IMG/VR virus record: IMGVR_UViG_3300042305_002284 | Span: 60,361 to 124,360 of that record | Source: a virus | DNA: 64,000 bases | Reading direction: 5' to 3' (one strand) | Shown here: positions 1-64,000 of the stretch, in pieces | Position numbering within the stretch: the first letter of the stretch is position 1 | How the letters are laid out: each line of letters starts with the position of its first letter | Translations under genes and position numbers: made by a program | The notes under the pieces: model-generated | What the model saw: the letters and a program-made list of their open reading frames with translations, nothing else | The model's database searches: none | Told to the model about the DNA's origin: nothing

Positions 1-2
1 AT

Positions 3-695
3 TTCTTTGCCCTTGAAAAAAGTATGTATCAAACAATATCAGAGGAAATGATAAAGTTCTTTGGAACAATAACTGACTTCAATAATATTATTGGCAAGCC
101 ACAATACAGATACGAGAGAGAATATCGCGACTTGGTAAAACTAAGAGAAATGTTTTTCCAAAATGTTTCAAACTCTCCGGATTTAGAAAAATATGTTGAT
201 TATTTCAAATGGATTGATACATCAATAACCAAAATGATATACCAACTTGTGCCAGCAAGTGCTGATTTTTCTCCAAATATTTCAGATGTAGTGGAAAGTC
301 ATGTTTTAGAAAGAAATAAATATGCTTGGAAACTTCCTTCCATTGAACTAGGCGCCGAGCCGCCAATAACTTCTGTAAAAACCATTGGACAACTAAAATA
401 TAACTGGAAATATGGCCACGCACCCATTCCGCTAAATCAAAATAGAAACTGTCTTTGGTGGAAAGAAAGAAGTGAAAGAACGCCAGAACTTGATGGTATA
501 TTCCAAGCGTTATCAAGTGCTTATAAAAGAAAGTTTACAGAAGTGGCACATCTCGGAACAGATATCCAAATAGAAGTAAATAAAAATCCAAGCAACTTGG
601 ATGTTATAAAACCTATAACAAAAATCGGTTCAGGTGGATATTTAGAAATCGATATACTCAAAGTTATCGAGAAAAAAGATTGTTTGGACGAATAA
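3..695 (+). CDS. C-terminal part of a large virion structural protein (5'-truncated by window edge)
   Basis: Frame is open from base 3 (FFALEKS-MYQTISEE...), so the ATG at 24 is probably internal; ends 14 nt before the next gene, which has an AGGAG RBS; structural-gene context. Confidence 0.6.
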   Translation, partial: FFALEKSMYQTISEEMIKFFGTITDFNNIIGKPQYRYEREYRDLVKLREMFFQNVSNSPDLEKYVDYFKWIDTSITKMIYQLVPASADFSPNISDVVESHVLERNKYAWKLPSIELGAEPPITSVKTIGQLKYNWKYGHAPIPLNQNRNCLWWKERSERTPELDGIFQALSSAYKRKFTEVAHLGTDIQIEVNKNPSNLDVIKPITKIGSGGYLEIDILKVIEKKDCLDE

Positions 696-709
696 GGTAG
701 GAGAATATA

Positions 710-3700
710 ATGTCTGATTTCAACACAAGAGGTAAACTTCCGTTTACTATTGTTAGTTCTTCTGTGAATACCGGCTATGCTGCCGCTCTGACTGCAAGTG
801 TTGGTCGCAATATAGACATTGTAAACAAACACAAAGACGAATACGGACAGACAAAAGACTCTCCTGCACAAGGTCCATTTACAAATCAACATGTTGGTGG
901 TAATCAACACCGCCATCAACCAATAAATACTGGAAATGATAATCAGAATAACCGAGGAGAAGCATATATCGTATCTGCCTCTGCGGGAAGTATAAAAGTA
1001 TATGGACCAGATATAAATGGTTTAGATAAACCAAGAAGTCTTCTAACTCGCGATAATACGGCCAAGTCTCCGGTAAATATAAAAAATATACAAACAAGTG
1101 GAAATATTGCTGGTAACTTTGAATACAACTATCAAGTTGTTCAAAGTGTTGGCCGCAGAACTACAAACAATCTCATAAACGATGGTTTTGAAGCAAGTGG
1201 AAGTCTAACAACAAAGTTCGTTTCAGGTTCTCATGAAATATACACTCTTCCAAATATAACAAACAATAGTAAAAGTATATTTGTTGAGCGTTTCAATGCT
1301 CCCGGTGGAAAAGAAGAAAGTTCAAGAGGAGCACTTGATCGTGAAGGTGAAGAATTTTCGCCCAATAACTCTCTTACAACAAGAAACATAAAAGTCAGGC
1401 AGCCATATTATAATCAACTAACACAACATGCTGCACAGTTCAATAGTGGCAGCACAAATAAACTATTGCCAGACACAGGAATAACTGATGCCGTAACGGT
1501 TCATGGTGTAAACAGAAATACAATAGAAAAGGTTTTGACGTTTCCAGAAATAATGTCACAAAAATCAATATTGAGTGGCTCTTTGGCGACGGATTCTAAC
1601 GATAACTTTGGTTTTTCTATTGCAATGAACTCCACGGGTGATCGTGTGGTTGTTACTGCCTATACTGATGAGAAAATTAGTGGAAATTCTAACATTGGTT
1701 TGGCTTATGTGTTCATCAGTGGAACCGGTGGCTGGTCTGAACAACACATATTAAGCGGTTCTTTGGCAACAGGTTCTTCAGATCAGTTTGGCGATTCCGT
1801 AGCAATGAATGCTGATGGCGACAGAATAGTCGTTGGTGCTATTTTTGATGAAAAAAGTGGAAGTGCTAATAGTTCTGGTTTGGCTTATATATTCGTTAGT
1901 GGAACCGGTGGTTGGGCAGAACAACACATATTGAGCGGTTCATTGGCAACAGGTTCAAGCGATGGTTTTGGTAATTCTGTTGCTATCAATGCTACTGGTA
2001 ATTGTGTCGTGGTAGGAGCTAGAAATAATGAAAAAAGTGTCATCACCGCTAGTTCTGGTTTGGCTTATATATTCGTTAGTGGAACCGGTGGTTGGGGAGA
2101 ACAACACATATTGAGCGGTTCATTGGCAACAGGTTCTTTTGATTTTTTTGGCACTTCTGTTGCTATCAATGCTACTGGTAATTGTGTCGTGGTAGGAGCT
2201 AGAAGTGATGAAAAAATCAGTGGAAATAACAATACTGGTTTGGCTTATATCTTTGTCAGTGGAACCGGTGGTTGGGCAGAACAACACATACTGAGCGGCT
2301 CATTTGCTTTAGAGTCTGATGACTTTTTTGGCAATCACATTGCTATTAATGCCGCTGGTGACAGAATAGTGGTTGGTGCTTCTTTTGATGAAAAAAATAG
2401 TGGAAATATCAATACTGGCTTGGCTTATATATATGTCAGTGGGGCAAGTGGCTGGACAGAGCAACAGATATTGAGCGGCTCTCTGTCGACAGAAAGTAGC
2501 AATCAATTTGGCTATTCTGTTGCTATCAATAATAGCGGAGATCGCGTCGTTGTATCAGACACATATGATCTTGCGAGTGGTCAATCGGGTATTGTTTATC
2601 TGTTTGTTAGCGGAGCAAATGGTTGGACTCAAAGACATATATTTAGCGGTTCCTTATCAACAGAGCCAAATGACTTTTTTGGTTCTTCTGTTGTTATGAA
2701 TGCTGCCGGTAGTCGTGTTGTGATAGGCGCAACAAGTGATGAAAATATTATTGGAAATACCGAAACAGGTCTTGCTTATATATTTGATACAACGCAAGAA
2801 GAAGAAATAATCAATCTAACAACCCATGATAACTTCTGGGTTCAACACGCAATACCATCAACTGATCTAAGGTACAAATGGATTGCTGAATCTGTATCAA
2901 GCAGTCAACAACCAATACAATATCAAAGTTACAATCTGCCATATTCAACAGGTAGTTTATATAACTCCAATGGAGCATATACTGACATATCTTTTGAACA
3001 AACAGGACCATTTGGCGATCATTTAGGTATAAGTGGCGCTATTGATAAAGATGAAATGTTTACAAGCAATTATACAAATACAATGTATAGAGATAGAAAA
3101 TATTTATTCTTTACAGCAAGCAATGACTGTTTTATAAATGCTTCAAGTATAGCGCAAGAAATATCTGAAAAAGACTTTTCTGTTTCTTTTTGGGTAAGTT
3201 TTCCAACCAGCGCAAGCAATGGAGAAAAAACACTATTAGTCTATTCTGGTTCTTCAACTCAAAATGAACTTGTAATGAATGTTAGTTCTTCGCTTTGCGG
3301 TCTTACAATATCAGGATCTCAAACAACAACAGAATATCAACTTAGTTCAAGTTTATTAGATAGTTCTTGGCATTTAGTAACAGTAACAAGTGATGTTACA
3401 ACGAGAACGCGAAGAATAACAACTGTTGCTGGCAGCGTTATTGAAACAACATCATTCCCAACTGTTACAAATGTTTATTTAGATGGCGGCTTGGTTAGCA
3501 GAATTTCACAGCCAAATAAAATATTCAACCTTTCTCAAATAACACTTTCAGTTGGTAGAGGTTCTGAACTTCAAGGTGGAAGTTTAGATGAAGTATATTT
3601 CTGGAATAAAGCTCTAACAGAGCAAGAGATAGTAGAAATATATAGAACAACAAAATCTGATTATGACAAACAGCCAAAGAAATATGCCGAACATAAGTTG

Positions 3701-6700
3701 GATAATAGCGATATTCCAACTCCAACACACGGTTATTCGTCCGACATAGAAAAGAATACAACAACACTATTAGATCTTGTTGGAGGAAAAAATCTAACTC
3801 TTGTAAACTTTACTTCATCTGTAAATATTCGCCCACAAAACAGCGGAATAATAAGCTATTCTACATACTTCAATGGCCCATATGAAGGAGCAAGTTGGAA
3901 AAGTATAAGAAACAATGAACATCCAGTAACAAGAAAGCTAACAACAGAAAATACAAATATTGTTTCAGTAAGAATACCAGAAGGAACAAAGAAAGTAACA
4001 AAAGTTGTTAGAGGTATTCCAGTAACTTTCCAACTTCCTGGTTCAAGAAAACAAGGACAACTATTAAATGTAAAAGAAAGTCCTGTTTATATAAATAATA
4101 AACCACTAAAACACAGGTTTATACTAAAAGATTCACAAGATCAAAATGTTGCCATAGAAACAATACACACATATGGAAATAACCTGCAATATTTTGCTAA
4201 CCAACAACTAAATGATACACTTGGTCTTCTAAAAACAGATCGTCAAATATATAATGTTCTTTATGACTACTATTCTGGAGAAACAGAAGAAATAGAAAAT
4301 CCAATACAAAAGCTTGTTGGATATACCTATTCTGAAACTATTTTTCCAAAACCGGGAACAGGACTACTAAAAGAAACTCGTCAAAGAACTGACTATATTA
4401 CAGATCAGCCAGGTTATAGTATTGATGGTTATGACCGTCAACTTGGAACTCAGCGTGTATTTTGGAGAGACAGCCAAGAAGATCGCATGAGAACCCGTAG
4501 AGCATACATTACTTCACTTGGAGATCAAGTTGAGAGTTTGTATGACCTACCGTTTCAAACACCAAGTGTTGCCGCGCTTGAATATGTAAGTGAAAGTAAT
4601 ACGATAGAATATAGTAATACTACGGCTGACCCTTGTTACGAGTCGCTTGTTGATTTTTCGTATAAAAATTGTTCAGAATTGTTTCAAAACTATCAACATC
4701 AAGACACCAGTTATTGCAATGCCGGCGCCGTTCAAGAATATTATAGATTTGTTCGCCCTGTCGTTCAAGTGCCGGAACTTTATTTTTTTGAAGACATCAA
4801 CAATACTAGTCGGGATAATGAAAATGTAATTCTCAACATCAATGCTGTTAGTGCTATATATAGCGACGTGGTTGATAGTGACCCTTCTTCTTTGAGAATA
4901 ATTCCATCATATATCTATCAACACGCTGAATGGATAACTGACTCATCGCTAATGTTATCTGATTTTAGTCAAACTATATACGAAAGAACGACAAACGATC
5001 TTGGTCTAAATAGGGTAACAGAAAAAATATCCGGTAAAAATCCGTGGTATGATTCTTATGAAGATTATTATATTGATATAAAAAACCTATCAAATGATAA
5101 ACTTGTTTCATATTCTAAGATACCAGAATTTATTATATCAAACCATATTTCAAGTCTTGTTGGAGAATATGGTGGAGATGCAACAAAAATAACTATTGAC
5201 GAATATACAGATAATTTACAATTTACATATAAAAAATCTATTGATAGAGAAAATAAAGACATATGTGAAGAAGATACCATAAATATTGTTGTTGATAGCG
5301 TGAAAAAGCTTCTGCCATATAATGGTTTCTATCCACAAGATCGCAGTTTGCAACTTGTAAATTATTTGAAAGAGTCTTGGTTGGATACCAGTGCGATAAG
5401 AGGCGGCATATACCTAAGATACAACGCAAGCACCGGTTTTGCCATAGAAGATGTAACAGAAGGTAAATTAGCATCTTATTATAAAATTGCTTCTTTTTTG
5501 GAGCCTCTTTATTCTCCTGGAATATTTTACAATTTGATCAAGTCTGGCATAGCAGTCGATTGGTCGCTATACACAGGAAGTCTACCAGGAAACTTTTCAG
5601 GTGACGTTCTTACACCGCTACAAGATAAGCCACAATTTAGAGTATCTTTTGAGGATCTTGTGAATTTGAGATTTATAAATTCTTCAAGCATTTCTTCTCA
5701 AAACAGATTTATGAAATATAAAGAAGTTAATTTTCCACAAAATGCTGGTGACTATTCTTATCCTGCAAGTGCTTATTTTGATGGTTATTTCGGAGCGAAT
5801 AGTTCTTCTTTATCAAGTGCTGTTTATACTCTTTCTATAAATAACTTTTTGGCAGAAAGTATAAACTTTTTTCTAAAAGACTCCTCGCTAAATACATTTA
5901 TATCAAAGCCTGATTCTGATTTCGCCACTCTTGATAGCAGTAAGACATATTATATGGATATTGTTTTGAGAAAAAATGACATCGTCATGTGCGAAGCACA
6001 TTCATCTTCGCTTGCTGATAGCTTTGGTAAAATGAGTGGCAGATATTTTGGTCCATCATTTTGGACTGGCTCGGTAGCAGACGAGACAAGAATAGGAAAT
6101 GGCAGACTGCTAAATGAAACACTAAGAGATCCCGGATACTGTTCTTATACACCACCATATTACTATGGCGACTCAGTTGCAAGAATATCTTTCAAACCAG
6201 ATACAACAAGAAAATATAGTCTTGATGAAATATTTGCTGACATGCAAATTGAAAACTTCAACACTTCTTTTACAAACAACTCGGTTTATCCATCTGGCAG
6301 TCTTTATTCGTCATTTGTAATGCCTATTGAATCTTCTGTAACAATAAAAGGCGAAATAGAGCAAAGAGAACAAACAGTTGATATAGCATCAAGAAATGCT
6401 GTTTTGGCCAATGCGGTAAGAAAAAACCTACAAAATCTTGTTGGCACAGCAACAAGTCAAACAGGTATAAAACGATGGGTTATTTCTCCGAAAATGGAGA
6501 CGCCTGTTCTTGATTTCTCAAATCAAGAGTTTATAATATCAACAAATATTTTGACGCAATCATTTGCAGACCAACAAATAAAAGACTTTGAACCAACTCA
6601 CGCTCCTCCAACTGCCAGTGGTTTTGGAAGAGGAATGTGGAGCGGCTATGGTGAAATACCAACAGGTGAAAAAGGTATTTTCCTTGAACTTCGTGAAAGT

Positions 6701-7561
6701 TACCCACGACAACTTGTAAGAGTTCTCAATCCAATAACAAGACAGTTTGTTGAAACAAACACTGGTTCACTATTGCAAGCATGTGGTTTCCAGCAAACCA
6801 ATGACAAACTTTCAAAGAGAATCGGCGAACTTGCTGACACAAGAGAAATATCAGAAGCAATAGTTATAATACCATATCTTGATACAGCGTCAACAGGCAA
6901 AACAATAAGATTTGGTGGCGGGTTTTCAACCCTAACAGTAAATGATACTGTTGAGATAGAGGGGCACAACTTTATAAAAATAAATCAAAATATATTCAAC
7001 TACCAAAAAACAAATGTGTTGGCAAACAAACCAGCAGTTGATCTCACAGACTTCTCTGTTGGCAACACAAAGATACAAGAAACAAGTATCAGCAGAATGT
7101 TGGAGTTGATGAGCAAATATGTCCTACCGCCAAACTTTGACTTCCTACTAAACAACGATGTAACGCCATTTGTTATGTATATTGCTGAGTTTACAAGTAC
7201 GCTTGATAAACAAGATCTTGCCGATATTTGGCAGGGTGTAATGCCGAAAATAGCAACAAGAGCAGAGTGGGAAAAGCAAGTTATATCTCACAAGAATACA
7301 CAGTTTGATTTCTTTCATGGTCAAGGCTTGCCAGAAGATGTCAAGTTCATGATCTTCAAAGCGAAGAAGAGAGCAGAAATAAACTATTACAAGATGGCTG
7401 CTGATTCAAGTGATGACGGATTGTTCCCATCTATTCAAGCAGGCAAACCACCATCACCATATAGTTTCAACTGGCCTTATGACTATTGTTCTCTTGTTGA
7501 AACAGCAAGAGTTGATGTAGAAATAGAATATATAAATAAATCGGGAAGCAATAACACATGA
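710..7561 (+). CDS. 2283-aa virion structural/adhesin-like protein with a 7-bladed FG-GAP beta-propeller and a LamG/concanavalin-like domain
   Basis: AGGAG RBS at ~699; seven ~60-aa repeats ILSGSLAT..D.FG.SVA.N..G.R.VVGA..DE....GLAYIF; LamG-like motifs FSVSFWV, WHLVTVT, VYLDG, GSLDEVYFWNKALTEQEI. Confidence 0.75.
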   Translation: MSDFNTRGKLPFTIVSSSVNTGYAAALTASVGRNIDIVNKHKDEYGQTKDSPAQGPFTNQHVGGNQHRHQPINTGNDNQNNRGEAYIVSASAGSIKVYGPDINGLDKPRSLLTRDNTAKSPVNIKNIQTSGNIAGNFEYNYQVVQSVGRRTTNNLINDGFEASGSLTTKFVSGSHEIYTLPNITNNSKSIFVERFNAPGGKEESSRGALDREGEEFSPNNSLTTRNIKVRQPYYNQLTQHAAQFNSGSTNKLLPDTGITDAVTVHGVNRNTIEKVLTFPEIMSQKSILSGSLATDSNDNFGFSIAMNSTGDRVVVTAYTDEKISGNSNIGLAYVFISGTGGWSEQHILSGSLATGSSDQFGDSVAMNADGDRIVVGAIFDEKSGSANSSGLAYIFVSGTGGWAEQHILSGSLATGSSDGFGNSVAINATGNCVVVGARNNEKSVITASSGLAYIFVSGTGGWGEQHILSGSLATGSFDFFGTSVAINATGNCVVVGARSDEKISGNNNTGLAYIFVSGTGGWAEQHILSGSFALESDDFFGNHIAINAAGDRIVVGASFDEKNSGNINTGLAYIYVSGASGWTEQQILSGSLSTESSNQFGYSVAINNSGDRVVVSDTYDLASGQSGIVYLFVSGANGWTQRHIFSGSLSTEPNDFFGSSVVMNAAGSRVVIGATSDENIIGNTETGLAYIFDTTQEEEIINLTTHDNFWVQHAIPSTDLRYKWIAESVSSSQQPIQYQSYNLPYSTGSLYNSNGAYTDISFEQTGPFGDHLGISGAIDKDEMFTSNYTNTMYRDRKYLFFTASNDCFINASSIAQEISEKDFSVSFWVSFPTSASNGEKTLLVYSGSSTQNELVMNVSSSLCGLTISGSQTTTEYQLSSSLLDSSWHLVTVTSDVTTRTRRITTVAGSVIETTSFPTVTNVYLDGGLVSRISQPNKIFNLSQITLSVGRGSELQGGSLDEVYFWNKALTEQEIVEIYRTTKSDYDKQPKKYAEHKLDNSDIPTPTHGYSSDIEKNTTTLLDLVGGKNLTLVNFTSSVNIRPQNSGIISYSTYFNGPYEGASWKSIRNNEHPVTRKLTTENTNIVSVRIPEGTKKVTKVVRGIPVTFQLPGSRKQGQLLNVKESPVYINNKPLKHRFILKDSQDQNVAIETIHTYGNNLQYFANQQLNDTLGLLKTDRQIYNVLYDYYSGETEEIENPIQKLVGYTYSETIFPKPGTGLLKETRQRTDYITDQPGYSIDGYDRQLGTQRVFWRDSQEDRMRTRRAYITSLGDQVESLYDLPFQTPSVAALEYVSESNTIEYSNTTADPCYESLVDFSYKNCSELFQNYQHQDTSYCNAGAVQEYYRFVRPVVQVPELYFFEDINNTSRDNENVILNINAVSAIYSDVVDSDPSSLRIIPSYIYQHAEWITDSSLMLSDFSQTIYERTTNDLGLNRVTEKISGKNPWYDSYEDYYIDIKNLSNDKLVSYSKIPEFIISNHISSLVGEYGGDATKITIDEYTDNLQFTYKKSIDRENKDICEEDTINIVVDSVKKLLPYNGFYPQDRSLQLVNYLKESWLDTSAIRGGIYLRYNASTGFAIEDVTEGKLASYYKIASFLEPLYSPGIFYNLIKSGIAVDWSLYTGSLPGNFSGDVLTPLQDKPQFRVSFEDLVNLRFINSSSISSQNRFMKYKEVNFPQNAGDYSYPASAYFDGYFGANSSSLSSAVYTLSINNFLAESINFFLKDSSLNTFISKPDSDFATLDSSKTYYMDIVLRKNDIVMCEAHSSSLADSFGKMSGRYFGPSFWTGSVADETRIGNGRLLNETLRDPGYCSYTPPYYYGDSVARISFKPDTTRKYSLDEIFADMQIENFNTSFTNNSVYPSGSLYSSFVMPIESSVTIKGEIEQREQTVDIASRNAVLANAVRKNLQNLVGTATSQTGIKRWVISPKMETPVLDFSNQEFIISTNILTQSFADQQIKDFEPTHAPPTASGFGRGMWSGYGEIPTGEKGIFLELRESYPRQLVRVLNPITRQFVETNTGSLLQACGFQQTNDKLSKRIGELADTREISEAIVIIPYLDTASTGKTIRFGGGFSTLTVNDTVEIEGHNFIKINQNIFNYQKTNVLANKPAVDLTDFSVGNTKIQETSISRMLELMSKYVLPPNFDFLLNNDVTPFVMYIAEFTSTLDKQDLADIWQGVMPKIATRAEWEKQVISHKNTQFDFFHGQGLPEDVKFMIFKAKKRAEINYYKMAADSSDDGLFPSIQAGKPPSPYSFNWPYDYCSLVETARVDVEIEYINKSGSNNT
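1567..2790 (+). repeat. Seven tandem ~180-nt FG-GAP repeats (intragenic)
   Basis: 180-nt periodicity; ~1870-2020 and ~2050-2200 are nearly identical at DNA level. Confidence 0.9.
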
Positions 7562-8589
7562 CCTATTTCAATCAAAAAGAAGAAGTTATACAAATAGAAC
7601 TAACCCAGTATGGAAAATATCTTCTTTCCCGTGGAAAACTAAAACCAGCATATTATGCTTTCTTTGATGATGATATTATATATGATGCAAGATATGCCGG
7701 CGTTGATGAAAATGGCGGCACAGCAGTTGAAAGAATAAAGTCTATTCCAAGAACAAAAACACAATATGTTTTTACTGGAATAGAAGAGCAAGTAAAAAAG
7801 AACCTTGAACTTATAAGAAACAACAGAGAGTCAATAAGTTCTATAAAGTTTTTGCCAACAGCAGACAAACATCATGTATTGAATAAAAGACTTGGAACTT
7901 CGTTTCTTGGAGATATAAGGGCACCTTCTCTAAACATCACAATGCTTAGTGGAGAAATAGAATCAACTGTTCTTTTACAAACAGGATCTCTTGACAATAT
8001 CCCTCTTGTAAAAATACCATTGCTAAACCTAAAAGACACAGAATATACAATATCTGCTAAAAAACAAAATGAAATAATACCTGGCGATAATGTAAAACAA
8101 CTAAAAGCATATGCAGACGGCACAGCACTGGTTCTCAGTGAAGAATATATTCTAATAGAAATAATAGAGGGTAATGTTGAAAATGAAATGAAAAACTTTG
8201 ATGTAGAAATGTTTCTATGCGAAGAAGATCCATCAACAGGAGAAGAAACATATACTACATTACATTTTGATAAAAAATATGAAGACTATAAAAATGGCAT
8301 TTTGCTTGATCCACAAGAAACAGACCCGGAAACAAAAAGTATATTAGAACAAGAAAAAAGCGCAGATCAACTACGAGTTCAAAACTATTTCAATATATTA
8401 GTTGATGAAGAGATAGAAAAAAATCTTATCTGCAAGTTACTTACTAATGTAAAACAACAAAATAATCTTTACGATCCGCAGTTTGATTGTAGTGAGTATA
8501 ATGAAGCAGAAGAACAAAAACGCAGACAGCAAGAAGTTCAAGATCTTTATTCTCCTTCCTACAATGAAAACGATGTAAAGAAGTGCTAA
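7558..8589 (+). CDS. Virion structural protein (baseplate/tail-collar-like N-terminus)
   Basis: ATGA overlap with upstream gene; N-terminus IELTQYGKYLLSRG..KPAYYAFFDDDIIY resembles the N-terminus of the 14932 protein. Confidence 0.55.
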   Translation: MTYFNQKEEVIQIELTQYGKYLLSRGKLKPAYYAFFDDDIIYDARYAGVDENGGTAVERIKSIPRTKTQYVFTGIEEQVKKNLELIRNNRESISSIKFLPTADKHHVLNKRLGTSFLGDIRAPSLNITMLSGEIESTVLLQTGSLDNIPLVKIPLLNLKDTEYTISAKKQNEIIPGDNVKQLKAYADGTALVLSEEYILIEIIEGNVENEMKNFDVEMFLCEEDPSTGEETYTTLHFDKKYEDYKNGILLDPQETDPETKSILEQEKSADQLRVQNYFNILVDEEIEKNLICKLLTNVKQQNNLYDPQFDCSEYNEAEEQKRRQQEVQDLYSPSYNENDVKKC

Positions 8590-8602
8590 TGAGGTATAAT
8601 AA

Positions 8603-11600
8603 GTGACTGCTACAACCCAAGAAGAAGTATTGTCAGGTATTCTTCCAAAAGTAAATATCAATAAAATAACGCTAACAAGTCCAGATGAAAGAATACTGAA
8701 TGTATCCTTGGACCTAACAATAAAAGAAACTCTGGATGATGGCTTTTTTGGCAGTTGGTTTGAGGATATAAATATAAACAAATATATTCTTGTTGAAATA
8801 GTCCAGTCCACTGATGCCGCAGTAACAGAAGCACTATCGTATTCAAACGATATGATACAACTTTGTAATCTACAAAGACAACTAAAAATAGACGATACAA
8901 GAACAAAAGCACTTGCTTATATAACACAAAACAATAAAGTAAGTGATCTACTTGCACTTCTTGAAGATAAAACAAAGCGCGAAACTATATCTATAAATAA
9001 ATCTGAAACAAAAATAACAGAAAACATCGCTTATACCAATAGTGATGGTGATAAAATATACGAAATACCTTATAAAGTTCAGTTTTCGCTTGACAAGCAG
9101 CCAGAACATTTAGCATATTTTGCTGTTTGTTCCATTGATTTAGATGCTTTGTGTGCTGATTTGAATATAGATTATGATGTTGCTGAATCATTTGAGGAAA
9201 ATGGAAGAGTTGTAAGCGAGATTGTAATAGATGAATTTAATGTTGTAAGTGAAACTTATGTTTATGTCGATAAAAATGGAGTTGTTTGGACCGGTCCGGT
9301 GCATGAAACAGAACAGGGTCTATGGCGTAGCGGAGACGATGAAACAAGCGAATCTATAAATCTTGACAGAATACTTGTAACCAACACAAAAGTTCAAGAT
9401 TTTCGCAGATTCAACCGTATAGAAAGATTGATGGTTGATTTCAATAATGTAAATAGTAGATATGTTGATGGTTCGTTGGTTCAAGATTTTTCCTTGTTGA
9501 CAGAAACAACAGCAAACAATATAACAAAAATACAATCTGTTGATTATAAGCCAGACAGATATACGGCGCAGTTTACCGAAGCGTTTTCTTCAACAGATGC
9601 TAATGGAAACTATAAGTTTTTATTTGGAGTAAACTTTTTAGAAGTTTTGAAAAGTCATTCAAGATTTGCAAAACTTTTTGAGACAAATAGTGATACATTC
9701 AAAGAAGAAAGCATTCAAAATACAAGAATATTAGATTTAAAACTTTATAGAACAAGAATAAAAAATGCTGATAGCAAGCCTTATGAAAAACTAAATCCAG
9801 AAGAGCCAGACGAGTTGATATTACAGACAAAAGATATATCTTGGAAGAACTTTATAAACATAAACAATGATCTGTCAGCAATAAAAGAAGCAGATATTCT
9901 TACAAATAATACAAACAACTTTATAAGATATTTTACTGGTATAGATAAAACTTTCAAAAACTTGTCTGACGGTGTTTATCAATATAAGATTGATTTTGAA
10001 ATAGAAGATGGAGTTGTTGAGTTTATACAAGATAAACTATCGCAACTTGAAATCGCAAAAAAACAACTGGTTGAATATTCAAATAAAATCAGCAAGCCAA
10101 CTATGAGAAAATTCATTGTAGACAATACCAATCCACATATTGAATCGCCAAGTGAATATTCGCAAAACTCTCTTGTAATGGATTATGGTTATGATATTGT
10201 TACCAATAAACTATCTCCACAACTTATTTCAAAAACTATAAGAGAATACGGTGGAATAACTTCTATTACAGCGCCATGGAACACATGTTCTGCCACTCTT
10301 GCTTATATTTTAGATATTTTTAGTTCTGAAATATCAACAGAGCAAGATAGAGAAGAAATAGTGCGCTCTATTTTTGACATGTTGAGTCCCAACTCTACCA
10401 ATCCACAAATAGTTGCCAGAGCAATAGAGATGATAGATTATTTTATAACCAATATATCAAAAACATTTGATATAACTGTTGGCGATAATAGTTTTGCTTC
10501 TAATACAACTTCAACTATTAGTTCAAAAACTAATAAAACTTTCAAAACCACAAAAGTTCTTGAAGGCGTTGGCGATACATCTATATCAAAATCATTCGGT
10601 ATTGACTATCTGTCTAACACAACCTCTCAGCCAACCGGAGAAGAAGGATTGCTTGTTTTATCTTCCCAGCACATGTTGACAAGAACTCAAAATGAAATGT
10701 CAAAGTTTTTTACAACACAAGATCCAAATATATCTTTTTCCAATACCGGTGATAACTTTCAAGACTTGAAATATTCCTATTTTACTCCAACAAGAATAGA
10801 CTTCCCAAACAAAACAACTGTTTTATCAAGACTTGATAATGATAACTCGCAGGGAAATACAAGAAGCATAGATTATTTTTATGAAAATGCGAACAACTTT
10901 ACAAAAGCAGTTTCCTTACAAGCCGACATAATCAACTTCAAACTTGATGTTGGAGGAAAGAATAGATTTTTACCAGAAACAAAAAAACAATCTTCACAAG
11001 AACAACTAACTCCGGCACAAAGAAGAGGACAAGCATTAGAACAAAAAGACATTTCAATAAATAAAATGAAACAAGTTCTTGCAGAATATTCCAGCACAAC
11101 ATTTATGGGATATTCTGTATCGCAAGAAGTCAATGTGGAAGGTCAGCAAAACATAACTCAACTTGAAAGATTTATGAGTTCTTTGAGTTCTGATGCTCTT
11201 CGTCTGAAACAAACATTTGGCTATAAAAAATCAAAAAATAGCAGCACATTTGTTCCGAACTATGTTGAAGAAGATTACATAAGAAATCTATCCGAACTAA
11301 ATCCAAATAGCATAAGAATATCAAATGATCGCATAACAGGCTTTCGAAAGGTCTTTCCAGTCTCACTACTTGGAAATGTGCCAAATCAACTAAGGGCTAT
11401 CATATTCAAGCCACAAGAACTACAAGTAGATATAGCGAGTTCTATAACAAATACAAATAATACTTACAGTATAAATGTTGTAAATAAAGCAAAAAACTAT
11501 TTTCATTTTGAGATGATCGCACAGATTGAATATCTTGAAGGATTTGACACGACACAAAGTTCAAGCGATCAATCAACAATGAACCCGGTTTGGAAAACTC

Positions 11601-12145
11601 TTACAAAAAGTTATATTGACAATGTTCAAAGAGAAAAAGAAATACTTTGTCGCATTAGATCTTTTGGCAATGCAAATATAGGAATAAAAACAAACGCAGA
11701 GGTTGAAAATAGAAGTTATGATAAATATTTCATAATAAGAACAACAACGCTGAGAGCACAAAGACCTGTAAATCCATTTGACGATAATCCACTTGTCAAT
11801 CGCTTTATAGATACCATAAAAATAAATATACCAGGTATACAAATAAAAGAATCAAGTGATATAACAAGGCGACTTGTCACATCTGCTCCATCAATACAAA
11901 TAATAAAAACAGACACAACTGGAAGAAGACAGGTTGTTGAAGTAAAAGATATAAGAGATGCTGTGGCAAGAGACATTTCTGTTGTTCAAAATACAAAAGT
12001 TGGAGATACAAGAACTCCTGCATCTGTAACGGCAGCAGTAAATGTTATTTCTCTTGCTTTTCAAGGCGCCAACATAAGTAATAATGTAAGAAGCAGCAAC
12101 TTTGTTCCTAATACCAATATAAAAACAGCGGGCAGGAGAGTGTAA
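8603..12145 (+). CDS. Large hypothetical virion protein (1180 aa, GTG start)
   Basis: GAGGT RBS before GTG; long ORF tightly packed within the structural operon. Confidence 0.6.
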   Translation: MTATTQEEVLSGILPKVNINKITLTSPDERILNVSLDLTIKETLDDGFFGSWFEDININKYILVEIVQSTDAAVTEALSYSNDMIQLCNLQRQLKIDDTRTKALAYITQNNKVSDLLALLEDKTKRETISINKSETKITENIAYTNSDGDKIYEIPYKVQFSLDKQPEHLAYFAVCSIDLDALCADLNIDYDVAESFEENGRVVSEIVIDEFNVVSETYVYVDKNGVVWTGPVHETEQGLWRSGDDETSESINLDRILVTNTKVQDFRRFNRIERLMVDFNNVNSRYVDGSLVQDFSLLTETTANNITKIQSVDYKPDRYTAQFTEAFSSTDANGNYKFLFGVNFLEVLKSHSRFAKLFETNSDTFKEESIQNTRILDLKLYRTRIKNADSKPYEKLNPEEPDELILQTKDISWKNFININNDLSAIKEADILTNNTNNFIRYFTGIDKTFKNLSDGVYQYKIDFEIEDGVVEFIQDKLSQLEIAKKQLVEYSNKISKPTMRKFIVDNTNPHIESPSEYSQNSLVMDYGYDIVTNKLSPQLISKTIREYGGITSITAPWNTCSATLAYILDIFSSEISTEQDREEIVRSIFDMLSPNSTNPQIVARAIEMIDYFITNISKTFDITVGDNSFASNTTSTISSKTNKTFKTTKVLEGVGDTSISKSFGIDYLSNTTSQPTGEEGLLVLSSQHMLTRTQNEMSKFFTTQDPNISFSNTGDNFQDLKYSYFTPTRIDFPNKTTVLSRLDNDNSQGNTRSIDYFYENANNFTKAVSLQADIINFKLDVGGKNRFLPETKKQSSQEQLTPAQRRGQALEQKDISINKMKQVLAEYSSTTFMGYSVSQEVNVEGQQNITQLERFMSSLSSDALRLKQTFGYKKSKNSSTFVPNYVEEDYIRNLSELNPNSIRISNDRITGFRKVFPVSLLGNVPNQLRAIIFKPQELQVDIASSITNTNNTYSINVVNKAKNYFHFEMIAQIEYLEGFDTTQSSSDQSTMNPVWKTLTKSYIDNVQREKEILCRIRSFGNANIGIKTNAEVENRSYDKYFIIRTTTLRAQRPVNPFDDNPLVNRFIDTIKINIPGIQIKESSDITRRLVTSAPSIQIIKTDTTGRRQVVEVKDIRDAVARDISVVQNTKVGDTRTPASVTAAVNVISLAFQGANISNNVRSSNFVPNTNIKTAGRRV

Positions 12146-12146
12146 T

Positions 12147-14891
12147 ATGGCAACCAGAAGAATATCTTGTAGAGACTTGGACTCTCTTAGTCAAATAGAA
12201 CAAACAGAAATACAAGATGATACTGCTTCTGCTGGGGGGGCAACGCAAACAATAAGAGATCAACTTGTTATTGGTGAGGTTGCCGCTGGCAGAAGACCAA
12301 GAGGCACTCCTATAATACCAAGAGATGTTCTGGAAGAAATAACCGACAGAGCAACCGAGGCAATGGCACCGACAATAACTGTAACCGAATCTCAACCTCC
12401 GTCAAGAGATGACTCTCTAAACTCACTTGAATCAGGCGAAGATGATGATCCACAAGATATCCCAGGACAGTTTTTGTCTTCTCCGTTTCTTGGACTCGGC
12501 AAAGCGACAACGATAATAGATATAGAAAACTACGCAGATTCTTATCAAAGAATATTACAACAATATGGTATTGAAAGAAGCAATATAAACGATCGCGTAA
12601 AATATTATAATGGTTCTTTTTATGTATTGAGAAACGATTCTCTGGTTTTTTATCGCAACACTTCAAATAGAAAAAGATATATCACTCTTAGAAAATCGTC
12701 TATTCCCAAAAGAGCAACTTTGACTTCCGCTTCAAACGAAACTTACAGATTTTCTTTTGATAGAGATCTAAATGTATCAAATGGCCGACTTGCTGGTCCG
12801 TTAAAACAAAGATTTACCACTGGCGGTTCTTTCACTGGCTCTATTCAGGGACAAAACAAAGATAGTTTCAACTTTCAAGGAATAATAGGACAACAAAGCA
12901 ACATTATAGACAACTCTTTTGTAATGCAGTTTCCTTTTGAAAACTCTGAACTATTAGATACATTGAATCTTGTTGGGACATCTATTATAGACATAAAAGA
13001 AGAATATCGCTTTTATATTGAAGAATATGAAAAAATAGCCAACTCTGTGAATGAAACTTCGCAAGAAAATATATTTCCAAACCTTTATATTTTGAATGCA
13101 ATAATAGAAGATAAAACAAATGAAAAACAGTTTTTATCCTCTATTGCAAACATGAATGATAGAATAAGTTCTGGTGAAAGATTTTTGTTGAATAAATCAG
13201 AAAAAACCGTTTTTGGAATAAAAGATGGAATAGGTGAATATTTTGATTTGTTTGGAACAAACTATGAAAGTCTAAAACAACAAAACGGCGGTGCTGTCCA
13301 CGATTCGTTCGCAAAGAAAATGCAAAACATTGTTTTTCTTTCCGACACATCAGCAAAGATGTCGGAAATAGGTAAAAAGAAATATCTTTTTCCTATGTCT
13401 GTTGATTTTTCTATACCAACAGATAAAACAACAAATGTAACAAGAATGCTTCTTGATGCTGAACTCATGGATAGTTTTATGATGCAACTTTTGAGCTTGC
13501 ACAAAAACAACCAGTTTGATTCAAAAGAAACAGCAACATCAGAGAGACTTTATTCACAAAAAATAGAACCAAGCACACAGCAAAATGTTGTCAACTCGTC
13601 TTATTCTTCTAAGAGAAAAACAATAAGATATGAAGACATTTCTAAGATGTTGGAAGACATAAAACAACAGCCATTACAACCAAGTGGTCCTGATTATATT
13701 GTCATAGGTGACACAACAAAATATCTTAGAACCAACAAAGAAAGTATGAGTTTTGTAAATGGACTAAGAAATATAATATTCAATTCAAAACTAAACACAT
13801 TTGTTAGAAACAACCACAGAACTTATAAAGATATTCTAAATGGCAGAATGTGCTACAATGAAACAGTTGCATTCAGAGTGGCAAAGTATGACATAAACGG
13901 AACAACACCAATACAAAACTACTGGATACCAAACAATCCAGATCTTGATTATATTGATTTGATTGACACCCAAGTAAAATATGAAAAAGAATACACATAT
14001 AAAATATTTGCATATCAGTTTGTATTAGGAAACAAAATAGCGCAATCTCTTTCAGATTCTACAACTGCAAATACAGAGTTTGCAGTGAATATAACAAATC
14101 TACCACAAGCAAGTTTGATGGAAGTAGAAATATTATCATCAAATAAAATGGTTGCTGATACTCCACCTTTATCGCCAGAGATATTATTTGTTCCCTATTT
14201 TGATGTTGATAATAAAATCGGTTTATTTTTGAATAGTAGAACCGGCGAACTCAAACTTGAACCAATAAACATACTTGCAACCGATGAAGAAAAAACATCA
14301 AAATATAAAAAAATGCTTGATAATAGCGTGCTGTATAAATCAGATGATGTGGCAAGCAGGTTTGAAATAATGAAACTTGATAGAAAGCCAAACTCATATG
14401 CAGACTTTGCAAGCGGCTTTGTAAAAGCAGTATCAACAGATATAGATCCACAAACACCACAAAAAGCAACTGCTGCTTCGTATATTGATACAATAGAACC
14501 AAATAAAAAATACTATTATTGTTTTAGAGCAGTTGATGTGCATGAAAAAATATCAAATCCAACACAAGTATTTGAACTTGAAATGCTGAATGAAAAAGGC
14601 ATGATATATCCAATAATAAAAAACTATGAGTTTGAAAAACCAGCATATCAAAACAATATTGAAATAAGAAGATTTATAAAAATAAAACCAAGTTCACAAC
14701 ACACATTTATAAACAGCAGCACTTCTGATATACAAGAAGATACAACTGCCGAACAATCACTGCCAAAAATAAAACTTGGCGTATCTGATGTAGCAGTTCC
14801 TTGGGGTAAAAAGTTCAAAATGGTTATTACTTCAAAACAAACTGGAAAAAAATGTGAGTTCAAGTTTATAATGAAATACAAAACAGAATAA
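12147..14891 (+). CDS. Large virion protein with C-terminal fibronectin type III-like domains
   Basis: Two FN3-like signatures: IDTQVKYEKEYTYKIFAY and YIDTIEPNKKYYYCFRAVDVHEKISNP. Confidence 0.55.
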   Translation: MATRRISCRDLDSLSQIEQTEIQDDTASAGGATQTIRDQLVIGEVAAGRRPRGTPIIPRDVLEEITDRATEAMAPTITVTESQPPSRDDSLNSLESGEDDDPQDIPGQFLSSPFLGLGKATTIIDIENYADSYQRILQQYGIERSNINDRVKYYNGSFYVLRNDSLVFYRNTSNRKRYITLRKSSIPKRATLTSASNETYRFSFDRDLNVSNGRLAGPLKQRFTTGGSFTGSIQGQNKDSFNFQGIIGQQSNIIDNSFVMQFPFENSELLDTLNLVGTSIIDIKEEYRFYIEEYEKIANSVNETSQENIFPNLYILNAIIEDKTNEKQFLSSIANMNDRISSGERFLLNKSEKTVFGIKDGIGEYFDLFGTNYESLKQQNGGAVHDSFAKKMQNIVFLSDTSAKMSEIGKKKYLFPMSVDFSIPTDKTTNVTRMLLDAELMDSFMMQLLSLHKNNQFDSKETATSERLYSQKIEPSTQQNVVNSSYSSKRKTIRYEDISKMLEDIKQQPLQPSGPDYIVIGDTTKYLRTNKESMSFVNGLRNIIFNSKLNTFVRNNHRTYKDILNGRMCYNETVAFRVAKYDINGTTPIQNYWIPNNPDLDYIDLIDTQVKYEKEYTYKIFAYQFVLGNKIAQSLSDSTTANTEFAVNITNLPQASLMEVEILSSNKMVADTPPLSPEILFVPYFDVDNKIGLFLNSRTGELKLEPINILATDEEKTSKYKKMLDNSVLYKSDDVASRFEIMKLDRKPNSYADFASGFVKAVSTDIDPQTPQKATAASYIDTIEPNKKYYYCFRAVDVHEKISNPTQVFELEMLNEKGMIYPIIKNYEFEKPAYQNNIEIRRFIKIKPSSQHTFINSSTSDIQEDTTAEQSLPKIKLGVSDVAVPWGKKFKMVITSKQTGKKCEFKFIMKYKTE

Positions 14892-14903
14892 TGTTTATAA
14901 AAC

Positions 14904-14912
14904 ACTATTTAT
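14904..14912 (+). promoter_or_regulatory. Putative late promoter motif ACTATTTAT
   Basis: Intergenic, ~20 nt before ATG 14932; same motif recurs in other intergenic gaps. Confidence 0.6.
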
Positions 14913-14931
14913 AGCGTAGGAGAATAAATAA

Positions 14932-15864
14932 ATGGCTTTTCTTGATAATAGCGGTGACATAATATTAGACGCTGTATTGACTGATACAGGAAGATACAGA
15001 ATGGCAAAGGGCGATGGAAGTTTCCGTGTTGCCAAATTTGCTCTTGGTGACGACGAAATAAACTACCGTTTATACGACAAAAACAACGCAAGTGGTTCTG
15101 CTTACTATGATCTAAGCATACTACAAACACCCGTTCTTGAAGCATTCACTGATAATGCTGCAAGTCTAAAGTCAAAACTAATGACTATATCAAGAAACAA
15201 CCTGCTTTATCTCCCAGTATTGAAACTAAACGAAACTCAATCCGCAACAAAAAGATATGTTGATGGTTCTTTTCTTGTTGCTGTTGATGAAGATACAGAA
15301 GCAGCAATGGTAAATGGTCAAACTATCGTTGAGGGTGTTCTAAAAGGTCTAAATATAAATCAAAGTGATAACTTTGCGCGAGTAGATCAGGGTCTTGATA
15401 CAAACTACGAAATATCAGCGGTAAACCCACTTGATCCAGACCTTGTAGAAACTCAATATATTGTTGAAATGGACAATCGCCTTGGAAGCATAATAGCACC
15501 AAAACTAAATGGTGGCGTGGCAGCCAGAGCGTCATATATAGACGATGATAATATTGCAAGTTATTTCTTTTCTCTTGGTAGCGATACACAGTTTGTTCGT
15601 GAAATAACAACAGATTCGCGCACTCCAAACGACACACAACAAGTTATAACTGGTCCACGCGGAACAAGATTTGAGTTTTCCCTAAGAGCATCAATTGAAC
15701 TACAAAGTTCAACATTCCTGTTTGACCAACTTGGTGGGATAACCAACATAGCCGGCGCTACTGGAAGTCCACAAGTTCAATATATTGATACAACAGTGAG
15801 AATAATGGGCGCTACAACTGGATATCGCATGGACATACCAGTTAGATTTATCAAAGCAACCTGA
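14932..15864 (+). CDS. Virion structural protein (baseplate/tail-collar-like)
   Basis: AGGAG RBS; N-terminus MAFLDNSGDIILDAVLTDTGR...FRVAKFALGDDEINY, paralogous to the 7558 N-terminus. Confidence 0.6.
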   Translation: MAFLDNSGDIILDAVLTDTGRYRMAKGDGSFRVAKFALGDDEINYRLYDKNNASGSAYYDLSILQTPVLEAFTDNAASLKSKLMTISRNNLLYLPVLKLNETQSATKRYVDGSFLVAVDEDTEAAMVNGQTIVEGVLKGLNINQSDNFARVDQGLDTNYEISAVNPLDPDLVETQYIVEMDNRLGSIIAPKLNGGVAARASYIDDDNIASYFFSLGSDTQFVREITTDSRTPNDTQQVITGPRGTRFEFSLRASIELQSSTFLFDQLGGITNIAGATGSPQVQYIDTTVRIMGATTGYRMDIPVRFIKAT

Positions 15865-15879
15865 TATTAGGAGAATACA

Positions 15880-16899
15880 ATGGCCACAATATATAAGACA
15901 TTTCAAAATAACGATGTTGTATCAACAAGAACACTTCTGCACGAAGCCATTCCGATTACAGGTTCAATCATATCGGGAACATATAGTGATAACAACATAA
16001 AAAACTATGCACACGGTATGTTCCAGTCGGTATATGACTATCCATATCTAAGTTCATCTGCAAATCACATATTTGATATAACAGTTGGTCTGAGTCCAAA
16101 CTCGCCACTTTCAAGTTCGGCAAACCAACAAAATGCTAAAAAAATAAATGTTTACAATCAAATGGCACAAGTTCTTGCGGGAAACGATGTAAACGGTAAT
16201 ATACTCGAGTTTGATAGAGATGGCAACATTCTTGCGGGTGGAGATAAACTACGAGAAGTTTTCTTTGTAAACTTTTCAAGATTGCTTGTAAAAGACGAAA
16301 TAAAGAAAGACAGTTTTAGACTTGTTCTTGGAACCGGTTCTTTCTCTACGCCATTCGCCGGAACTCTAAGGACCGTTGGTGATTATGGTGCTCAAAACGA
16401 ATATCGTGTAAACTCCCCAGCAGGAGAATATGGTATACTTTATACTGGTTCAGCGGCTGTTGAAGGAACTGGCGTAGGCTTGCTGTTTTATCAAGCGGGC
16501 ATTGCTGTTCTAACTGCTTCTTTGTTTGCCGGTGCTACAATGACTGGTTCAACTGGAAATGTAAGCAATCTTTTTCAAACAAGTTCAATGCAAACCGCAG
16601 CAGATGCATTACGAAGAAGAATAAACGATGTTGATTTCAACAACACAACAGAACTAAACTCAACAATATATTTCTGTCGTCTAAACCACAATGAGTTCAA
16701 CTATAGTTCAAACCCAACTTATTTGAGTTCAAGTAAAATAGTTGTAAAGAATACCGCCCTTGATAATCCAGTGTCTTATATAACATCAGTTGGTCTTTAT
16801 TCAGCAGACAACGAACTGCTTGCTGTTGCTAAATTGAGCGAACCATTGAAAAAAGATCCAACCAATGAGATGATACTAAGAGTGCGTTTGGACTGGTAA
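15880..16899 (+). CDS. Virion structural protein with tail-collar-like C-terminus
   Basis: AGGAG RBS; C-terminus EFNYSSNPTY...YITSVGLYSADNELLAVAKLSEPLKK shared with the 17005 protein. Confidence 0.6.
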   Translation: MATIYKTFQNNDVVSTRTLLHEAIPITGSIISGTYSDNNIKNYAHGMFQSVYDYPYLSSSANHIFDITVGLSPNSPLSSSANQQNAKKINVYNQMAQVLAGNDVNGNILEFDRDGNILAGGDKLREVFFVNFSRLLVKDEIKKDSFRLVLGTGSFSTPFAGTLRTVGDYGAQNEYRVNSPAGEYGILYTGSAAVEGTGVGLLFYQAGIAVLTASLFAGATMTGSTGNVSNLFQTSSMQTAADALRRRINDVDFNNTTELNSTIYFCRLNHNEFNYSSNPTYLSSSKIVVKNTALDNPVSYITSVGLYSADNELLAVAKLSEPLKKDPTNEMILRVRLDW

Positions 16900-16972
16900 C
16901 CACTTGACTAAATACGTTACGCTCAACAAGTTTTCTGCTATCGTGCTGAAACAAAAAATATAACAAATAAAG

Positions 16973-17004
16973 AAACTGCCTATTTATTTTAGGCAGTTTT
17001 TATT
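16973..17004 (+). terminator. 10-bp hairpin (aaactgccta/taggcagttt) with T-rich tail; CCTATTTAT promoter-like motif spans the stem top and loop
   Basis: Perfect inverted repeat 16973-16982/16990-16999. Confidence 0.6.
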
Positions 17005-17964
17005 ATGACAAGACCAAAACAGTTTATAACAAAAGACGGAAATCTAAACAACTTCAAAACAGTTTCCAAAAATGATTTCAGTCAGTTTCAATATGGTGAC
17101 ATAATAACAGGATCGGAATATCCATATATTTCAAATATATTGAGATATCATGTATACCAAGATCAAAATAGAAACTATATAAAAGCATTAGAAAACACAC
17201 TAAACCACTATACTTTTATAAGCCCACACTATTCTTATAGTTCTTCGTTGGGAAACAAAGACACACAAGAGTTCAGTTTTATAAGTATACCATCTATTTT
17301 TTATGGCTCCTCAATAAAAAAAGGTTCAATAAACTGTAAATGGTATCTCACTGGAAGTGTTATAGCAGAACTACAAGATATAAATCAAAATGGCGAACTT
17401 GTTCAGGTTGGTCCAAGCGGAAGTGTTGGTTCTGGTAGTGTTGCCGGTGTTGTGCTTTACAAAGAAGGATTCATAATATTGACTGGTTCTTGGAGTTTGC
17501 ATCCAACATATACTGATTTATTTGGTATAGGAACAACAACTGGTTCATCGCCCTCCTGGAAATATTTTATGCATACTGGCTCCGATGATACAAATCGTGC
17601 TGTATCTTCAAGTTTTCTTCTTGATTTTGAAGGAATGAACTATATTCCAACAATAACAATGCTTGCTCACGCAGAACAGGGAGAACTAAATCATTCAAAC
17701 AATCCAACATATATTGAATACGGACAAAATACACAGCCAATAACTGGCGCATTTGGTTATATAGAAAACATAAACAATACTATAAAAAACATAGTGAGTT
17801 CCTCTTATGTTGATGAGAAGCCAGATTTCAAAAAAACAACATATATTTCAAAAATCGCTATTTATGACGAAGAAAAGAACCTTATCGGTGTGGCTAAGTT
17901 GGCAAATCCAGTAAGAAAAAGAGAAACAGACTCCTATACATTCAAAATCAAAATGGATCTATAA
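17005..17964 (+). CDS. Virion structural protein, paralog of 15880..16899
   Basis: Shared motifs IKKGS/IKKDS, GVVLYKEG/GLLFYQAG, ELNHSNNPTY, TYISKIAIYDEEKNLIGVAKLANPVRK. Confidence 0.6.
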   Translation: MTRPKQFITKDGNLNNFKTVSKNDFSQFQYGDIITGSEYPYISNILRYHVYQDQNRNYIKALENTLNHYTFISPHYSYSSSLGNKDTQEFSFISIPSIFYGSSIKKGSINCKWYLTGSVIAELQDINQNGELVQVGPSGSVGSGSVAGVVLYKEGFIILTGSWSLHPTYTDLFGIGTTTGSSPSWKYFMHTGSDDTNRAVSSSFLLDFEGMNYIPTITMLAHAEQGELNHSNNPTYIEYGQNTQPITGAFGYIENINNTIKNIVSSSYVDEKPDFKKTTYISKIAIYDEEKNLIGVAKLANPVRKRETDSYTFKIKMDL

Positions 17965-17965
17965 A

Positions 17966-18274
17966 ATGCTAAAAAAGTTTGAAAGTAGTGACATATTTGT
18001 AAACAGAATAAAGACCTATCCAAAGGTAAGAGTTTTCACTTATTCTGGCAGTATGTATTATAATAACAATACAGTTTCTGGCAGCGGTGTGTCCATATAT
18101 AACTTTCTACCAGAACCAGTAGTTGATACATTCAATCCGCTAATATTCACTGAAACATTTGAATTTCCAAGTTGGTTTGGCACATACGACACTGGCTCAA
18201 TAATTTTTCCAACCTTTACTGGTTCTGTGTTGTTTCTTGAAGAATTTGAATCTGGTTCATGGCCAAATCCATGA
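17966..18274 (+). CDS. Small virion-associated hypothetical protein
   Basis: Starts 1 nt after upstream stop; five [ST]GS motifs; internal repeat IFTETFEFPSW/LFLEEFESGSW. Confidence 0.55.
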   Translation: MLKKFESSDIFVNRIKTYPKVRVFTYSGSMYYNNNTVSGSGVSIYNFLPEPVVDTFNPLIFTETFEFPSWFGTYDTGSIIFPTFTGSVLFLEEFESGSWPNP

Positions 18275-18298
18275 TAAATATTTTAGGAGCTATAAACA

Positions 18299-19102
18299 AT
18301 GGCACAAAATGATTGGACTTTTATACTTAGACCTAGCGACGTCACAGCCGGAAGAACTTTTCTTGGAGGAACAACTGGAAGTGCATTTCAACACAGCACA
18401 CTAACAAATCCAATAACAGGCTCAGGAACTTGGTGTCGTGGGTTTTTTGCATCTGGTTCGGTGAATAACTATAGATTTGTTGCTTTGTTGCCAAGAAACA
18501 ATTCAGAACTAACAAGTTCAACCGGCTATCCATATGGTTTTGGATATTCTATTCGCTGTTGGGCGCGAGCAGGAAATACAAGTGCCTCTGAATTTGATTC
18601 AGTGCAAATATCATTCAAAAATCAGTCAAACCTAGCCATAGACATTGCAGGAAACCTTCCCACCCCAAGATTGACCGGCTATACACTTTATCTATCAGAA
18701 ACAAAACTTCAATTGGTTTGTGCCAATACTGGCACAATAAACACTTTCTCAGAAAGTGTTTTACCTGCCGACAATGCTTTTGGTTACTCAAAGACAATAA
18801 CAACTTCAAATTTGTTCAACCGATGGATTCGTTTGCGAATGGATGTTTCTCCCATCACTGGCGCATACGATAGAATAACTGTTTTCACAGCAAGTCAAGC
18901 ACAGGAAAATAATTGGCAGCAAGTTCACACAATAGATATACCAAGAGAAAAAGTTGGCGCTTATGTTCCATGGGCAAACAATCCAAATGGTGATGGAGCG
19001 CAAGCAGCCGGAAAGGGATACCTTGGTGCAGTTATAACATCCTATGCCACCACCGCCGCAGCCTATATAGATCAATTTGAAGTATTTAAAGAGCCAGTAT
19101 AG
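18299..19102 (+). CDS. Hypothetical beta-rich (possibly lectin-fold) virion protein
   Basis: AGGAG RBS; beta-strand pattern, WIRLRMDV and YIDQFEV motifs reminiscent of concanavalin-like folds. Confidence 0.45.
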   Translation: MAQNDWTFILRPSDVTAGRTFLGGTTGSAFQHSTLTNPITGSGTWCRGFFASGSVNNYRFVALLPRNNSELTSSTGYPYGFGYSIRCWARAGNTSASEFDSVQISFKNQSNLAIDIAGNLPTPRLTGYTLYLSETKLQLVCANTGTINTFSESVLPADNAFGYSKTITTSNLFNRWIRLRMDVSPITGAYDRITVFTASQAQENNWQQVHTIDIPREKVGAYVPWANNPNGDGAQAAGKGYLGAVITSYATTAAAYIDQFEVFKEPV

Positions 19103-19120
19103 TCAATTTTATTGAAAAGA

Positions 19121-19129
19121 ACTATTTAC
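19121..19129 (+). promoter_or_regulatory. Putative late promoter motif ACTATTTAC
   Basis: Intergenic, upstream of GAGG RBS and ATG 19146. Confidence 0.55.
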
Positions 19130-19145
19130 ATAAGAGGATAAATAA

Positions 19146-19541
19146 ATGACAGATTTCATGAAACTACACAGACCAGGTATAGGAAATGCAGCAAGTTATC
19201 AAGTCTCTGCCATACCTTTTGTCAGTTCTTCTCTTGCAATACCAGTAAGTGGTGCAAATACTTTTTCAATTTCATTTCCACTTATTACAAAGTTTATAAC
19301 CATAACAAATCTAACACCTGCTTCACAAATGCGTTTAGGATTTAGCGACCGTGGTGTAAAAGGAACAAACTATTTTCTTATTACTGGCTCTTCTACTTTT
19401 ACAACAGAAGTAAAAACAAATCAAATATTTTTGATGAGCAACAATGCAACTCCTATTTCTGCCAGTTTGTTTGCTGGACTTACAAATATCGAAGCAACAG
19501 AACTACAAAATAACTGGTCTGGTTCGCTTGGAGTTGGTTGA
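19146..19541 (+). CDS. Small virion structural protein
   Basis: GAGG RBS; S/T/G-rich beta-sandwich-like sequence; own promoter-like motif. Confidence 0.5.
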   Translation: MTDFMKLHRPGIGNAASYQVSAIPFVSSSLAIPVSGANTFSISFPLITKFITITNLTPASQMRLGFSDRGVKGTNYFLITGSSTFTTEVKTNQIFLMSNNATPISASLFAGLTNIEATELQNNWSGSLGVG

Positions 19542-19584
19542 AAATAAATATTAACGAAAATATATTTTTTGTTATTATCTGCAA

Positions 19585-20112
19585 ATGATCCTTGGTTTGG
19601 ATATATCAACATCTTGCACCGGCGTAACCATTTTGGACTACGCCGGTCGTGTTGTTCTCAATACCTGTTGGAAGTTCAAAAAAGAAGAAATACTTGACAA
19701 ACTCCAAGCAGCAAAAGAACATATATTAGAACTACGAAAAAAATATCCAATAACAGAAGTCTTTATAGAAGAAAGTCTTCAAGCATTTCGTCCCGGTTTT
19801 TCATCAGCAAAAACGATTTTATCTCTTGCCAAGTTCAACGGAACTTTATCTTGGATGATATTGGAACATTTAGGTATAAAACCCCAGTATATTGGTTCTG
19901 GAACAGCAAGAAAACTTTGTGGAATAAAAGTAATAAAAGGTGTTCCAGCCAAACAGCAAGTTATGGACTGGATGTTGCTAAATCAAAGTTGGTTCCGGGT
20001 AGAAAAGAAAAAAAATAGCGAAAATATAAAAGATCACTATTATGATATGGCTGATAGTTGGGTCATAGCACAAGCAGGTTTGTTGCAAATAAAAAACAAA
20101 CCATCAACTTGA
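19585..20112 (+). CDS. ruvC: RuvC-like Holliday junction resolvase
   Basis: MILGLDISTSCTG (catalytic D), VFIEE (E), DMADS (DxxD): RNase H-fold catalytic tetrad. Confidence 0.85.
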   Translation: MILGLDISTSCTGVTILDYAGRVVLNTCWKFKKEEILDKLQAAKEHILELRKKYPITEVFIEESLQAFRPGFSSAKTILSLAKFNGTLSWMILEHLGIKPQYIGSGTARKLCGIKVIKGVPAKQQVMDWMLLNQSWFRVEKKKNSENIKDHYYDMADSWVIAQAGLLQIKNKPST

Positions 20113-20137
20113 CCTCTTGCGGGTGCTATGCTAACGT
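20109..20137 (+). promoter_or_regulatory. Sigma70-type promoter, TTGACC-17 nt-TAACGT with extended -10 TG; probably leaderless primase mRNA
   Basis: -35 at 20109-20114, -10 at 20132-20137, ATG at 20144; no SD before the ATG. Confidence 0.55.
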
Positions 20138-20143
20138 GCGGCT

Positions 20144-21085
20144 ATGTCATCGGTGCAAAAAGAACAGATATTAGCAGATATATTTGGCGCTCCTCAACGA
20201 TCCGGTGAGGAGTTGCTTTTTTATTGTCCCAAGTGCAAACATCAAAAAAAGAAACTCTCCTGTAATGTCCGTAAAAACGCTTTCAAATGTTGGGTATGCA
20301 ACTTTACGGGGAACAGCATAGCAAGGCTGGTAAAGCGTTATGGCTCGTATAAACAGAAACAAGAATGGGGTAGGTATGATGACAAAGTTGATTTGTCTTC
20401 CATTTCTTTTGCAGATTCTTTATTTGGAGATAAAGAACAAGAAGAAACAAACATTTCATTACCCAAAGAGTTTGTTACGCTGACTGGAAAATACAATCCA
20501 GTAAATTCTATTCCGTTGAGATATTTGCATGAACGAGGAATAAACAAAGAAGATATACTAAAATGGAAAATAGGATATTGTCCTGATGGCGAATATGCTG
20601 GTCGGATTATCGTTCCAAGTTTTAGTCTTGAAGGAAAAATAAATTATTTTATTGCTCGTTCTTATCGCGACGATTGGATGAAATATAAAAATCCACCTTT
20701 ACATAAAAATCAAATATTATTCAACGAACTTTATGTTGATTGGTCCTCTGACCTTGTATTGACAGAGGGAGTTTTTGATGCTATAATAGCAGGAAACGCA
20801 GTGCCGCTGCTTGGTTCTACATTGCCGGAAACAAGTAGATTATTCCAAGAAATAGCAAAACACGATACACCAATATATGTTGCCCTTGATCCAGACGCAG
20901 AAAAGAAAGCAAAACATCTCATAAAAGATATGATCCAATATGGTATAGAAACATACAAGGTTGATGTAAGTGGTTTTCAAGATGTTGGTAGTATGACAAA
21001 AGCAGAGTTTCTTGAAAGAAAAGCCGCAGCACTTCCTATGACACAAGAAACACTATTTAGATATCAAATACAAGGATTTATATGA
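20144..21085 (+). CDS. dnaG: DNA primase (zinc finger + TOPRIM)
   Basis: CPKC...FKCWVC zinc finger; GRIIVP, FIARS, KYKNP, TEGVFDA, ALDPDA, QDVG motifs. Confidence 0.88.
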   Translation: MSSVQKEQILADIFGAPQRSGEELLFYCPKCKHQKKKLSCNVRKNAFKCWVCNFTGNSIARLVKRYGSYKQKQEWGRYDDKVDLSSISFADSLFGDKEQEETNISLPKEFVTLTGKYNPVNSIPLRYLHERGINKEDILKWKIGYCPDGEYAGRIIVPSFSLEGKINYFIARSYRDDWMKYKNPPLHKNQILFNELYVDWSSDLVLTEGVFDAIIAGNAVPLLGSTLPETSRLFQEIAKHDTPIYVALDPDAEKKAKHLIKDMIQYGIETYKVDVSGFQDVGSMTKAEFLERKAAALPMTQETLFRYQIQGFI

Positions 21086-21219
21086 AAGTCGTCTATATTG
21101 TAATAGAAGTTTGGTACAGCAGAACCGATTTAGTTGCTTGTTTTTCCAAAAGACAAGATGCCGAAAAGTTTATTGAAAATAAACGAAATTTTTCTATCAC
21201 AGAAATGGAAGTAAAATGA
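21082..21219 (+). CDS. 45-aa small phage protein (MKVVYIVIEVWYSRTDLVACFSKRQDAEKFIENKRNFSITEMEVK); not in ORF track
   Basis: AAGGA RBS; ATGA overlaps with both neighbours, exactly filling the gap. Confidence 0.65.
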   Translation: MKVVYIVIEVWYSRTDLVACFSKRQDAEKFIENKRNFSITEMEVK

Positions 21220-24200
21220 TAAAGATCTGTCACCTATCGGACACCCATATCAGAAACCTCAAATATCACGACGAATATCGTATAGTATTCAATAAAATAT
21301 TTGAAACTCTAAAACAAGAAAAACCAGACTATATTATTCATTGTGGGGATATAGCACATACAAAAAACCAGATATCTCCTGAGTTTGTTGAAATGTGTTC
21401 TTGGTTTCTAAAAGAACTTGCCGATATTGCTCCAACATATATTATTCTTGGAAACCACGACTGTAACCTCAAAAACGACACTCGCCAAGATAGCATTTCT
21501 CCTATTGTTACAGCACTAAACAATCCAAACCTAACACTTTGGAAATATTCAGGCGAGCGAGTTATAGATGAAAAACTTGCCTTCAATGTTCTTTCGCTTA
21601 TTGATGAAGATAAGTGGGTAAAACCAAGCGATCCCAACAGGATCAATATTGCTCTTTATCACGGCGCTATTGCTGGTGTATCCACAGATGTTGGGTACAC
21701 TATGGAACACAGCGATCATGATGTTTCAATTTTTGAAGGTCACGATTACGCAATGGCCGGCGATATTCACAAGACAAATCAAATTGTTGATACAGAAGGT
21801 CGTGTTCGCTATCCAGGTTCAACCATTCAACAGAACCATGGAGAAACAGACGATAAGGGTTTTCTCATTTGGGAAATAGAAGATAAAAACCAGTTTGATG
21901 TTCGGCATATTGCTATCCCGCACCCAAAACCATTTGTAACTATCAAACTTGATGAAAATGGCAAGTTTGATGAAACAGCCAACATAAAGACAAACGCTCG
22001 TATTCGTGTTATGGCTGATAGCAACATTTCAGCAAATGAAATAAGAAAAACACTTGATATTATCAAAGTAAAGTTTCAGCCAGAAAGTGTTGCCTTTCTA
22101 AACAAGGCAACAAGCAGAATAGATATAACAGAAACCATCAACAAGATGGAAGATCAAGATTTGCGCTCAATATCAACACAAGAAAAACTGCTTGCTGAAT
22201 ATCTAAAAGACTATAATCCAACAGCAGAAATATTGCAAAAAGTGTACGAACTAAATAAAAAATACAACTCTATTGCCGAAGAAAACGAAGAAGTGTCCAG
22301 AAACATTCGTTGGACAATCAAGTCATTGATGTGGGATAATATGTTCAACTATGGAAAAGATAACTCAATAGATTTCCAAAAATTAAACGGTGTTGTTTCT
22401 CTAAATGGTCCCAACGGTCAAGGAAAGTCTGCCATTTTGGACTCAATGCTTTGGGGTATGCAGAATTCAACAAGTAAAAATGTTCGTAAAAATGTAAATA
22501 TTATCAACCAAAACCAAGACAACTGTCGTGTTGTTGTTGATCTGCTTGTTGATGACAAGCAATATACTATTGAAAGAACTGCTGAAAAATATACCAAGAA
22601 ACTAAATGGCGAAGAAACACTTGAAGCAAAAACCGATGTTTCTTTTAGTGTCTGTGATATAGGAGAAAGCGAAGACTGTGAAAGGTTTGAAAAAGGTAAT
22701 CTAAATGGTCTTGATCGCAACGAAACAGATAAAAATATTCGTAAAGTATTTGGAACACTGGAAGACTTTCTTTTTACTTCTATGTCTTCCCAGCTTGGTT
22801 CTCTTGACTTTATCAACGAAGGTTCAACTCGTCGTAAAGAAATACTTGGAAAGTTCCTTGATCTTGATATATTTGCTAAAAAATACAAACTTTCAAACAG
22901 TGAAGCAACAGAGCTAAAAGCAGCACTAAAACGACTTGAAACAAAAAATCACGATCAAGAGATATTAGAAACATCTATAAAATTGATTGAACTAAAAGGC
23001 AAAGCACAACAACAACTTGATGAGTGTGAAGAAATAAAAAGTGAAATAAAAGTTCTAACAGAGCAAATAAACAATATAAACATAGAGACTGCTTCTATGC
23101 CAAAAATAGATGTTATTGATATTGATAATGCCAAGTTATCTTTAGAAAAGATATTCAGCGATATAGAAAAGTTCGGCAAAACAATGAAAGAAAATAGTGA
23201 ATTTTATATAGAAAAAGAACGAGCACTTGATGTTGCTAAAAAAGTTGTTACTGGCATAAAAATAGAAGAAATAAACAAAAATAAAAATACCATAACAGAA
23301 AAAAACAAAGAACTTGACAAGGTGTTGAGGCAAATAAATGAACTTGAAAAAGATATTCTCCGTGACAAAAAAGATATACAGATTTTGGATGAGGTCCCAT
23401 GTGGAAATACTTTTCCTACCTGTAAGTTTCTTACTGGTGCCTTTCAAAAGAAAGGCGAGATAGATGGTAAAAAAGACCTTGTTGTTATAGCGAGCAAGAG
23501 AAAACAAGAAATAGAAAAAACTATAAATCAACTAAATCCAACAGAAATAGAAAAGTCTATTTCTGCTCGTAATGTTATTTTGGAAAAAATAAGAAATATG
23601 GAAACTATTGTTGCTAACAAAAAACTTGAAAACGAACAACTAAATGGAAAAATAATAGTTTCACAGAGCCTTGTAGAAAAACTAGAACAAAAAATAGAAA
23701 ACTATTATAAAAACGAACAAGCAGCAAAAAAACTAAATGAAATAACAAAAGTGAAACAAGGTTTTATTGAACAAAATGAAAATCTAACAAAACAACTAAA
23801 TGCTTGTGAAACAAGTATCATAAAACTACATCGCGAACAAGGTTCATTAGAACAAAAGAAAACTGACTTGGAAGAAGCAAAACAAGAACTTGCCAAACTA
23901 CGAGACGAATATGCTGCTATTTCTATGTTTGAAAAGGCGATGCACAGCAACGGAATAAGTTATGACATTATTCGCAAAAAACTGCCAGTTATAAATGAAG
24001 AAATAGCAAAAGTTCTTGCCAATATTGTGAGTTTTGAAATATTTTTTGAAGATGATGGTAAAAAACTTGACATTCTTATCAAGCATCCAAAATATGAAAA
24101 GCGACCAATTGAACTAGCCAGTGGAGCAGAAAAAAGTTTGGCTGCTATGGCTATAAGACTTGCCTTGACAAAAATAACTTCATTGCCAACTGGCGATATT

Positions 24201-24392
24201 ATTATACTTGATGAACCAGCAACTTCACTTGACGAAGAAAATATGGAAGGTTTTACCAGAATGCTTGATATGCTAAAAACTCATTATAAAACAATATTAT
24301 TGATATCTCACCTACCAGAATTGAAAGATATTGCTGACACGCAGATACTTATAAATAATATTGATGGATATGCTTCTGTGGAGGTAAAATGA
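21216..24392 (+). CDS. sbcCD: Fused Mre11/SbcD nuclease - Rad50/SbcC ATPase (T4 gp47-gp46-like)
   Basis: Phosphoesterase motifs DTH, GD, GNHD, H, GDIH; Walker A GPNGQGKS; coiled coil; signature ASGAE; Walker B IIILDEP; H-loop ISH. Confidence 0.92.
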   Translation: MIKICHLSDTHIRNLKYHDEYRIVFNKIFETLKQEKPDYIIHCGDIAHTKNQISPEFVEMCSWFLKELADIAPTYIILGNHDCNLKNDTRQDSISPIVTALNNPNLTLWKYSGERVIDEKLAFNVLSLIDEDKWVKPSDPNRINIALYHGAIAGVSTDVGYTMEHSDHDVSIFEGHDYAMAGDIHKTNQIVDTEGRVRYPGSTIQQNHGETDDKGFLIWEIEDKNQFDVRHIAIPHPKPFVTIKLDENGKFDETANIKTNARIRVMADSNISANEIRKTLDIIKVKFQPESVAFLNKATSRIDITETINKMEDQDLRSISTQEKLLAEYLKDYNPTAEILQKVYELNKKYNSIAEENEEVSRNIRWTIKSLMWDNMFNYGKDNSIDFQKLNGVVSLNGPNGQGKSAILDSMLWGMQNSTSKNVRKNVNIINQNQDNCRVVVDLLVDDKQYTIERTAEKYTKKLNGEETLEAKTDVSFSVCDIGESEDCERFEKGNLNGLDRNETDKNIRKVFGTLEDFLFTSMSSQLGSLDFINEGSTRRKEILGKFLDLDIFAKKYKLSNSEATELKAALKRLETKNHDQEILETSIKLIELKGKAQQQLDECEEIKSEIKVLTEQINNINIETASMPKIDVIDIDNAKLSLEKIFSDIEKFGKTMKENSEFYIEKERALDVAKKVVTGIKIEEINKNKNTITEKNKELDKVLRQINELEKDILRDKKDIQILDEVPCGNTFPTCKFLTGAFQKKGEIDGKKDLVVIASKRKQEIEKTINQLNPTEIEKSISARNVILEKIRNMETIVANKKLENEQLNGKIIVSQSLVEKLEQKIENYYKNEQAAKKLNEITKVKQGFIEQNENLTKQLNACETSIIKLHREQGSLEQKKTDLEEAKQELAKLRDEYAAISMFEKAMHSNGISYDIIRKKLPVINEEIAKVLANIVSFEIFFEDDGKKLDILIKHPKYEKRPIELASGAEKSLAAMAIRLALTKITSLPTGDIIILDEPATSLDEENMEGFTRMLDMLKTHYKTILLISHLPELKDIADTQILINNIDGYASVEVK

Positions 24393-24619
24393 TAATGGCG
24401 CGACTAAAAAAAGAAATACTTGATAAAGGTATATCAAAACTTGTTAGTAGAAAACTACTTGTTTGGCTTGTGGCAACTATTGGTGTGCCTTTACAAATGA
24501 TTGATGGTGAGCAATGGTTACAAATAAGTATGGTTTATATCGGCTCTCAGGCGGCAAAAGACTTTATCATAGAGTATGTCAAGGCAAAAACTGGAAGCCA
24601 AAATACACCAACTGTGTGA
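24389..24619 (+). CDS. Small membrane protein, putative holin
   Basis: SRKLLVWLVATIGV and WLQISMVYIGSQAA hydrophobic segments; basic N-terminus; GGAGG RBS. Confidence 0.5.
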   Translation: MIMARLKKEILDKGISKLVSRKLLVWLVATIGVPLQMIDGEQWLQISMVYIGSQAAKDFIIEYVKAKTGSQNTPTV

Positions 24620-24716
24620 AATACTAAAAAATTTTTTGTTTTATGCTATTGTGATAATAGTAGTGATATCTTTTATTGTAGAAATACTAAATCAAGGAAA
24701 TAGAAATGGTAAATAA
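24576..24716 (+). CDS. 46-aa single-TM protein (MSRQKLEAKIHQLCEILKNFLFYAIVIIVVISFIVEILNQGNRNGK); not in ORF track
   Basis: Fills the gap between 24619 and 24706; clear ~20-aa hydrophobic helix. Confidence 0.4.
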   Translation: MSRQKLEAKIHQLCEILKNFLFYAIVIIVVISFIVEILNQGNRNGK

Positions 24717-25074
24717 AATATTAGAAACTTGTAAAAAATATTGGTATATGTTTGTTATATTCGCCCTAACCGGTGTTGTTTTGTTGGTGAGTTTTGTAGA
24801 GAACTCCAAAGTGGCAGGCTTGTCAAATGTTATAAAAAAGATTGCTGATGGTTATATAAAGCAGTTTGACAAGTTAGAAACACTAAACGATGCCAAAACA
24901 AGAAAAGATAAAAAAGTTATCAACAAAGCGGAAAAGAAAATAGAAGCAATAGAAAAAGACAAAGAAGAAAAAGTACAAAAAGTATTAGAAGAAAAAGAAA
25001 AAGTTGTAGAAAAACTCAAAGATAACTCAACAGAAGAACTTGCTAAAAAAATAAAGGAAGAGTATAATCTATGA
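24706..25074 (+). CDS. N-terminal TM + coiled-coil protein (i-spanin/Rz-like)
   Basis: YWYMFVIFALTGVVLLVSFV TM followed by a K/E-rich coiled coil. Confidence 0.5.
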   Translation: MVNKILETCKKYWYMFVIFALTGVVLLVSFVENSKVAGLSNVIKKIADGYIKQFDKLETLNDAKTRKDKKVINKAEKKIEAIEKDKEEKVQKVLEEKEKVVEKLKDNSTEELAKKIKEEYNL

Positions 25075-25499
25075 GAACATTATGCTTAGCATTATTATTT
25101 ATATTTTCAGGGACTTCATTCGCTCAAACGGCAGTCGTAAAAGGACAACAATGTCCAGCAGACGGTATCTTTCTAACAAAAGAAGAAGCAGCAAAAATAT
25201 TAGCAGAAAAACAAGCAGCAGCAGAAATATGCCGGATAAATAATGAGGCGTCTGTTGAAAAAGAAAAAACAAAATGTGGTTTTGAAAAAGGCTTATTACA
25301 AAATGAACTTGATTTTGAAAAGAAAAAGTTTGATGAAATAATAGGGCTAAGAAATGCGCAAGACAAAGTTTTCTTGGATCGTATTGATGATGGGGGTGAC
25401 AATACATATTATTTTTTTGGCGGATTGGCTTTGGGTGCTGTTGTATCCGGAGCGGCCATAGTTGGCACAATAGTTCTAATAAACCAGGTCGTACAATGA
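25071..25499 (+). CDS. Secreted coiled-coil protein with C-terminal TM (spanin-like partner)
   Basis: Signal peptide MRTLCLALLFIFSGTSFA, coiled coil, C-terminal GGLALGAVVSGAAIVGTIVLI. Confidence 0.45.
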   Translation: MRTLCLALLFIFSGTSFAQTAVVKGQQCPADGIFLTKEEAAKILAEKQAAAEICRINNEASVEKEKTKCGFEKGLLQNELDFEKKKFDEIIGLRNAQDKVFLDRIDDGGDNTYYFFGGLALGAVVSGAAIVGTIVLINQVVQ

Positions 25500-25888
25500 G
25501 CCAAGACTGGGACAAGATAGCAGCAGTAGAAAAAGCCGTAAAAGAAAAATACGGAGATAATGCTATTGCTAATCCAAAAGCAAATTGGAACGCAGAAAAA
25601 GAAGCAGACTTTATAGAGCAAATAAAACAGCAAGCGATAAAAACTCAGGAAAAGCAGGACAAACAAGAAATAATAGAAGAAAATGGGTTTTTAGTAAAGA
25701 AAAAACTATTTATTAGCAAAACCAACAGGGTTTGTCCGGTCTTGGAATGTGGGCGTTATTCTTTTAGTGTAAAGGATGATGTATATATGAACAAGTTTGG
25801 ATGTTGTTATGGATGTTATATAAAATATGTTGAAGGTCGTGAAGGCCTTTGGGAAGAAAGAAAGAAGGTGATTACAAATGGTAGTTGA
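25496..25888 (+). CDS. Hypothetical protein with C-terminal zinc-ribbon
   Basis: CPVLEC...CCYGC; ATGA overlap with upstream gene. Confidence 0.6.
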   Translation: MSQDWDKIAAVEKAVKEKYGDNAIANPKANWNAEKEADFIEQIKQQAIKTQEKQDKQEIIEENGFLVKKKLFISKTNRVCPVLECGRYSFSVKDDVYMNKFGCCYGCYIKYVEGREGLWEERKKVITNGS

Positions 25889-26072
25889 TAAACTTGAAGA
25901 AGTAGCGAAAGCGCTTGAAGCGTGTAAGGCAGACGCCGTAAAAGTCGACAAAGGTAATCGTTCGGCTGCAACCCGTATTCGTAAAGATCTTGGTGCAGTT
26001 GCAAAGATGCTAAAAGAACTTCGTAATGCAGCGCTTGAAAAAGTTCGTGAAGTAAAAACAAAAGAAGACTGA
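25878..26072 (+). CDS. Histone H1-like nucleoid protein (Hc1 family core)
   Basis: KVDKGNRSAATRIRKDL...K.LKELR matches the KGNKAAxxRxR motif of Chlamydia Hc1/Bacteroidota H1-like proteins. Confidence 0.75.
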   Translation: MVVDKLEEVAKALEACKADAVKVDKGNRSAATRIRKDLGAVAKMLKELRNAALEKVREVKTKED

Positions 26073-26096
26073 AACCCAACAAGGAGAAGATAATAA

Positions 26097-26627
26097 ATGG
26101 CTGAACTTTTAGATGTAATAAAAGGTATTTCACAAGTAATGGCTCAAACTTATGATGGTGCAACCGATAAAGATGGTAAGCCAATCAAAGCAGGTTTGCG
26201 CCGCGAGGAAGTATCAGCATTTACCAGTTGTGAGTGTCGTCTCCTTGATGGTTTTCGTGCGCGTGTAACTCATCACGCAGGAAAAGATGGTTCTTTTCCT
26301 TGTTTGATAATCTCTTATCATAGCGAACTCAAACTTGAAGAAGCGCACAGTCCAAAACTCGGCGAACAAGTTGAGGAGCATATAGCAGAAGCACTAAAAT
26401 ATCTAAAAAAAGAGTTCAAAAAGGTTGCTGGCAAAGAACTAAATGTTGAAAAATATGGCGAAGTAAAAATGCTTGTTGAAGAAACATCAAGAATCCGAGT
26501 TTTTGTAACAGCACAATGTCATTACAAAATAAAAGATATTGATATGCCAAAACTTGAAGATCAAAAAGATGTTGAACGCAGCGAACAACTTCAAAAATGG
26601 TTAGCATTAGGTGGATTGAAGAAATGA
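26097..26627 (+). CDS. Hypothetical head-module protein
   Basis: AAGGAG RBS; C-terminal QKWLALGGLKK resembles scaffold C-terminus RWLKLAGIK. Confidence 0.6.
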   Translation: MAELLDVIKGISQVMAQTYDGATDKDGKPIKAGLRREEVSAFTSCECRLLDGFRARVTHHAGKDGSFPCLIISYHSELKLEEAHSPKLGEQVEEHIAEALKYLKKEFKKVAGKELNVEKYGEVKMLVEETSRIRVFVTAQCHYKIKDIDMPKLEDQKDVERSEQLQKWLALGGLKK

Positions 26628-27091
26628 AAATAACAAAAGCAAGACTTTTACAGATCATTCGTGAAGAGGTTGAACTCCACGAAAAGTATGTTGAAGAAAA
26701 TGTTATTGAACTTGACGAAGAGGCGATTGAAGAACTTTCGAAACAAGCCGGTAAAAAGGCCATTGAAGATGAAATAGATACTGACAAAGAGACTGGCAGT
26801 CTTAAAGAAGTTGAAAAAGTAAAACACAAAGGCAAAGAATATAAAGCATCGGCATCTACCATGAAGGCTATTCGCGGTGGTGCTGGCGGTCCCGGTAAAG
26901 TAACGACGTCAGAGTTTGAAAAAGCAGTAAAACAAGCAAGTTGGGCTGACGATCCAGAGGCGGTTGCTGCTGCCGGTAGAATAGTTGCTAAAAAGAAAGC
27001 CGGAACCATGGAAGAAGATAGTGATGTTGATGAAGATAAACTTCTTGATCCCGAAACAAAAGAACCGGTCAATGGCACGAAACCAAGATGA
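26624..27091 (+). CDS. Putative internal head protein (MKITKARLLQIIREEV N-terminal motif)
   Basis: Start at 26624 gives an ATGA overlap; highly charged; N-terminal motif shared with 33777. Confidence 0.55.
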   Translation: MKITKARLLQIIREEVELHEKYVEENVIELDEEAIEELSKQAGKKAIEDEIDTDKETGSLKEVEKVKHKGKEYKASASTMKAIRGGAGGPGKVTTSEFEKAVKQASWADDPEAVAAAGRIVAKKKAGTMEEDSDVDEDKLLDPETKEPVNGTKPR

Positions 27092-27094
27092 TAT

Positions 27095-28693
27095 ATGAGT
27101 TATGTTCTTACAAAAGATCAGGTAAAAGAAGAGATAAAGAAGTGCGGGCGTGATCCTGTATACTTCATTACAAACTACTGTAAAATATCACATCCAGAAA
27201 AAGGATTGATACCATTTAGTTTATACGGCTATCAGCAACGAACAATAAAAGACTTTGAAGACTATCGCTTCAATATAGTTCTAAAAGCCCGCCAGTTAGG
27301 TTTATCAACCGCTGTTGCGGGTTATATTGCTTGGATGCTTCTTTATCGCAGACAAAAAAGTGTTCTTGTTGTCGCAACAAAACTTGATGTAGCAGCCAAT
27401 CTTGTAAAAAAAGTAAAAAAAATGATAAAAAGTCTGCCAAGTTGGATGAACATAGCAGACATATCAATAGACAATAGAAATAGTTTTGAACTAAATAATG
27501 GCTCATGGATCAAAGCATCATCAACAAGTGAAAGTGCTGGTCGTTCGGAAGCGTTGAGTCTTCTTGTTATTGACGAAGCAGCATTCGTTGAAGGCATGGA
27601 AGACCTGTGGAAAAGTATATTCCCAACACTTTCAACCGGTGGTCGTTGTATTGCCCTCTCGACGCCAAATGGGGTTGGAAACTGGTTCCATGAAACATAT
27701 ATAAATGCTGAAAATAACACAAACGATTTCCACGCCATAAAACTAAACTGGGACGCCCATCCAGAGCGAGATCGCGACTGGTTTGAAGCAGCCACTCGTA
27801 ATATGAATAGGCGAGATATAGCACAAGAATTCGAATGCTCTTTCAATGCATCTGGTGAAGGCGTTATAAACTCGCAAGATTTACAAGAAATAAGAGAAGG
27901 CGTTTTAGAACCTAAATATCGCACAGGTTTTGATAGAAACTATTGGATATGGGAAGAAGCAAGAGTTGACTTTACATATCTTCTTGTAGCAGACGTCGCC
28001 CGTGGAGATGGAAAAGACTTTTCTGCTTTCCATGTTGTAAAACTTGAAACAATGGAACAAGTAGCAGAGTATCAAGGAAAAATAGCGCCTGATATTTATG
28101 CTGATATGTTGTTTCAAACAGGAAAAGAATATAATAATGCTCTTCTTGTTGTTGAAAATAACAATATTGGATATAATGTTCTTGATAAACTTATAGAAAG
28201 AAAATATCCAAATATTTATTTTTCAATAAAATCAACACATGAATATATAGAGCAAGTTCAAGCGGAAAGCATGACAAATAGTGTTCCAGGATTTACAACA
28301 ACTCAAAAAACACGACCTCTCATTGTTTCAAAACTTGAAGAGTTTATTAGAAACAGATTGATAAAAATATATTCTAATAGAACAGTAGAAGAACTATCTA
28401 CATTTGTATGGAACAACGGACGACCAGAAGCAATGAAAAATAGAAACGACGATCTAACAATGTCTCTTGCTATTGCTTGCTGGGTGAGAGACACGGCACT
28501 AACAGTTTCTCAACGAGATATTGAGTATACAAAGGCAATGTTCAATGCTATAACTGTGGCAAATACCAAAGTCCAAACTAAAATACCCGGACAGATAGGT
28601 TATAATGGAAACTACTCAATGGATGAAAAAAGAGTAAATCAAAAAGAACTAAAAGAGTTCTATAAAATGTATGACTGGCTTTATAAAGGATAA
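27095..28693 (+). CDS. terL: Terminase large subunit (T4 gp17-like)
   Basis: LYGYQ Q-motif, KARQLGLST Walker A, LLVIDEAAF Walker B, STPNG motif III, nuclease ADVARGDGKDFS and NDDL. Confidence 0.95.
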   Translation: MSYVLTKDQVKEEIKKCGRDPVYFITNYCKISHPEKGLIPFSLYGYQQRTIKDFEDYRFNIVLKARQLGLSTAVAGYIAWMLLYRRQKSVLVVATKLDVAANLVKKVKKMIKSLPSWMNIADISIDNRNSFELNNGSWIKASSTSESAGRSEALSLLVIDEAAFVEGMEDLWKSIFPTLSTGGRCIALSTPNGVGNWFHETYINAENNTNDFHAIKLNWDAHPERDRDWFEAATRNMNRRDIAQEFECSFNASGEGVINSQDLQEIREGVLEPKYRTGFDRNYWIWEEARVDFTYLLVADVARGDGKDFSAFHVVKLETMEQVAEYQGKIAPDIYADMLFQTGKEYNNALLVVENNNIGYNVLDKLIERKYPNIYFSIKSTHEYIEQVQAESMTNSVPGFTTTQKTRPLIVSKLEEFIRNRLIKIYSNRTVEELSTFVWNNGRPEAMKNRNDDLTMSLAIACWVRDTALTVSQRDIEYTKAMFNAITVANTKVQTKIPGQIGYNGNYSMDEKRVNQKELKEFYKMYDWLYKG

Positions 28694-28697
28694 ATAA

Positions 28698-31600
28698 ATG
28701 GCTAACAATAGTAGACCAATAAACAGAAGCGATCTTCGCAATATGCCTACCTCAAAAAGAGGCAGAGTAAATCAGGAAAGAAGTCCATATAACCCAGACA
28801 ACAGTCTTTTCAAAAGACTTACAAAACTATTTTCTGGTCCTATTGTCAACCGTCGTCAACAAAACTACAAAGGCGAGCGCCGCCGCCGTTTAGATAAATA
28901 TCGCTTTCAATCAGCACAAGGTCAACAGTTCAAAAAAAGTTCTTACAATCCGTTTGATTATGTTCATTCGCAAAGCATGGCAAATCAAAACCGTGCCGAA
29001 AGATATGTCGACTTTGAGCAAATGGAATATTGTTTGCACGGAGATACAAAGATAGCAGTTCCAGGTGGTTATAAGACGATAAAAGCACTTGCCGAAGAAT
29101 ATGGAACAACACAAGAGTTTATTGTTTATGCTTACGATCACACAAGAAAACAAATAGTTCCAGCATTTGGTAAGCAAGCAAGAAAAACCAGAACAGATCA
29201 TGCCTGGAAAGTAGTTTTCGAAAATGGACAAGAAATAATAGGGACCGCTAATCATCGTCTTATGATGAGAGATGCTACCTATAAAAGAATTGATCAACTC
29301 ATTGTTGGCGACAGCCTAATGCCTTTTTACAGAAAAGATCTAACTCACGGACAAAAAGATGAAGGCGAAGGTTATAGGTGGATCTACACAATGCACCAGG
29401 ATTCAGATCGTAAAAAAGGCTGGATACCAGAACATACACTTATTGCTGAATGGGTTGCTGGTCGTAAAGTATTGCCAGAAGAAGTAGTGCATCATATAAA
29501 CTTTATAAAATATGATAATAAACCAGAAAATTTGATAATAATGAGTTCAAAAGAACATTTACGATATCATCAAAACACTGTCAACGAGCAAAGAAAAAAT
29601 ACTGAATGGTGGGATTCTTTTAGAGCCAAACATAGCGAATGGATGAAGAAAAACAATCCAGCAGAAAGAAAAGATATAACTTTCGAAATAATATTAAGTC
29701 TTTGCGACCAATATGGATTCAATCAAAAAAACATTTGTTCTATGCTGGACACAGATTCAAATACCATAAAAAGAAGACTAAAAACAAAAGGTTTTGAAAG
29801 TTTTGAAATGTTTGCCAGAACTTATCAACCTAACTGGAAAAACGCTGGACAAGACAACAGGAAGAACAAAAATCCTCGTTATGATTCAAACATAACTTTC
29901 AAAAAAGTTTGTGATGCATATGAGCAAGGCATTTCATCAACAGCACTTGCGAGAAAACTAAATACAACACCAGCAAAAATAGTAAATAGAATAAAAGAAA
30001 ATGGCTTTTCTTCTTATAGTAATTTTACAAAAACATATCACAATCACAAAGTATCAAAAATAGAATATTATGGCTTTATTGATCTATACGATCTTACAGT
30101 TGATGGATATAAAAATTTTGCTACTGATAGTGTTTTATCTCACAACACACCAGAACTTGCTTCTGCTTTGGACATATATGCTGATGAAATGACAACAAGT
30201 AACTCGCTTGAAAAAGTTCTCACAATTGATTGTCCTAATGAAGAAATAAAAACTATTTTACATACCCTTTATTATGATGTTTTGAATATTGAGTTCAACC
30301 TTTTTGGTTGGTCAAGAAATATGTGTAAGTTTGGTGATTTCTTTTTATACCTTGATATTGATGAGCGCGATGGTGTTAGAAATGCAATAGGTCTGCCACC
30401 ATATGAAGTTGAGCGTATCGAAGGCGAAGATGAAAAAAATCCAAACTATGTCCAGTTTCAATGGAATAGCGGTGGAATGACTTTTGAAAACTGGCAGTTA
30501 GGACATTTCCGTATTCTTGGCAATGATAAATATGCTCCATATGGAACAAGTGTATTGGAACCAGCCCGTAGAATATATCGCCAATTGACGCTTTTGGAAG
30601 ATGCCATGATGGCTTATCGTATTGTTCGTTCTGCTGAACGTCGTGTATTCTATGTTGATGTAGGAAATGTTGCTCCTAATGATGTAGAGCAGTTCATGCA
30701 AAAAGCAATGACAGCGCTAAAAAGAAACCAAGTTGTTGATGAGAAAACCGGTCGTGTAGATCTTCGTTATAACCCACTTTCAATTGAAGAAGACTACTTT
30801 ATTCCAGTTCGTGGCCAACAATCAACAAAAATAGAAAGTCTTTCTGGCGGTCAATACACTGGCGATATAGAAGATGTAAAATATCTACGAGACAAACTAT
30901 TTTCTGCTATAAAAATACCACAAAGTTATCTTGCTCGTGGCGAAGGCGGCGATGAAGATAAAACAACATTAGCTCAAAAAGATATTCGTTTTGCTAGAAC
31001 CATTCAAAGACTACAAAGATCGATTATAAGTGAACTTGAAAAAATAGGAGTTATACATCTTTTCGTTCTGGGATACAGAAGCGAAGATCTTATCAAGTTC
31101 AAACTAAAACTAAACAACCCAAGTAAAATAGCAGAACTCCAAGAACTTGAATCATGGAAAACTAAGTTTGAAGTAGCAAGTGCTGCAACCGAAGGATATT
31201 TCTCCAAGCGTTGGGTTGCTAAAAAAATATTTGGTCTTTCCGACGAAGAGTTCCTGCGAAATCAGCGTGAAATGTTCTTTGACTTCAAGTTCAAGGCTGC
31301 GGTTGAGAAAGCAGGAACAGAACAAGAAGCTGCTGCTGGTGATGCAGATGCATTTGGTGGAGGTGCTAATATTGGTGCAACAGGTGCTGGTGGTGAAGAC
31401 ATGGGAGCCGGTATAGACCTGAGCACTCTTGGAGCAGAACCAGAAGGAACCGCAACATCAACACCAGAATCACCAACGCCAGAAACACCCGCTGGTGGAG
31501 AAGAAGAAGCGGGTCCATTATTGGCAGCGCCAGGTAAAAGAGACGACAAACTAACAACCACTCCTGCTTCAAGGGGTAAAATGTATATGCCTGTAAAATA

Positions 31601-31910
31601 TCGTGGTGGCGATAGCAGGCCAACAGGAGCAAGAACAAGAAGTTATCAGTCAAAGTTTAGCAAAGAGTTGAGCGGCGGTTCCAGTAGAAACGTATGGGGA
31701 AGTGGAACACAAGATCTGTTTGGTCTTGGCAATGGTATTTACGAACAATATGAAAATAGTTATAGTGAAGAGATGTTGAGTGAAACAAACAAAAAACAAG
31801 ACAACGATATTGTAGAACAAAAAATATTATCTAATAACGAAAACTTGAAACAACTAATAAGTTCTTTGGAGAAGAAAAATGCAACAAACAAAGAAAATGG
31901 CGAAGACTAA
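28698..31910 (+). CDS. gp20: Portal protein (T4 gp20-like) containing an intein
   Basis: PELASALDIYADE, YGTSVLEPARR, EDAMMAYRIVRSAERRVFYVDVGN, EEDYFIPVRG; immediately follows TerL. Confidence 0.93.
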   Translation: MANNSRPINRSDLRNMPTSKRGRVNQERSPYNPDNSLFKRLTKLFSGPIVNRRQQNYKGERRRRLDKYRFQSAQGQQFKKSSYNPFDYVHSQSMANQNRAERYVDFEQMEYCLHGDTKIAVPGGYKTIKALAEEYGTTQEFIVYAYDHTRKQIVPAFGKQARKTRTDHAWKVVFENGQEIIGTANHRLMMRDATYKRIDQLIVGDSLMPFYRKDLTHGQKDEGEGYRWIYTMHQDSDRKKGWIPEHTLIAEWVAGRKVLPEEVVHHINFIKYDNKPENLIIMSSKEHLRYHQNTVNEQRKNTEWWDSFRAKHSEWMKKNNPAERKDITFEIILSLCDQYGFNQKNICSMLDTDSNTIKRRLKTKGFESFEMFARTYQPNWKNAGQDNRKNKNPRYDSNITFKKVCDAYEQGISSTALARKLNTTPAKIVNRIKENGFSSYSNFTKTYHNHKVSKIEYYGFIDLYDLTVDGYKNFATDSVLSHNTPELASALDIYADEMTTSNSLEKVLTIDCPNEEIKTILHTLYYDVLNIEFNLFGWSRNMCKFGDFFLYLDIDERDGVRNAIGLPPYEVERIEGEDEKNPNYVQFQWNSGGMTFENWQLGHFRILGNDKYAPYGTSVLEPARRIYRQLTLLEDAMMAYRIVRSAERRVFYVDVGNVAPNDVEQFMQKAMTALKRNQVVDEKTGRVDLRYNPLSIEEDYFIPVRGQQSTKIESLSGGQYTGDIEDVKYLRDKLFSAIKIPQSYLARGEGGDEDKTTLAQKDIRFARTIQRLQRSIISELEKIGVIHLFVLGYRSEDLIKFKLKLNNPSKIAELQELESWKTKFEVASAATEGYFSKRWVAKKIFGLSDEEFLRNQREMFFDFKFKAAVEKAGTEQEAAAGDADAFGGGANIGATGAGGEDMGAGIDLSTLGAEPEGTATSTPESPTPETPAGGEEEAGPLLAAPGKRDDKLTTTPASRGKMYMPVKYRGGDSRPTGARTRSYQSKFSKELSGGSSRNVWGSGTQDLFGLGNGIYEQYENSYSEEMLSETNKKQDNDIVEQKILSNNENLKQLISSLEKKNATNKENGED
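29031..30146 (+). mobile_element. 372-aa intein with HNH homing endonuclease and two tandem HTH-like repeats
   Basis: Block A CLHGDTKI, block B GTANHRLM, blocks F/G LYDLTVDGYKNFATDSVLSHN followed by Thr+1; HNH core VVHHINFIKYDNKPENL...EHLRYH; excision restores QMEY-TPELASALDIYADE. Confidence 0.93.
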
Positions 31911-32745
31911 ACACAATAAAAAGAGAAATACAGCATTTTTATACGAAGTTATTATCCGTGAAATAACAAATGCTGTATTACAAAAAAATGAAGAACAAAA
32001 AAAGTTTCTTGTAAAAGTTTGTAAGTCTTTTTTCTCAAATGGTAAGGTGTTAAAAAAAGAACTTGACCTATATCGTGCTGTCTATGAGTCGCACGAAGTT
32101 TCAAGCGATATTTCTCAAAAGATACTAAACGAAGCAAAGTTTCAATATGAAGGTTTGGATAAAAAAGAGATATTCAACGAACAAACAAAACTTATAAATA
32201 TTCTAAACAAAATATCAAACGGAACAATGTTCAACACTTTTGTATCGGACTATAAAAATCTTGCCACGATATCTCAAATATTCAATAATAGTGTTCCAGT
32301 AAAAGAAAAAGTTTTATTAGAAACAGCAATAATAAGTAAAATGACTTCATCCTCAGAAGATGCTGAAAAAGATAAACTGGCTACACTTGATTCTCTAACT
32401 TATAAGTTGTTTGTAAAGAAGTTCAACGAACAATATAGCAATGCTCTCTTCTCAGAACAAAAAGAACTTCTAACAAAATATGTAATGAGTTTTGCTGATG
32501 GCGGCACAGAGTTCAAGTTATATCTAAACGAAGAAATAGAAAGAATAAAAACTTCTCTAAAAACAAGTCTTCAAGAAAAACAGTTTGCAGAAGATCGCTT
32601 TCTAAAAGATAAAACAAATATCGTATTAGAGAGAGTGGAAAACTATAAACAAAAGAGTATTGACAACTCTCTAATAGAAGAAGTTATGAAAATACAAAGT
32701 TTGATAAAAGAAATAGAATCAAAGGAAGAAACAAACAATGGCTGA
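31897..32745 (+). CDS. Conserved helical head-module protein (MAKTKHNKKRNTAFLYE)
   Basis: Follows and overlaps the portal gene; start at 31897 preferred over 31879. Confidence 0.6.
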   Translation: MAKTKHNKKRNTAFLYEVIIREITNAVLQKNEEQKKFLVKVCKSFFSNGKVLKKELDLYRAVYESHEVSSDISQKILNEAKFQYEGLDKKEIFNEQTKLINILNKISNGTMFNTFVSDYKNLATISQIFNNSVPVKEKVLLETAIISKMTSSSEDAEKDKLATLDSLTYKLFVKKFNEQYSNALFSEQKELLTKYVMSFADGGTEFKLYLNEEIERIKTSLKTSLQEKQFAEDRFLKDKTNIVLERVENYKQKSIDNSLIEEVMKIQSLIKEIESKEETNNG

Positions 32746-33316
32746 CCTAAAAGTAAAGATCACGAGCACAGATCCGCAGCCAGATCAAGCCTTTGATGAT
32801 ATTCCGGCAGAAGAAACACCTGAAAAGAAAAAACAACTTTTTACAATAAAAGTAAAAGCAAGAAGAACTCTTGATGGAAATATTATTGTTTCAGATCATC
32901 CAGAGATTGATATTGTTATCATGCCTGACAAAATGCGAGTTATAACTTTTTCAAAAGAAAACTTTGACGATCACATTTACCAAACTCAAGATCGTTTTAT
33001 GAAATATCTAACAAAAAAAGGCACAATAGTTTTTGACAGCATAGCCAGCGGAAATGTATATGGTTCATTAGAAGCAAAAATAATAAAACCAATACAAGAG
33101 TTGCCAATAGACAATCTAATGCTGATGCTTGTATCCAAATGGATAGAAAGTGAAAAACCGTCTGTTGCTTATCAAGAAGCGATAGAAGATGTTTATGTCG
33201 ACAGCATTACTGAACCAAACGATAAAGAAAGCACAGAACTTGGCAAAGTTCCAGCAGCACAAGAAAAAGGTTCAGTTCCAATACACCAGGTTCGTCGCTA
33301 TGCCTATGGTTTATGA
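32738..33316 (+). CDS. Hypothetical protein
   Basis: AAGGA RBS; overlaps neighbours. Confidence 0.6.
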   Translation: MADLKVKITSTDPQPDQAFDDIPAEETPEKKKQLFTIKVKARRTLDGNIIVSDHPEIDIVIMPDKMRVITFSKENFDDHIYQTQDRFMKYLTKKGTIVFDSIASGNVYGSLEAKIIKPIQELPIDNLMLMLVSKWIESEKPSVAYQEAIEDVYVDSITEPNDKESTELGKVPAAQEKGSVPIHQVRRYAYGL

Positions 33317-33614
33317 TATCATAGTTTTTATTTTATCATGTGCCGGGGCCACACAAATATTGTGTTATGGAAGTATATTGGATAAAATAAGACCAAAAAA
33401 CGGAATACTGGGAGAGTTATTCCGTTGTAGTATGTGTGTTGGTTTTCATGTTGGATATATTCTGTTTGTGTTATTCTGGATTGCTGGTGTGTCTATGTTT
33501 TCTAACTTTTACATTGGAGCACTTGTATTTGCGTTTATTTCTTCATATACCAGCTATGTGTGCGACAAAGTGTTGAGTGATGAAGGAATAATGATAAAAA
33601 TAGCGAATAAATAA
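33306..33614 (+). CDS. Membrane protein with CxxC motif (DUF1360-like)
   Basis: Three hydrophobic segments and LGELFRCSMCVGFHVG; start at 33306 avoids a long overlap. Confidence 0.6.
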   Translation: MVYDIIVFILSCAGATQILCYGSILDKIRPKNGILGELFRCSMCVGFHVGYILFVLFWIAGVSMFSNFYIGALVFAFISSYTSYVCDKVLSDEGIMIKIANK

Positions 33615-33648
33615 AAGTTACGAGATATTTATAAGTTGTGAGGTTTAT

Positions 33649-33765
33649 ATGAACCTAGTAGATCAAAATATTCGTAAATGGTTTCTTCCGCAGACCAATA
33701 GCCGTAGATGCTGTAAAGGAAGTTGTATCGTGCGGGTTGCGCCCGCATTCTACTTTAGTATATAA
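33649..33765 (+). CDS. 38-aa Cys-rich micro-ORF (MNLVDQNIRKWFLPQTNSRRCCKGSCIVRVAPAFYFSI); not in ORF track
   Basis: GAGGT RBS and GATATTTATA promoter-like motif upstream; fills the gap. Confidence 0.5.
   Translation: MNLVDQNIRKWFLPQTNSRRCCKGSCIVRVAPAFYFSI
33731..33756 (+). terminator. GC-rich hairpin tgcggg-ttgcg-cccgca followed by ttctacttt
   Basis: Perfect 6-bp GC-rich stem in AT-rich DNA; imperfect U tail; lies inside the micro-ORF. Confidence 0.4.
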
Positions 33766-33776
33766 GGATTTATCGC

Positions 33777-34352
33777 ATGAAAGTAACAAAACAAGAACTA
33801 CAAAAAATTATAAAAGAAGAACTTGGTGCTATGGCAGCAACGGGAGAACTTGAAGAAGGCTTTCTTGACAAACTGCTTGGCAAACAGCCAAGGTTTGGAG
33901 ATTTTGTTACCGATGACGATGTAAAAAAGAAACTTGATGTAGTTCAAAAGAATCTCGGAGATCTACGAGGACTTGCTTCTAATCAAGGAAACAAAGAACT
34001 TGGCTTACAAGTAACAAAAATATCAAACGATGTGGCAGATCTCTATAGTAAAACAACACCTAAAGGCCCAGAACTAAAAACAATAACCGATAAGCCAGAA
34101 GACATAACACTTCGCAATGCGAAAGAAGCACTCGCTGATCCAAAAAGAAGAAGTAAGTTATCAACACAAGGCTTGGTAAAAATACTATCTAAAATAGCTC
34201 CAACAGAAAAAGTCCCAACAGGTCCAGAAGGTGGAGTTGATAGAGCAAAACTAATGAGTTTAGTTCAACAAAAATTACAAAATATACCAGACGCTAAAAC
34301 ATTTAAAGGTGGAAGACCGGCGAGGCTTCGTTCTCGTCCTGTTGGTGAATGA
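33777..34352 (+). CDS. Putative internal head protein (MKVTKQELQKIIKEEL motif)
   Basis: Shared N-terminal motif, then LEE-GFLDKL (candidate protease site); basic C-terminus. Confidence 0.55.
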   Translation: MKVTKQELQKIIKEELGAMAATGELEEGFLDKLLGKQPRFGDFVTDDDVKKKLDVVQKNLGDLRGLASNQGNKELGLQVTKISNDVADLYSKTTPKGPELKTITDKPEDITLRNAKEALADPKRRSKLSTQGLVKILSKIAPTEKVPTGPEGGVDRAKLMSLVQQKLQNIPDAKTFKGGRPARLRSRPVGE

Positions 34353-34367
34353 AATAAAGGTTTATAA

Positions 34368-35396
34368 ATGTCTTTTTCAGGTAAAGAGTTTGATGAAATA
34401 TTACAAGAAGAAACCATAAAACTCCTTGAAGAAGAAGGGATGAGTGAAGGTTTTCTTGATAAAATAAAAGACCTTTATAAAAGTTTTACAAAACCAAAGC
34501 CAAACACCTCGCAAGGTGTTGGTAAAGCATTTGCTGGTTTTAGATATAAACCACCAGCCCAACAAGTAAAAAAACAAGAGCCAGAAAAGCAACAAACACA
34601 AACCGGACTTGCAACAAAGAAGGCAGGCTCATTAGAGACGAGTAATGTTGATGATGATGAGCCACAAGATAAACAAGCAAGTGCTCCGACTGGAACATAT
34701 GATTTAGGAACACAGCGTAAACTTCCACCTTCTCAACAAGCATCATCACCGGCAGGAGAAAATCCACCAGAAACATCTATTCCATCAGGCGAACTCCCAC
34801 CATCCGATATTATACAAAAACGGTTACCTGCTCCACAAAAAATAGGCATCATGCCAGAATATCAACCTCTAATGCTTGATATAGATAAAATAGATTTTCA
34901 AAATTTAAGAGATAGAATAGTTTCTTTATTGCAGGATAAGCAAATATTTATCAACAAAGATGAAGCAGAAAAAAAAGAAATTATAAGACAAACAGAAACT
35001 GTTTTGAAATATCTTGTAACAACAAAAAGAGTTATACAAAATCCAACTATTCGTCCACAAAATGAAAATACAACAAGACCAACTCCATCAATGCAGCAAG
35101 TTGGAGCAGTTGATTTTAATTCTTGGTATGTAAAAAGTCTTGTTCTAACTACTGAAAAATATTTCCAAGGTTCTATCAACAGCGATATTATAAAGTTTGT
35201 AATCGGCAGTTTATTTAGTGATGGACGTTTGGCAATAAGTCAAAGACTTTACAACAAACTAATACATACAAACGATCCAAGAATTACAGACAATTTAGAC
35301 ACAGAAGATGACGGCAAGAATATAAACGAATCAAAGTCTTATAGCAACTTTTACAATAGTTGGAAAAAATACACCAAAACAGGAGTTACATTATGA
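34368..35396 (+). CDS. Putative internal head protein with P/Q/S-rich linker
   Basis: EILQEETIKLLEEEGMSE-GFLDKI parallels 33777; lies directly before the protease. Confidence 0.5.
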   Translation: MSFSGKEFDEILQEETIKLLEEEGMSEGFLDKIKDLYKSFTKPKPNTSQGVGKAFAGFRYKPPAQQVKKQEPEKQQTQTGLATKKAGSLETSNVDDDEPQDKQASAPTGTYDLGTQRKLPPSQQASSPAGENPPETSIPSGELPPSDIIQKRLPAPQKIGIMPEYQPLMLDIDKIDFQNLRDRIVSLLQDKQIFINKDEAEKKEIIRQTETVLKYLVTTKRVIQNPTIRPQNENTTRPTPSMQQVGAVDFNSWYVKSLVLTTEKYFQGSINSDIIKFVIGSLFSDGRLAISQRLYNKLIHTNDPRITDNLDTEDDGKNINESKSYSNFYNSWKKYTKTGVTL

Positions 35397-35998
35397 GCCA
35401 GTTTTTATTGAGAGAATATTTTGAACTCTGTGAAGGCGGTGTATGCCAAGATCTACTAACAGAAGCAGAAAAAAGTTTTGTAAAAAGCGGAGGCATGATG
35501 CTTTCCGGTGTTATACAGAGAGCAGATGCTAAAAATGGCAATGGTCGTGTGTATCCAGAAAGTGTTCTGCGAAGAGAAGTAGAAAACTATAAAAAACTTA
35601 TTGCCGAAAATCGTGCCCTTGGAGAACTGGATCATCCAGATGAAAGTGTTATAAACCTAAAAAACGCTTCACACATTGTTACAGATATTTGGTGGAATGG
35701 CAAAGATGTAATGGGTAAAGTAAAAGTTTTATCAACACCATCAGGTCAAATATTGAAGTCTCTTGTTGAGAGTGGCGTAAAACTTGGTATATCAAGTCGT
35801 GGTCTTGGCAGTGTAAGGGAGCGCGGTGGCCTAACTTATGTTGAAGATGACTTTCAACTTATTTGTTTTGACTTTGTAAGTGAACCATCAACAGGTGGAG
35901 CATTTATGAGCCTTTCAGAAAGTAAAAAAGCACCTAACATTTTTACAAAATCAGATAGAATAAACCGCCTGCTAAACGACATTATAGGTGTAAAATGA
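35393..35998 (+). CDS. gp21: Prohead protease (T4 gp21-like)
   Basis: NGNGRVYP, ALGELDHP (His), GISSRGLGS (Ser), DFVSEPS (Asp); AGGAG RBS supports start at 35393. Confidence 0.93.
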   Translation: MSQFLLREYFELCEGGVCQDLLTEAEKSFVKSGGMMLSGVIQRADAKNGNGRVYPESVLRREVENYKKLIAENRALGELDHPDESVINLKNASHIVTDIWWNGKDVMGKVKVLSTPSGQILKSLVESGVKLGISSRGLGSVRERGGLTYVEDDFQLICFDFVSEPSTGGAFMSLSESKKAPNIFTKSDRINRLLNDIIGVK

Positions 35999-36444
35999 AA
36001 AAAAGCGAACTAAAAGAAATAATAAAGCCAATAGTTCAAGAATGTGTGCGTGAAAGCGTTCAAGAAATATTGCTTGAAGGCGGACTATTATCCAGTGTTA
36101 TAAAAGAAGTTATGAAAGGCGCTTTTCCTGTTCTCACAGAAGCAACCAGGACACAAACAGTAAGTGCTTCGCAGCCAACAAAAAATCCACAAATGAATAA
36201 TGAGTTGATGGAGCAAATAAAGCGTGAACGTCAAGAAATGGCTAATGAGTTTCGCAAACAAAACGAACAAGTAAGCAAAAATTTATCAATGAAAGTTGGT
36301 GGAGTTGATGTGTTCCGTGGAACAAGTCCTGCACCGGCTACCATACAAGAAACAGTAGCAAATCCGCTTGGAGGAGTGTCACCAAACGATCCCGGCGTTG
36401 ATATAAGCAGACTATTTGGTGGGAAAAAGTTCAACATAGGTTGA
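35995..36444 (+). CDS. Head-module protein (MKKSELKEIIKPIVQE motif)
   Basis: ATGA overlap with the protease; LLE/LTE sites. Confidence 0.55.
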   Translation: MKKSELKEIIKPIVQECVRESVQEILLEGGLLSSVIKEVMKGAFPVLTEATRTQTVSASQPTKNPQMNNELMEQIKRERQEMANEFRKQNEQVSKNLSMKVGGVDVFRGTSPAPATIQETVANPLGGVSPNDPGVDISRLFGGKKFNIG

Positions 36445-36459
36445 TATTATGAGGAAAAA

Positions 36460-36660
36460 ATGAAAGTAAGTTTAGACGAAGTAGATGGTAATGTAGAAAA
36501 AATGATAAAAAAGTTTGTCAAAAAAACAAAAAAAATGAGAATAGTAGAACAAGTATATGATCGTAAACATTATATAAAACCATCAATGGCTGCTCATATA
36601 AAGCGTAGACAAAAAGCAAGAGCAATAGAGAAAGAAAAAGCCCAACAAAAAGATGACTAA
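36460..36660 (+). CDS. rpsU: Phage-encoded 30S ribosomal protein bS21
   Basis: 66 aa, basic; NVEKMIKKFVKK...IVEQVYDRKHYIKPS...KRR fits the bS21 pattern (AL+RFK+...R.xYEKPS); GAGG RBS. Confidence 0.8.
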   Translation: MKVSLDEVDGNVEKMIKKFVKKTKKMRIVEQVYDRKHYIKPSMAAHIKRRQKARAIEKEKAQQKDD

Positions 36661-36699
36661 TAAATGTTAGCACTATAATAGCCTATTATTTTTATCAAA

Positions 36700-36708
36700 A
36701 CTACTTAT
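36700..36708 (+). promoter_or_regulatory. Putative late promoter variant ACTACTTAT
   Basis: Intergenic, upstream of GGAG RBS and ATG 36736. Confidence 0.5.
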
Positions 36709-36735
36709 TAAGTAAAATCTGGAGTTTTATAAAAA

Positions 36736-39564
36736 ATGACCAATAGAGGTATTGCTGTAATTTCTGGTAGCAGTGCGGTTGTTGCCAAGATAATGGAAAA
36801 TAACACAGCAGTATTCGGACAAGATGTTCCAATTGATCTAAAAATAAGCGGAAACCTTGTTATCCAGTTATCCGGCGAAACACCACCAGGTTATCTTTAT
36901 ATTGATAGTCAAGGTTCTGCTTCAATAGCAAATGCTCTAATAGGAAATATTAGCGCAAGCAATGTATATCTTCAACCAAGTGGTAATTTATCATCAAGTA
37001 ATGTCCAAGATGGACTGTATGAATTACAATCAGATATAGATACTATTCTTTCATCATCAATATCTGCCGGTGGAATTGATACATCAGTACAGTTCAATAG
37101 TGGTTCTGCTTTATCTGGTTCTTCACAACTTGTATACAACTATACAAATAACATACTGAGCGGAACATTTGCCAGATTTACAACAGTAACTGCCTCACTT
37201 GCTGGTACTGCTTCATTTGCCACACTTGCTGGTAATGCCAATACTGTAACAAATGGTGTATACACAAATACAAACAATACTTTTACAGCAGCAAATACAT
37301 TTAGTAATTTTTATATAACTGGCTCTATAACTGGTAGTGATGCCAAGTTTACAAACATAACTGGTTCTCACGCTGGCTCTGGTGCTGGTCTAACAAATAT
37401 TCCAAATGAGGCACTTGTAAATAGTTCAGTTACAGTTGGTTCAACAAATATCACACTTGGTGGTAATGCCACAATTATACAAGGCATTACAGTTCTGACT
37501 GGTTCCACAGTAACTGGTTCTATTGCCCTATTCTCCCAAATAACTGGTGCTTTTAATGGAAATGGAATAAATGTAACAAACATAACTGCTTCTAATATTT
37601 CTAACTTTACAAGCGATGTAAGAACTCAGTTTTCCGCAGGAACAAATATAACAATCGTCGGCGGTGTTATTTCTTCAACTGCAAGCGGCAGCGGTGTTGA
37701 TACATCAATACAATTCAATAGCGGTTCTTCTCTGTCTGGTTCAGCAAATCTTATTTATGATTATAACACAAATACGCTTAGCGGAACAACGGCTCAGTTC
37801 TCAACAATAACTGCTTCTAATATAACGATTGGACAAGCAGAAGACGGAACATATACAGATGGATTATTTACAACATTTACTCCTCTAACACCTATCGGCT
37901 TGGTAGTTGATCGTTTCAATGAAGTTCTAAAAGGTCTTGCTCCAAGTCAAGCTCCATCATTATCAAACTTAGAAAGAAACACTGGCGGTGGCAATAGCGC
38001 AATACTGTCATTTGGTGCCACAAGTCCAACTGCTTCTTATTTCAATGTTACGGCAAGTTTAGCTGGCTTACCAAATGTTGATATAGGTGGAACTTATTCT
38101 GTTACAAACGGACCAGGCGGTAATCCAATAAGACTTGGTATTTTCACTGCTCTAACAGCACTAACAGCAACTCTCAATAATAATGTAGCCGCTAATGCCG
38201 GTTCATTTACAAACTATCCTGCAAGAGCATTCAATGTATCGCCAGATGGTGTTGGTTCATATATCATAGAAATGAACGATGTTATAATAACTCCAACAGG
38301 TTCTACACTAACGACTGCTTCTTATAGCGCTAATAACTTTGCGCTATCTCTTGCTAATACTGCTTCATTTATAAGTACAGGTTTGGGTTTTGATTTATTT
38401 AGACACAGAACAGGTTCAGTATCAATACCAACTTCTTCTTGGAGGCTTGGAGAAAACTATTTCAAAGTAACACAAGTTTCTTCTCTTGGAACAAATGTAA
38501 CAAACTATGTTGATTGGGTTTATGATCCACAAGCAGCATCAGGAAACTCGGTTTATGGTTTTACAACTACAAGCTCGTCATTTTCTGTTAGCGGCCTAAA
38601 AGAACTTTCAGGTATAAGATATTATCAAACTTGTAGTTTCAACTATACATCTTCTATTTCAAACTACTACAAGAATGTTTATTCAACTGCGGCTAACGGT
38701 GGTATTACATTTGGAAGCTTGACATCTGGCCTAACAGCTACTGCCTTTGCTTCTACTCCTGCCCCAGCAAATAGTGATAATGTATTACAAAGAAGCAGCC
38801 TACACACATTAGCTGGCGTAAGAGTGTTATCAGGTACTCTAACTTCTACTATGACTGTTGCTAATGGTTTTGGAAAAACAGGTACTTCTGTACTAACCAC
38901 TCCAAATATCCTATTTGATAATATCAATACGGCAAATACAAATACAGTAGAAAATTTTTGTTTTGAAGACTTCCGTGTTGCTTCGGCAAGTTATGATACT
39001 CAAATTTCACTAACTGGTGCTCCTGCCTATTCAAGTGGTTCAAGTCTTGCCACAACAGAACTTGCCGTATATAACGGTGGTATTATATATCCAACACAAA
39101 CTTTCAATGCTGGAAATATTGCCGGTTCTGGTATAGTTTATATGTTACCTAGCCAGCCAAACTATGCTGGTGTAACACAAGATAGATTTTATCTTCGTAG
39201 GTTCGTAAATGGAGTAAGTGCTCTTGCTACATTCAATCTTATATTGACTGGCTCAAACATCAACTTTACAGCATTTGGTGGGGCACTAACTGGTAACGCT
39301 GTAAAAATAACAGTAAAGGTTCCAGGTAAAACAGGATGGAGAGATGTAATGACTGCTGCTCCACCAAATACAACCGGTATTGCTCTAAATGACAATGTAG
39401 GTTGTCTCGCTGGTTCTCCCCCAGCCAATATAACAACTTCTGCCGGAAGGAGCATAAGTATCAACTTACTAACCGAAGCGGTAGGAGCCAATGAAAGCTA
39501 TATAGTAAGAGTGCTAACAAGTAATGCTTGGACCGGAACTATAACAAGGTTGCAGATAGGATAA
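36736..39564 (+). CDS. S/T/G-rich fibre or decoration protein (942 aa)
   Basis: Repeats DTSVQFNSGS..SGS..L.Y, GSGAGLTNI, QFSAGTNITIVGGVISST shared with the next gene. Confidence 0.65.
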   Translation: MTNRGIAVISGSSAVVAKIMENNTAVFGQDVPIDLKISGNLVIQLSGETPPGYLYIDSQGSASIANALIGNISASNVYLQPSGNLSSSNVQDGLYELQSDIDTILSSSISAGGIDTSVQFNSGSALSGSSQLVYNYTNNILSGTFARFTTVTASLAGTASFATLAGNANTVTNGVYTNTNNTFTAANTFSNFYITGSITGSDAKFTNITGSHAGSGAGLTNIPNEALVNSSVTVGSTNITLGGNATIIQGITVLTGSTVTGSIALFSQITGAFNGNGINVTNITASNISNFTSDVRTQFSAGTNITIVGGVISSTASGSGVDTSIQFNSGSSLSGSANLIYDYNTNTLSGTTAQFSTITASNITIGQAEDGTYTDGLFTTFTPLTPIGLVVDRFNEVLKGLAPSQAPSLSNLERNTGGGNSAILSFGATSPTASYFNVTASLAGLPNVDIGGTYSVTNGPGGNPIRLGIFTALTALTATLNNNVAANAGSFTNYPARAFNVSPDGVGSYIIEMNDVIITPTGSTLTTASYSANNFALSLANTASFISTGLGFDLFRHRTGSVSIPTSSWRLGENYFKVTQVSSLGTNVTNYVDWVYDPQAASGNSVYGFTTTSSSFSVSGLKELSGIRYYQTCSFNYTSSISNYYKNVYSTAANGGITFGSLTSGLTATAFASTPAPANSDNVLQRSSLHTLAGVRVLSGTLTSTMTVANGFGKTGTSVLTTPNILFDNINTANTNTVENFCFEDFRVASASYDTQISLTGAPAYSSGSSLATTELAVYNGGIIYPTQTFNAGNIAGSGIVYMLPSQPNYAGVTQDRFYLRRFVNGVSALATFNLILTGSNINFTAFGGALTGNAVKITVKVPGKTGWRDVMTAAPPNTTGIALNDNVGCLAGSPPANITTSAGRSISINLLTEAVGANESYIVRVLTSNAWTGTITRLQIG

Positions 39565-39584
39565 TAAATAGAGAACTATAAAAA

Positions 39585-42500
39585 ATGTCACTAACTACCA
39601 AAAACCAACTATTGATAGCGTTCAAAAAACTTGTAGGCAAGGCACACACAAACTCACAGTTTGGTAGTGCTAACGAATCCGTTGGTTCCAATGTACAGTT
39701 GGACAATAGTACAATATTCTCTCAGCCTATACCTAGTTCTCCAAACACTGCTCTGTATAGTACAACAAATGATATAGTAGAAAGAGTACAATTCAACCTT
39801 GTAAGTATTTCACTATCTCAATATACCGCAGTTGGTGCTGCTGGTGGTGGTATAACAGCAGATGGAGATGGTGCGCCAACCCAAGGTACATTTACAAACG
39901 GCATACATGCATATGCTCTTGCTTTGCCAGCAAACTATACAACTCTCAGTTCTAATCCAAAAAAAGGAACTGGTGTTTTTATAAACGGACAAAGTCTAAC
40001 AGGCTCTAATGGTTTATTACAAATAGTTCCAGAAAGATATGGTTCTTTATATCCTGCTTCTGTTTCTTCTTCAATTGGTATTGTTGCTGCACTTGACGAA
40101 GAAGACTATTTGCTTGATCCATATTCAGGTATACTTTTCGTACAAGATATAAACCGAGTTCCAACATCTGTAACTGCTTATATTTATATTGGCGACTATC
40201 TAAACCAAACTGTCTCTGGTACAACTGCGCAATTTACAACAATAAGTGGCTCAACAGTAACTGGTTCAACTGCTCTTTTTACAACTATAAGTGGTGCCCA
40301 TTTTGGATCGGGTGCTGGCCTAACAAATATAACTGCTTCTGGTATATCAAATTTTACAAATGATGTAAGAGCGCAGTTTAGTGCTGGAACGAATATAACA
40401 ATAGTTGGTGGCGTAATATCATCAACAGGCGGCGGTGGAGGTGGAACACCTGGCGGAACAGACACAACAGTTCAGTTCAATAGTGGCAGTACATTTAGCG
40501 GCTCAACAAACCTAGTTTATGACTACACAACAAATATTCTAAGCGGAACAATAGCAAGATTTACTGTTGTAACCGCATCATTTACAGGTTCAGGTGCTGG
40601 CCTAACTGGCATACCAAATAGTGGACTTGTAAACAGCAATATAACTGTTGGCACTACATCAATACCTCTTGGTAGTTCAGCCACAACAATACAAGGCGTA
40701 TCAGTTCTAACTGGCTCCACAGTAACTGGTTCAACAGCATTATTTACAACTGTAAGTGGTGCTTTATTTGGATCAGGTGCTGGCATAACCGGAATACCAA
40801 ATAGTGGTCTAACAAACAGTTCTATTACAGTTGGAACAACCGTTATTTCATTAGGCTCTTCTGCTACTACAATACAGGGCATTTCTGTACTAACCGGCTC
40901 ATTAATAACTGGTTCAACTGCTCTTTTTACTTCAATAACTGGTAATCTATTAGGCACTGCTAGTTTTGCTACAAATGCAGGCAATGCCAACACTGTAACA
41001 AACGGTGTTTATACTAATACTAATAATACATTTACGGGCATAAATACTTTCAACACAAACTACATTACAGGTTCAATAACTGGAAGTGATGCCAAGTTTA
41101 CAAGTATTTCCGGTTCTCATACAGGATCTGGTGCTGGTTTATTTGGAATACCAACAACAGCACTAACTTCAAACACTATTACTGTTGGTTCAACAAGTAT
41201 TGCTCTTGGCGGTACAGCAACAACAATACAAGGTATATCAGTTCTAACTGGTTCAACAGTAACTGGTTCAACTGCGTTATTTACTTCAATAACTGGAAAT
41301 TTATTTGGTACTGCTAGTTTTGCTACAAATGCAGGTAATGCTAATACGGTAACAAACGGTGTTTATACAAACACTAACAACACTTTTACCGGTATAAACA
41401 CTTTCAACACAAACTACATTACAGGTTCAATAACTGGAAGTGATGCCAAGTTTACAAGTATTTCCGGTTCTCATACTGGTTCTGGTGCTGGACTTTTCAA
41501 CATAACTGCTTCTGGTATTTCTAACTTTACTAGTGATGTGCGTTCTCAATTTAGTGCTGGAACAAATATAACAATAGTTGGTGGCGTTATATCCTCAACC
41601 GGTGGTGGAGGTGGAGGAACTCCCGGTGGAATAAATACCACGGTTCAATTCAACAGTGGCAGCACATTTAGCGGTTCAACAAACCTTGTGTATGATTACA
41701 TTACCAATACACTAAGTGGAACAACAGCACAATTTTCACAAATAACAGCAAGTTCTATAAGAACCGCTTTTATTACAAGTTCTAATATAGATACAGATTA
41801 TATTGATTTCAACGGAACAAATGGAGACGCCGCTTGGCAAACTGGCCGTTTATATTATAATACAGCAAGCAATCTTCTAAGTGTTTATACAGAAGTACCA
41901 GATCTAAAAATACATTTAGGAGAACAACTTGCAGTAAGAGTACAAAATGATCTACCAACAATTCTAGCAAAAGGCAAAGTTATACAAATAACTGGCAGTT
42001 CTAGCTCCGATGTTCCAAGAGTTATAACAGCAAGTTGGGATAATGATGTTACATCTGCTCGCACTCTTGCTGTTGTTATGGAAGATATAGCGGTTGGTGG
42101 TCGTGGATATGCTCTGTTATCTGGTCTTTTTGAAGGTCTAAATACAAATGCTTATCTGCCAGGACAAATGCTTTATTTGTCATCAAGTGGCGATATAACA
42201 AATGTCCATCCGCCAGCACCTTACCACGAAGTTCGTATAGGGCAAGTTGTAAGAAAACAAACAAACAATGGTTCTATATTCGTAAGAATACAAAATGGAT
42301 ACGAATTAGAAGAACTACACGATGTAGAACTAACTCTTCCACAAAACGGAGACTTACTAACATATCAAACTTCACCATACAATCAATGGGTAAATAGTAA
42401 AACATTAAGTGGTTCCTATAATATAACAAATGCTCTTACTGCTTCAACTATTGCCGCAACAACTATTACTGCTTCTTTCACAGGTTCTGGCGCAGGTTTA

Positions 42501-43166
42501 TTCAACTTAACTGCTTCTGGTATTTCTAATTTCACTAATGATGTAAGATCTCAATTTAGTGCTGGAACAAATATAACAATAGTTGGTGGAGTTATATCGT
42601 CGACAGGCGGCGGTGGCGGTGGAAGTCCTGGTGGTTCTGATACAGCAGTTCAATTCAACAGTGGTAGCACATTCAGTGGTTCTACAAATCTTGTTTACAA
42701 CTATAACACAAATATTCTAAGTGGAACAACAGCCCAATTTACTATTATAACATCTTCATTTACTGGTAGTGGTGCTGGTTTGTATGATATTACTTCTTCT
42801 GGTATTAATAACTTTACAAACGATGTACGAGCCCAGTTCTCTGCTGGTGCTAACATAACAATAAATGCGGGTGTTATATCTGCTACAACCGGAAGTGTTA
42901 TAGGATCAGTAATAACAGTTACAGGAAACTATATAGTACTGACAACAGATGATCGCATATTTACTGATGGGACACTAACACTAACACTACCAAGTGCTGT
43001 GGGAAGTTCAGGAAAGTCATATTATATAAAAAATATAGGCACAGGAAGCGTAACAGTAACAGGAACATTAGGACAAAAAATAGATGGTTATGACAATATG
43101 ATAATAACAGAACAAAACTCTGCCTTTGGCTTACTATCTAATAATATTGGTTGGTATATATTCTAA
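39585..43166 (+). CDS. Repeat-rich fibre protein (1193 aa)
   Basis: Multiple copies of TASGISNFT.DVR.QFSAG.NITI.GGVIS, poly-Gly hinges, TGSTVTGSTALFT; C-terminal LTLPSA...YYIKNIG...IDG domain typical of fibre ends. Confidence 0.7.
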   Translation: MSLTTKNQLLIAFKKLVGKAHTNSQFGSANESVGSNVQLDNSTIFSQPIPSSPNTALYSTTNDIVERVQFNLVSISLSQYTAVGAAGGGITADGDGAPTQGTFTNGIHAYALALPANYTTLSSNPKKGTGVFINGQSLTGSNGLLQIVPERYGSLYPASVSSSIGIVAALDEEDYLLDPYSGILFVQDINRVPTSVTAYIYIGDYLNQTVSGTTAQFTTISGSTVTGSTALFTTISGAHFGSGAGLTNITASGISNFTNDVRAQFSAGTNITIVGGVISSTGGGGGGTPGGTDTTVQFNSGSTFSGSTNLVYDYTTNILSGTIARFTVVTASFTGSGAGLTGIPNSGLVNSNITVGTTSIPLGSSATTIQGVSVLTGSTVTGSTALFTTVSGALFGSGAGITGIPNSGLTNSSITVGTTVISLGSSATTIQGISVLTGSLITGSTALFTSITGNLLGTASFATNAGNANTVTNGVYTNTNNTFTGINTFNTNYITGSITGSDAKFTSISGSHTGSGAGLFGIPTTALTSNTITVGSTSIALGGTATTIQGISVLTGSTVTGSTALFTSITGNLFGTASFATNAGNANTVTNGVYTNTNNTFTGINTFNTNYITGSITGSDAKFTSISGSHTGSGAGLFNITASGISNFTSDVRSQFSAGTNITIVGGVISSTGGGGGGTPGGINTTVQFNSGSTFSGSTNLVYDYITNTLSGTTAQFSQITASSIRTAFITSSNIDTDYIDFNGTNGDAAWQTGRLYYNTASNLLSVYTEVPDLKIHLGEQLAVRVQNDLPTILAKGKVIQITGSSSSDVPRVITASWDNDVTSARTLAVVMEDIAVGGRGYALLSGLFEGLNTNAYLPGQMLYLSSSGDITNVHPPAPYHEVRIGQVVRKQTNNGSIFVRIQNGYELEELHDVELTLPQNGDLLTYQTSPYNQWVNSKTLSGSYNITNALTASTIAATTITASFTGSGAGLFNLTASGISNFTNDVRSQFSAGTNITIVGGVISSTGGGGGGSPGGSDTAVQFNSGSTFSGSTNLVYNYNTNILSGTTAQFTIITSSFTGSGAGLYDITSSGINNFTNDVRAQFSAGANITINAGVISATTGSVIGSVITVTGNYIVLTTDDRIFTDGTLTLTLPSAVGSSGKSYYIKNIGTGSVTVTGTLGQKIDGYDNMIITEQNSAFGLLSNNIGWYIF
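41046..41476 (+). repeat. Intragenic direct repeat with 354-nt period; 77-bp identical core (41046-41122 and 41400-41476)
   Basis: actttcaacacaaactacattacagg...ccggttctcatac occurs twice, identically. Confidence 0.9.
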
Positions 43167-43175
43167 GGAGATATT

Positions 43176-43571
43176 ATGGCATTTTTTGAGACTACTAAAC
43201 TAAAAGATACTGACGGACAACAAATAAATCCGGCAACAGAAGATAGTCTTACGCTTCTAAGAAGAATATTGCTATTACTAAAACCACTTCAGCAAATAAC
43301 AGGTGGCGGTTCTAATCGTCTAAATGTTGACGTAAATAACATTACTGGTGGCACTATCGGTACCGTATCAACCGTATCAAGCGTATCAAACGTATCAACC
43401 GTATCAACCGTATCAACCGTATCAACCGTATCAACTGTCACCGGCGTTACAACTGTATCAACCCTAACAAACCAAGCACAAATAGCTGGTGTAAATGCTT
43501 TTGAACAATTGCGAGCAATAAACCGAGTTGGTTATGCCACCGGAATAAGAGCAAACATAACTTTCACCTGA
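43176..43571 (+). CDS. Small fibre-associated protein with (TVS)n repeat
   Basis: AAGGAG RBS; TVSTVSSVSNVSTVSTVSTVSTVS. Confidence 0.6.
   Translation: MAFFETTKLKDTDGQQINPATEDSLTLLRRILLLLKPLQQITGGGSNRLNVDVNNITGGTIGTVSTVSSVSNVSTVSTVSTVSTVSTVTGVTTVSTLTNQAQIAGVNAFEQLRAINRVGYATGIRANITFT
43362..43433 (+). repeat. 9-bp tandem repeat (accgtatca) x8, in frame
   Basis: Six exact and two single-mismatch units, followed by three degenerate units to 43460. Confidence 0.95.
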
Positions 43572-43589
43572 TATAGAGGATATATATAA

Positions 43590-46466
43590 ATGGCAGTCAC
43601 AAACAATAACAAAGCAGTAGTTGATTTACCTTATTTTGAGTTACTAAATCAAGCACCAGCCGCTACTACTGTTCTGGCAGGTATGACTTCTGCCGAAGAC
43701 AACTCAGATCCTTATATATATTATTTATCAACTTCCGCATTTTATCGCTATGATGCGGGTGCTGATACTTGGCAACAACTGGCAACCCCAAATACTGCTC
43801 CTGTCTCTGTTCTAAAAATGAGATACACCTCTCGTCGTGGCTATCACGGTCGCGTACTTTCTTCTACATCAACAACAGTTGAGATCCCATCTACAAGGTT
43901 TGGTATTTTGGATGGCAAAAAAATAAGTATAGAGTTTGGTAGAGGAGCAGGACAAGAAAGAACGCTTACTTATGTAAGTGAAAGAGTTCACGACAATGGA
44001 GTTATAACCGGAACAACAACTTCTACTTTGGTTGATAGCACTAAAAGGTGGGCTATAAATCAGTGGGCTGGGTATACAGTTGCTATTACATTTGGTACTG
44101 ACGCAACTCATTATAGAAAAATACTTTATAACGACGCAACAACACTTACAATAGCAGATGTTAACTTACTACCACACGATCCCTGGAATAACCAAATATT
44201 TGTGGCAGCTACACCATATGCTGTTCCTGTAACTACTGCTGGTTCTCAGGCTCACTATGAGATAAGAAGTGCTACTTTTAATATTGATACTGCCTGGGAT
44301 ACAAACCCAGATCATACTTCATATTTTACCGTAAGAAGTGGTGGTATTTATCTTGTTTCTTCTGCCGCTGCGACACCGTTTTTTACATTACAATATTACG
44401 ATCTTGCTAACGATGTATGGCAAACAAAAACTTGTCCTCAAGGTCTTTTAGGTGCTGCTCTTGCTACTGATGTAGCGGTAGAAAGAACAGGAAAAATAGG
44501 AACAGTATTGTTGAGTGGTTCTGGTTCTATTACTGCCACAACAAGAACTATTACTCATTCAACCTTGAATCTGACAAATGATAGATATGCTAACTATAGA
44601 ATATTTATAACAAGTGGTTCTGGTACTGGACAAAACAAAAGAATAGTTGCTCACAATACCTCTTCGTTAACAATACCCAATAGCTGGGACGTTTTACCGA
44701 ATAGTACAAGCAGATATGAGATCTGGCCAGATCCAGATCGTCTTTATATGAATACTCCTTCTGCTGGTGCAAGCATACTTGCTTATAGTCCACAAAACGA
44801 CTTTTGGATGCAAGGACAAAGTTTTGATGACGGTATAACATCAAATATCACTTGTCAAATGAGTGGCTGGTTGCCCGTTGGTGTAACAACAGGTGCTCGT
44901 ATTGCCGCTGGTATTACAGCAATAAATCCAGTACCAACTGCGGGTGGAACTGGATATTTTATAGGTGATGTTCTAACTTGTGCTGTTGGTGGAACAGGCG
45001 CACAAGTTAGAGTAACAAACATTTCTGCTGGTGGTATTGTTACGCAAATACAGTTAGCACATGCCGGTACTGGAACTGGTTATACAGTTGGAACCGGAAG
45101 AGCAACAACCGGTGGTTCTGGTACTGGATGTACAATAGAAATAACAAGTGTTGGCCCAACAGCACTTATAACTACTGCTACTGCCCATTGGTTTGACGAA
45201 GATGAATCTGTTACTTTTGCTGGCTGTTCGGAAGCAGCCTATAATACTTTACATGCTATTATAGGCGTGAACTCTACAACTTCATTTTCTGTTGCCGTAA
45301 CAGCAACTGCCAACATGGCAGCAAGTAACTCACAAACAACAACTCTAATAGTTGATCCTTCTAAAAACTGGATAACTAATGAGCACGTTGGGCGTCTTGT
45401 TCATCTAATGGTTGCCGGTCAAGCACCAACTTCGCAAATACGCTGGATTACTGCTAACACTGCTACAACTCTAACAGTAAATACAATAACTGCTGGCGTA
45501 AACGGTACAAGCAAATATGCCATATATGACTCAAAACCATTTGGCGTCGACGAAGTAAGTCGTGTAACCGGAAGAGGAAATACAGGCTGGGCAACAGGTG
45601 GAACCACAACATCACTTGTTGATTCAACTAAAACCTGGATACCAAATCAATGGTCAGGCTCTTTCTTCCGTGTAGAAGCAGGAACTGGATATGGAAGTGG
45701 AAGAATCCAAATAACTTCTAATACCTCAAGTTCTCTAAACTATGCTACACAAACATTTACACCAGATAGTTCAACTAAGTTTGAGATCGCAGATACTTGG
45801 GGTATTATTGGTACTGCTGGTTCTACAACAACTATATCTATGCCTACTGGTTCAGTATCAACGCTAAACTATTGGGCCGGTAAGCGCGTGCGTCTTCTTG
45901 CTGGTACTACCGGTACCGGTCAAGAAGCAGCAGTTACATCAAATACTGCTGGTTCTGGTTCTATTCCAGGTGTTCTAACCACGAGTACAATAACCGCTCC
46001 AAGTGCTGATGCTGTTGTTGCAGTTTTGTCTATTCCTGCTCGTGGTGCTGGAACTGAACTTATTTGGGCACATAGTAATACAAACTCTACTACAAAAGGT
46101 AGATATATTTATTTCCCAAGAGGTGGTGGTAGCAATATACTAGACATATACGATATAACAACTGGCAAGTTCTTCTTTGGTATAATGATATCTCCACAGA
46201 ACGAAGCATTTGGTGCCGGTTCTTCATATACTTATGATGGTGCTGATAGCATTTATTTATCTCGTTCTGCTGCTGCTAACCCTATACGTGTTCTAAAATA
46301 CAATATAAACAACAATACTATAGTTGGTGGTATGACAACTACCATACTACAAGGCACAGTACACGCTGGTAACTTTTTAGAAATAGTACAAACAACTGAC
46401 GGTCTAAAATATATATATACCTTACAAAATACAGGAACTATATTTACCCGTGCTATGATATTGTAA
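43590..46466 (+). CDS. 958-aa virion protein: Kelch-like propeller blades interrupted by repeated small beta domains
   Basis: Blades FYRYDAGADTWQQLA, YYDLANDVW, AYSPQNDFW, DIYDITTGKF; repeats TLVDSTKRWAINQWAG / IVDPSKNWITNEHVG / SLVDSTKTWIPNQWSG. Confidence 0.6.
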   Translation: MAVTNNNKAVVDLPYFELLNQAPAATTVLAGMTSAEDNSDPYIYYLSTSAFYRYDAGADTWQQLATPNTAPVSVLKMRYTSRRGYHGRVLSSTSTTVEIPSTRFGILDGKKISIEFGRGAGQERTLTYVSERVHDNGVITGTTTSTLVDSTKRWAINQWAGYTVAITFGTDATHYRKILYNDATTLTIADVNLLPHDPWNNQIFVAATPYAVPVTTAGSQAHYEIRSATFNIDTAWDTNPDHTSYFTVRSGGIYLVSSAAATPFFTLQYYDLANDVWQTKTCPQGLLGAALATDVAVERTGKIGTVLLSGSGSITATTRTITHSTLNLTNDRYANYRIFITSGSGTGQNKRIVAHNTSSLTIPNSWDVLPNSTSRYEIWPDPDRLYMNTPSAGASILAYSPQNDFWMQGQSFDDGITSNITCQMSGWLPVGVTTGARIAAGITAINPVPTAGGTGYFIGDVLTCAVGGTGAQVRVTNISAGGIVTQIQLAHAGTGTGYTVGTGRATTGGSGTGCTIEITSVGPTALITTATAHWFDEDESVTFAGCSEAAYNTLHAIIGVNSTTSFSVAVTATANMAASNSQTTTLIVDPSKNWITNEHVGRLVHLMVAGQAPTSQIRWITANTATTLTVNTITAGVNGTSKYAIYDSKPFGVDEVSRVTGRGNTGWATGGTTTSLVDSTKTWIPNQWSGSFFRVEAGTGYGSGRIQITSNTSSSLNYATQTFTPDSSTKFEIADTWGIIGTAGSTTTISMPTGSVSTLNYWAGKRVRLLAGTTGTGQEAAVTSNTAGSGSIPGVLTTSTITAPSADAVVAVLSIPARGAGTELIWAHSNTNSTTKGRYIYFPRGGGSNILDIYDITTGKFFFGIMISPQNEAFGAGSSYTYDGADSIYLSRSAAANPIRVLKYNINNNTIVGGMTTTILQGTVHAGNFLEIVQTTDGLKYIYTLQNTGTIFTRAMIL

Positions 46467-46492
46467 ACTATTTTATAGGTGGGAAAAGAGGT

Positions 46493-46669
46493 ATGACTAT
46501 ACAAGAGTTGATAAGTTTGAGCAAAGCAAGAATAAACTATCTAAATGTTTTGAGAACTTCAGCAGTAGCATCTGGTGATGTTACACAGATAACAAACATA
46601 GACAATGAACTAGCTGAAACACAAAAAACTCTAAACTATCTTCTACAAGTGCAAACAAATCCAGTATAA
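46493..46669 (+). CDS. 58-aa helical-hairpin protein (MTIQELISLSKARINYLNVLRTSAVASGDVTQITNIDNELAETQKTLNYLLQVQTNPV); not in ORF track
   Basis: GAGGT RBS; ACTATTTTAT motif at 46467; fills the gap after the fibre gene (possible chaperone). Confidence 0.65.
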   Translation: MTIQELISLSKARINYLNVLRTSAVASGDVTQITNIDNELAETQKTLNYLLQVQTNPV

Positions 46670-46691
46670 ATGGTTTTTTGCATATAGACAT

Positions 46692-46700
46692 ACTATTTAT
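46692..46700 (+). promoter_or_regulatory. Putative late promoter ACTATTTAT for the scaffold-capsid operon
   Basis: Exact motif upstream of AGGAG and ATG 46732. Confidence 0.6.
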
Positions 46701-46731
46701 TTGAGAAAAGCATACTTTTAGGAGTATTATA

Positions 46732-48273
46732 ATGAGTGGATCTAAACTACTGGAACAAGCAATCGTAGACGCGCAGGCCCTACGAGATTCAGCATACAAA
46801 AGTGCGCAAGCAGCACTGTTGGAAAAGTTTGCTCCACAAGTAAAAGAAGCAGTAGAAAAGCTCTTGGAACAAGACGACAAAGAAGAACCCGGTGCCGACA
46901 CTCCATCACCAAGCGATGCTCTTGCTGGTGGACAAAGTGATATGCCAACCGTTGATTTTGGTGGCGCGCCGCCAGATGAATCAAATAAGGGTTATGTTGC
47001 TGGAACTGCAGCAGATATTCCACTTGCGGCAACAGATGGAGAAAAACTTTGTCCTTGCCCTGATGACGATGAAGAGGTTTCATTAGAAATAAATCTTGCC
47101 GATCTTGCTGATCAACTACAAATAGGCGACAAAGAAGAACCAGGTTCTATGGGTATAGAACAAACTCCCCCAGCAATAGGCGGAACTGGCCTAACAGAAA
47201 ATCTTGAACTTGAAAGCATTGAACTTGAAGAAGATGTGGTTGAAGAAGTAGAAGTAGACTTAGATGAAGCACTCAATGAAGTTGATGAACTTCCAAACTA
47301 TGAAGCGGGTAGCGAAGAACAATCATTCCACAAGTCTTCACTACAACAACAGCCAACTCACGCCGTTCGTCTAGAACTATCTCCAGAAAATCAAGAGAAA
47401 TACGATCTATTGTATAGTTCTTTCAACGATCAAGAAATATCTTCTATACTACAACTGTCAAAAGATCGTTTAGGGAAGTTTTTAGATCGCTATGAAATGT
47501 CAGCAGATAAACAAACTCTGGTAAAAAAGATGCCAGTTCAAACAGAGCCAGTACCGGGGGCAGAAGAACCGGCAGGTCCATCTGCGATGGCAGAAGAAGA
47601 AAAGAAACTTTCTGCAAAACAACAAAAAATAGCCAGTGCTGCTCCACCAGCAAACAAAATAACCGGCGCTGACTTTGCTGCGCTCAAAGCAGATAAAAAA
47701 GATTTAGAAGAAAATGCCCATGAAGACTGGTTGGCAGATCAGGCAGCCCCATATGGTAAAATAACGCCAGCAGATTGTATGACAATAGTGAAAAAAGCAA
47801 ACCAAAAACAAATAGGCATAAAAGAATCAAAGCAATTACTGACAGCATCACAAGTTCTCCTAAAAGAAGTTGAGAGCAAAGATGCAAGAATAAACAAACT
47901 CTTGGAAGAGAATAAATCCTTCTCTTCCACCGTAGAACAAATGTCTCAGGCATTCAAGAAACTTGAAGAAGTAAATCTACTGAATGCCAGACTGTTTTAT
48001 GAAAATCAGATCTTGAAAAGCGCCTCCTTGAATGAGCGACAAAAAACACAAATTGTCGAAGCTGTTTCTAGGGCTGATTCTGTTAGTGAAGCAAAAACGA
48101 TATATGAAGCACTGATCAGTTCAGTGGGTGGTCTTGCAAAAGAAGAACGTTCACCAAAATCACTGAACGAAGCGATTAGTAAAAAGAGTTCATTCCGTTT
48201 GCCACACAAACAAGTAGAACAACCAGGTGATCCAAATAAAGATCGTTGGTTGAAATTAGCCGGTATCAAATGA
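46732..48273 (+). CDS. gp22: Prohead core scaffolding protein (T4 gp22-like)
   Basis: Very acidic, C-terminal coiled coil, many LxE sites, terminal RWLKLAGIK; immediately upstream of the MCP. Confidence 0.8.
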   Translation: MSGSKLLEQAIVDAQALRDSAYKSAQAALLEKFAPQVKEAVEKLLEQDDKEEPGADTPSPSDALAGGQSDMPTVDFGGAPPDESNKGYVAGTAADIPLAATDGEKLCPCPDDDEEVSLEINLADLADQLQIGDKEEPGSMGIEQTPPAIGGTGLTENLELESIELEEDVVEEVEVDLDEALNEVDELPNYEAGSEEQSFHKSSLQQQPTHAVRLELSPENQEKYDLLYSSFNDQEISSILQLSKDRLGKFLDRYEMSADKQTLVKKMPVQTEPVPGAEEPAGPSAMAEEEKKLSAKQQKIASAAPPANKITGADFAALKADKKDLEENAHEDWLADQAAPYGKITPADCMTIVKKANQKQIGIKESKQLLTASQVLLKEVESKDARINKLLEENKSFSSTVEQMSQAFKKLEEVNLLNARLFYENQILKSASLNERQKTQIVEAVSRADSVSEAKTIYEALISSVGGLAKEERSPKSLNEAISKKSSFRLPHKQVEQPGDPNKDRWLKLAGIK

Positions 48274-48301
48274 TACCAAATATATTCACAGGAGTTATAA
48301 A

Positions 48302-49987
48302 ATGTCAGTTATCAAAAAATTAACAGAAGGCGTCGTAAAGCGTGACCTTGAAAAAGAAGGTGGTGCTCTACTAAGCAAATGGTCAGAAACAGGTCTACTC
48401 GAAGGTATAGGCGATGATCGTGCTAAATCTTCAATGGCTCGTCTATTAGAAAATCAGGCTCAGGAACTACTCCGCGAAGCCAACACAATGTCAGGAGGTG
48501 ATGTAGAAGGTTTTGCCGCTGTTGCGTTCCCAATAGTGCGCCGTGTATTCGGTTCACTTATTGCGAATGAACTTGTTAGCGTTCAACCAATGAGTCTACC
48601 AAGTGGTCTAATCTTCTTCCTTGACTTCCAGTTTGAGCGTACACGCGGCGCCAATCTACAAGATACCTCAATATTTGGTGGTGGTGTTGTTGGTTCACAA
48701 CTCACTGGCGGTGTCAGTCTTTCAGGTGTAAATGCTGAAAACTCACTCCGTGCTCTAAACCAAGGTTATTCACTACCAACTGGCAGTGGTAACGTTACAC
48801 TAACACTTGTCACCTCGGGAACCTTTGGTGCTGGTGGTACTCTTGACAAACTTTGTAGGTTTGATGCTGACTTTGTCAGTGGTTCAACCAAAGTCGCAAT
48901 ATTTACTGTTTCAGGGAGCAGTCTAACTGCACTTGATAAGAGCAGTCTTATTGCGATCAATGCTACACTACCAAGCGGCTCACTTGTTCGTCGCCTAACC
49001 GACAAAACAGATTCAACCGGTCTTGTCGACACTAGCGGTGAAACCTATACCCACATTCGTCTTGTAGTTGCCAGCGAAACACTTGCTCCAACTCTACTTG
49101 ACGACAATGCTGGTTCTCGTGCGCTAACTTGGCCAATTGCTGATGTTATTGGTAACGTTGGTCTTGACGCACAAGGTGCTGTTGTTGCTTCGCAGGTAAC
49201 CTTTGAAGGCGAAGCAAACATTCCAGAAATTGATATCAAAGTTGACAGTGTTGCTGTAACTGCCAAGACCCGCAAGCTCAAGGCAAAATGGACACCAGAA
49301 CTTGGTCAAGACCTCAATGCATACCACAATCTTGATGCAGAAGTTGAACTCACTTCAATTCTGTCAGAACAGATTGGTCTTGAAATTGATCAAGAAATGC
49401 TTGGTGAACTTGTCAAAGGTGCAACCGCTGCAACACTATATTGGTCACGCCGCCCAGGTAAATTCGTAGATCGTACAACCGGTCTTGCGATTGCCAGTGG
49501 TGTAAGTGATCCAAATGGTGCTGACTTCACCGGTAATGTCAGTATGTGGTACGAAACCCTTGTTGAAACAATCAACGATGTAAGTGCTGCAATTCACCGT
49601 AAAACACTTCGCGGCGGCGCAAACTTTGTTGTTTGTGGTCCAGAAGTTGCCAACATCCTTGAATTCACCAGTGGCTTCCGTGCCAATGTTGTTCATGATG
49701 ATGCCAAGGGCACAATCGGTGCTGTCAAAGCAGGTTCACTCAGCAAGAAATGGGATGTCTTTGTTGACCCATACTTCCCACGCAACCTGATCCTTGTTGG
49801 TCGTAAAGGCAATAGTTTCCTCGAAAGTGGATTCGTATATGCCCCATATGTACCACTACAAGTTACACCAACCATCTTTGGAACCGAAGATTTCGTTCCA
49901 AGAAAAGGTGTGATGACACGCTACGCCAAGAAGATGGTTAGACCAGACATGTATGGCCTCGTAGTCGTACAAGACCTACTTGGTTGA
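48302..49987 (+). CDS. gp23: Major capsid protein (T4 gp23-like)
   Basis: KWSETGLLEG, LLENQA, FPIVRRVF, VSVQPMSLPSGLIFF, AKTRKLKAKWTPELGQDL, YAPYVPL, TRYAK. Confidence 0.96.
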   Translation: MSVIKKLTEGVVKRDLEKEGGALLSKWSETGLLEGIGDDRAKSSMARLLENQAQELLREANTMSGGDVEGFAAVAFPIVRRVFGSLIANELVSVQPMSLPSGLIFFLDFQFERTRGANLQDTSIFGGGVVGSQLTGGVSLSGVNAENSLRALNQGYSLPTGSGNVTLTLVTSGTFGAGGTLDKLCRFDADFVSGSTKVAIFTVSGSSLTALDKSSLIAINATLPSGSLVRRLTDKTDSTGLVDTSGETYTHIRLVVASETLAPTLLDDNAGSRALTWPIADVIGNVGLDAQGAVVASQVTFEGEANIPEIDIKVDSVAVTAKTRKLKAKWTPELGQDLNAYHNLDAEVELTSILSEQIGLEIDQEMLGELVKGATAATLYWSRRPGKFVDRTTGLAIASGVSDPNGADFTGNVSMWYETLVETINDVSAAIHRKTLRGGANFVVCGPEVANILEFTSGFRANVVHDDAKGTIGAVKAGSLSKKWDVFVDPYFPRNLILVGRKGNSFLESGFVYAPYVPLQVTPTIFGTEDFVPRKGVMTRYAKKMVRPDMYGLVVVQDLLG

Positions 49988-50023
49988 TAAATAAACTGGC
50001 TTCACAAAGCCATTTTAGAGATG

Positions 50024-50052
50024 ATGCCTGCGCAAGCGGGCATTTTCTTTTT
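50024..50052 (+). terminator. Rho-independent terminator after the MCP
   Basis: atgcctgc-GCAA-gcgggcat stem with GNRA loop, followed by tttcttttt. Confidence 0.85.
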
Positions 50053-50119
50053 GTTGCGTTATAACGCCATTACTAACTACTTACACTGTGCTAGACTGAT
50101 CTCAACAGGGAGACATAGT

Positions 50120-50693
50120 GTGCCAAAACTAAAAACAATAAATGATTTTATAACCGATGCAATAAGAAAACACGGGAACAAATACTTTCTGGAAGTTTGG
50201 CATCGGCAACAAGTGATAGATTTGCAACATCTGTTGCAAGCAATGCAAACGGAAATAAAATAGTTGTTGGAGCAATCAATGATGAAAAGACCGGTACGAA
50301 CGGAGAAGGATTGGCATATGTATTTTCTAGTGGTAGTAGTGGGTGGAGCGAGGAACACATATTGAGCGGCTCGCTTGCCACAACTCTCCTTGATAACTTT
50401 GGATATTCTGTGAATATAAACAGTACGGGTGAATATATCGTAGTGGGTGCTCCTGATGACGAATCTCCTGCAAATGCGGCCAGTTCTGGTCTTGCATATG
50501 TGTTTGTCAGTGATTCTGGTGGTTGGTCAGAAAACAGATTTTATCTGGAACGTTCGCTACTGGTTCTAACGAGCGTTTTGGTATGTCTGTTATCATAAAT
50601 TCAAGCGGCAATCTTATAGCAGTTTCTGCGCCTGGTGATGAGTCGGGGTCACTTTCTGATTCTGGCTATACTTACATATTTGAAGCGCGATAA
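50120..50693 (+). pseudogene. Chimeric remnant: 22-codon homing-endonuclease-like N-terminus joined out of frame to three FG-GAP blades with a further frameshift
   Basis: GGGAG RBS + GTG PKLKTINDFITDAIRKHGNKY; then ILSGSLASATSDRFA...; a missing A at ~50531-50534 breaks the frame, restoring gives KQILSGTFATGSNERFG...GYTYIFEAR-stop. Confidence 0.7.
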
Positions 50694-50759
50694 AAGATAA
50701 TCACTTTTTTTGTTACCATATCGTTAATGGTTGCTTATTTTCTTTTATTATTAGTTACA

Positions 50760-50797
50760 ACTATTTATATTAGTCCAATAGGAGACTAATATAAATG
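50760..50797 (+). promoter_or_regulatory. Late promoter motif ACTATTTAT overlapping a 13-bp inverted repeat that covers the RBS/start codon
   Basis: atttatattagtc (50763-50775) / gactaatataaat (50784-50796); loop caatagga. Confidence 0.7.
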
Positions 50798-52111
50798 TCT
50801 GTTCCCGTTCTAACGCCAAAACAACAAACAAGTGCTATAATACTACCAGCAACTGGAACTCTTATAAATGTTGTTCCTAATTTGCCAATTGGTGTTTATG
50901 CTGATAGTAACGATTTTAGACTTGGAGCAGTAGATCAAGTTGCCTATACGTATAAAATGATAGGTGGAGATGTTCTCGATATAGAAATAACAGAAGGACA
51001 AGTATATGCTGCCTACGAAGATGCAACGCTTACTTATTCTTATCTTGTTAATCTACATCAAGCAAAAAATGCCATTGGAACACTTCTTGGTTCTCCAACT
51101 GGTACCTTTGATAGTGATGGTGAAATAAAAAGCGGTAGCGCCCTTTTTGATCTTGTAAATCAGAACGGTTCTTTGAGTCTTGCTTATCCGATGTATGATA
51201 TTACATCAGTAAGAGATATTGCTGATGCATTTTCACACGAAGCTGGTATTGGCGGAAGAGTGGACATCTATTCTGCTTCTTTTGACGCTATCCCGGATAC
51301 ACAAGACTATGATTTACAAATGATAGTTTCAAGTTCGGCAAGCGATCCAAATTCTCCGCTGTTTGGAAAAGTAGCACCAGGAAGCAGAATAACAGTAAAA
51401 AAAGTATTTTATAAATCTGCACGTGCTATGTGGAGGTTTTATGGATATTATGGTGGTCTAAATGCAGTAGGAAACCTTTCTACATATGGTCAATATGCTG
51501 ACGACAGCACGTTTGAGATCATACCAGCATGGCATAATAAACTTCAAGCAATGGCATATGAGGATAATATCTATACTCGTATCTCTCACTATTCTTATGA
51601 ATTAAAAAATAATAAACTTCGTCTTTTTCCGATTCCCGATTCAACCGACATAAGAACATTTTGGTTTGAGTTCAGTGTTGGTAGTGGAAATGGTTCAAAT
51701 ATTGGTATAGGTAATCTATCTGGTTCTTCTTATGTCGCGGCAAACAACAAAGATCCCAGAATAGGTGGAGTAAATAATATAAATACTTTACCTTTTTCAA
51801 ACATACCGTTTGAAAACATAAATGCAATAGGCAAACACTGGATTCGTCGCTATGCTCTTGCTGTGGCAAAAGGTATGCTTGCAGAGATTCGTAGTAAGTT
51901 CCAGACGATACCAATACCTGGTGAAAGTGTAACTCTAAATGGCGCTGATCTGCGTGCGCAAAGTAAAGAAGAAAAAGACGCTCTCAAAGAAGAGTTACTA
52001 AAAATACTTGAGGATACAGACTACGCAATACTGGCTGAAAAGCGAACTGCTATGTCTGATAATGCAAATAAAACATTGGCAGCAATACCAAATATTATAT
52101 TTGTTGGATAG
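50795..52111 (+). CDS. gp13: Neck/head-tail adaptor protein (T4 gp13-like)
   Basis: GGDVLDIEITEGQV, WIRRYALAVAKGMLAEIRSKF, IPGESVTLNG; position after the MCP. Confidence 0.75.
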   Translation: MSVPVLTPKQQTSAIILPATGTLINVVPNLPIGVYADSNDFRLGAVDQVAYTYKMIGGDVLDIEITEGQVYAAYEDATLTYSYLVNLHQAKNAIGTLLGSPTGTFDSDGEIKSGSALFDLVNQNGSLSLAYPMYDITSVRDIADAFSHEAGIGGRVDIYSASFDAIPDTQDYDLQMIVSSSASDPNSPLFGKVAPGSRITVKKVFYKSARAMWRFYGYYGGLNAVGNLSTYGQYADDSTFEIIPAWHNKLQAMAYEDNIYTRISHYSYELKNNKLRLFPIPDSTDIRTFWFEFSVGSGNGSNIGIGNLSGSSYVAANNKDPRIGGVNNINTLPFSNIPFENINAIGKHWIRRYALAVAKGMLAEIRSKFQTIPIPGESVTLNGADLRAQSKEEKDALKEELLKILEDTDYAILAEKRTAMSDNANKTLAAIPNIIFVG

Positions 52112-52131
52112 TTTATAGAGTGGTAATATAA

Positions 52132-52926
52132 ATGGCAAGAAAAAAGAAAATAGAACAAGAAAAATGGAGTCAGCCAGAACAACCTCCTCCCCCTATGTTT
52201 TTGGGGAAGAAGGAGCGAGATCTAACAAAGCAAGTAAATGACGAACTTATTGAAAGAGTTATAGGTCAAACTATTATTTATTTTCCTATTAACATAAAAA
52301 ATAGTGATTTTCATTCTCTTTATGGAGAATCAATAAATAAAACTTTTCTAAGACCAATTATAATAAAAGCCCTTGTAAAAATAGAACAAAACGAAACATC
52401 AACAGAAATATACGGTCTTGATAAAACTTCAAGAATAACAGTAAATTTACACAAAAGAAGACTTACAGAAGACCAAGATCTTTATGTAAGAGAAGGTGAT
52501 ATAGTTTTCTATGGTTTGACTTTTTATGAAGTTGTAAAACTTGCCGAACCTCGCCCATTATTTGGTCAAGTAGAGCACAAAATGGAAATACAAGCAACTT
52601 GTGTTCGTGTAAGAGAGGGTTTTTTCAACGAGCCAATAGATGCGATACAGGCAAGAGAACAAAAAAGACTAAGACCACAAACTCCAATAGAAGATATCAT
52701 ACAAGATGTTTGTGGAGGAAAAATATCTATTATTTCAGGGAGAAGAACATCATATCTAAGAGCACAATTTTTAGATTATGTAAACAATCCTGGAACTTAT
52801 GCTGGTTGCGTTATTTATCTGACAGAAATAGATAATGATGAAATATATGGAGTTTTCAATAAGGCAAATAAATTTTATTTCAATGAAAACGGCGTTTGGT
52901 TTGAAAGCACTTTTTTTGGAGAATAA
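52132..52926 (+). CDS. gp14: Neck/head-completion protein (T4 gp14-like) with extra C-terminal domain
   Basis: VNDELIERVIGQTIIYF, HSLYGE, VREGDIV..YEVVK; follows gp13-like gene. Confidence 0.65.
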   Translation: MARKKKIEQEKWSQPEQPPPPMFLGKKERDLTKQVNDELIERVIGQTIIYFPINIKNSDFHSLYGESINKTFLRPIIIKALVKIEQNETSTEIYGLDKTSRITVNLHKRRLTEDQDLYVREGDIVFYGLTFYEVVKLAEPRPLFGQVEHKMEIQATCVRVREGFFNEPIDAIQAREQKRLRPQTPIEDIIQDVCGGKISIISGRRTSYLRAQFLDYVNNPGTYAGCVIYLTEIDNDEIYGVFNKANKFYFNENGVWFESTFFGE

Positions 52927-52928
52927 AT

Positions 52929-53144
52929 GTGAAACTAAATATACTAAAAGTTTCCGGTAAAAGAACAAGCACACAAAGAAGTTTGTTTTTAGATTTATAT
53001 AATAATCCAGAATTATACAAAGGTTATGTAATATATCTAACAGAAATAGATAATGATGAGATATATGGAGTTTTTAACAAGCCAAGAAAATTTTATTTCA
53101 ATGAGAATGCCGTATGGCATGAAAGTCCTTTTTATAATGGTTGA
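52929..53144 (+). CDS. Stand-alone copy of the C-terminal domain of the preceding neck protein (GTG start)
   Basis: GGAG RBS; VIYLTEIDNDEIYGVFNK..KFYFNEN.VW.ES.F identical in both. Confidence 0.65.
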   Translation: MKLNILKVSGKRTSTQRSLFLDLYNNPELYKGYVIYLTEIDNDEIYGVFNKPRKFYFNENAVWHESPFYNG

Positions 53145-53168
53145 TACATATTATATGGAAATAAAAAA

Positions 53169-54020
53169 ATGAGCGATACCACCGAATACGAAAGAAGAGG
53201 TCTAGAAAAAAATCAAATTTCTATTGAGCCTTCAACAATAGAAACAATTGATCTCGCTGTTTATGAATGGCTTGATAAAACCATGAATATTCATACTCAC
53301 ACAAATCGTGGTTGGAAGAAAGTACCAGTTATTTGGGAATCCGGAGAGCGTAGTTATCAAATAAAGTTTGATAAAAACCTGCGAGACATAAATGGTAACT
53401 TTATATTACCAGTTATTATGTTACAAAGAGAAAATATAACAAAAAGTTTATCTAAAAAAGGAACATTTTATGCCAATGTTCCACCAGATGACTTCCGTGG
53501 CGGAGTTGTAACTGTTACAAAACAAATATCCCAAGAAAAGTCAAACAACTATGCTAAAAGCAATAACTACAAAAAAACAATACAATATAATGTAAAAGAA
53601 AAAAATGAAAAAATTGTTTATGAAGTAACCAAAATACCACTACCAACATATATTGATGTAAGGTATATTATAACAATAAATACAGAATATCAACAACAAA
53701 TAAACGAAATAATACAACCATTTATGACTTACACTGCTGGAATAAATCATTTTATGGTTTCCAGAGAAGAACATAGATACGAAGCATTTTTTGATAAAGA
53801 TTCAAGTTTCAAAAATGGCGGCAATATAACAAAGTTAGAACAAGAAAACAGATTGTTTATAACTGACTTTTCACTAAACGTTTTGGGTTATTTACTTGGT
53901 GCCGGCGCTAACAGCGAAAAACCAAAAGTTGTTACAAGTGAAACAATAGTAGAAGTAAAAATACCAAGAGAAAAAGAAATGTTTGGTGAAAGCACGGAAA
54001 ATGACAAGAAGAAGTATTAG
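53169..54020 (+). CDS. Tail terminator/completion protein (T4 gp15-like)
   Basis: KVPVIWESGER, ILPVIMLQR, PLPTYIDVRYIITI; directly before the sheath. Confidence 0.6.
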   Translation: MSDTTEYERRGLEKNQISIEPSTIETIDLAVYEWLDKTMNIHTHTNRGWKKVPVIWESGERSYQIKFDKNLRDINGNFILPVIMLQRENITKSLSKKGTFYANVPPDDFRGGVVTVTKQISQEKSNNYAKSNNYKKTIQYNVKEKNEKIVYEVTKIPLPTYIDVRYIITINTEYQQQINEIIQPFMTYTAGINHFMVSREEHRYEAFFDKDSSFKNGGNITKLEQENRLFITDFSLNVLGYLLGAGANSEKPKVVTSETIVEVKIPREKEMFGESTENDKKKY

Positions 54021-54044
54021 GCGTTTCTTTTGAAACTGGCACCT

Positions 54045-54053
54045 ACTATTTAT
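54045..54053 (+). promoter_or_regulatory. Putative late promoter ACTATTTAT for the sheath-tube operon
   Basis: Exact motif upstream of AGGAG and ATG 54088. Confidence 0.6.
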
Positions 54054-54087
54054 TTATGAAATACATGGTATATAGGAGTATTCTATA

Positions 54088-56922
54088 ATGAGTGGAGCAA
54101 ATAAGTATCGTTTCGTTTCCCCCGGAATTCAAATAAAAGAGATAGATCGTTCACAGGTAAACAACCTGAATGACGCAGTAGGACCGGTCCTGATCGGTCG
54201 TGCTCGTCGTGGTCCCGGTATGGTTCCAGTGAAAGTTCGTTCATACGAAGAGTTTGTTCAAATATTCGGTGAACCAGTTCGCGGTTCAACTGATGGTGAT
54301 ATCTGGCGTGAAGGAAACCTAACCGCTCCATCATATGCTACATGGGCTGCAAAAGCATATTTAGCAAATTCAAGTCCACTAACATTCGTTCGCCTAATGG
54401 GTTCAAAACACCCAGAAGCACTTTCTACTGGTGCCGGTGCGCCAGGCTGGAAAACAGCGCAAACTATATCAACAACTACCTCCACCAATGGTGGCGCTTA
54501 TGGTTTATTCGTAATACCATCAGGTTCCACAAGTGTTACTGGTACTCTTGCTGCTATATTTTATGTAGAATCGGGTGTTGCCCTCACACTTGCAGGCCAA
54601 AATCCTGCGGGCACTGTAACAACTGGTTCAGCTACTCTTGTAAGAACTCAAGGAAATAATTTTGAGTTTAGAATGAAAGTTCTAACTGGTTCAAGCGTAA
54701 ATGATACAGCACTGATTGATACTTCATTCAACTTTGATAAAAATTCAGATAAATATATCCGCAAAGTATTCAATACAAATCCAACACTTGTAAATTCTGC
54801 TATAACTTCAACCGAAAATCTTGAAAGATTTTGGCTTGGAGAAACATTTACTGACTTCCTAACCGATACAGTAACAACTTCTACATCATTTGGTTTTATT
54901 GCTGGTCTTAGCAGCGCAACCGCTGATTTATCAAATTTTCAAATAGCAGCGCAGCCAGCAAGAACTGGTTGGGTTTTAGCACAAGATTTGAGCACAGTTA
55001 CCGGTTCTTATAGCCCGCAAAACATGAATAGGTTGTTCCGATTTGTTGCTCTTGGTGGTGAGGGTTCTGGTGATTGGAATCAACGTTCTCTAAAAGTTGC
55101 TATCAAAGATATCAAATATTCACCAACGCCATTTGAAAAGTTTGGTTCGTTCACTGTTGAAATCAGATCAACTGCCGATTCAGATGCACAGCCTTCAGTA
55201 CTTGAAGTGTTTACAAATTGTAATCTAAATCCAAACTCAGAAAACTATATTGCAAGAAGAATAGGCAACAAATATCTTGAATGGACCGATGATCTTGCAA
55301 CGGGCGAGAAGAGACATAGAGTATTTGGAGATTATGACAATGTTTCAAAACTTGTTCGTGTTGAAATGAATTCACTTGTTGATGAAGGCGGAATAAGCGC
55401 CGAATCATTACCATTCGGTTTCCTTGGTCCAGTAAAATACAAAACTGCTAGTTTTACAAGCGGTTCTGCAATAACTGGAACAGATCTGATCAAAGCAGTA
55501 GGCAGAATACCTCTTGCGCCATCAGGAACAAACGACACAATAAACGTTGTTGGTATTACCGGTCTAACTGCTTCAATTGTTTTCCCAGAACTAAGAATGC
55601 GCGTATCTAGTTCTGATGCTGGTGTTCTAAATGATCGTGATACATATTTCGGTGTTGTAAGCAATATTGGAACTCGTGCTCAACTAAATGAAGAATATAT
55701 TGATCTTGTTAGAGTAAAACCATCAAATCTTGATACATTTGTTCCAACAAGCTCTCTAACTGAATTCTCAACTATCTTTACTCTTGATGATGTAAATGAA
55801 GTGTCTGGCTCAACAGGTAGATATTTCTGGAGAAGTGGTAGTCGTGTGGCAGGTTCCTCAATGACTGCAGCAGGTGCTTCATATAGAGCCATTCTTGACA
55901 AGGGCGTTGATAAATTTGTTATGCCAATGTTTGGTGGTTTTGATGGACTAAATGTAGAAGAAAAAGATTCTTTTGCTAATCGCGTCCTGGCTGTATCTTC
56001 AAATCCAGTAGCAAATTACGCACAATATAGTTTACAAAAATCACTTGATATGGTTAGCGATCCAGAAGTTGTAGAAATGAATCTTCTAACCGTTCCAGGT
56101 GTAACTAATACAACTGTAACAAATAAAGTTCTTGAAGTTGCTAAAACAAGAAACGATACTCTTGCAATAATAGATATTGAAGGTGGTTATATACCAACAA
56201 CTGAAAATGTCAATGCTGAAAGAAGCCGTCTTGGCAATGTAAATACTGCAGTAGCTAGTATCAAATCAAGATCGCTAAATAATAACTTTGGTTGTGCTTA
56301 TTATCCTTGGGTATCAATTGATGCAGGTGGTATACCATTGTGGGTTCCACCAAGTGTTGTAGCGCTTGGTACAATGGCATCATCGCAAGAAGCCACTGCA
56401 GTTTGGTTTGCTCCAGCCGGTTTCAATCGTGGTGGTCTAAGCAATGGCTCATCAGGTCTAAATGTTCTTGATGTTCGCGAAAGACTAAGTCTGAAACAGC
56501 GCGATGCTCTGTATGAAGTAAATGTAAATCCGATTGCTTCATTCCCAAGCGAAGGTATTGTAATATTCGGTCAAAAGACTCTACAAGCAACTCCTTCAGC
56601 ACTTGACCGCATCAATGTTCGTCGTCTTGCTATCTATCTCAAAGACAGAATCGGCAAGATCTCTCGCGGCATATTGTTTGATCCAAACCTACAAGTTACT
56701 TGGGATCGCTTCCTTGCGCAAGTTAATCCACTTCTTGCTGATACAAAAGCTCGTTTTGGTCTAAGTGATTACAAGGTTGTTCTTGATAACACAACCACTA
56801 CACCAGATCTCGTTGACCGCAATATAATGTATGCCAAAGTTTATATCAAACCAGCGCGTGCAATTGAATTTATCGCAATAGACTTCATCATCACAAACAC
56901 TGGTGCAAGTTTTGACGAGTGA
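54088..56922 (+). CDS. gp18: Tail sheath protein (T4 gp18-like)
   Basis: FVSPGIQIKEID, AYYPW, WFAPAGFNRG, RDALYEVNVNPI, GQKTLQ, SALDRINVRRL, KPARAIEFI. Confidence 0.95.
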   Translation: MSGANKYRFVSPGIQIKEIDRSQVNNLNDAVGPVLIGRARRGPGMVPVKVRSYEEFVQIFGEPVRGSTDGDIWREGNLTAPSYATWAAKAYLANSSPLTFVRLMGSKHPEALSTGAGAPGWKTAQTISTTTSTNGGAYGLFVIPSGSTSVTGTLAAIFYVESGVALTLAGQNPAGTVTTGSATLVRTQGNNFEFRMKVLTGSSVNDTALIDTSFNFDKNSDKYIRKVFNTNPTLVNSAITSTENLERFWLGETFTDFLTDTVTTSTSFGFIAGLSSATADLSNFQIAAQPARTGWVLAQDLSTVTGSYSPQNMNRLFRFVALGGEGSGDWNQRSLKVAIKDIKYSPTPFEKFGSFTVEIRSTADSDAQPSVLEVFTNCNLNPNSENYIARRIGNKYLEWTDDLATGEKRHRVFGDYDNVSKLVRVEMNSLVDEGGISAESLPFGFLGPVKYKTASFTSGSAITGTDLIKAVGRIPLAPSGTNDTINVVGITGLTASIVFPELRMRVSSSDAGVLNDRDTYFGVVSNIGTRAQLNEEYIDLVRVKPSNLDTFVPTSSLTEFSTIFTLDDVNEVSGSTGRYFWRSGSRVAGSSMTAAGASYRAILDKGVDKFVMPMFGGFDGLNVEEKDSFANRVLAVSSNPVANYAQYSLQKSLDMVSDPEVVEMNLLTVPGVTNTTVTNKVLEVAKTRNDTLAIIDIEGGYIPTTENVNAERSRLGNVNTAVASIKSRSLNNNFGCAYYPWVSIDAGGIPLWVPPSVVALGTMASSQEATAVWFAPAGFNRGGLSNGSSGLNVLDVRERLSLKQRDALYEVNVNPIASFPSEGIVIFGQKTLQATPSALDRINVRRLAIYLKDRIGKISRGILFDPNLQVTWDRFLAQVNPLLADTKARFGLSDYKVVLDNTTTTPDLVDRNIMYAKVYIKPARAIEFIAIDFIITNTGASFDE

Positions 56923-56960
56923 TATATATACTAATATAACTTATAAAAGAGGATTTATAA

Positions 56961-57560
56961 ATGGCTAACTTAATTTGGACAAATGCAGCACTTGAACCAA
57001 AACGAAAATTTAGATATTTAGTTACATTTACTGGTTTAGCAGATTTTCAGTTCTTGGCACAGACCTGTGATCGTCCTGGTGTAAAAGTTGCAAATACTGA
57101 ACACAAGTATTTTGATAAAACATATAATCATCCAGGCCGTGTAACTTGGGATCCAAACCCTCTTTCAATCAAACTTGTTGATATACAAAAAAAAGGTGGA
57201 AGTACCATAGATACAAATGAAAGTTTGCTAAAAGTATTAACCAAATCTGGTCTTCAATATTTTGCAGCAGATGGAGACTTTAAAACAATTGGAAAACAAG
57301 CTGCTGTTGGTGCTCTTGGAGATGTAAGCATTTTGGTTCTAAACTCATTGACATCAACTAATGAAGTTGTTGTTGAAAACGGTGGGATTGCGGAACAATG
57401 GCTTTTGAAAAATGGCTGGCTTGAAAGCGTAAAGCCAGATGGACTAGATTACGGTTCTGATGATATATTAACAGTTACTATGCAAGTTAGATACGACTGG
57501 GCGCAACTAACATCCGCAGATGGAACCGTAACGCTACCAATCAATCAAACTGAATCTTGA
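56961..57560 (+). CDS. gp19: Tail tube protein (gp19-like)
   Basis: EPKRKFRY, PGRVTW, EQWLLKNGW, LDYGSDDILTVTMQVRYDWA; follows the sheath. Confidence 0.85.
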   Translation: MANLIWTNAALEPKRKFRYLVTFTGLADFQFLAQTCDRPGVKVANTEHKYFDKTYNHPGRVTWDPNPLSIKLVDIQKKGGSTIDTNESLLKVLTKSGLQYFAADGDFKTIGKQAAVGALGDVSILVLNSLTSTNEVVVENGGIAEQWLLKNGWLESVKPDGLDYGSDDILTVTMQVRYDWAQLTSADGTVTLPINQTES

Positions 57561-57574
57561 TATAGAGGTGATAG

Positions 57575-58444
57575 ATGAATGATAGAGACAATGAACTTAG
57601 ACTGCAAATAGCAGGCGAAGATCCAGTCTCTACAAATGTAGTTGCAGGCGGCGGGCTAAAGTCAAAATTAGACTTGGCCTTTGCCGCTCCAACTCTTTTT
57701 GTAGAACTGCCATCAAAAGGCAAGTATTACAAAACAGGTAATGCTTTGCAAGGAAGAGAAACTTTAGAAATAAAGTTTATGACAGCAAAAGAAGAAGACA
57801 TTCTTACTTCAAAAGCACTTATCAAAAAGGGCATTGTCCTTGATCGTCTGCTTGAAAGTGTTATGATAGATAAATCTATAAATGTTGGTGATTTATTGGT
57901 AGGCGATAGAAATGCTCTGCTAATAGATGCCAGAATAAGTGGTTTTGGAAGCAAATATGCGACAAGTGTTGCTTGTCCTGCTTGTAATACAGTTTCAAAA
58001 CACACATTTTTACTTGATGAAAACAAAAAACTAAGTGATGGAACAATACCACAGCATCTTTGCGATAGCGTAAGGCATATTGAAGATAAAATATTTGCCA
58101 TTACACTTCCACAAACAGGCGTAACAGTGAATATTCGTCTTATGACTGGTAATGATGAGCGAGCAATAATGCAAATAGGTGAAGCAAATAAAAATGCTGC
58201 TGTTGATAACAGCAATACACAGCAACTAAAACTGCTTATTGAAAGTGCCGAAGGTGAAAGGGATAAAAATCTCATATCTCGCTTTGTTGATGTGATGCCA
58301 GTTCGCGATTCACGCTTTCTAAAAGAAGCTTATAAAGCAATAACCCCAAATGTTGATCTAACTCAGCACTTTGAATGTAAAGCCTGTGACTACAGTGCAG
58401 ACATGGAGGTTCCATTCAATTTGGAATTTTTTTGGTCTAAGTGA
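57575..58444 (+). CDS. Tail assembly chaperone / baseplate hub assembly protein (gp26-like) with two CxxC motifs
   Basis: VELPSKGKYY, MTAKEEDIL, GDRNALL..ARI, CPAC, CKAC, terminal FFW. Confidence 0.7.
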   Translation: MNDRDNELRLQIAGEDPVSTNVVAGGGLKSKLDLAFAAPTLFVELPSKGKYYKTGNALQGRETLEIKFMTAKEEDILTSKALIKKGIVLDRLLESVMIDKSINVGDLLVGDRNALLIDARISGFGSKYATSVACPACNTVSKHTFLLDENKKLSDGTIPQHLCDSVRHIEDKIFAITLPQTGVTVNIRLMTGNDERAIMQIGEANKNAAVDNSNTQQLKLLIESAEGERDKNLISRFVDVMPVRDSRFLKEAYKAITPNVDLTQHFECKACDYSADMEVPFNLEFFWSK

Positions 58445-58619
58445 TGAATACATAGAAAGTGTATATGAGATGTTTTTTGCTCTCAAATATCATGGAGGAT
58501 GGAGTTTCACAGAAGCTTACAACCTACCAATACCAATACGAGACTGGTTTGTCAAGCGTTTGGTGAAGCAGAAAAAGGAAGAAGCAGAGCAAATAGAGAA
58601 AGCATCCAGGGGTAAATAA
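58428..58619 (+). CDS. Small gp51/gpT-like chaperone segment, probably expressed by frameshift from the upstream gene
   Basis: FFGLSDEYIESVYEMFFALKYHGGWSFTEAYNLPIPIRDWFVKRL in the +1 frame; T7 run at 58427-58433; no SD before ATG 58470. Confidence 0.6.
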   Translation, partial: FFGLSDEYIESVYEMFFALKYHGGWSFTEAYNLPIPIRDWFVKRLVKQKKEEAEQIEKASRGK

Positions 58620-58628
58620 AAATAATTG

Positions 58629-58671
58629 TATCTCGCTACTAAATAATAATGTAGCGAGATATATTTTATTT
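58629..58671 (+). terminator. 11-bp hairpin tatctcgctac/gtagcgagata with T-rich tail; ACTAAATA motif at the stem top/loop
   Basis: Perfect inverted repeat 58629-58639/58651-58661 followed by tattttattt. Confidence 0.65.
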
Positions 58672-58686
58672 GGGAAACTCACATAA

Positions 58687-61164
58687 ATGGCAGAAAACGA
58701 AGATCTAACAAAACGCATAGAAGAGCTTGAAAAGCAACTATCTTCAAAAAATAATGCTGAACAAATAGATAAAATCGCTGAAGCAACTCGTCGTGCTGCC
58801 ATGAGTGCCAAAGAACTAAATGAAGCCACAAAAGCTGGTTCTAAACACTATGAAGAAATAGATAAAAATATTGAAACCATAGCAAAAAATAAAAAAACAA
58901 TAATTGACTATGAACAAATAGAAAACGAACTAAAAGAAGAAAGGCTGAATAGACTAAAAGAAGAGTTTAGAATAAACCAACAAACACTCCTTCAACTACT
59001 TGAAGAAAGAGAAGTTGTAGGTCAAAACAATGATGAATTGAATAAAAAGATAAAACACCTTGAAGAAGTAACCAGGCTTCAGGGCAAAACAATACAAGAT
59101 GCCAATAAAGAAAAAGAAATAAAAGAAAAAACTCTTTCTGTCGTAAAACAACTTGGACAAGAACTAAAAAATCAATTAGAAAATACTGAAAAACATATTA
59201 TAGAACTGAACAAACTAACCGGTGGTTATGAAGGTATGTTTGGCATGGTCAATGAGGCTTCTGCTCTTATTGCTGCAAATACCCTTGCTACAGGTATAAC
59301 AGTTGAACAAGGAAGAAAAGCATTTAGTGCGTTGGCTTCTGACTTTTTGAACTTGAAGTCATATGGTACCGATGCTGCAGCAAGCATGTCTGTTGTAGCA
59401 GCACAAATGGAAAAAGTGGGAATAAGTGGACAAATAGCATCAAAAACTTTTGATAGTCTTGTAAATGCCATGGGTAAAACACCAGTCCAAGCAGGAAAAA
59501 TACAAGAAAGTTTTGTTCAAATGGCAGTCAAAAACAAACTTGCTCTGAATTCAGTAACGCAAGCGTTTGCTGAAAATTCCAACAGATTTGTTGGCTATGG
59601 CGAACAAATGACAAAGGTTCTTGATGGTCTTGCAGAACAGTCTTTGCAAACTGGCATTGCTATTGGAAAACTTGTAGGTATAGCACAAGGCTTTGATACC
59701 TTTGAAGATGCCAGCAGAAAAGTTGGCAACCTAAATGCGCTTCTTGGTGGAGATTATTTCAATAGTATAGAGTTACTAACTGCCAGCGATGAAGAAAGAA
59801 TAAGGCTTCTAAAAGAAGGCGTTGCTGCAAGCGGTATGCAGTTTGAAAGTATGAACCGTTTTCAAAAAATGGCTATTGCGAATGCTGCTGGCATCAGTGA
59901 TCTAAATGAAGCATCAAAGTTGTTTGGACAAACTTCGTTACAGAACACCAAACAACAAGCAGAGGCAGCAGAAGTTCAAAAAACACTTGCAGAACAAGCA
60001 CAAAGTGCCAGTCTTGCCATGGATAAGCTGCGAAGTATGTTCAACGGTCTTGTTATTGCGATACAGCCTCTTACAACTGTTCTTATGATGCTGGTTGACG
60101 CTTTGTCATTTGTCGTTCAGGGATTGAATAAGATTTTTAGTTATGGAGGTGAATTTCCAAAATTTGGAGCACTTATAACTTCAACAATAGTTTTTTTGAT
60201 TTATAAATTTAGTGTTTTTGGTAAAATGATTGGCTTTGTTGGAAGCATGATAAAAGGAGGCTTGATTTCTGCTTTATCTTCTCTCGCCTCTACGGCTCCT
60301 CCTGCCGGAAAAGCAATCGGCGCCGGTTTAGAAGTGGCAGGAAGAGGAGCAAAAAGAGGAGCACTTGGTTTTCTTGCGATTGGTGCCGCAATAGCACTAA
60401 TAGGTATTGGTATAGGTGTTGCAGCACTTGGTTTTTCTAAACTTGTTCTTGCCTTCAAAGAATTGAGTGGGGAACAAGCATCAGCAGCTTTGAAATCTAT
60501 TATTGCTATAATGGTAGGTTTCACAGTGGCAGTTGTGGCATTAGCGTTTGTCGCTGCTAAGGCAAGTCTTCCTATAGGCTTGTTAGGCTTGGCACTTTTA
60601 TCTGTAGCAGCATCTGTTGCCGCAATAGGAGTTGGAATAGCACTCGCGACATCAAGTGTGGCAAAATTAGTTGAATCATTTTCTAATCTGAATAGTGAAA
60701 ACCTTGATAACTTTATTGAAATATTTTCAGATAAAAATATAAATCAAATAAACAAGTTTGCAGAAGCAATAAGCAAACTAAATAATCCTTTTTCAACTCT
60801 CAATGATAATTTGAAAAATATTGTATCTAATATGACTTCAATATTACCAAATGTGAATATGGAAGTGTCGACTGTTCCGGTATCATTATCAACTGCTGCA
60901 GCAGGTTTGCAGGCAGTCACAAATACTTCAAATTCAATAATAAATAACACAAAAAACACTTCTCAACAGGCTCTTATACCAGCTCAACAAACAACGGCAT
61001 TTGTTCCACTTGTTGTTCAAATAGATAAAAAAACCATAATGGAAGTATTGAAAGAAGATATACAAAATATTTCCAAAGGTCAAGCACTTGATGCAATAGA
61101 TGCTATTGGATTGCCGCAATCAGGTTTGTTCTCTATAAACAGAACATCAGCAGGAAATAAATGA
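58687..61164 (+). CDS. Tape measure protein (825 aa)
   Basis: N-terminal coiled coil, Ala/Gly-rich helical core, several hydrophobic segments; canonical position after tube and chaperones. Confidence 0.8.
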   Translation: MAENEDLTKRIEELEKQLSSKNNAEQIDKIAEATRRAAMSAKELNEATKAGSKHYEEIDKNIETIAKNKKTIIDYEQIENELKEERLNRLKEEFRINQQTLLQLLEEREVVGQNNDELNKKIKHLEEVTRLQGKTIQDANKEKEIKEKTLSVVKQLGQELKNQLENTEKHIIELNKLTGGYEGMFGMVNEASALIAANTLATGITVEQGRKAFSALASDFLNLKSYGTDAAASMSVVAAQMEKVGISGQIASKTFDSLVNAMGKTPVQAGKIQESFVQMAVKNKLALNSVTQAFAENSNRFVGYGEQMTKVLDGLAEQSLQTGIAIGKLVGIAQGFDTFEDASRKVGNLNALLGGDYFNSIELLTASDEERIRLLKEGVAASGMQFESMNRFQKMAIANAAGISDLNEASKLFGQTSLQNTKQQAEAAEVQKTLAEQAQSASLAMDKLRSMFNGLVIAIQPLTTVLMMLVDALSFVVQGLNKIFSYGGEFPKFGALITSTIVFLIYKFSVFGKMIGFVGSMIKGGLISALSSLASTAPPAGKAIGAGLEVAGRGAKRGALGFLAIGAAIALIGIGIGVAALGFSKLVLAFKELSGEQASAALKSIIAIMVGFTVAVVALAFVAAKASLPIGLLGLALLSVAASVAAIGVGIALATSSVAKLVESFSNLNSENLDNFIEIFSDKNINQINKFAEAISKLNNPFSTLNDNLKNIVSNMTSILPNVNMEVSTVPVSLSTAAAGLQAVTNTSNSIINNTKNTSQQALIPAQQTTAFVPLVVQIDKKTIMEVLKEDIQNISKGQALDAIDAIGLPQSGLFSINRTSAGNK

Positions 61165-61913
61165 TGACCATAAATAAACCTAATACAGAACCAAAAGCAC
61201 AAGTGACAATAACCTGTTTATCAACTGGCGCAGAAGTTCAGTTTTTTCCTTATGACTTTGAATTTGATGATATTTTTAGACCAGAATGGGGAACATACGA
61301 TGGTTTTGGCAGAATGGACCCTGTTATGACTTATAAAAGAACTTCAAGAACAGCAAATTTATCTTTCAATGTTGTTGCCGAGTCAAAAGAGGATGCTGAG
61401 AGTAATTTCAGCAATTTACAAACACTAATACAGGGATTATATCCAAAATATAAACCGCCATCATTTGGTAATGTTGGAGAATTAGAACAAAAACAAGCAC
61501 TCGCTGATGAAGCATCTTTCAGAGCAGATGCAGGTTCTGGTGCTGCTTTTAGTGCAATAACCGGGAGAGTAACCGGCGTCCAACAGTTATTTCAAGAGGC
61601 TCAAAAAATTGAAGAACAAATAATAAATGCTCGAGCACAAAATCAAGTAATAAGCGACTTTGGAATAGGAGTAATAGACCGTTCACCATTGTTCAAAATA
61701 AACTTTATGAATCTTCTAAACAATGACGAGTATGTTGTAGCAGTAACAAACTTCAAGCACAAAATGAAGTTTGATGCTGCCGATACTTCGCTTGATAGAA
61801 ACGGCAAGGCAATACCTGGTGAGTTCAATATAAACATGGCTTTTACAATACTTCATACATATATTCCAGGCAGTAACCTAAACTATGGCAAAGTATTTGT
61901 TCTAAGACGGTAA
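61161..61913 (+). CDS. Baseplate tail-tube initiator-like protein
   Basis: FRPEWGTYDGFGRMDPVMTYKRTSRTANLSF, GLYPKY, MAFTILH; tube-fold pattern after the tape measure. Confidence 0.6.
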   Translation: MMTINKPNTEPKAQVTITCLSTGAEVQFFPYDFEFDDIFRPEWGTYDGFGRMDPVMTYKRTSRTANLSFNVVAESKEDAESNFSNLQTLIQGLYPKYKPPSFGNVGELEQKQALADEASFRADAGSGAAFSAITGRVTGVQQLFQEAQKIEEQIINARAQNQVISDFGIGVIDRSPLFKINFMNLLNNDEYVVAVTNFKHKMKFDAADTSLDRNGKAIPGEFNINMAFTILHTYIPGSNLNYGKVFVLRR

Positions 61914-61918
61914 TAAAA

Positions 61919-62260
61919 ATGAGTATAAATAGATACAGCAACAGAAGAATAAAATATAACCAAAGCGAACTAATACAAAAAATATTAGATATAAAAAATA
62001 TTAACGGTATAAGACATTATGTTTCTCCTCAGTTCAAAATACCAACTTATTTAGACAGAGTAAACATAAAAACTGTTGGTGCAGTTTGGAAAAGAGGAGA
62101 TCGTCTTTCTAAATACGCAGAGAGTTATTATTTAGATCCTCAACTTTGGTGGGTTATAGCAATGTATAACAACAAACCAACAGATGCACACTTTACAATA
62201 GGTGATGTATTCTATATACCAACAGATCTAAACAATCTTTTTCAATATGCAGAAGTATAA
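61919..62260 (+). CDS. LysM-like baseplate wedge protein (gp53/gpX-like)
   Basis: WKRGDRLSKYAESYYLDPQLWWVIAMYN...IGDVFYIP. Confidence 0.75.
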   Translation: MSINRYSNRRIKYNQSELIQKILDIKNINGIRHYVSPQFKIPTYLDRVNIKTVGAVWKRGDRLSKYAESYYLDPQLWWVIAMYNNKPTDAHFTIGDVFYIPTDLNNLFQYAEV

Positions 62261-62263
62261 TAT

Positions 62264-64000
62264 ATGGCAGATGAAGATCAAAAAATAAACTTTCGTAGAA
62301 TAACAGATCAAGCAGCGCTTATCCAAAATATTGATAAGTTGAAAGTATCTTTTGACGGAAGATACAACGATCCAAAACCCGGACAAAGTGTTTATGTATC
62401 TGGTTTAGAAATCAGCAATACTGAACAAAAAGAAGTAGATGGTATTTCTGTAAATAAACTTTATAACTTCAAAAAGTTTATAGAACAATATAACAAACTT
62501 ACTCCTGCTTCTCTTTCGCTTTTGAATCCATATATTGAAATATATAAGATTTATGAAGATAACTCACAAAGACTTATACCTTTCAATAACTTTTTTCCCA
62601 AAGCAGCACTTGACGCTATTACAAACAGCAGATCGGATCGTGGCTATCAAGCAAATATACAAAGTATAAAAATAGCATCACAAGGCAAAGATACTGCAAC
62701 TGCTTTTATTTATACAGTCCAAATGAAGTTTATATTTGATTCAGTTCAAACTTTATTCAATGATAACTCAAAATATATTGAACTTTTCAATCCTCCAAAA
62801 AAATACAAGTTCAAAAGAGGCTCTGGCGAACAAAAATATTATCAAATAAAATTGAAGTTTGGTTGGAAGATTGATAGAGAGCAAAACTTACAATCCAATC
62901 TAAATCCGACTTCTGTAAGAGACTTTGCTGATGCATCAAGTAGTGAAATATTTTTGAACTACATAAAGCACACTATTGGCATAAATGAAGATGGTTCAGT
63001 ATCTCTAAATGTTGAATATGTTGGCTCTCTTGAACTTGAAGCAAGAGATCCAAATAAGTTTTCTGTTCTAACTTCCGAAAATACAGAAAGACTAAAAGAA
63101 ATAACAGAACAAATAAGCAATATAGAAGATTCAATAAGAGAAAGTGGTCTAAAAGTAGAACAAACCACCGATGAAGATAAAATAAATATAAAAATACTTG
63201 ACGGCGATGGAAAAGAAGTTCAAAGATCAGACAGGCAGCAACTTGAACAACTTTATAACGAAAAGAAAAACCTTGAAGGTAATGATGAAAAAGAGTTTAG
63301 AGAAGGCATAATAAACAATATTTTAGAACAATATTTGACTTATTTAGGAGATGATAAAATACAAAGACTTCAATATGATAAAGGTAGGTTTCCTGTTTTA
63401 TTGATAAACGAACAAGTATATCAAACGAGAAAAGAACTTGTTGAAGATAACACATCGGGAAAACTCAATATTACTAATAAAAATCAACAAATACTAAAAC
63501 TTGAAAACAAAGATAATAATGTTATTTTTCAGAAAGGTATTCCATTTTCAGTAAACGAACTTCAAAATATTGATACAAAAAGTTATCTAAATAAACTCGA
63601 GTTCCCGGAAGAAACAATAAATATTGATTCGGCAAATAGAAAAGATAGGCAAAAATATTATAGAATACCGTTTTTTACATTTCGCAACTTATTGAAATCG
63701 CTACAAGCACTATATGGAAAAGAGAACAATGAAAGCGACTTCATAATGCTTGGAACAGAAATATTTATAGCCAAGTTCAAAACAGGAGAACTAATAGATC
63801 CAAAAACACTGGCAGAAAACCTAGAGTATAAAATCCTTATTGATAACGGCTTACCTCTTGGAAAAAACAACCAGGCTCTTATAGAAAATAAACTTGAAAA
63901 AATAAATATTTTAGATATTCCAATAGCGATTTCAACTTTTAGATATTGGTTCAATAAAAATATAAGTTCTCAAAATATAACAAATATGAGTTTGAAAACA
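62264..64000 (+). CDS. Large baseplate hub-like protein, 3'-truncated by window edge; not in ORF track
   Basis: ATG 3 nt after upstream stop; MADEDQKINFRR...LSLLNPYIEIYK...IKLKFGW...INEDGSVSLNVEYVG; reading frame appears open to the window end. Confidence 0.6.
   Translation, partial: MADEDQKINFRRITDQAALIQNIDKLKVSFDGRYNDPKPGQSVYVSGLEISNTEQKEVDGISVNKLYNFKKFIEQYNKLTPASLSLLNPYIEIYKIYEDNSQRLIPFNNFFPKAALDAITNSRSDRGYQANIQSIKIASQGKDTATAFIYTVQMKFIFDSVQTLFNDNSKYIELFNPPKKYKFKRGSGEQKYYQIKLKFGWKIDREQNLQSNLNPTSVRDFADASSSEIFLNYIKHTIGINEDGSVSLNVEYVGSLELEARDPNKFSVLTSENTERLKEITEQISNIEDSIRESGLKVEQTTDEDKINIKILDGDGKEVQRSDRQQLEQLYNEKKNLEGNDEKEFREGIINNILEQYLTYLGDDKIQRLQYDKGRFPVLLINEQVYQTRKELVEDNTSGKLNITNKNQQILKLENKDNNVIFQKGIPFSVNELQNIDTKSYLNKLEFPEETINIDSANRKDRQKYYRIPFFTFRNLLKSLQALYGKENNESDFIMLGTEIFIAKFKTGELIDPKTLAENLEYKILIDNGLPLGKNNQALIENKLEKINILDIPIAISTFRYWFNKNISSQNITNMSLKT

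Follow-up and report, generated by a model that had tools for sequence, protein, structure and literature searches.

An order-specific [ST]GS tripeptide in outer virion proteins of an aquatic T4-like phage: a candidate acceptor motif for virion glycosylation

The phage described here is uncultured, aquatic, and T4-like and is represented by a 124-kb contig, IMGVR_UViG_3300042305_002284, that is 62% complete. The window, meaning the whole stretch of 64,000 nucleotides that was analyzed (contig positions 60,361 to 124,360), encodes the virion proteins listed in Table 1. Families were assigned through Pfam, PHROG, and NCBIfam scans of the contig proteins. Motif counts were taken over a contig set of 133 ORF proteins (39,992 aa), and expected [ST]GS counts came from shuffles that preserve the composition of each protein. 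Pairs of numbers separated by a slash are observed/expected unless noted otherwise.

Table 1. Features of the window, in window coordinates, with their [ST]GS counts
Feature	Position	Strand	[ST]GS observed/expected	Remarks
LamG-domain baseplate/fiber protein, C-terminal end	3..695	+	8/1.58 (full length)	1226 aa, contig 57375-61055; Laminin_G_3
FG-GAP/LamG virion protein 710	710..7561	+	22/3.85	2283 aa; FG-GAP_2 x7, Laminin_G_3
Large proteins 8603 (1180 aa) and 12147 (914 aa)	8603..14891	+	0/0.70; 1/0.58	No assigned role; nearly motif-free
Six small motif-rich proteins: 14932, 15880, 17005, 17966 (102 aa), 18299, 19146	14932..19541	+	2/0.28; 4/0.43; 7/0.55; 5/0.17; 3/0.41; 2/0.33	No assigned function
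TerL and portal	27095..31910	+	0 and 0 sites	Motif-free
Three fiber-like proteins (36736, 39585, 43590) and small protein 43176	36736..46466	+	15/3.23; 30/5.82; 6/1.95; 0/0.21	43176 motif-free
Major capsid protein (MCP), T4 gp23 type	48302..49987	+	4/0.73	561 aa; PHROG 138, Pfam Gp23
Four MCP motif sites, residues 160, 193, 204, 225	48779..48982	+		Inside variable insertion domain
FG-GAP protein 50197 and neck protein 50795	50197..52111	+	2/0.48; 2/0.44	gp13-like C-terminus; PHROG 211
Tail sheath	54088..56922	+	7/1.27	944 aa; PHROG 23, Pfam sheath domains at 653-935
Seven sheath motif sites, residues 145-585	54520..55842	+		All in inserted N-terminal/middle domains
Tail tube	56961..57560	+	0 sites	Motif-free
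Tape-measure-like protein 58687	58687..61164	+	0/0.65	Motif-free

A preliminary description of this DNA had proposed, by eye, that [ST]GS is used heavily in virion proteins of unrelated fold, and all of its per-protein counts were reproduced. Across the contig, the motif occurs 156 times against 38.4 expected from per-protein shuffles, an approximately fourfold excess, and 500 whole-proteome shuffles gave a mean of 38.2 (SD, 5.7) and never exceeded 55. Of all tripeptides, TGS (78/18.6) and SGS (78/19.7) show the strongest over-representation. The excess is specific to residue order, with permutations of the same residues near expectation: SSG (15/19.7), TSG (9/18.6), and GTS (12/18.6) are at or below it, and the others are GSS (30/19.7), GST (40/18.6), SGT (29/18.6), and STG (26/18.6). 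The variants named in the preliminary description, TAS (46/15.5), SAS (24/16.6), and SGT, are indeed over-represented, although more weakly than [ST]GS itself. NGS and DGS, both classic turn formers, are rarer than expected (10/14.7 and 7/10.6).

Five repeat-rich proteins hold 84 of the 156 sites. When they are removed, 72 sites remain against ~21 expected, and TGS and SGS keep the first two ranks among tripeptides. Shuffling within blocks of only eight residues yields 45.8 +/- 6.9 sites, far short of the observed count. The motif is encoded by 65 different 9-mers with serine codons of both the TCN and the AGY type, counts in the other five reading frames range from 4 to 38, and the motif-rich proteins fall into at least 12 groups unrelated by BLAST. 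The [ST]GS excess is therefore confirmed as real. Within motif-bearing proteins, position 1 accepts serine (5.5x) and threonine (5.4x) equally, position 2 prefers glycine (5.5x) over alanine (2.6x) and serine (1.6x), and position 3 prefers serine (5.5x), with threonine at only 1.5x. The residue at -1 is enriched in I, L, V, and P, and charged residues are scarce on either side.

One SGS lies in every one of the seven FG-GAP blades of protein 710, as had been noted, and homologues of the LamG protein in genomes G009 and G006 carry 19/4.29 and 23/3.71 sites. Among the six small proteins, only 15880 and 17005 are related by BLAST, and weakly so; a protein atlas search with 17005 returned unnamed viral clusters only, and the family resembling 19146 is also enriched in relatives (28/5.8). 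Fiber-like proteins 36736 and 39585 are paralogous repeat proteins. The family of neck protein 50795 contains 151 sites in relatives, where 34.2 are expected.

In the MCP and the sheath, the motif follows domain boundaries, just as the preliminary description had placed it. All four MCP sites are in the variable insertion region, and across 61 MCPs this region holds 170 sites versus 39.2 expected, compared to 6 versus 14.9 for the remainder. All seven sheath sites are in the N-terminal and middle domains, with none in the conserved core; in 35 sheaths the corresponding values are 186/43.7 for the N-terminal and middle parts and 2/6.5 for the C-terminal core. The whole-MCP model was poor (mean pLDDT, 60; pTM, 0.34), and its usable part is the insertion domain (residues about 160 to 285), modeled at pLDDT 81 to 93, in which the sites fall at strand ends or in loops. 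A Foldseek search with this model confirmed the gp23 fold and nothing further. The sheath model (pLDDT 79; Z of about 20 to solved sheaths) places all seven sites in loops or at the ends of strands, such that all 11 modeled sites share this setting; their exposure was judged from domain position and from secondary structure and loops in the models. Some sites are strongly conserved. The site at MCP residue 160 is retained in 67 of 78 sequences, and S193-G194 is nearly invariant (at least 90%), with residue 195 varying between serine and threonine (S34/T23). At sheath site 145, the middle residue is G19/S7/A7 of 35 and the position 3 serine is kept in 33/35; at site 305, it is G17/S11/A3, with the serine in 28/35. 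Because the middle residue toggles among small residues, "small residue" describes position 2 better than a glycine-specific turn does.

Internal and non-virion proteins present a different picture. The tail tube, portal, tape measure, TerL, primase, and SbcD-SbcC were found by eye to lack the motif, and counting agrees (0 sites in each). The pattern extends to their families: 39 tail tube homologues have 2/6.6 sites (permutations, 31/23.7), the TerL and portal families 0/1.4 and 2/5.3, and the tape measure family 1/5.9. Pooling nine internal or non-virion families (TerL, portal, 32738, protease, 35995, 46732, tube, hub, and tape measure) gave 9 sites versus 33.4 expected, with permutations at 116 versus 112.3. 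The large proteins 8603 and 12147, which have no Pfam, PHROG, or PDB sequence match, are nearly motif-free as described, and so are their homologues in G009 and G006 (0, 0 and 1, 0 sites). Non-virion cytoplasmic proteins show no avoidance of the motif (12/6.4 in this phage, 7/3.3 in G009, and 5/4.2 in G006).

Among relatives, the preference is shared within the clade. In 80 related loci the motif occurs 1,215 times versus 403.6 expected (permutations, 1,690 versus 1,368.9). T4 (5/10.5) and Aeh1 (6/6.6) have no excess. Individual sites turn over quickly. Of the 98 sites aligned across six orthologous trios, three genomes share 10, two share 19, and 69 are unique to one, and despite this turnover each orthologue remains 4 to 9 times enriched.

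The preliminary description stated that no such modifying enzyme is encoded in the window, which holds for the window only, and the search it proposed for glycosyltransferase and nucleotide-sugar genes elsewhere in the genome found them. Two predicted soluble GT4 glycosyltransferases lie at contig positions 31,726 to 34,256, outside the window, with Glycos_transf_1 matches of 46.2 bits (g31726) and 31.1 bits (g32967) against a cutoff of 26.4. Residues E287 and E295, within D285-A-E-G-F-G-L291, are invariant in 45 sequences; this glutamate pair, eight residues apart in the C-terminal half, is what we take to be the EX7E motif of GT4 enzymes. The best sequence match of g31726 among solved structures is chlorovirus B736L (PDB 3oy2; E = 2.6e-7, 33 bits), a weak match confined to residues 174 to 313. 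The first enzyme has 508 IMG/VR relatives at 56 to 87% identity, the second is present in 77 of 80 loci, a PD-(D/E)XK nuclease is directly upstream of the pair in 78 of 80, and GT4 and the MCP occur together in 5 of 5 near-complete genomes.

Behind this clade-core pair lies an island that in our phage encodes a GT2, a WecB-type epimerase, a GT11, two methyltransferases, an NDP-sugar dehydrogenase, an Fcl-like reductase, and a PMI cupin. Island genes other than the GT4 pair occur in 0 to 19 of 80 loci, and phages whose GT4 enzymes are 85 to 95% identical have only 22% of their island ORFs in common. All eight islands inspected differ in their GT families and in their sulfo-, carbamoyl-, and methyltransferases; sialyl- and fucosyltransferase-like genes are among them. 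The island encodes no polytopic membrane protein, the only hydrophobic 19-residue segment being one Rossmann N-terminus, and Pfam families for a flippase, polymerase, initiating transferase, or Gtr-type protein were not found in it; host enzymes could supply those steps. A GT4 and epimerase search of the five longest MCP-bearing fragments, which cover the other side of the genome, returned no match. A Tet_JBP search was likewise without a match, as was its control.

The motif excess on the exterior, together with the phage's own sugar-transferring enzymes, suggests that the tripeptide may mark sites of sugar coating. Our preferred reading, drawn from sequence and held at a little short of an even chance, is that the phage encodes a cytoplasmic system for O-glycosylation of its virion with [ST]-[G>A>S]-S as the acceptor motif, and that the sites listed here are candidate glycosylation sites. 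Under this reading, the acceptor would usually sit just after the end of a hydrophobic beta-strand, and the serine at position 3 is the likeliest acceptor residue. The two conserved soluble GT4 enzymes would be responsible for attachment and initiation of the glycan, a strain-specific structure would be completed by the variable genes behind them, and the product would cover the neck, fibers, baseplate periphery, and small decoration proteins, as well as the insertion domain of the MCP and the outer domains of the sheath. That the enzymes act on proteins and recognize the motif is what we infer, and the link between motif and enzymes is circumstantial. Order specificity, location in outer domains, and the presence of GT genes agree with the sequon first suggested in the preliminary description, but the co-occurrence of motif and transferase is mixed between lineages, and phylogeny confounds it: of 11 lineages, 3 of 5 with GT4 and 0 of 6 without it show the excess, which is not significant and not phylogenetically independent. 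Several observations count against an acceptor role. Mel-JY01 and LR756508 carry a GT4 homologue at ~30% identity with no order-specific excess (index, 0.98 and 0.72). Beta-rich proteins of the virion module such as 8603, a 601-aa baseplate protein, and 43176 lack the motif. In the MCP, S193-G194 is nearly invariant while residue 195 toggles, and the tube is motif-free, unlike the tail tube of mycobacteriophages, for which glycans are reported. If a promiscuous enzyme read a purely linear sequon, non-virion cytoplasmic proteins would also be expected to avoid it, and they do not.

The chief rival is a lineage-specific strand-end loop motif. Here the tripeptide would be a cap or short loop in beta-rich, fast-evolving outer domains that no enzyme reads, and the GT4 island would act elsewhere, most likely on host envelope glycans in superinfection block or cell-surface change. 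A structural capping motif would look much the same, as the sites lie at strand ends behind a hydrophobic -1 residue, and the depletion of charged neighbors, the strongly conserved MCP sites, the lack of avoidance in non-virion proteins, and the GT4-bearing phages without excess all fit it, as do pelagimyophage GT islands published as host O-chain modifiers (PMC7029224). Nevertheless, we regard this explanation as unlikely. It does not account for one clade's preference for a single residue order with NGS and DGS depleted, or for the lack of excess in T4 and Aeh1 outer proteins. It also sits poorly with a density that is kept while most sites are unique to one genome, with serine or alanine replacing the middle glycine at conserved sites, and with threonine being accepted at position 1 but not at position 3. 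The island, moreover, encodes neither a flippase nor a polymerase, nor any further polytopic membrane protein.

Alternatively, the motif may be functional without carrying a glycan, either as the site of another modification (phosphorylation, acylation, or cross-linking by a host or phage enzyme) or as a hydroxyl-rich patch binding host polysaccharide or mucus-like polymers. Residue order, exposed domains, turnover, and clade-wide statistics are equally silent on what reads the motif, and the LamG and FG-GAP domains of motif proteins suggest glycan contact. However, Pfam and PHROG scans of the 62%-complete contig gave no clade-conserved kinase or other modifying enzyme, and the GT4 pair is the sole clade-wide modifying pair that we noticed, which leaves this option rather improbable. 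Less probable still, with only a slim chance, is that the glycan genes modify phage DNA, as glycosylated hydroxymethyl-pyrimidines in the manner of T-even phages, and that the tripeptide is unrelated. The nuclease directly upstream of the GT4 pair, both in the related loci and in phage immuto, would suit this, as would a dCMP deaminase on the contig and the diverse phage-made DNA glycans that have been reported (Pyle 2024, as cited in PMC12619734). Against it, no ThyA-family hydroxymethylase was found in any of five near-complete relatives (the control matched in 10 of 14 genomes) or in Pfam scans of the 62%-complete contig, and a surface glycan is a better match than DNA for the sulfo-, sialyl-, and fucosyltransferase-like genes. 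Finally, an artifact, whether from a composition rich in Ser/Thr/Gly, from internal repeats, or from a motif at the DNA level, which the share of sites in five repeat-rich proteins might have suggested, is ruled out by the permutations, the block shuffles, the diversity of 9-mers and codons, the counts in the other reading frames, and the at least 12 unrelated groups.

Returning to virion glycosylation, a more far-reaching form of the proposal, requiring all of its parts jointly, is possible but somewhat doubtful: a clade-wide hydroxy-small-Ser sequon together with a self-built glycan. The clade would be a globally widespread one of ~190-kb aquatic T4-like phages, with head, sheath, neck, baseplate rim, and fibers all covered by glycan. 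The anchor transferases would be core and the remaining pathway swapped fast, with about a fifth in common at 85 to 95% anchor identity, and sulfotransferases would belong to that pathway, together with eukaryote-like families of sialyl-, fucosyl-, and galactosyltransferases. Such a coat would give each strain its own surface identity, serving as a shield or as bait for the glycan-binding uptake proteins of Bacteroidota hosts, and would form a second, non-protein layer determining host range.

To our knowledge, glycans at the C termini of capsid and tail tube subunits are the only phage virion glycosylation described in print. In our search of full-text literature (supplements were outside its scope), no paper linked the SGS/TGS motif to phage glycosylation. 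The mycobacteriophage glycans are reported at those C termini (Freeman 2023, as cited in PMC12619734), and as in our proposal they involve phage-encoded soluble glycosyltransferases, with virion proteins as proposed acceptors, acting in the cytoplasm before or during assembly. Here, however, the candidates are in internal loops (MCP residues 160 to 227 of 561). The mycobacteriophages are also siphoviruses of Actinobacteria whose glycans are chemically proven, whereas ours is an aquatic T4-like myovirus known from sequence, and the island sizes differ; the moraphages treated in PMC12619734 are a different lineage as well. TibC and AAH, which are soluble, add sugars to many serines but not to threonines in beta-helix loops of TibA and AIDA-I (PMC4358343). 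This resembles a soluble cytoplasmic GT-B enzyme acting on loop serines between strands of repetitive beta-structure, as proposed here. They differ in being heptosyltransferases that add a single sugar to one substrate family, with no glycan island (PMC4358343); our anchor enzymes gave GT4-type matches only in Pfam and NCBIfam and do not belong to the heptosyltransferase family.

Megavirinae fibril glycan clusters, with 6 to 33 clade-variable nucleotide-sugar and transferase genes, decorate the particle surface (PMC10117803). They and chlorovirus B736L are alike in relying on virus-encoded glycosylation genes, but these are eukaryotic viruses, and the abstract of PMC10117803 describes no comparable acceptor tripeptide. 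Closer in lineage are the islands of pelagimyophages and cyanomyophages, marine T4-like myophages whose fast-changing islands are rich in transferase and sugar-nucleotide genes and have been published as modifiers of the host O-chain or surface (PMC7029224). Those islands lie inside the structural/fiber region, whereas ours follows a GT4 pair common to the clade, at a distance from the fibers, and accompanies a virion peptide motif; the portions of PMC7029224 drawn on here mention no motif analysis.

If the acceptor reading is true, this would be the first known sequon for phage virion glycosylation, and such glycosylation, known from a few actinobacteriophages, would reach an aquatic T4-like lineage that is abundant. 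Glycan islands that have been read as "host LPS" islands in marine myophages would have to be re-read as particle-coating kits, and sequence alone would suffice to predict where uncultured phages carry glycans. If it is false, a sharp, clade-specific tripeptide at the strand ends of outer domains remains to be explained. In culture, this arrangement is represented by Flavobacterium phage immuto: its gene order is likewise PD-(D/E)XK, GT4, GT4, island, and its motif-rich virion proteins include a 373-aa protein (12/1.25) and the N-terminal part of the sheath (7/1.31).

The proposal in the preliminary description that SGS and TGS form a candidate glycosylation sequon on outward-facing virion proteins was examined across all 133 ORF proteins called on the contig. 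The motif [ST]GS occurred 156 times against 38.4 expected from 1,000 shuffles per protein, and the maximum in 500 whole-proteome shuffles was 55. TGS (78 versus 18.6) and SGS (78 versus 19.7) ranked first and second among tripeptides occurring at least 12 times, followed by TAS (46 versus 15.5). NGS and DGS, which commonly form turns, were fewer than expected, and the seven permutations of the motif residues reached only 0.48- to 2.15-fold, so that the excess proved specific to residue order when tested against composition. The per-protein counts first reported were all reproduced as well, including the zeros in the tube, portal, tape measure, TerL, primase, and SbcD-SbcC.

Five repeat-rich proteins (three paralogous fibers and two FG-GAP proteins) hold 84 of the 156 sites; with these removed, 72 sites remained where about 21 were expected, and the first two tripeptides were again TGS and SGS. 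Block shuffles of 30, 15, or 8 residues, which keep local composition, gave 42 to 46 sites. Because the motif is encoded by 65 different 9-mers drawing on both serine codon families, and the remaining five reading frames of these genes contain it 4 to 38 times, the signal lies in the protein sequence. By BLAST, proteins rich in the motif fall into at least 12 mutually unrelated groups. Also over-represented on the contig were DPN (19 versus 4.9) and a KNI/NIT/ITG run (39 to 41 versus about 15), the latter partly from fiber repeats ending in ITGS.

Each position of the motif has its own preferences. In motif-bearing proteins, Ser (5.5-fold) and Thr (5.4-fold) are used equally at position 1, Gly (5.5-fold) exceeds Ala (2.6-fold) and Ser (1.6-fold) at position 2, and Ser (5.5-fold) is preferred at position 3, where Thr reaches merely 1.5-fold. 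Among 891 dereplicated sites from our phage and its relatives, Ile, Leu, Val, and Pro were enriched and Asp, Glu, and Arg depleted at position -1, and Asp, Glu, Lys, and Pro were depleted at position +3. Substitutions at recurrent sites obey the same rules; at sheath site 145 (n = 35), Ser was found in 34 of 35 sequences, followed by Gly, Ser, or Ala (19, 7, and 7) and then Ser in 33 of 35.

Inserted sheath domains and the insertion domain of gp23, the T4-type major capsid protein (MCP), are established to face outward. In 35 sheaths, the inserted N-terminal and middle domains held 186 sites against 43.7 expected and the conserved C-terminal core 2 against 6.5; in 61 MCPs, the insertion region held 170 against 39.2 and the remainder 6 against 14.9. 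Enrichment over the relatives was 3.8- to 7.3-fold for the MCP, the sheath, the neck protein starting at window position 50795, and the families of 52132, 52929, and 19146, although family counts pool mutually related sequences and Poisson values on them are indicative only. The richest family was that of 52929 (26 versus 3.6, n = 8). TerL, portal, protease, tube, hub, tape measure, and three neighbors, pooled over relatives, had 9 sites against 33.4 expected, with permutations at 116 against 112.3. The sheath model was good (pLDDT, 79; pTM, 0.76) and matched solved sheaths at a Z of about 20, with merely 290 to 420 of its 944 residues aligning to minimal sheaths, which fits a large inserted outer part in the predicted fold.

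This T4-type myovirus (G+C content of about 36%) is represented by a single virus contig of 124,360 bp, whose right half (60,361 to 124,360) makes up the window. Completeness was 62% by CheckV, and near-complete clade members measure 171 to 191 kb. Recognized genes encode a gp23-type MCP, sheath, tube, gp20-type portal, TerL, prohead protease, and gp25/gp27-like baseplate proteins. The closest named relatives are all distant: Microcystis phage Mel-JY01 (MCP identity, 37%), Flavobacterium phage immuto (50% in the C-terminal half), and Rhodothermus phage RM378. In IMG/VR, 209 relatives of the MCP were confirmed; the top 80 are 59 to 91% identical.

In 80 related loci pooled, the motif occurred 1,215 times against 403.6 expected (permutations, 1,690 against 1,368.9). 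Two complete relatives, G006 and G009 (MCP identities of 66% and 64%, respectively, in the matched stretch, and of 62% and 60% with BLASTP), have the same orthologues motif-rich and the same ones empty as our phage, and SGS and TGS lead all tripeptides in G006. Six orthologous trios gave 98 aligned sites, of which 10 were common to the three genomes and 69 were found in one only; although variable regions align with some uncertainty, sites clearly change place at a steady density. When the excess of [ST]GS was divided by that of its permutations, the ratio was about 3.3 for our contig. For phages outside the clade, taken over 24 to 49 kb around the MCP gene, it was 0.41 in T4, 0.84 in Aeh1, 0.87 in LR756511, 0.93 in syn9, 1.35 in AG-345-P14, and 1.55 in Colly_1; in the four phages that also give the top GT4 matches (see below), it was 0.72 in LR756508, 0.98 in Mel-JY01, 1.98 in immuto, which also has motif-rich virion proteins, and 2.00 in RM378.

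The statement that no modifying enzyme is encoded in the window held; candidates, namely transferase and sugar genes, lie in the left half of the contig. A glycan island there begins with two GT4 glycosyltransferase genes. Its WecB-type UDP-GlcNAc 2-epimerase scored 219.8 bits (cutoff, 210), and no membrane-spanning profile was found among its proteins. A search of IMG/VR gave 508 relatives of the first GT4, 56 to 87% identical to it, a range shared with the MCP. In the best 80 GT4 loci, upstream PhoH, two small genes, a PD-(D/E)XK nuclease, and the second GT4 were each present in 71 to 78, and other island genes in 0 to 19. Even at 85 to 95% first-GT4 identity, only 22% of island ORFs had a homologue in the other island. 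Content differed in all eight islands inspected, which include the Pfam transferase families GT7, GT10, GT11, GT29, GT47, GT8, GT15, and GT32; further genes encode sulfotransferases, a carbamoyltransferase, LicD, radical-SAM and FkbM methyltransferases, and CMP-sugar and rhamnose functions. Several families in the 80 loci (L091 to L170) are eukaryote-like (GT29 sialyltransferase, GT10, GT7, GT47, GT15, and GT32). The second GT4 has 664 to 698 aa in several relatives (L091, L103, L128, and L145) and in L103 and L128 is fused to a GT2 domain, making a two-domain transferase.

MCP and GT4 occurred together in five of five near-complete genomes. Among 50,697 GenBank phage records, only 12 matched the GT4; the top matches, immuto, Mel-JY01, LR756508, and RM378, are also the nearest MCP relatives, and immuto has the same order of nuclease, GT4, GT4, and island. 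Against solved structures, the best sequence match of the GT4, a weak one, was chlorovirus transferase B736L.

Judged by its sequence pattern, a motif that is ordered, position specific, confined to outer domains, lineage specific, and constantly re-created looks like an enzyme recognition site. Phage-encoded virion O-glycosylation is the most likely reading, held with a little less than even confidence; we prefer it because the soluble GT4 pair, the sole clade-wide modifying enzymes noticed, heads a fast-changing glycan pathway and would modify the motif-bearing virion proteins. Against it, Mel-JY01 and LR756508 have a distant GT4 homologue without motif excess, and the motif is not avoided in non-virion proteins. 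A structural element also fits: all 11 sites in the sheath and MCP models (the latter poor overall, with residues 160 to 285 at pLDDT 81 to 93) lie in a loop or at a strand end, and the strand-end position matches a structural motif. A further point against virion O-glycosylation is that PMC7029224 assigns glycan islands of this kind to host-surface modification. Glycosylation of phage DNA by the glycan genes is less likely, because a ThyA-family hydroxymethylase was found in none of the five complete relatives searched.

Virion O-glycosylation as proposed here from genes and motif would resemble mycobacteriophage virion glycosylation, TibC/AAH serine hyper-glycosylation, and the glycan clusters of giant viruses, which are specific to each clade. 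The proposed system belongs to none of those families: its enzymes are GT4-type, and our candidate sites are internal loops rather than C termini, with none in the tube. Literature searches found no paper describing such a motif.

Positions of the glycan island and of other features of the contig
Feature	Coordinates	Strand	Details
Neighboring small paralogues	contig 1975-2436 and 2944-3348	minus	81% identical over 125 aa
PhoH with fused N-terminal PIN domain	contig 28,651-29,967		found a short way upstream of the GT4 pair in 74 of the 80 loci, a conserved position
Glycan island, left half, outside the window	contig 31,726-43,208		two GT4, unknown, GT2, WecB-type UDP-GlcNAc 2-epimerase, unknown, GT11, methyltransferase, NDP-sugar dehydrogenase, FkbM methyltransferase, unknown, Fcl-like epimerase/reductase, PMI-type cupin
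Fused SbcD-like and SbcC-like nuclease subunits	window 21216-24392		one ORF of 1058 aa
Hc1 histone-H1-like protein	window 25878-26072		phage-encoded
Portal gene	window 28698-31910		1070 aa; Pfam Intein_splicing 125-483, HNH_3 246-289
Ribosomal protein S21 homologue	window 36460-36660		phage-encoded
52132 (264 aa) and next ORF 52929 (71 aa)	window 52132-53144		last 62 C-terminal residues of 52132 recur in 52929 at 71% identity

The portal gene contains an intein with an HNH endonuclease; its homologues in two complete relatives have 640 and 655 aa. The S21 gene is also present in Mel-JY01, at the corresponding place.
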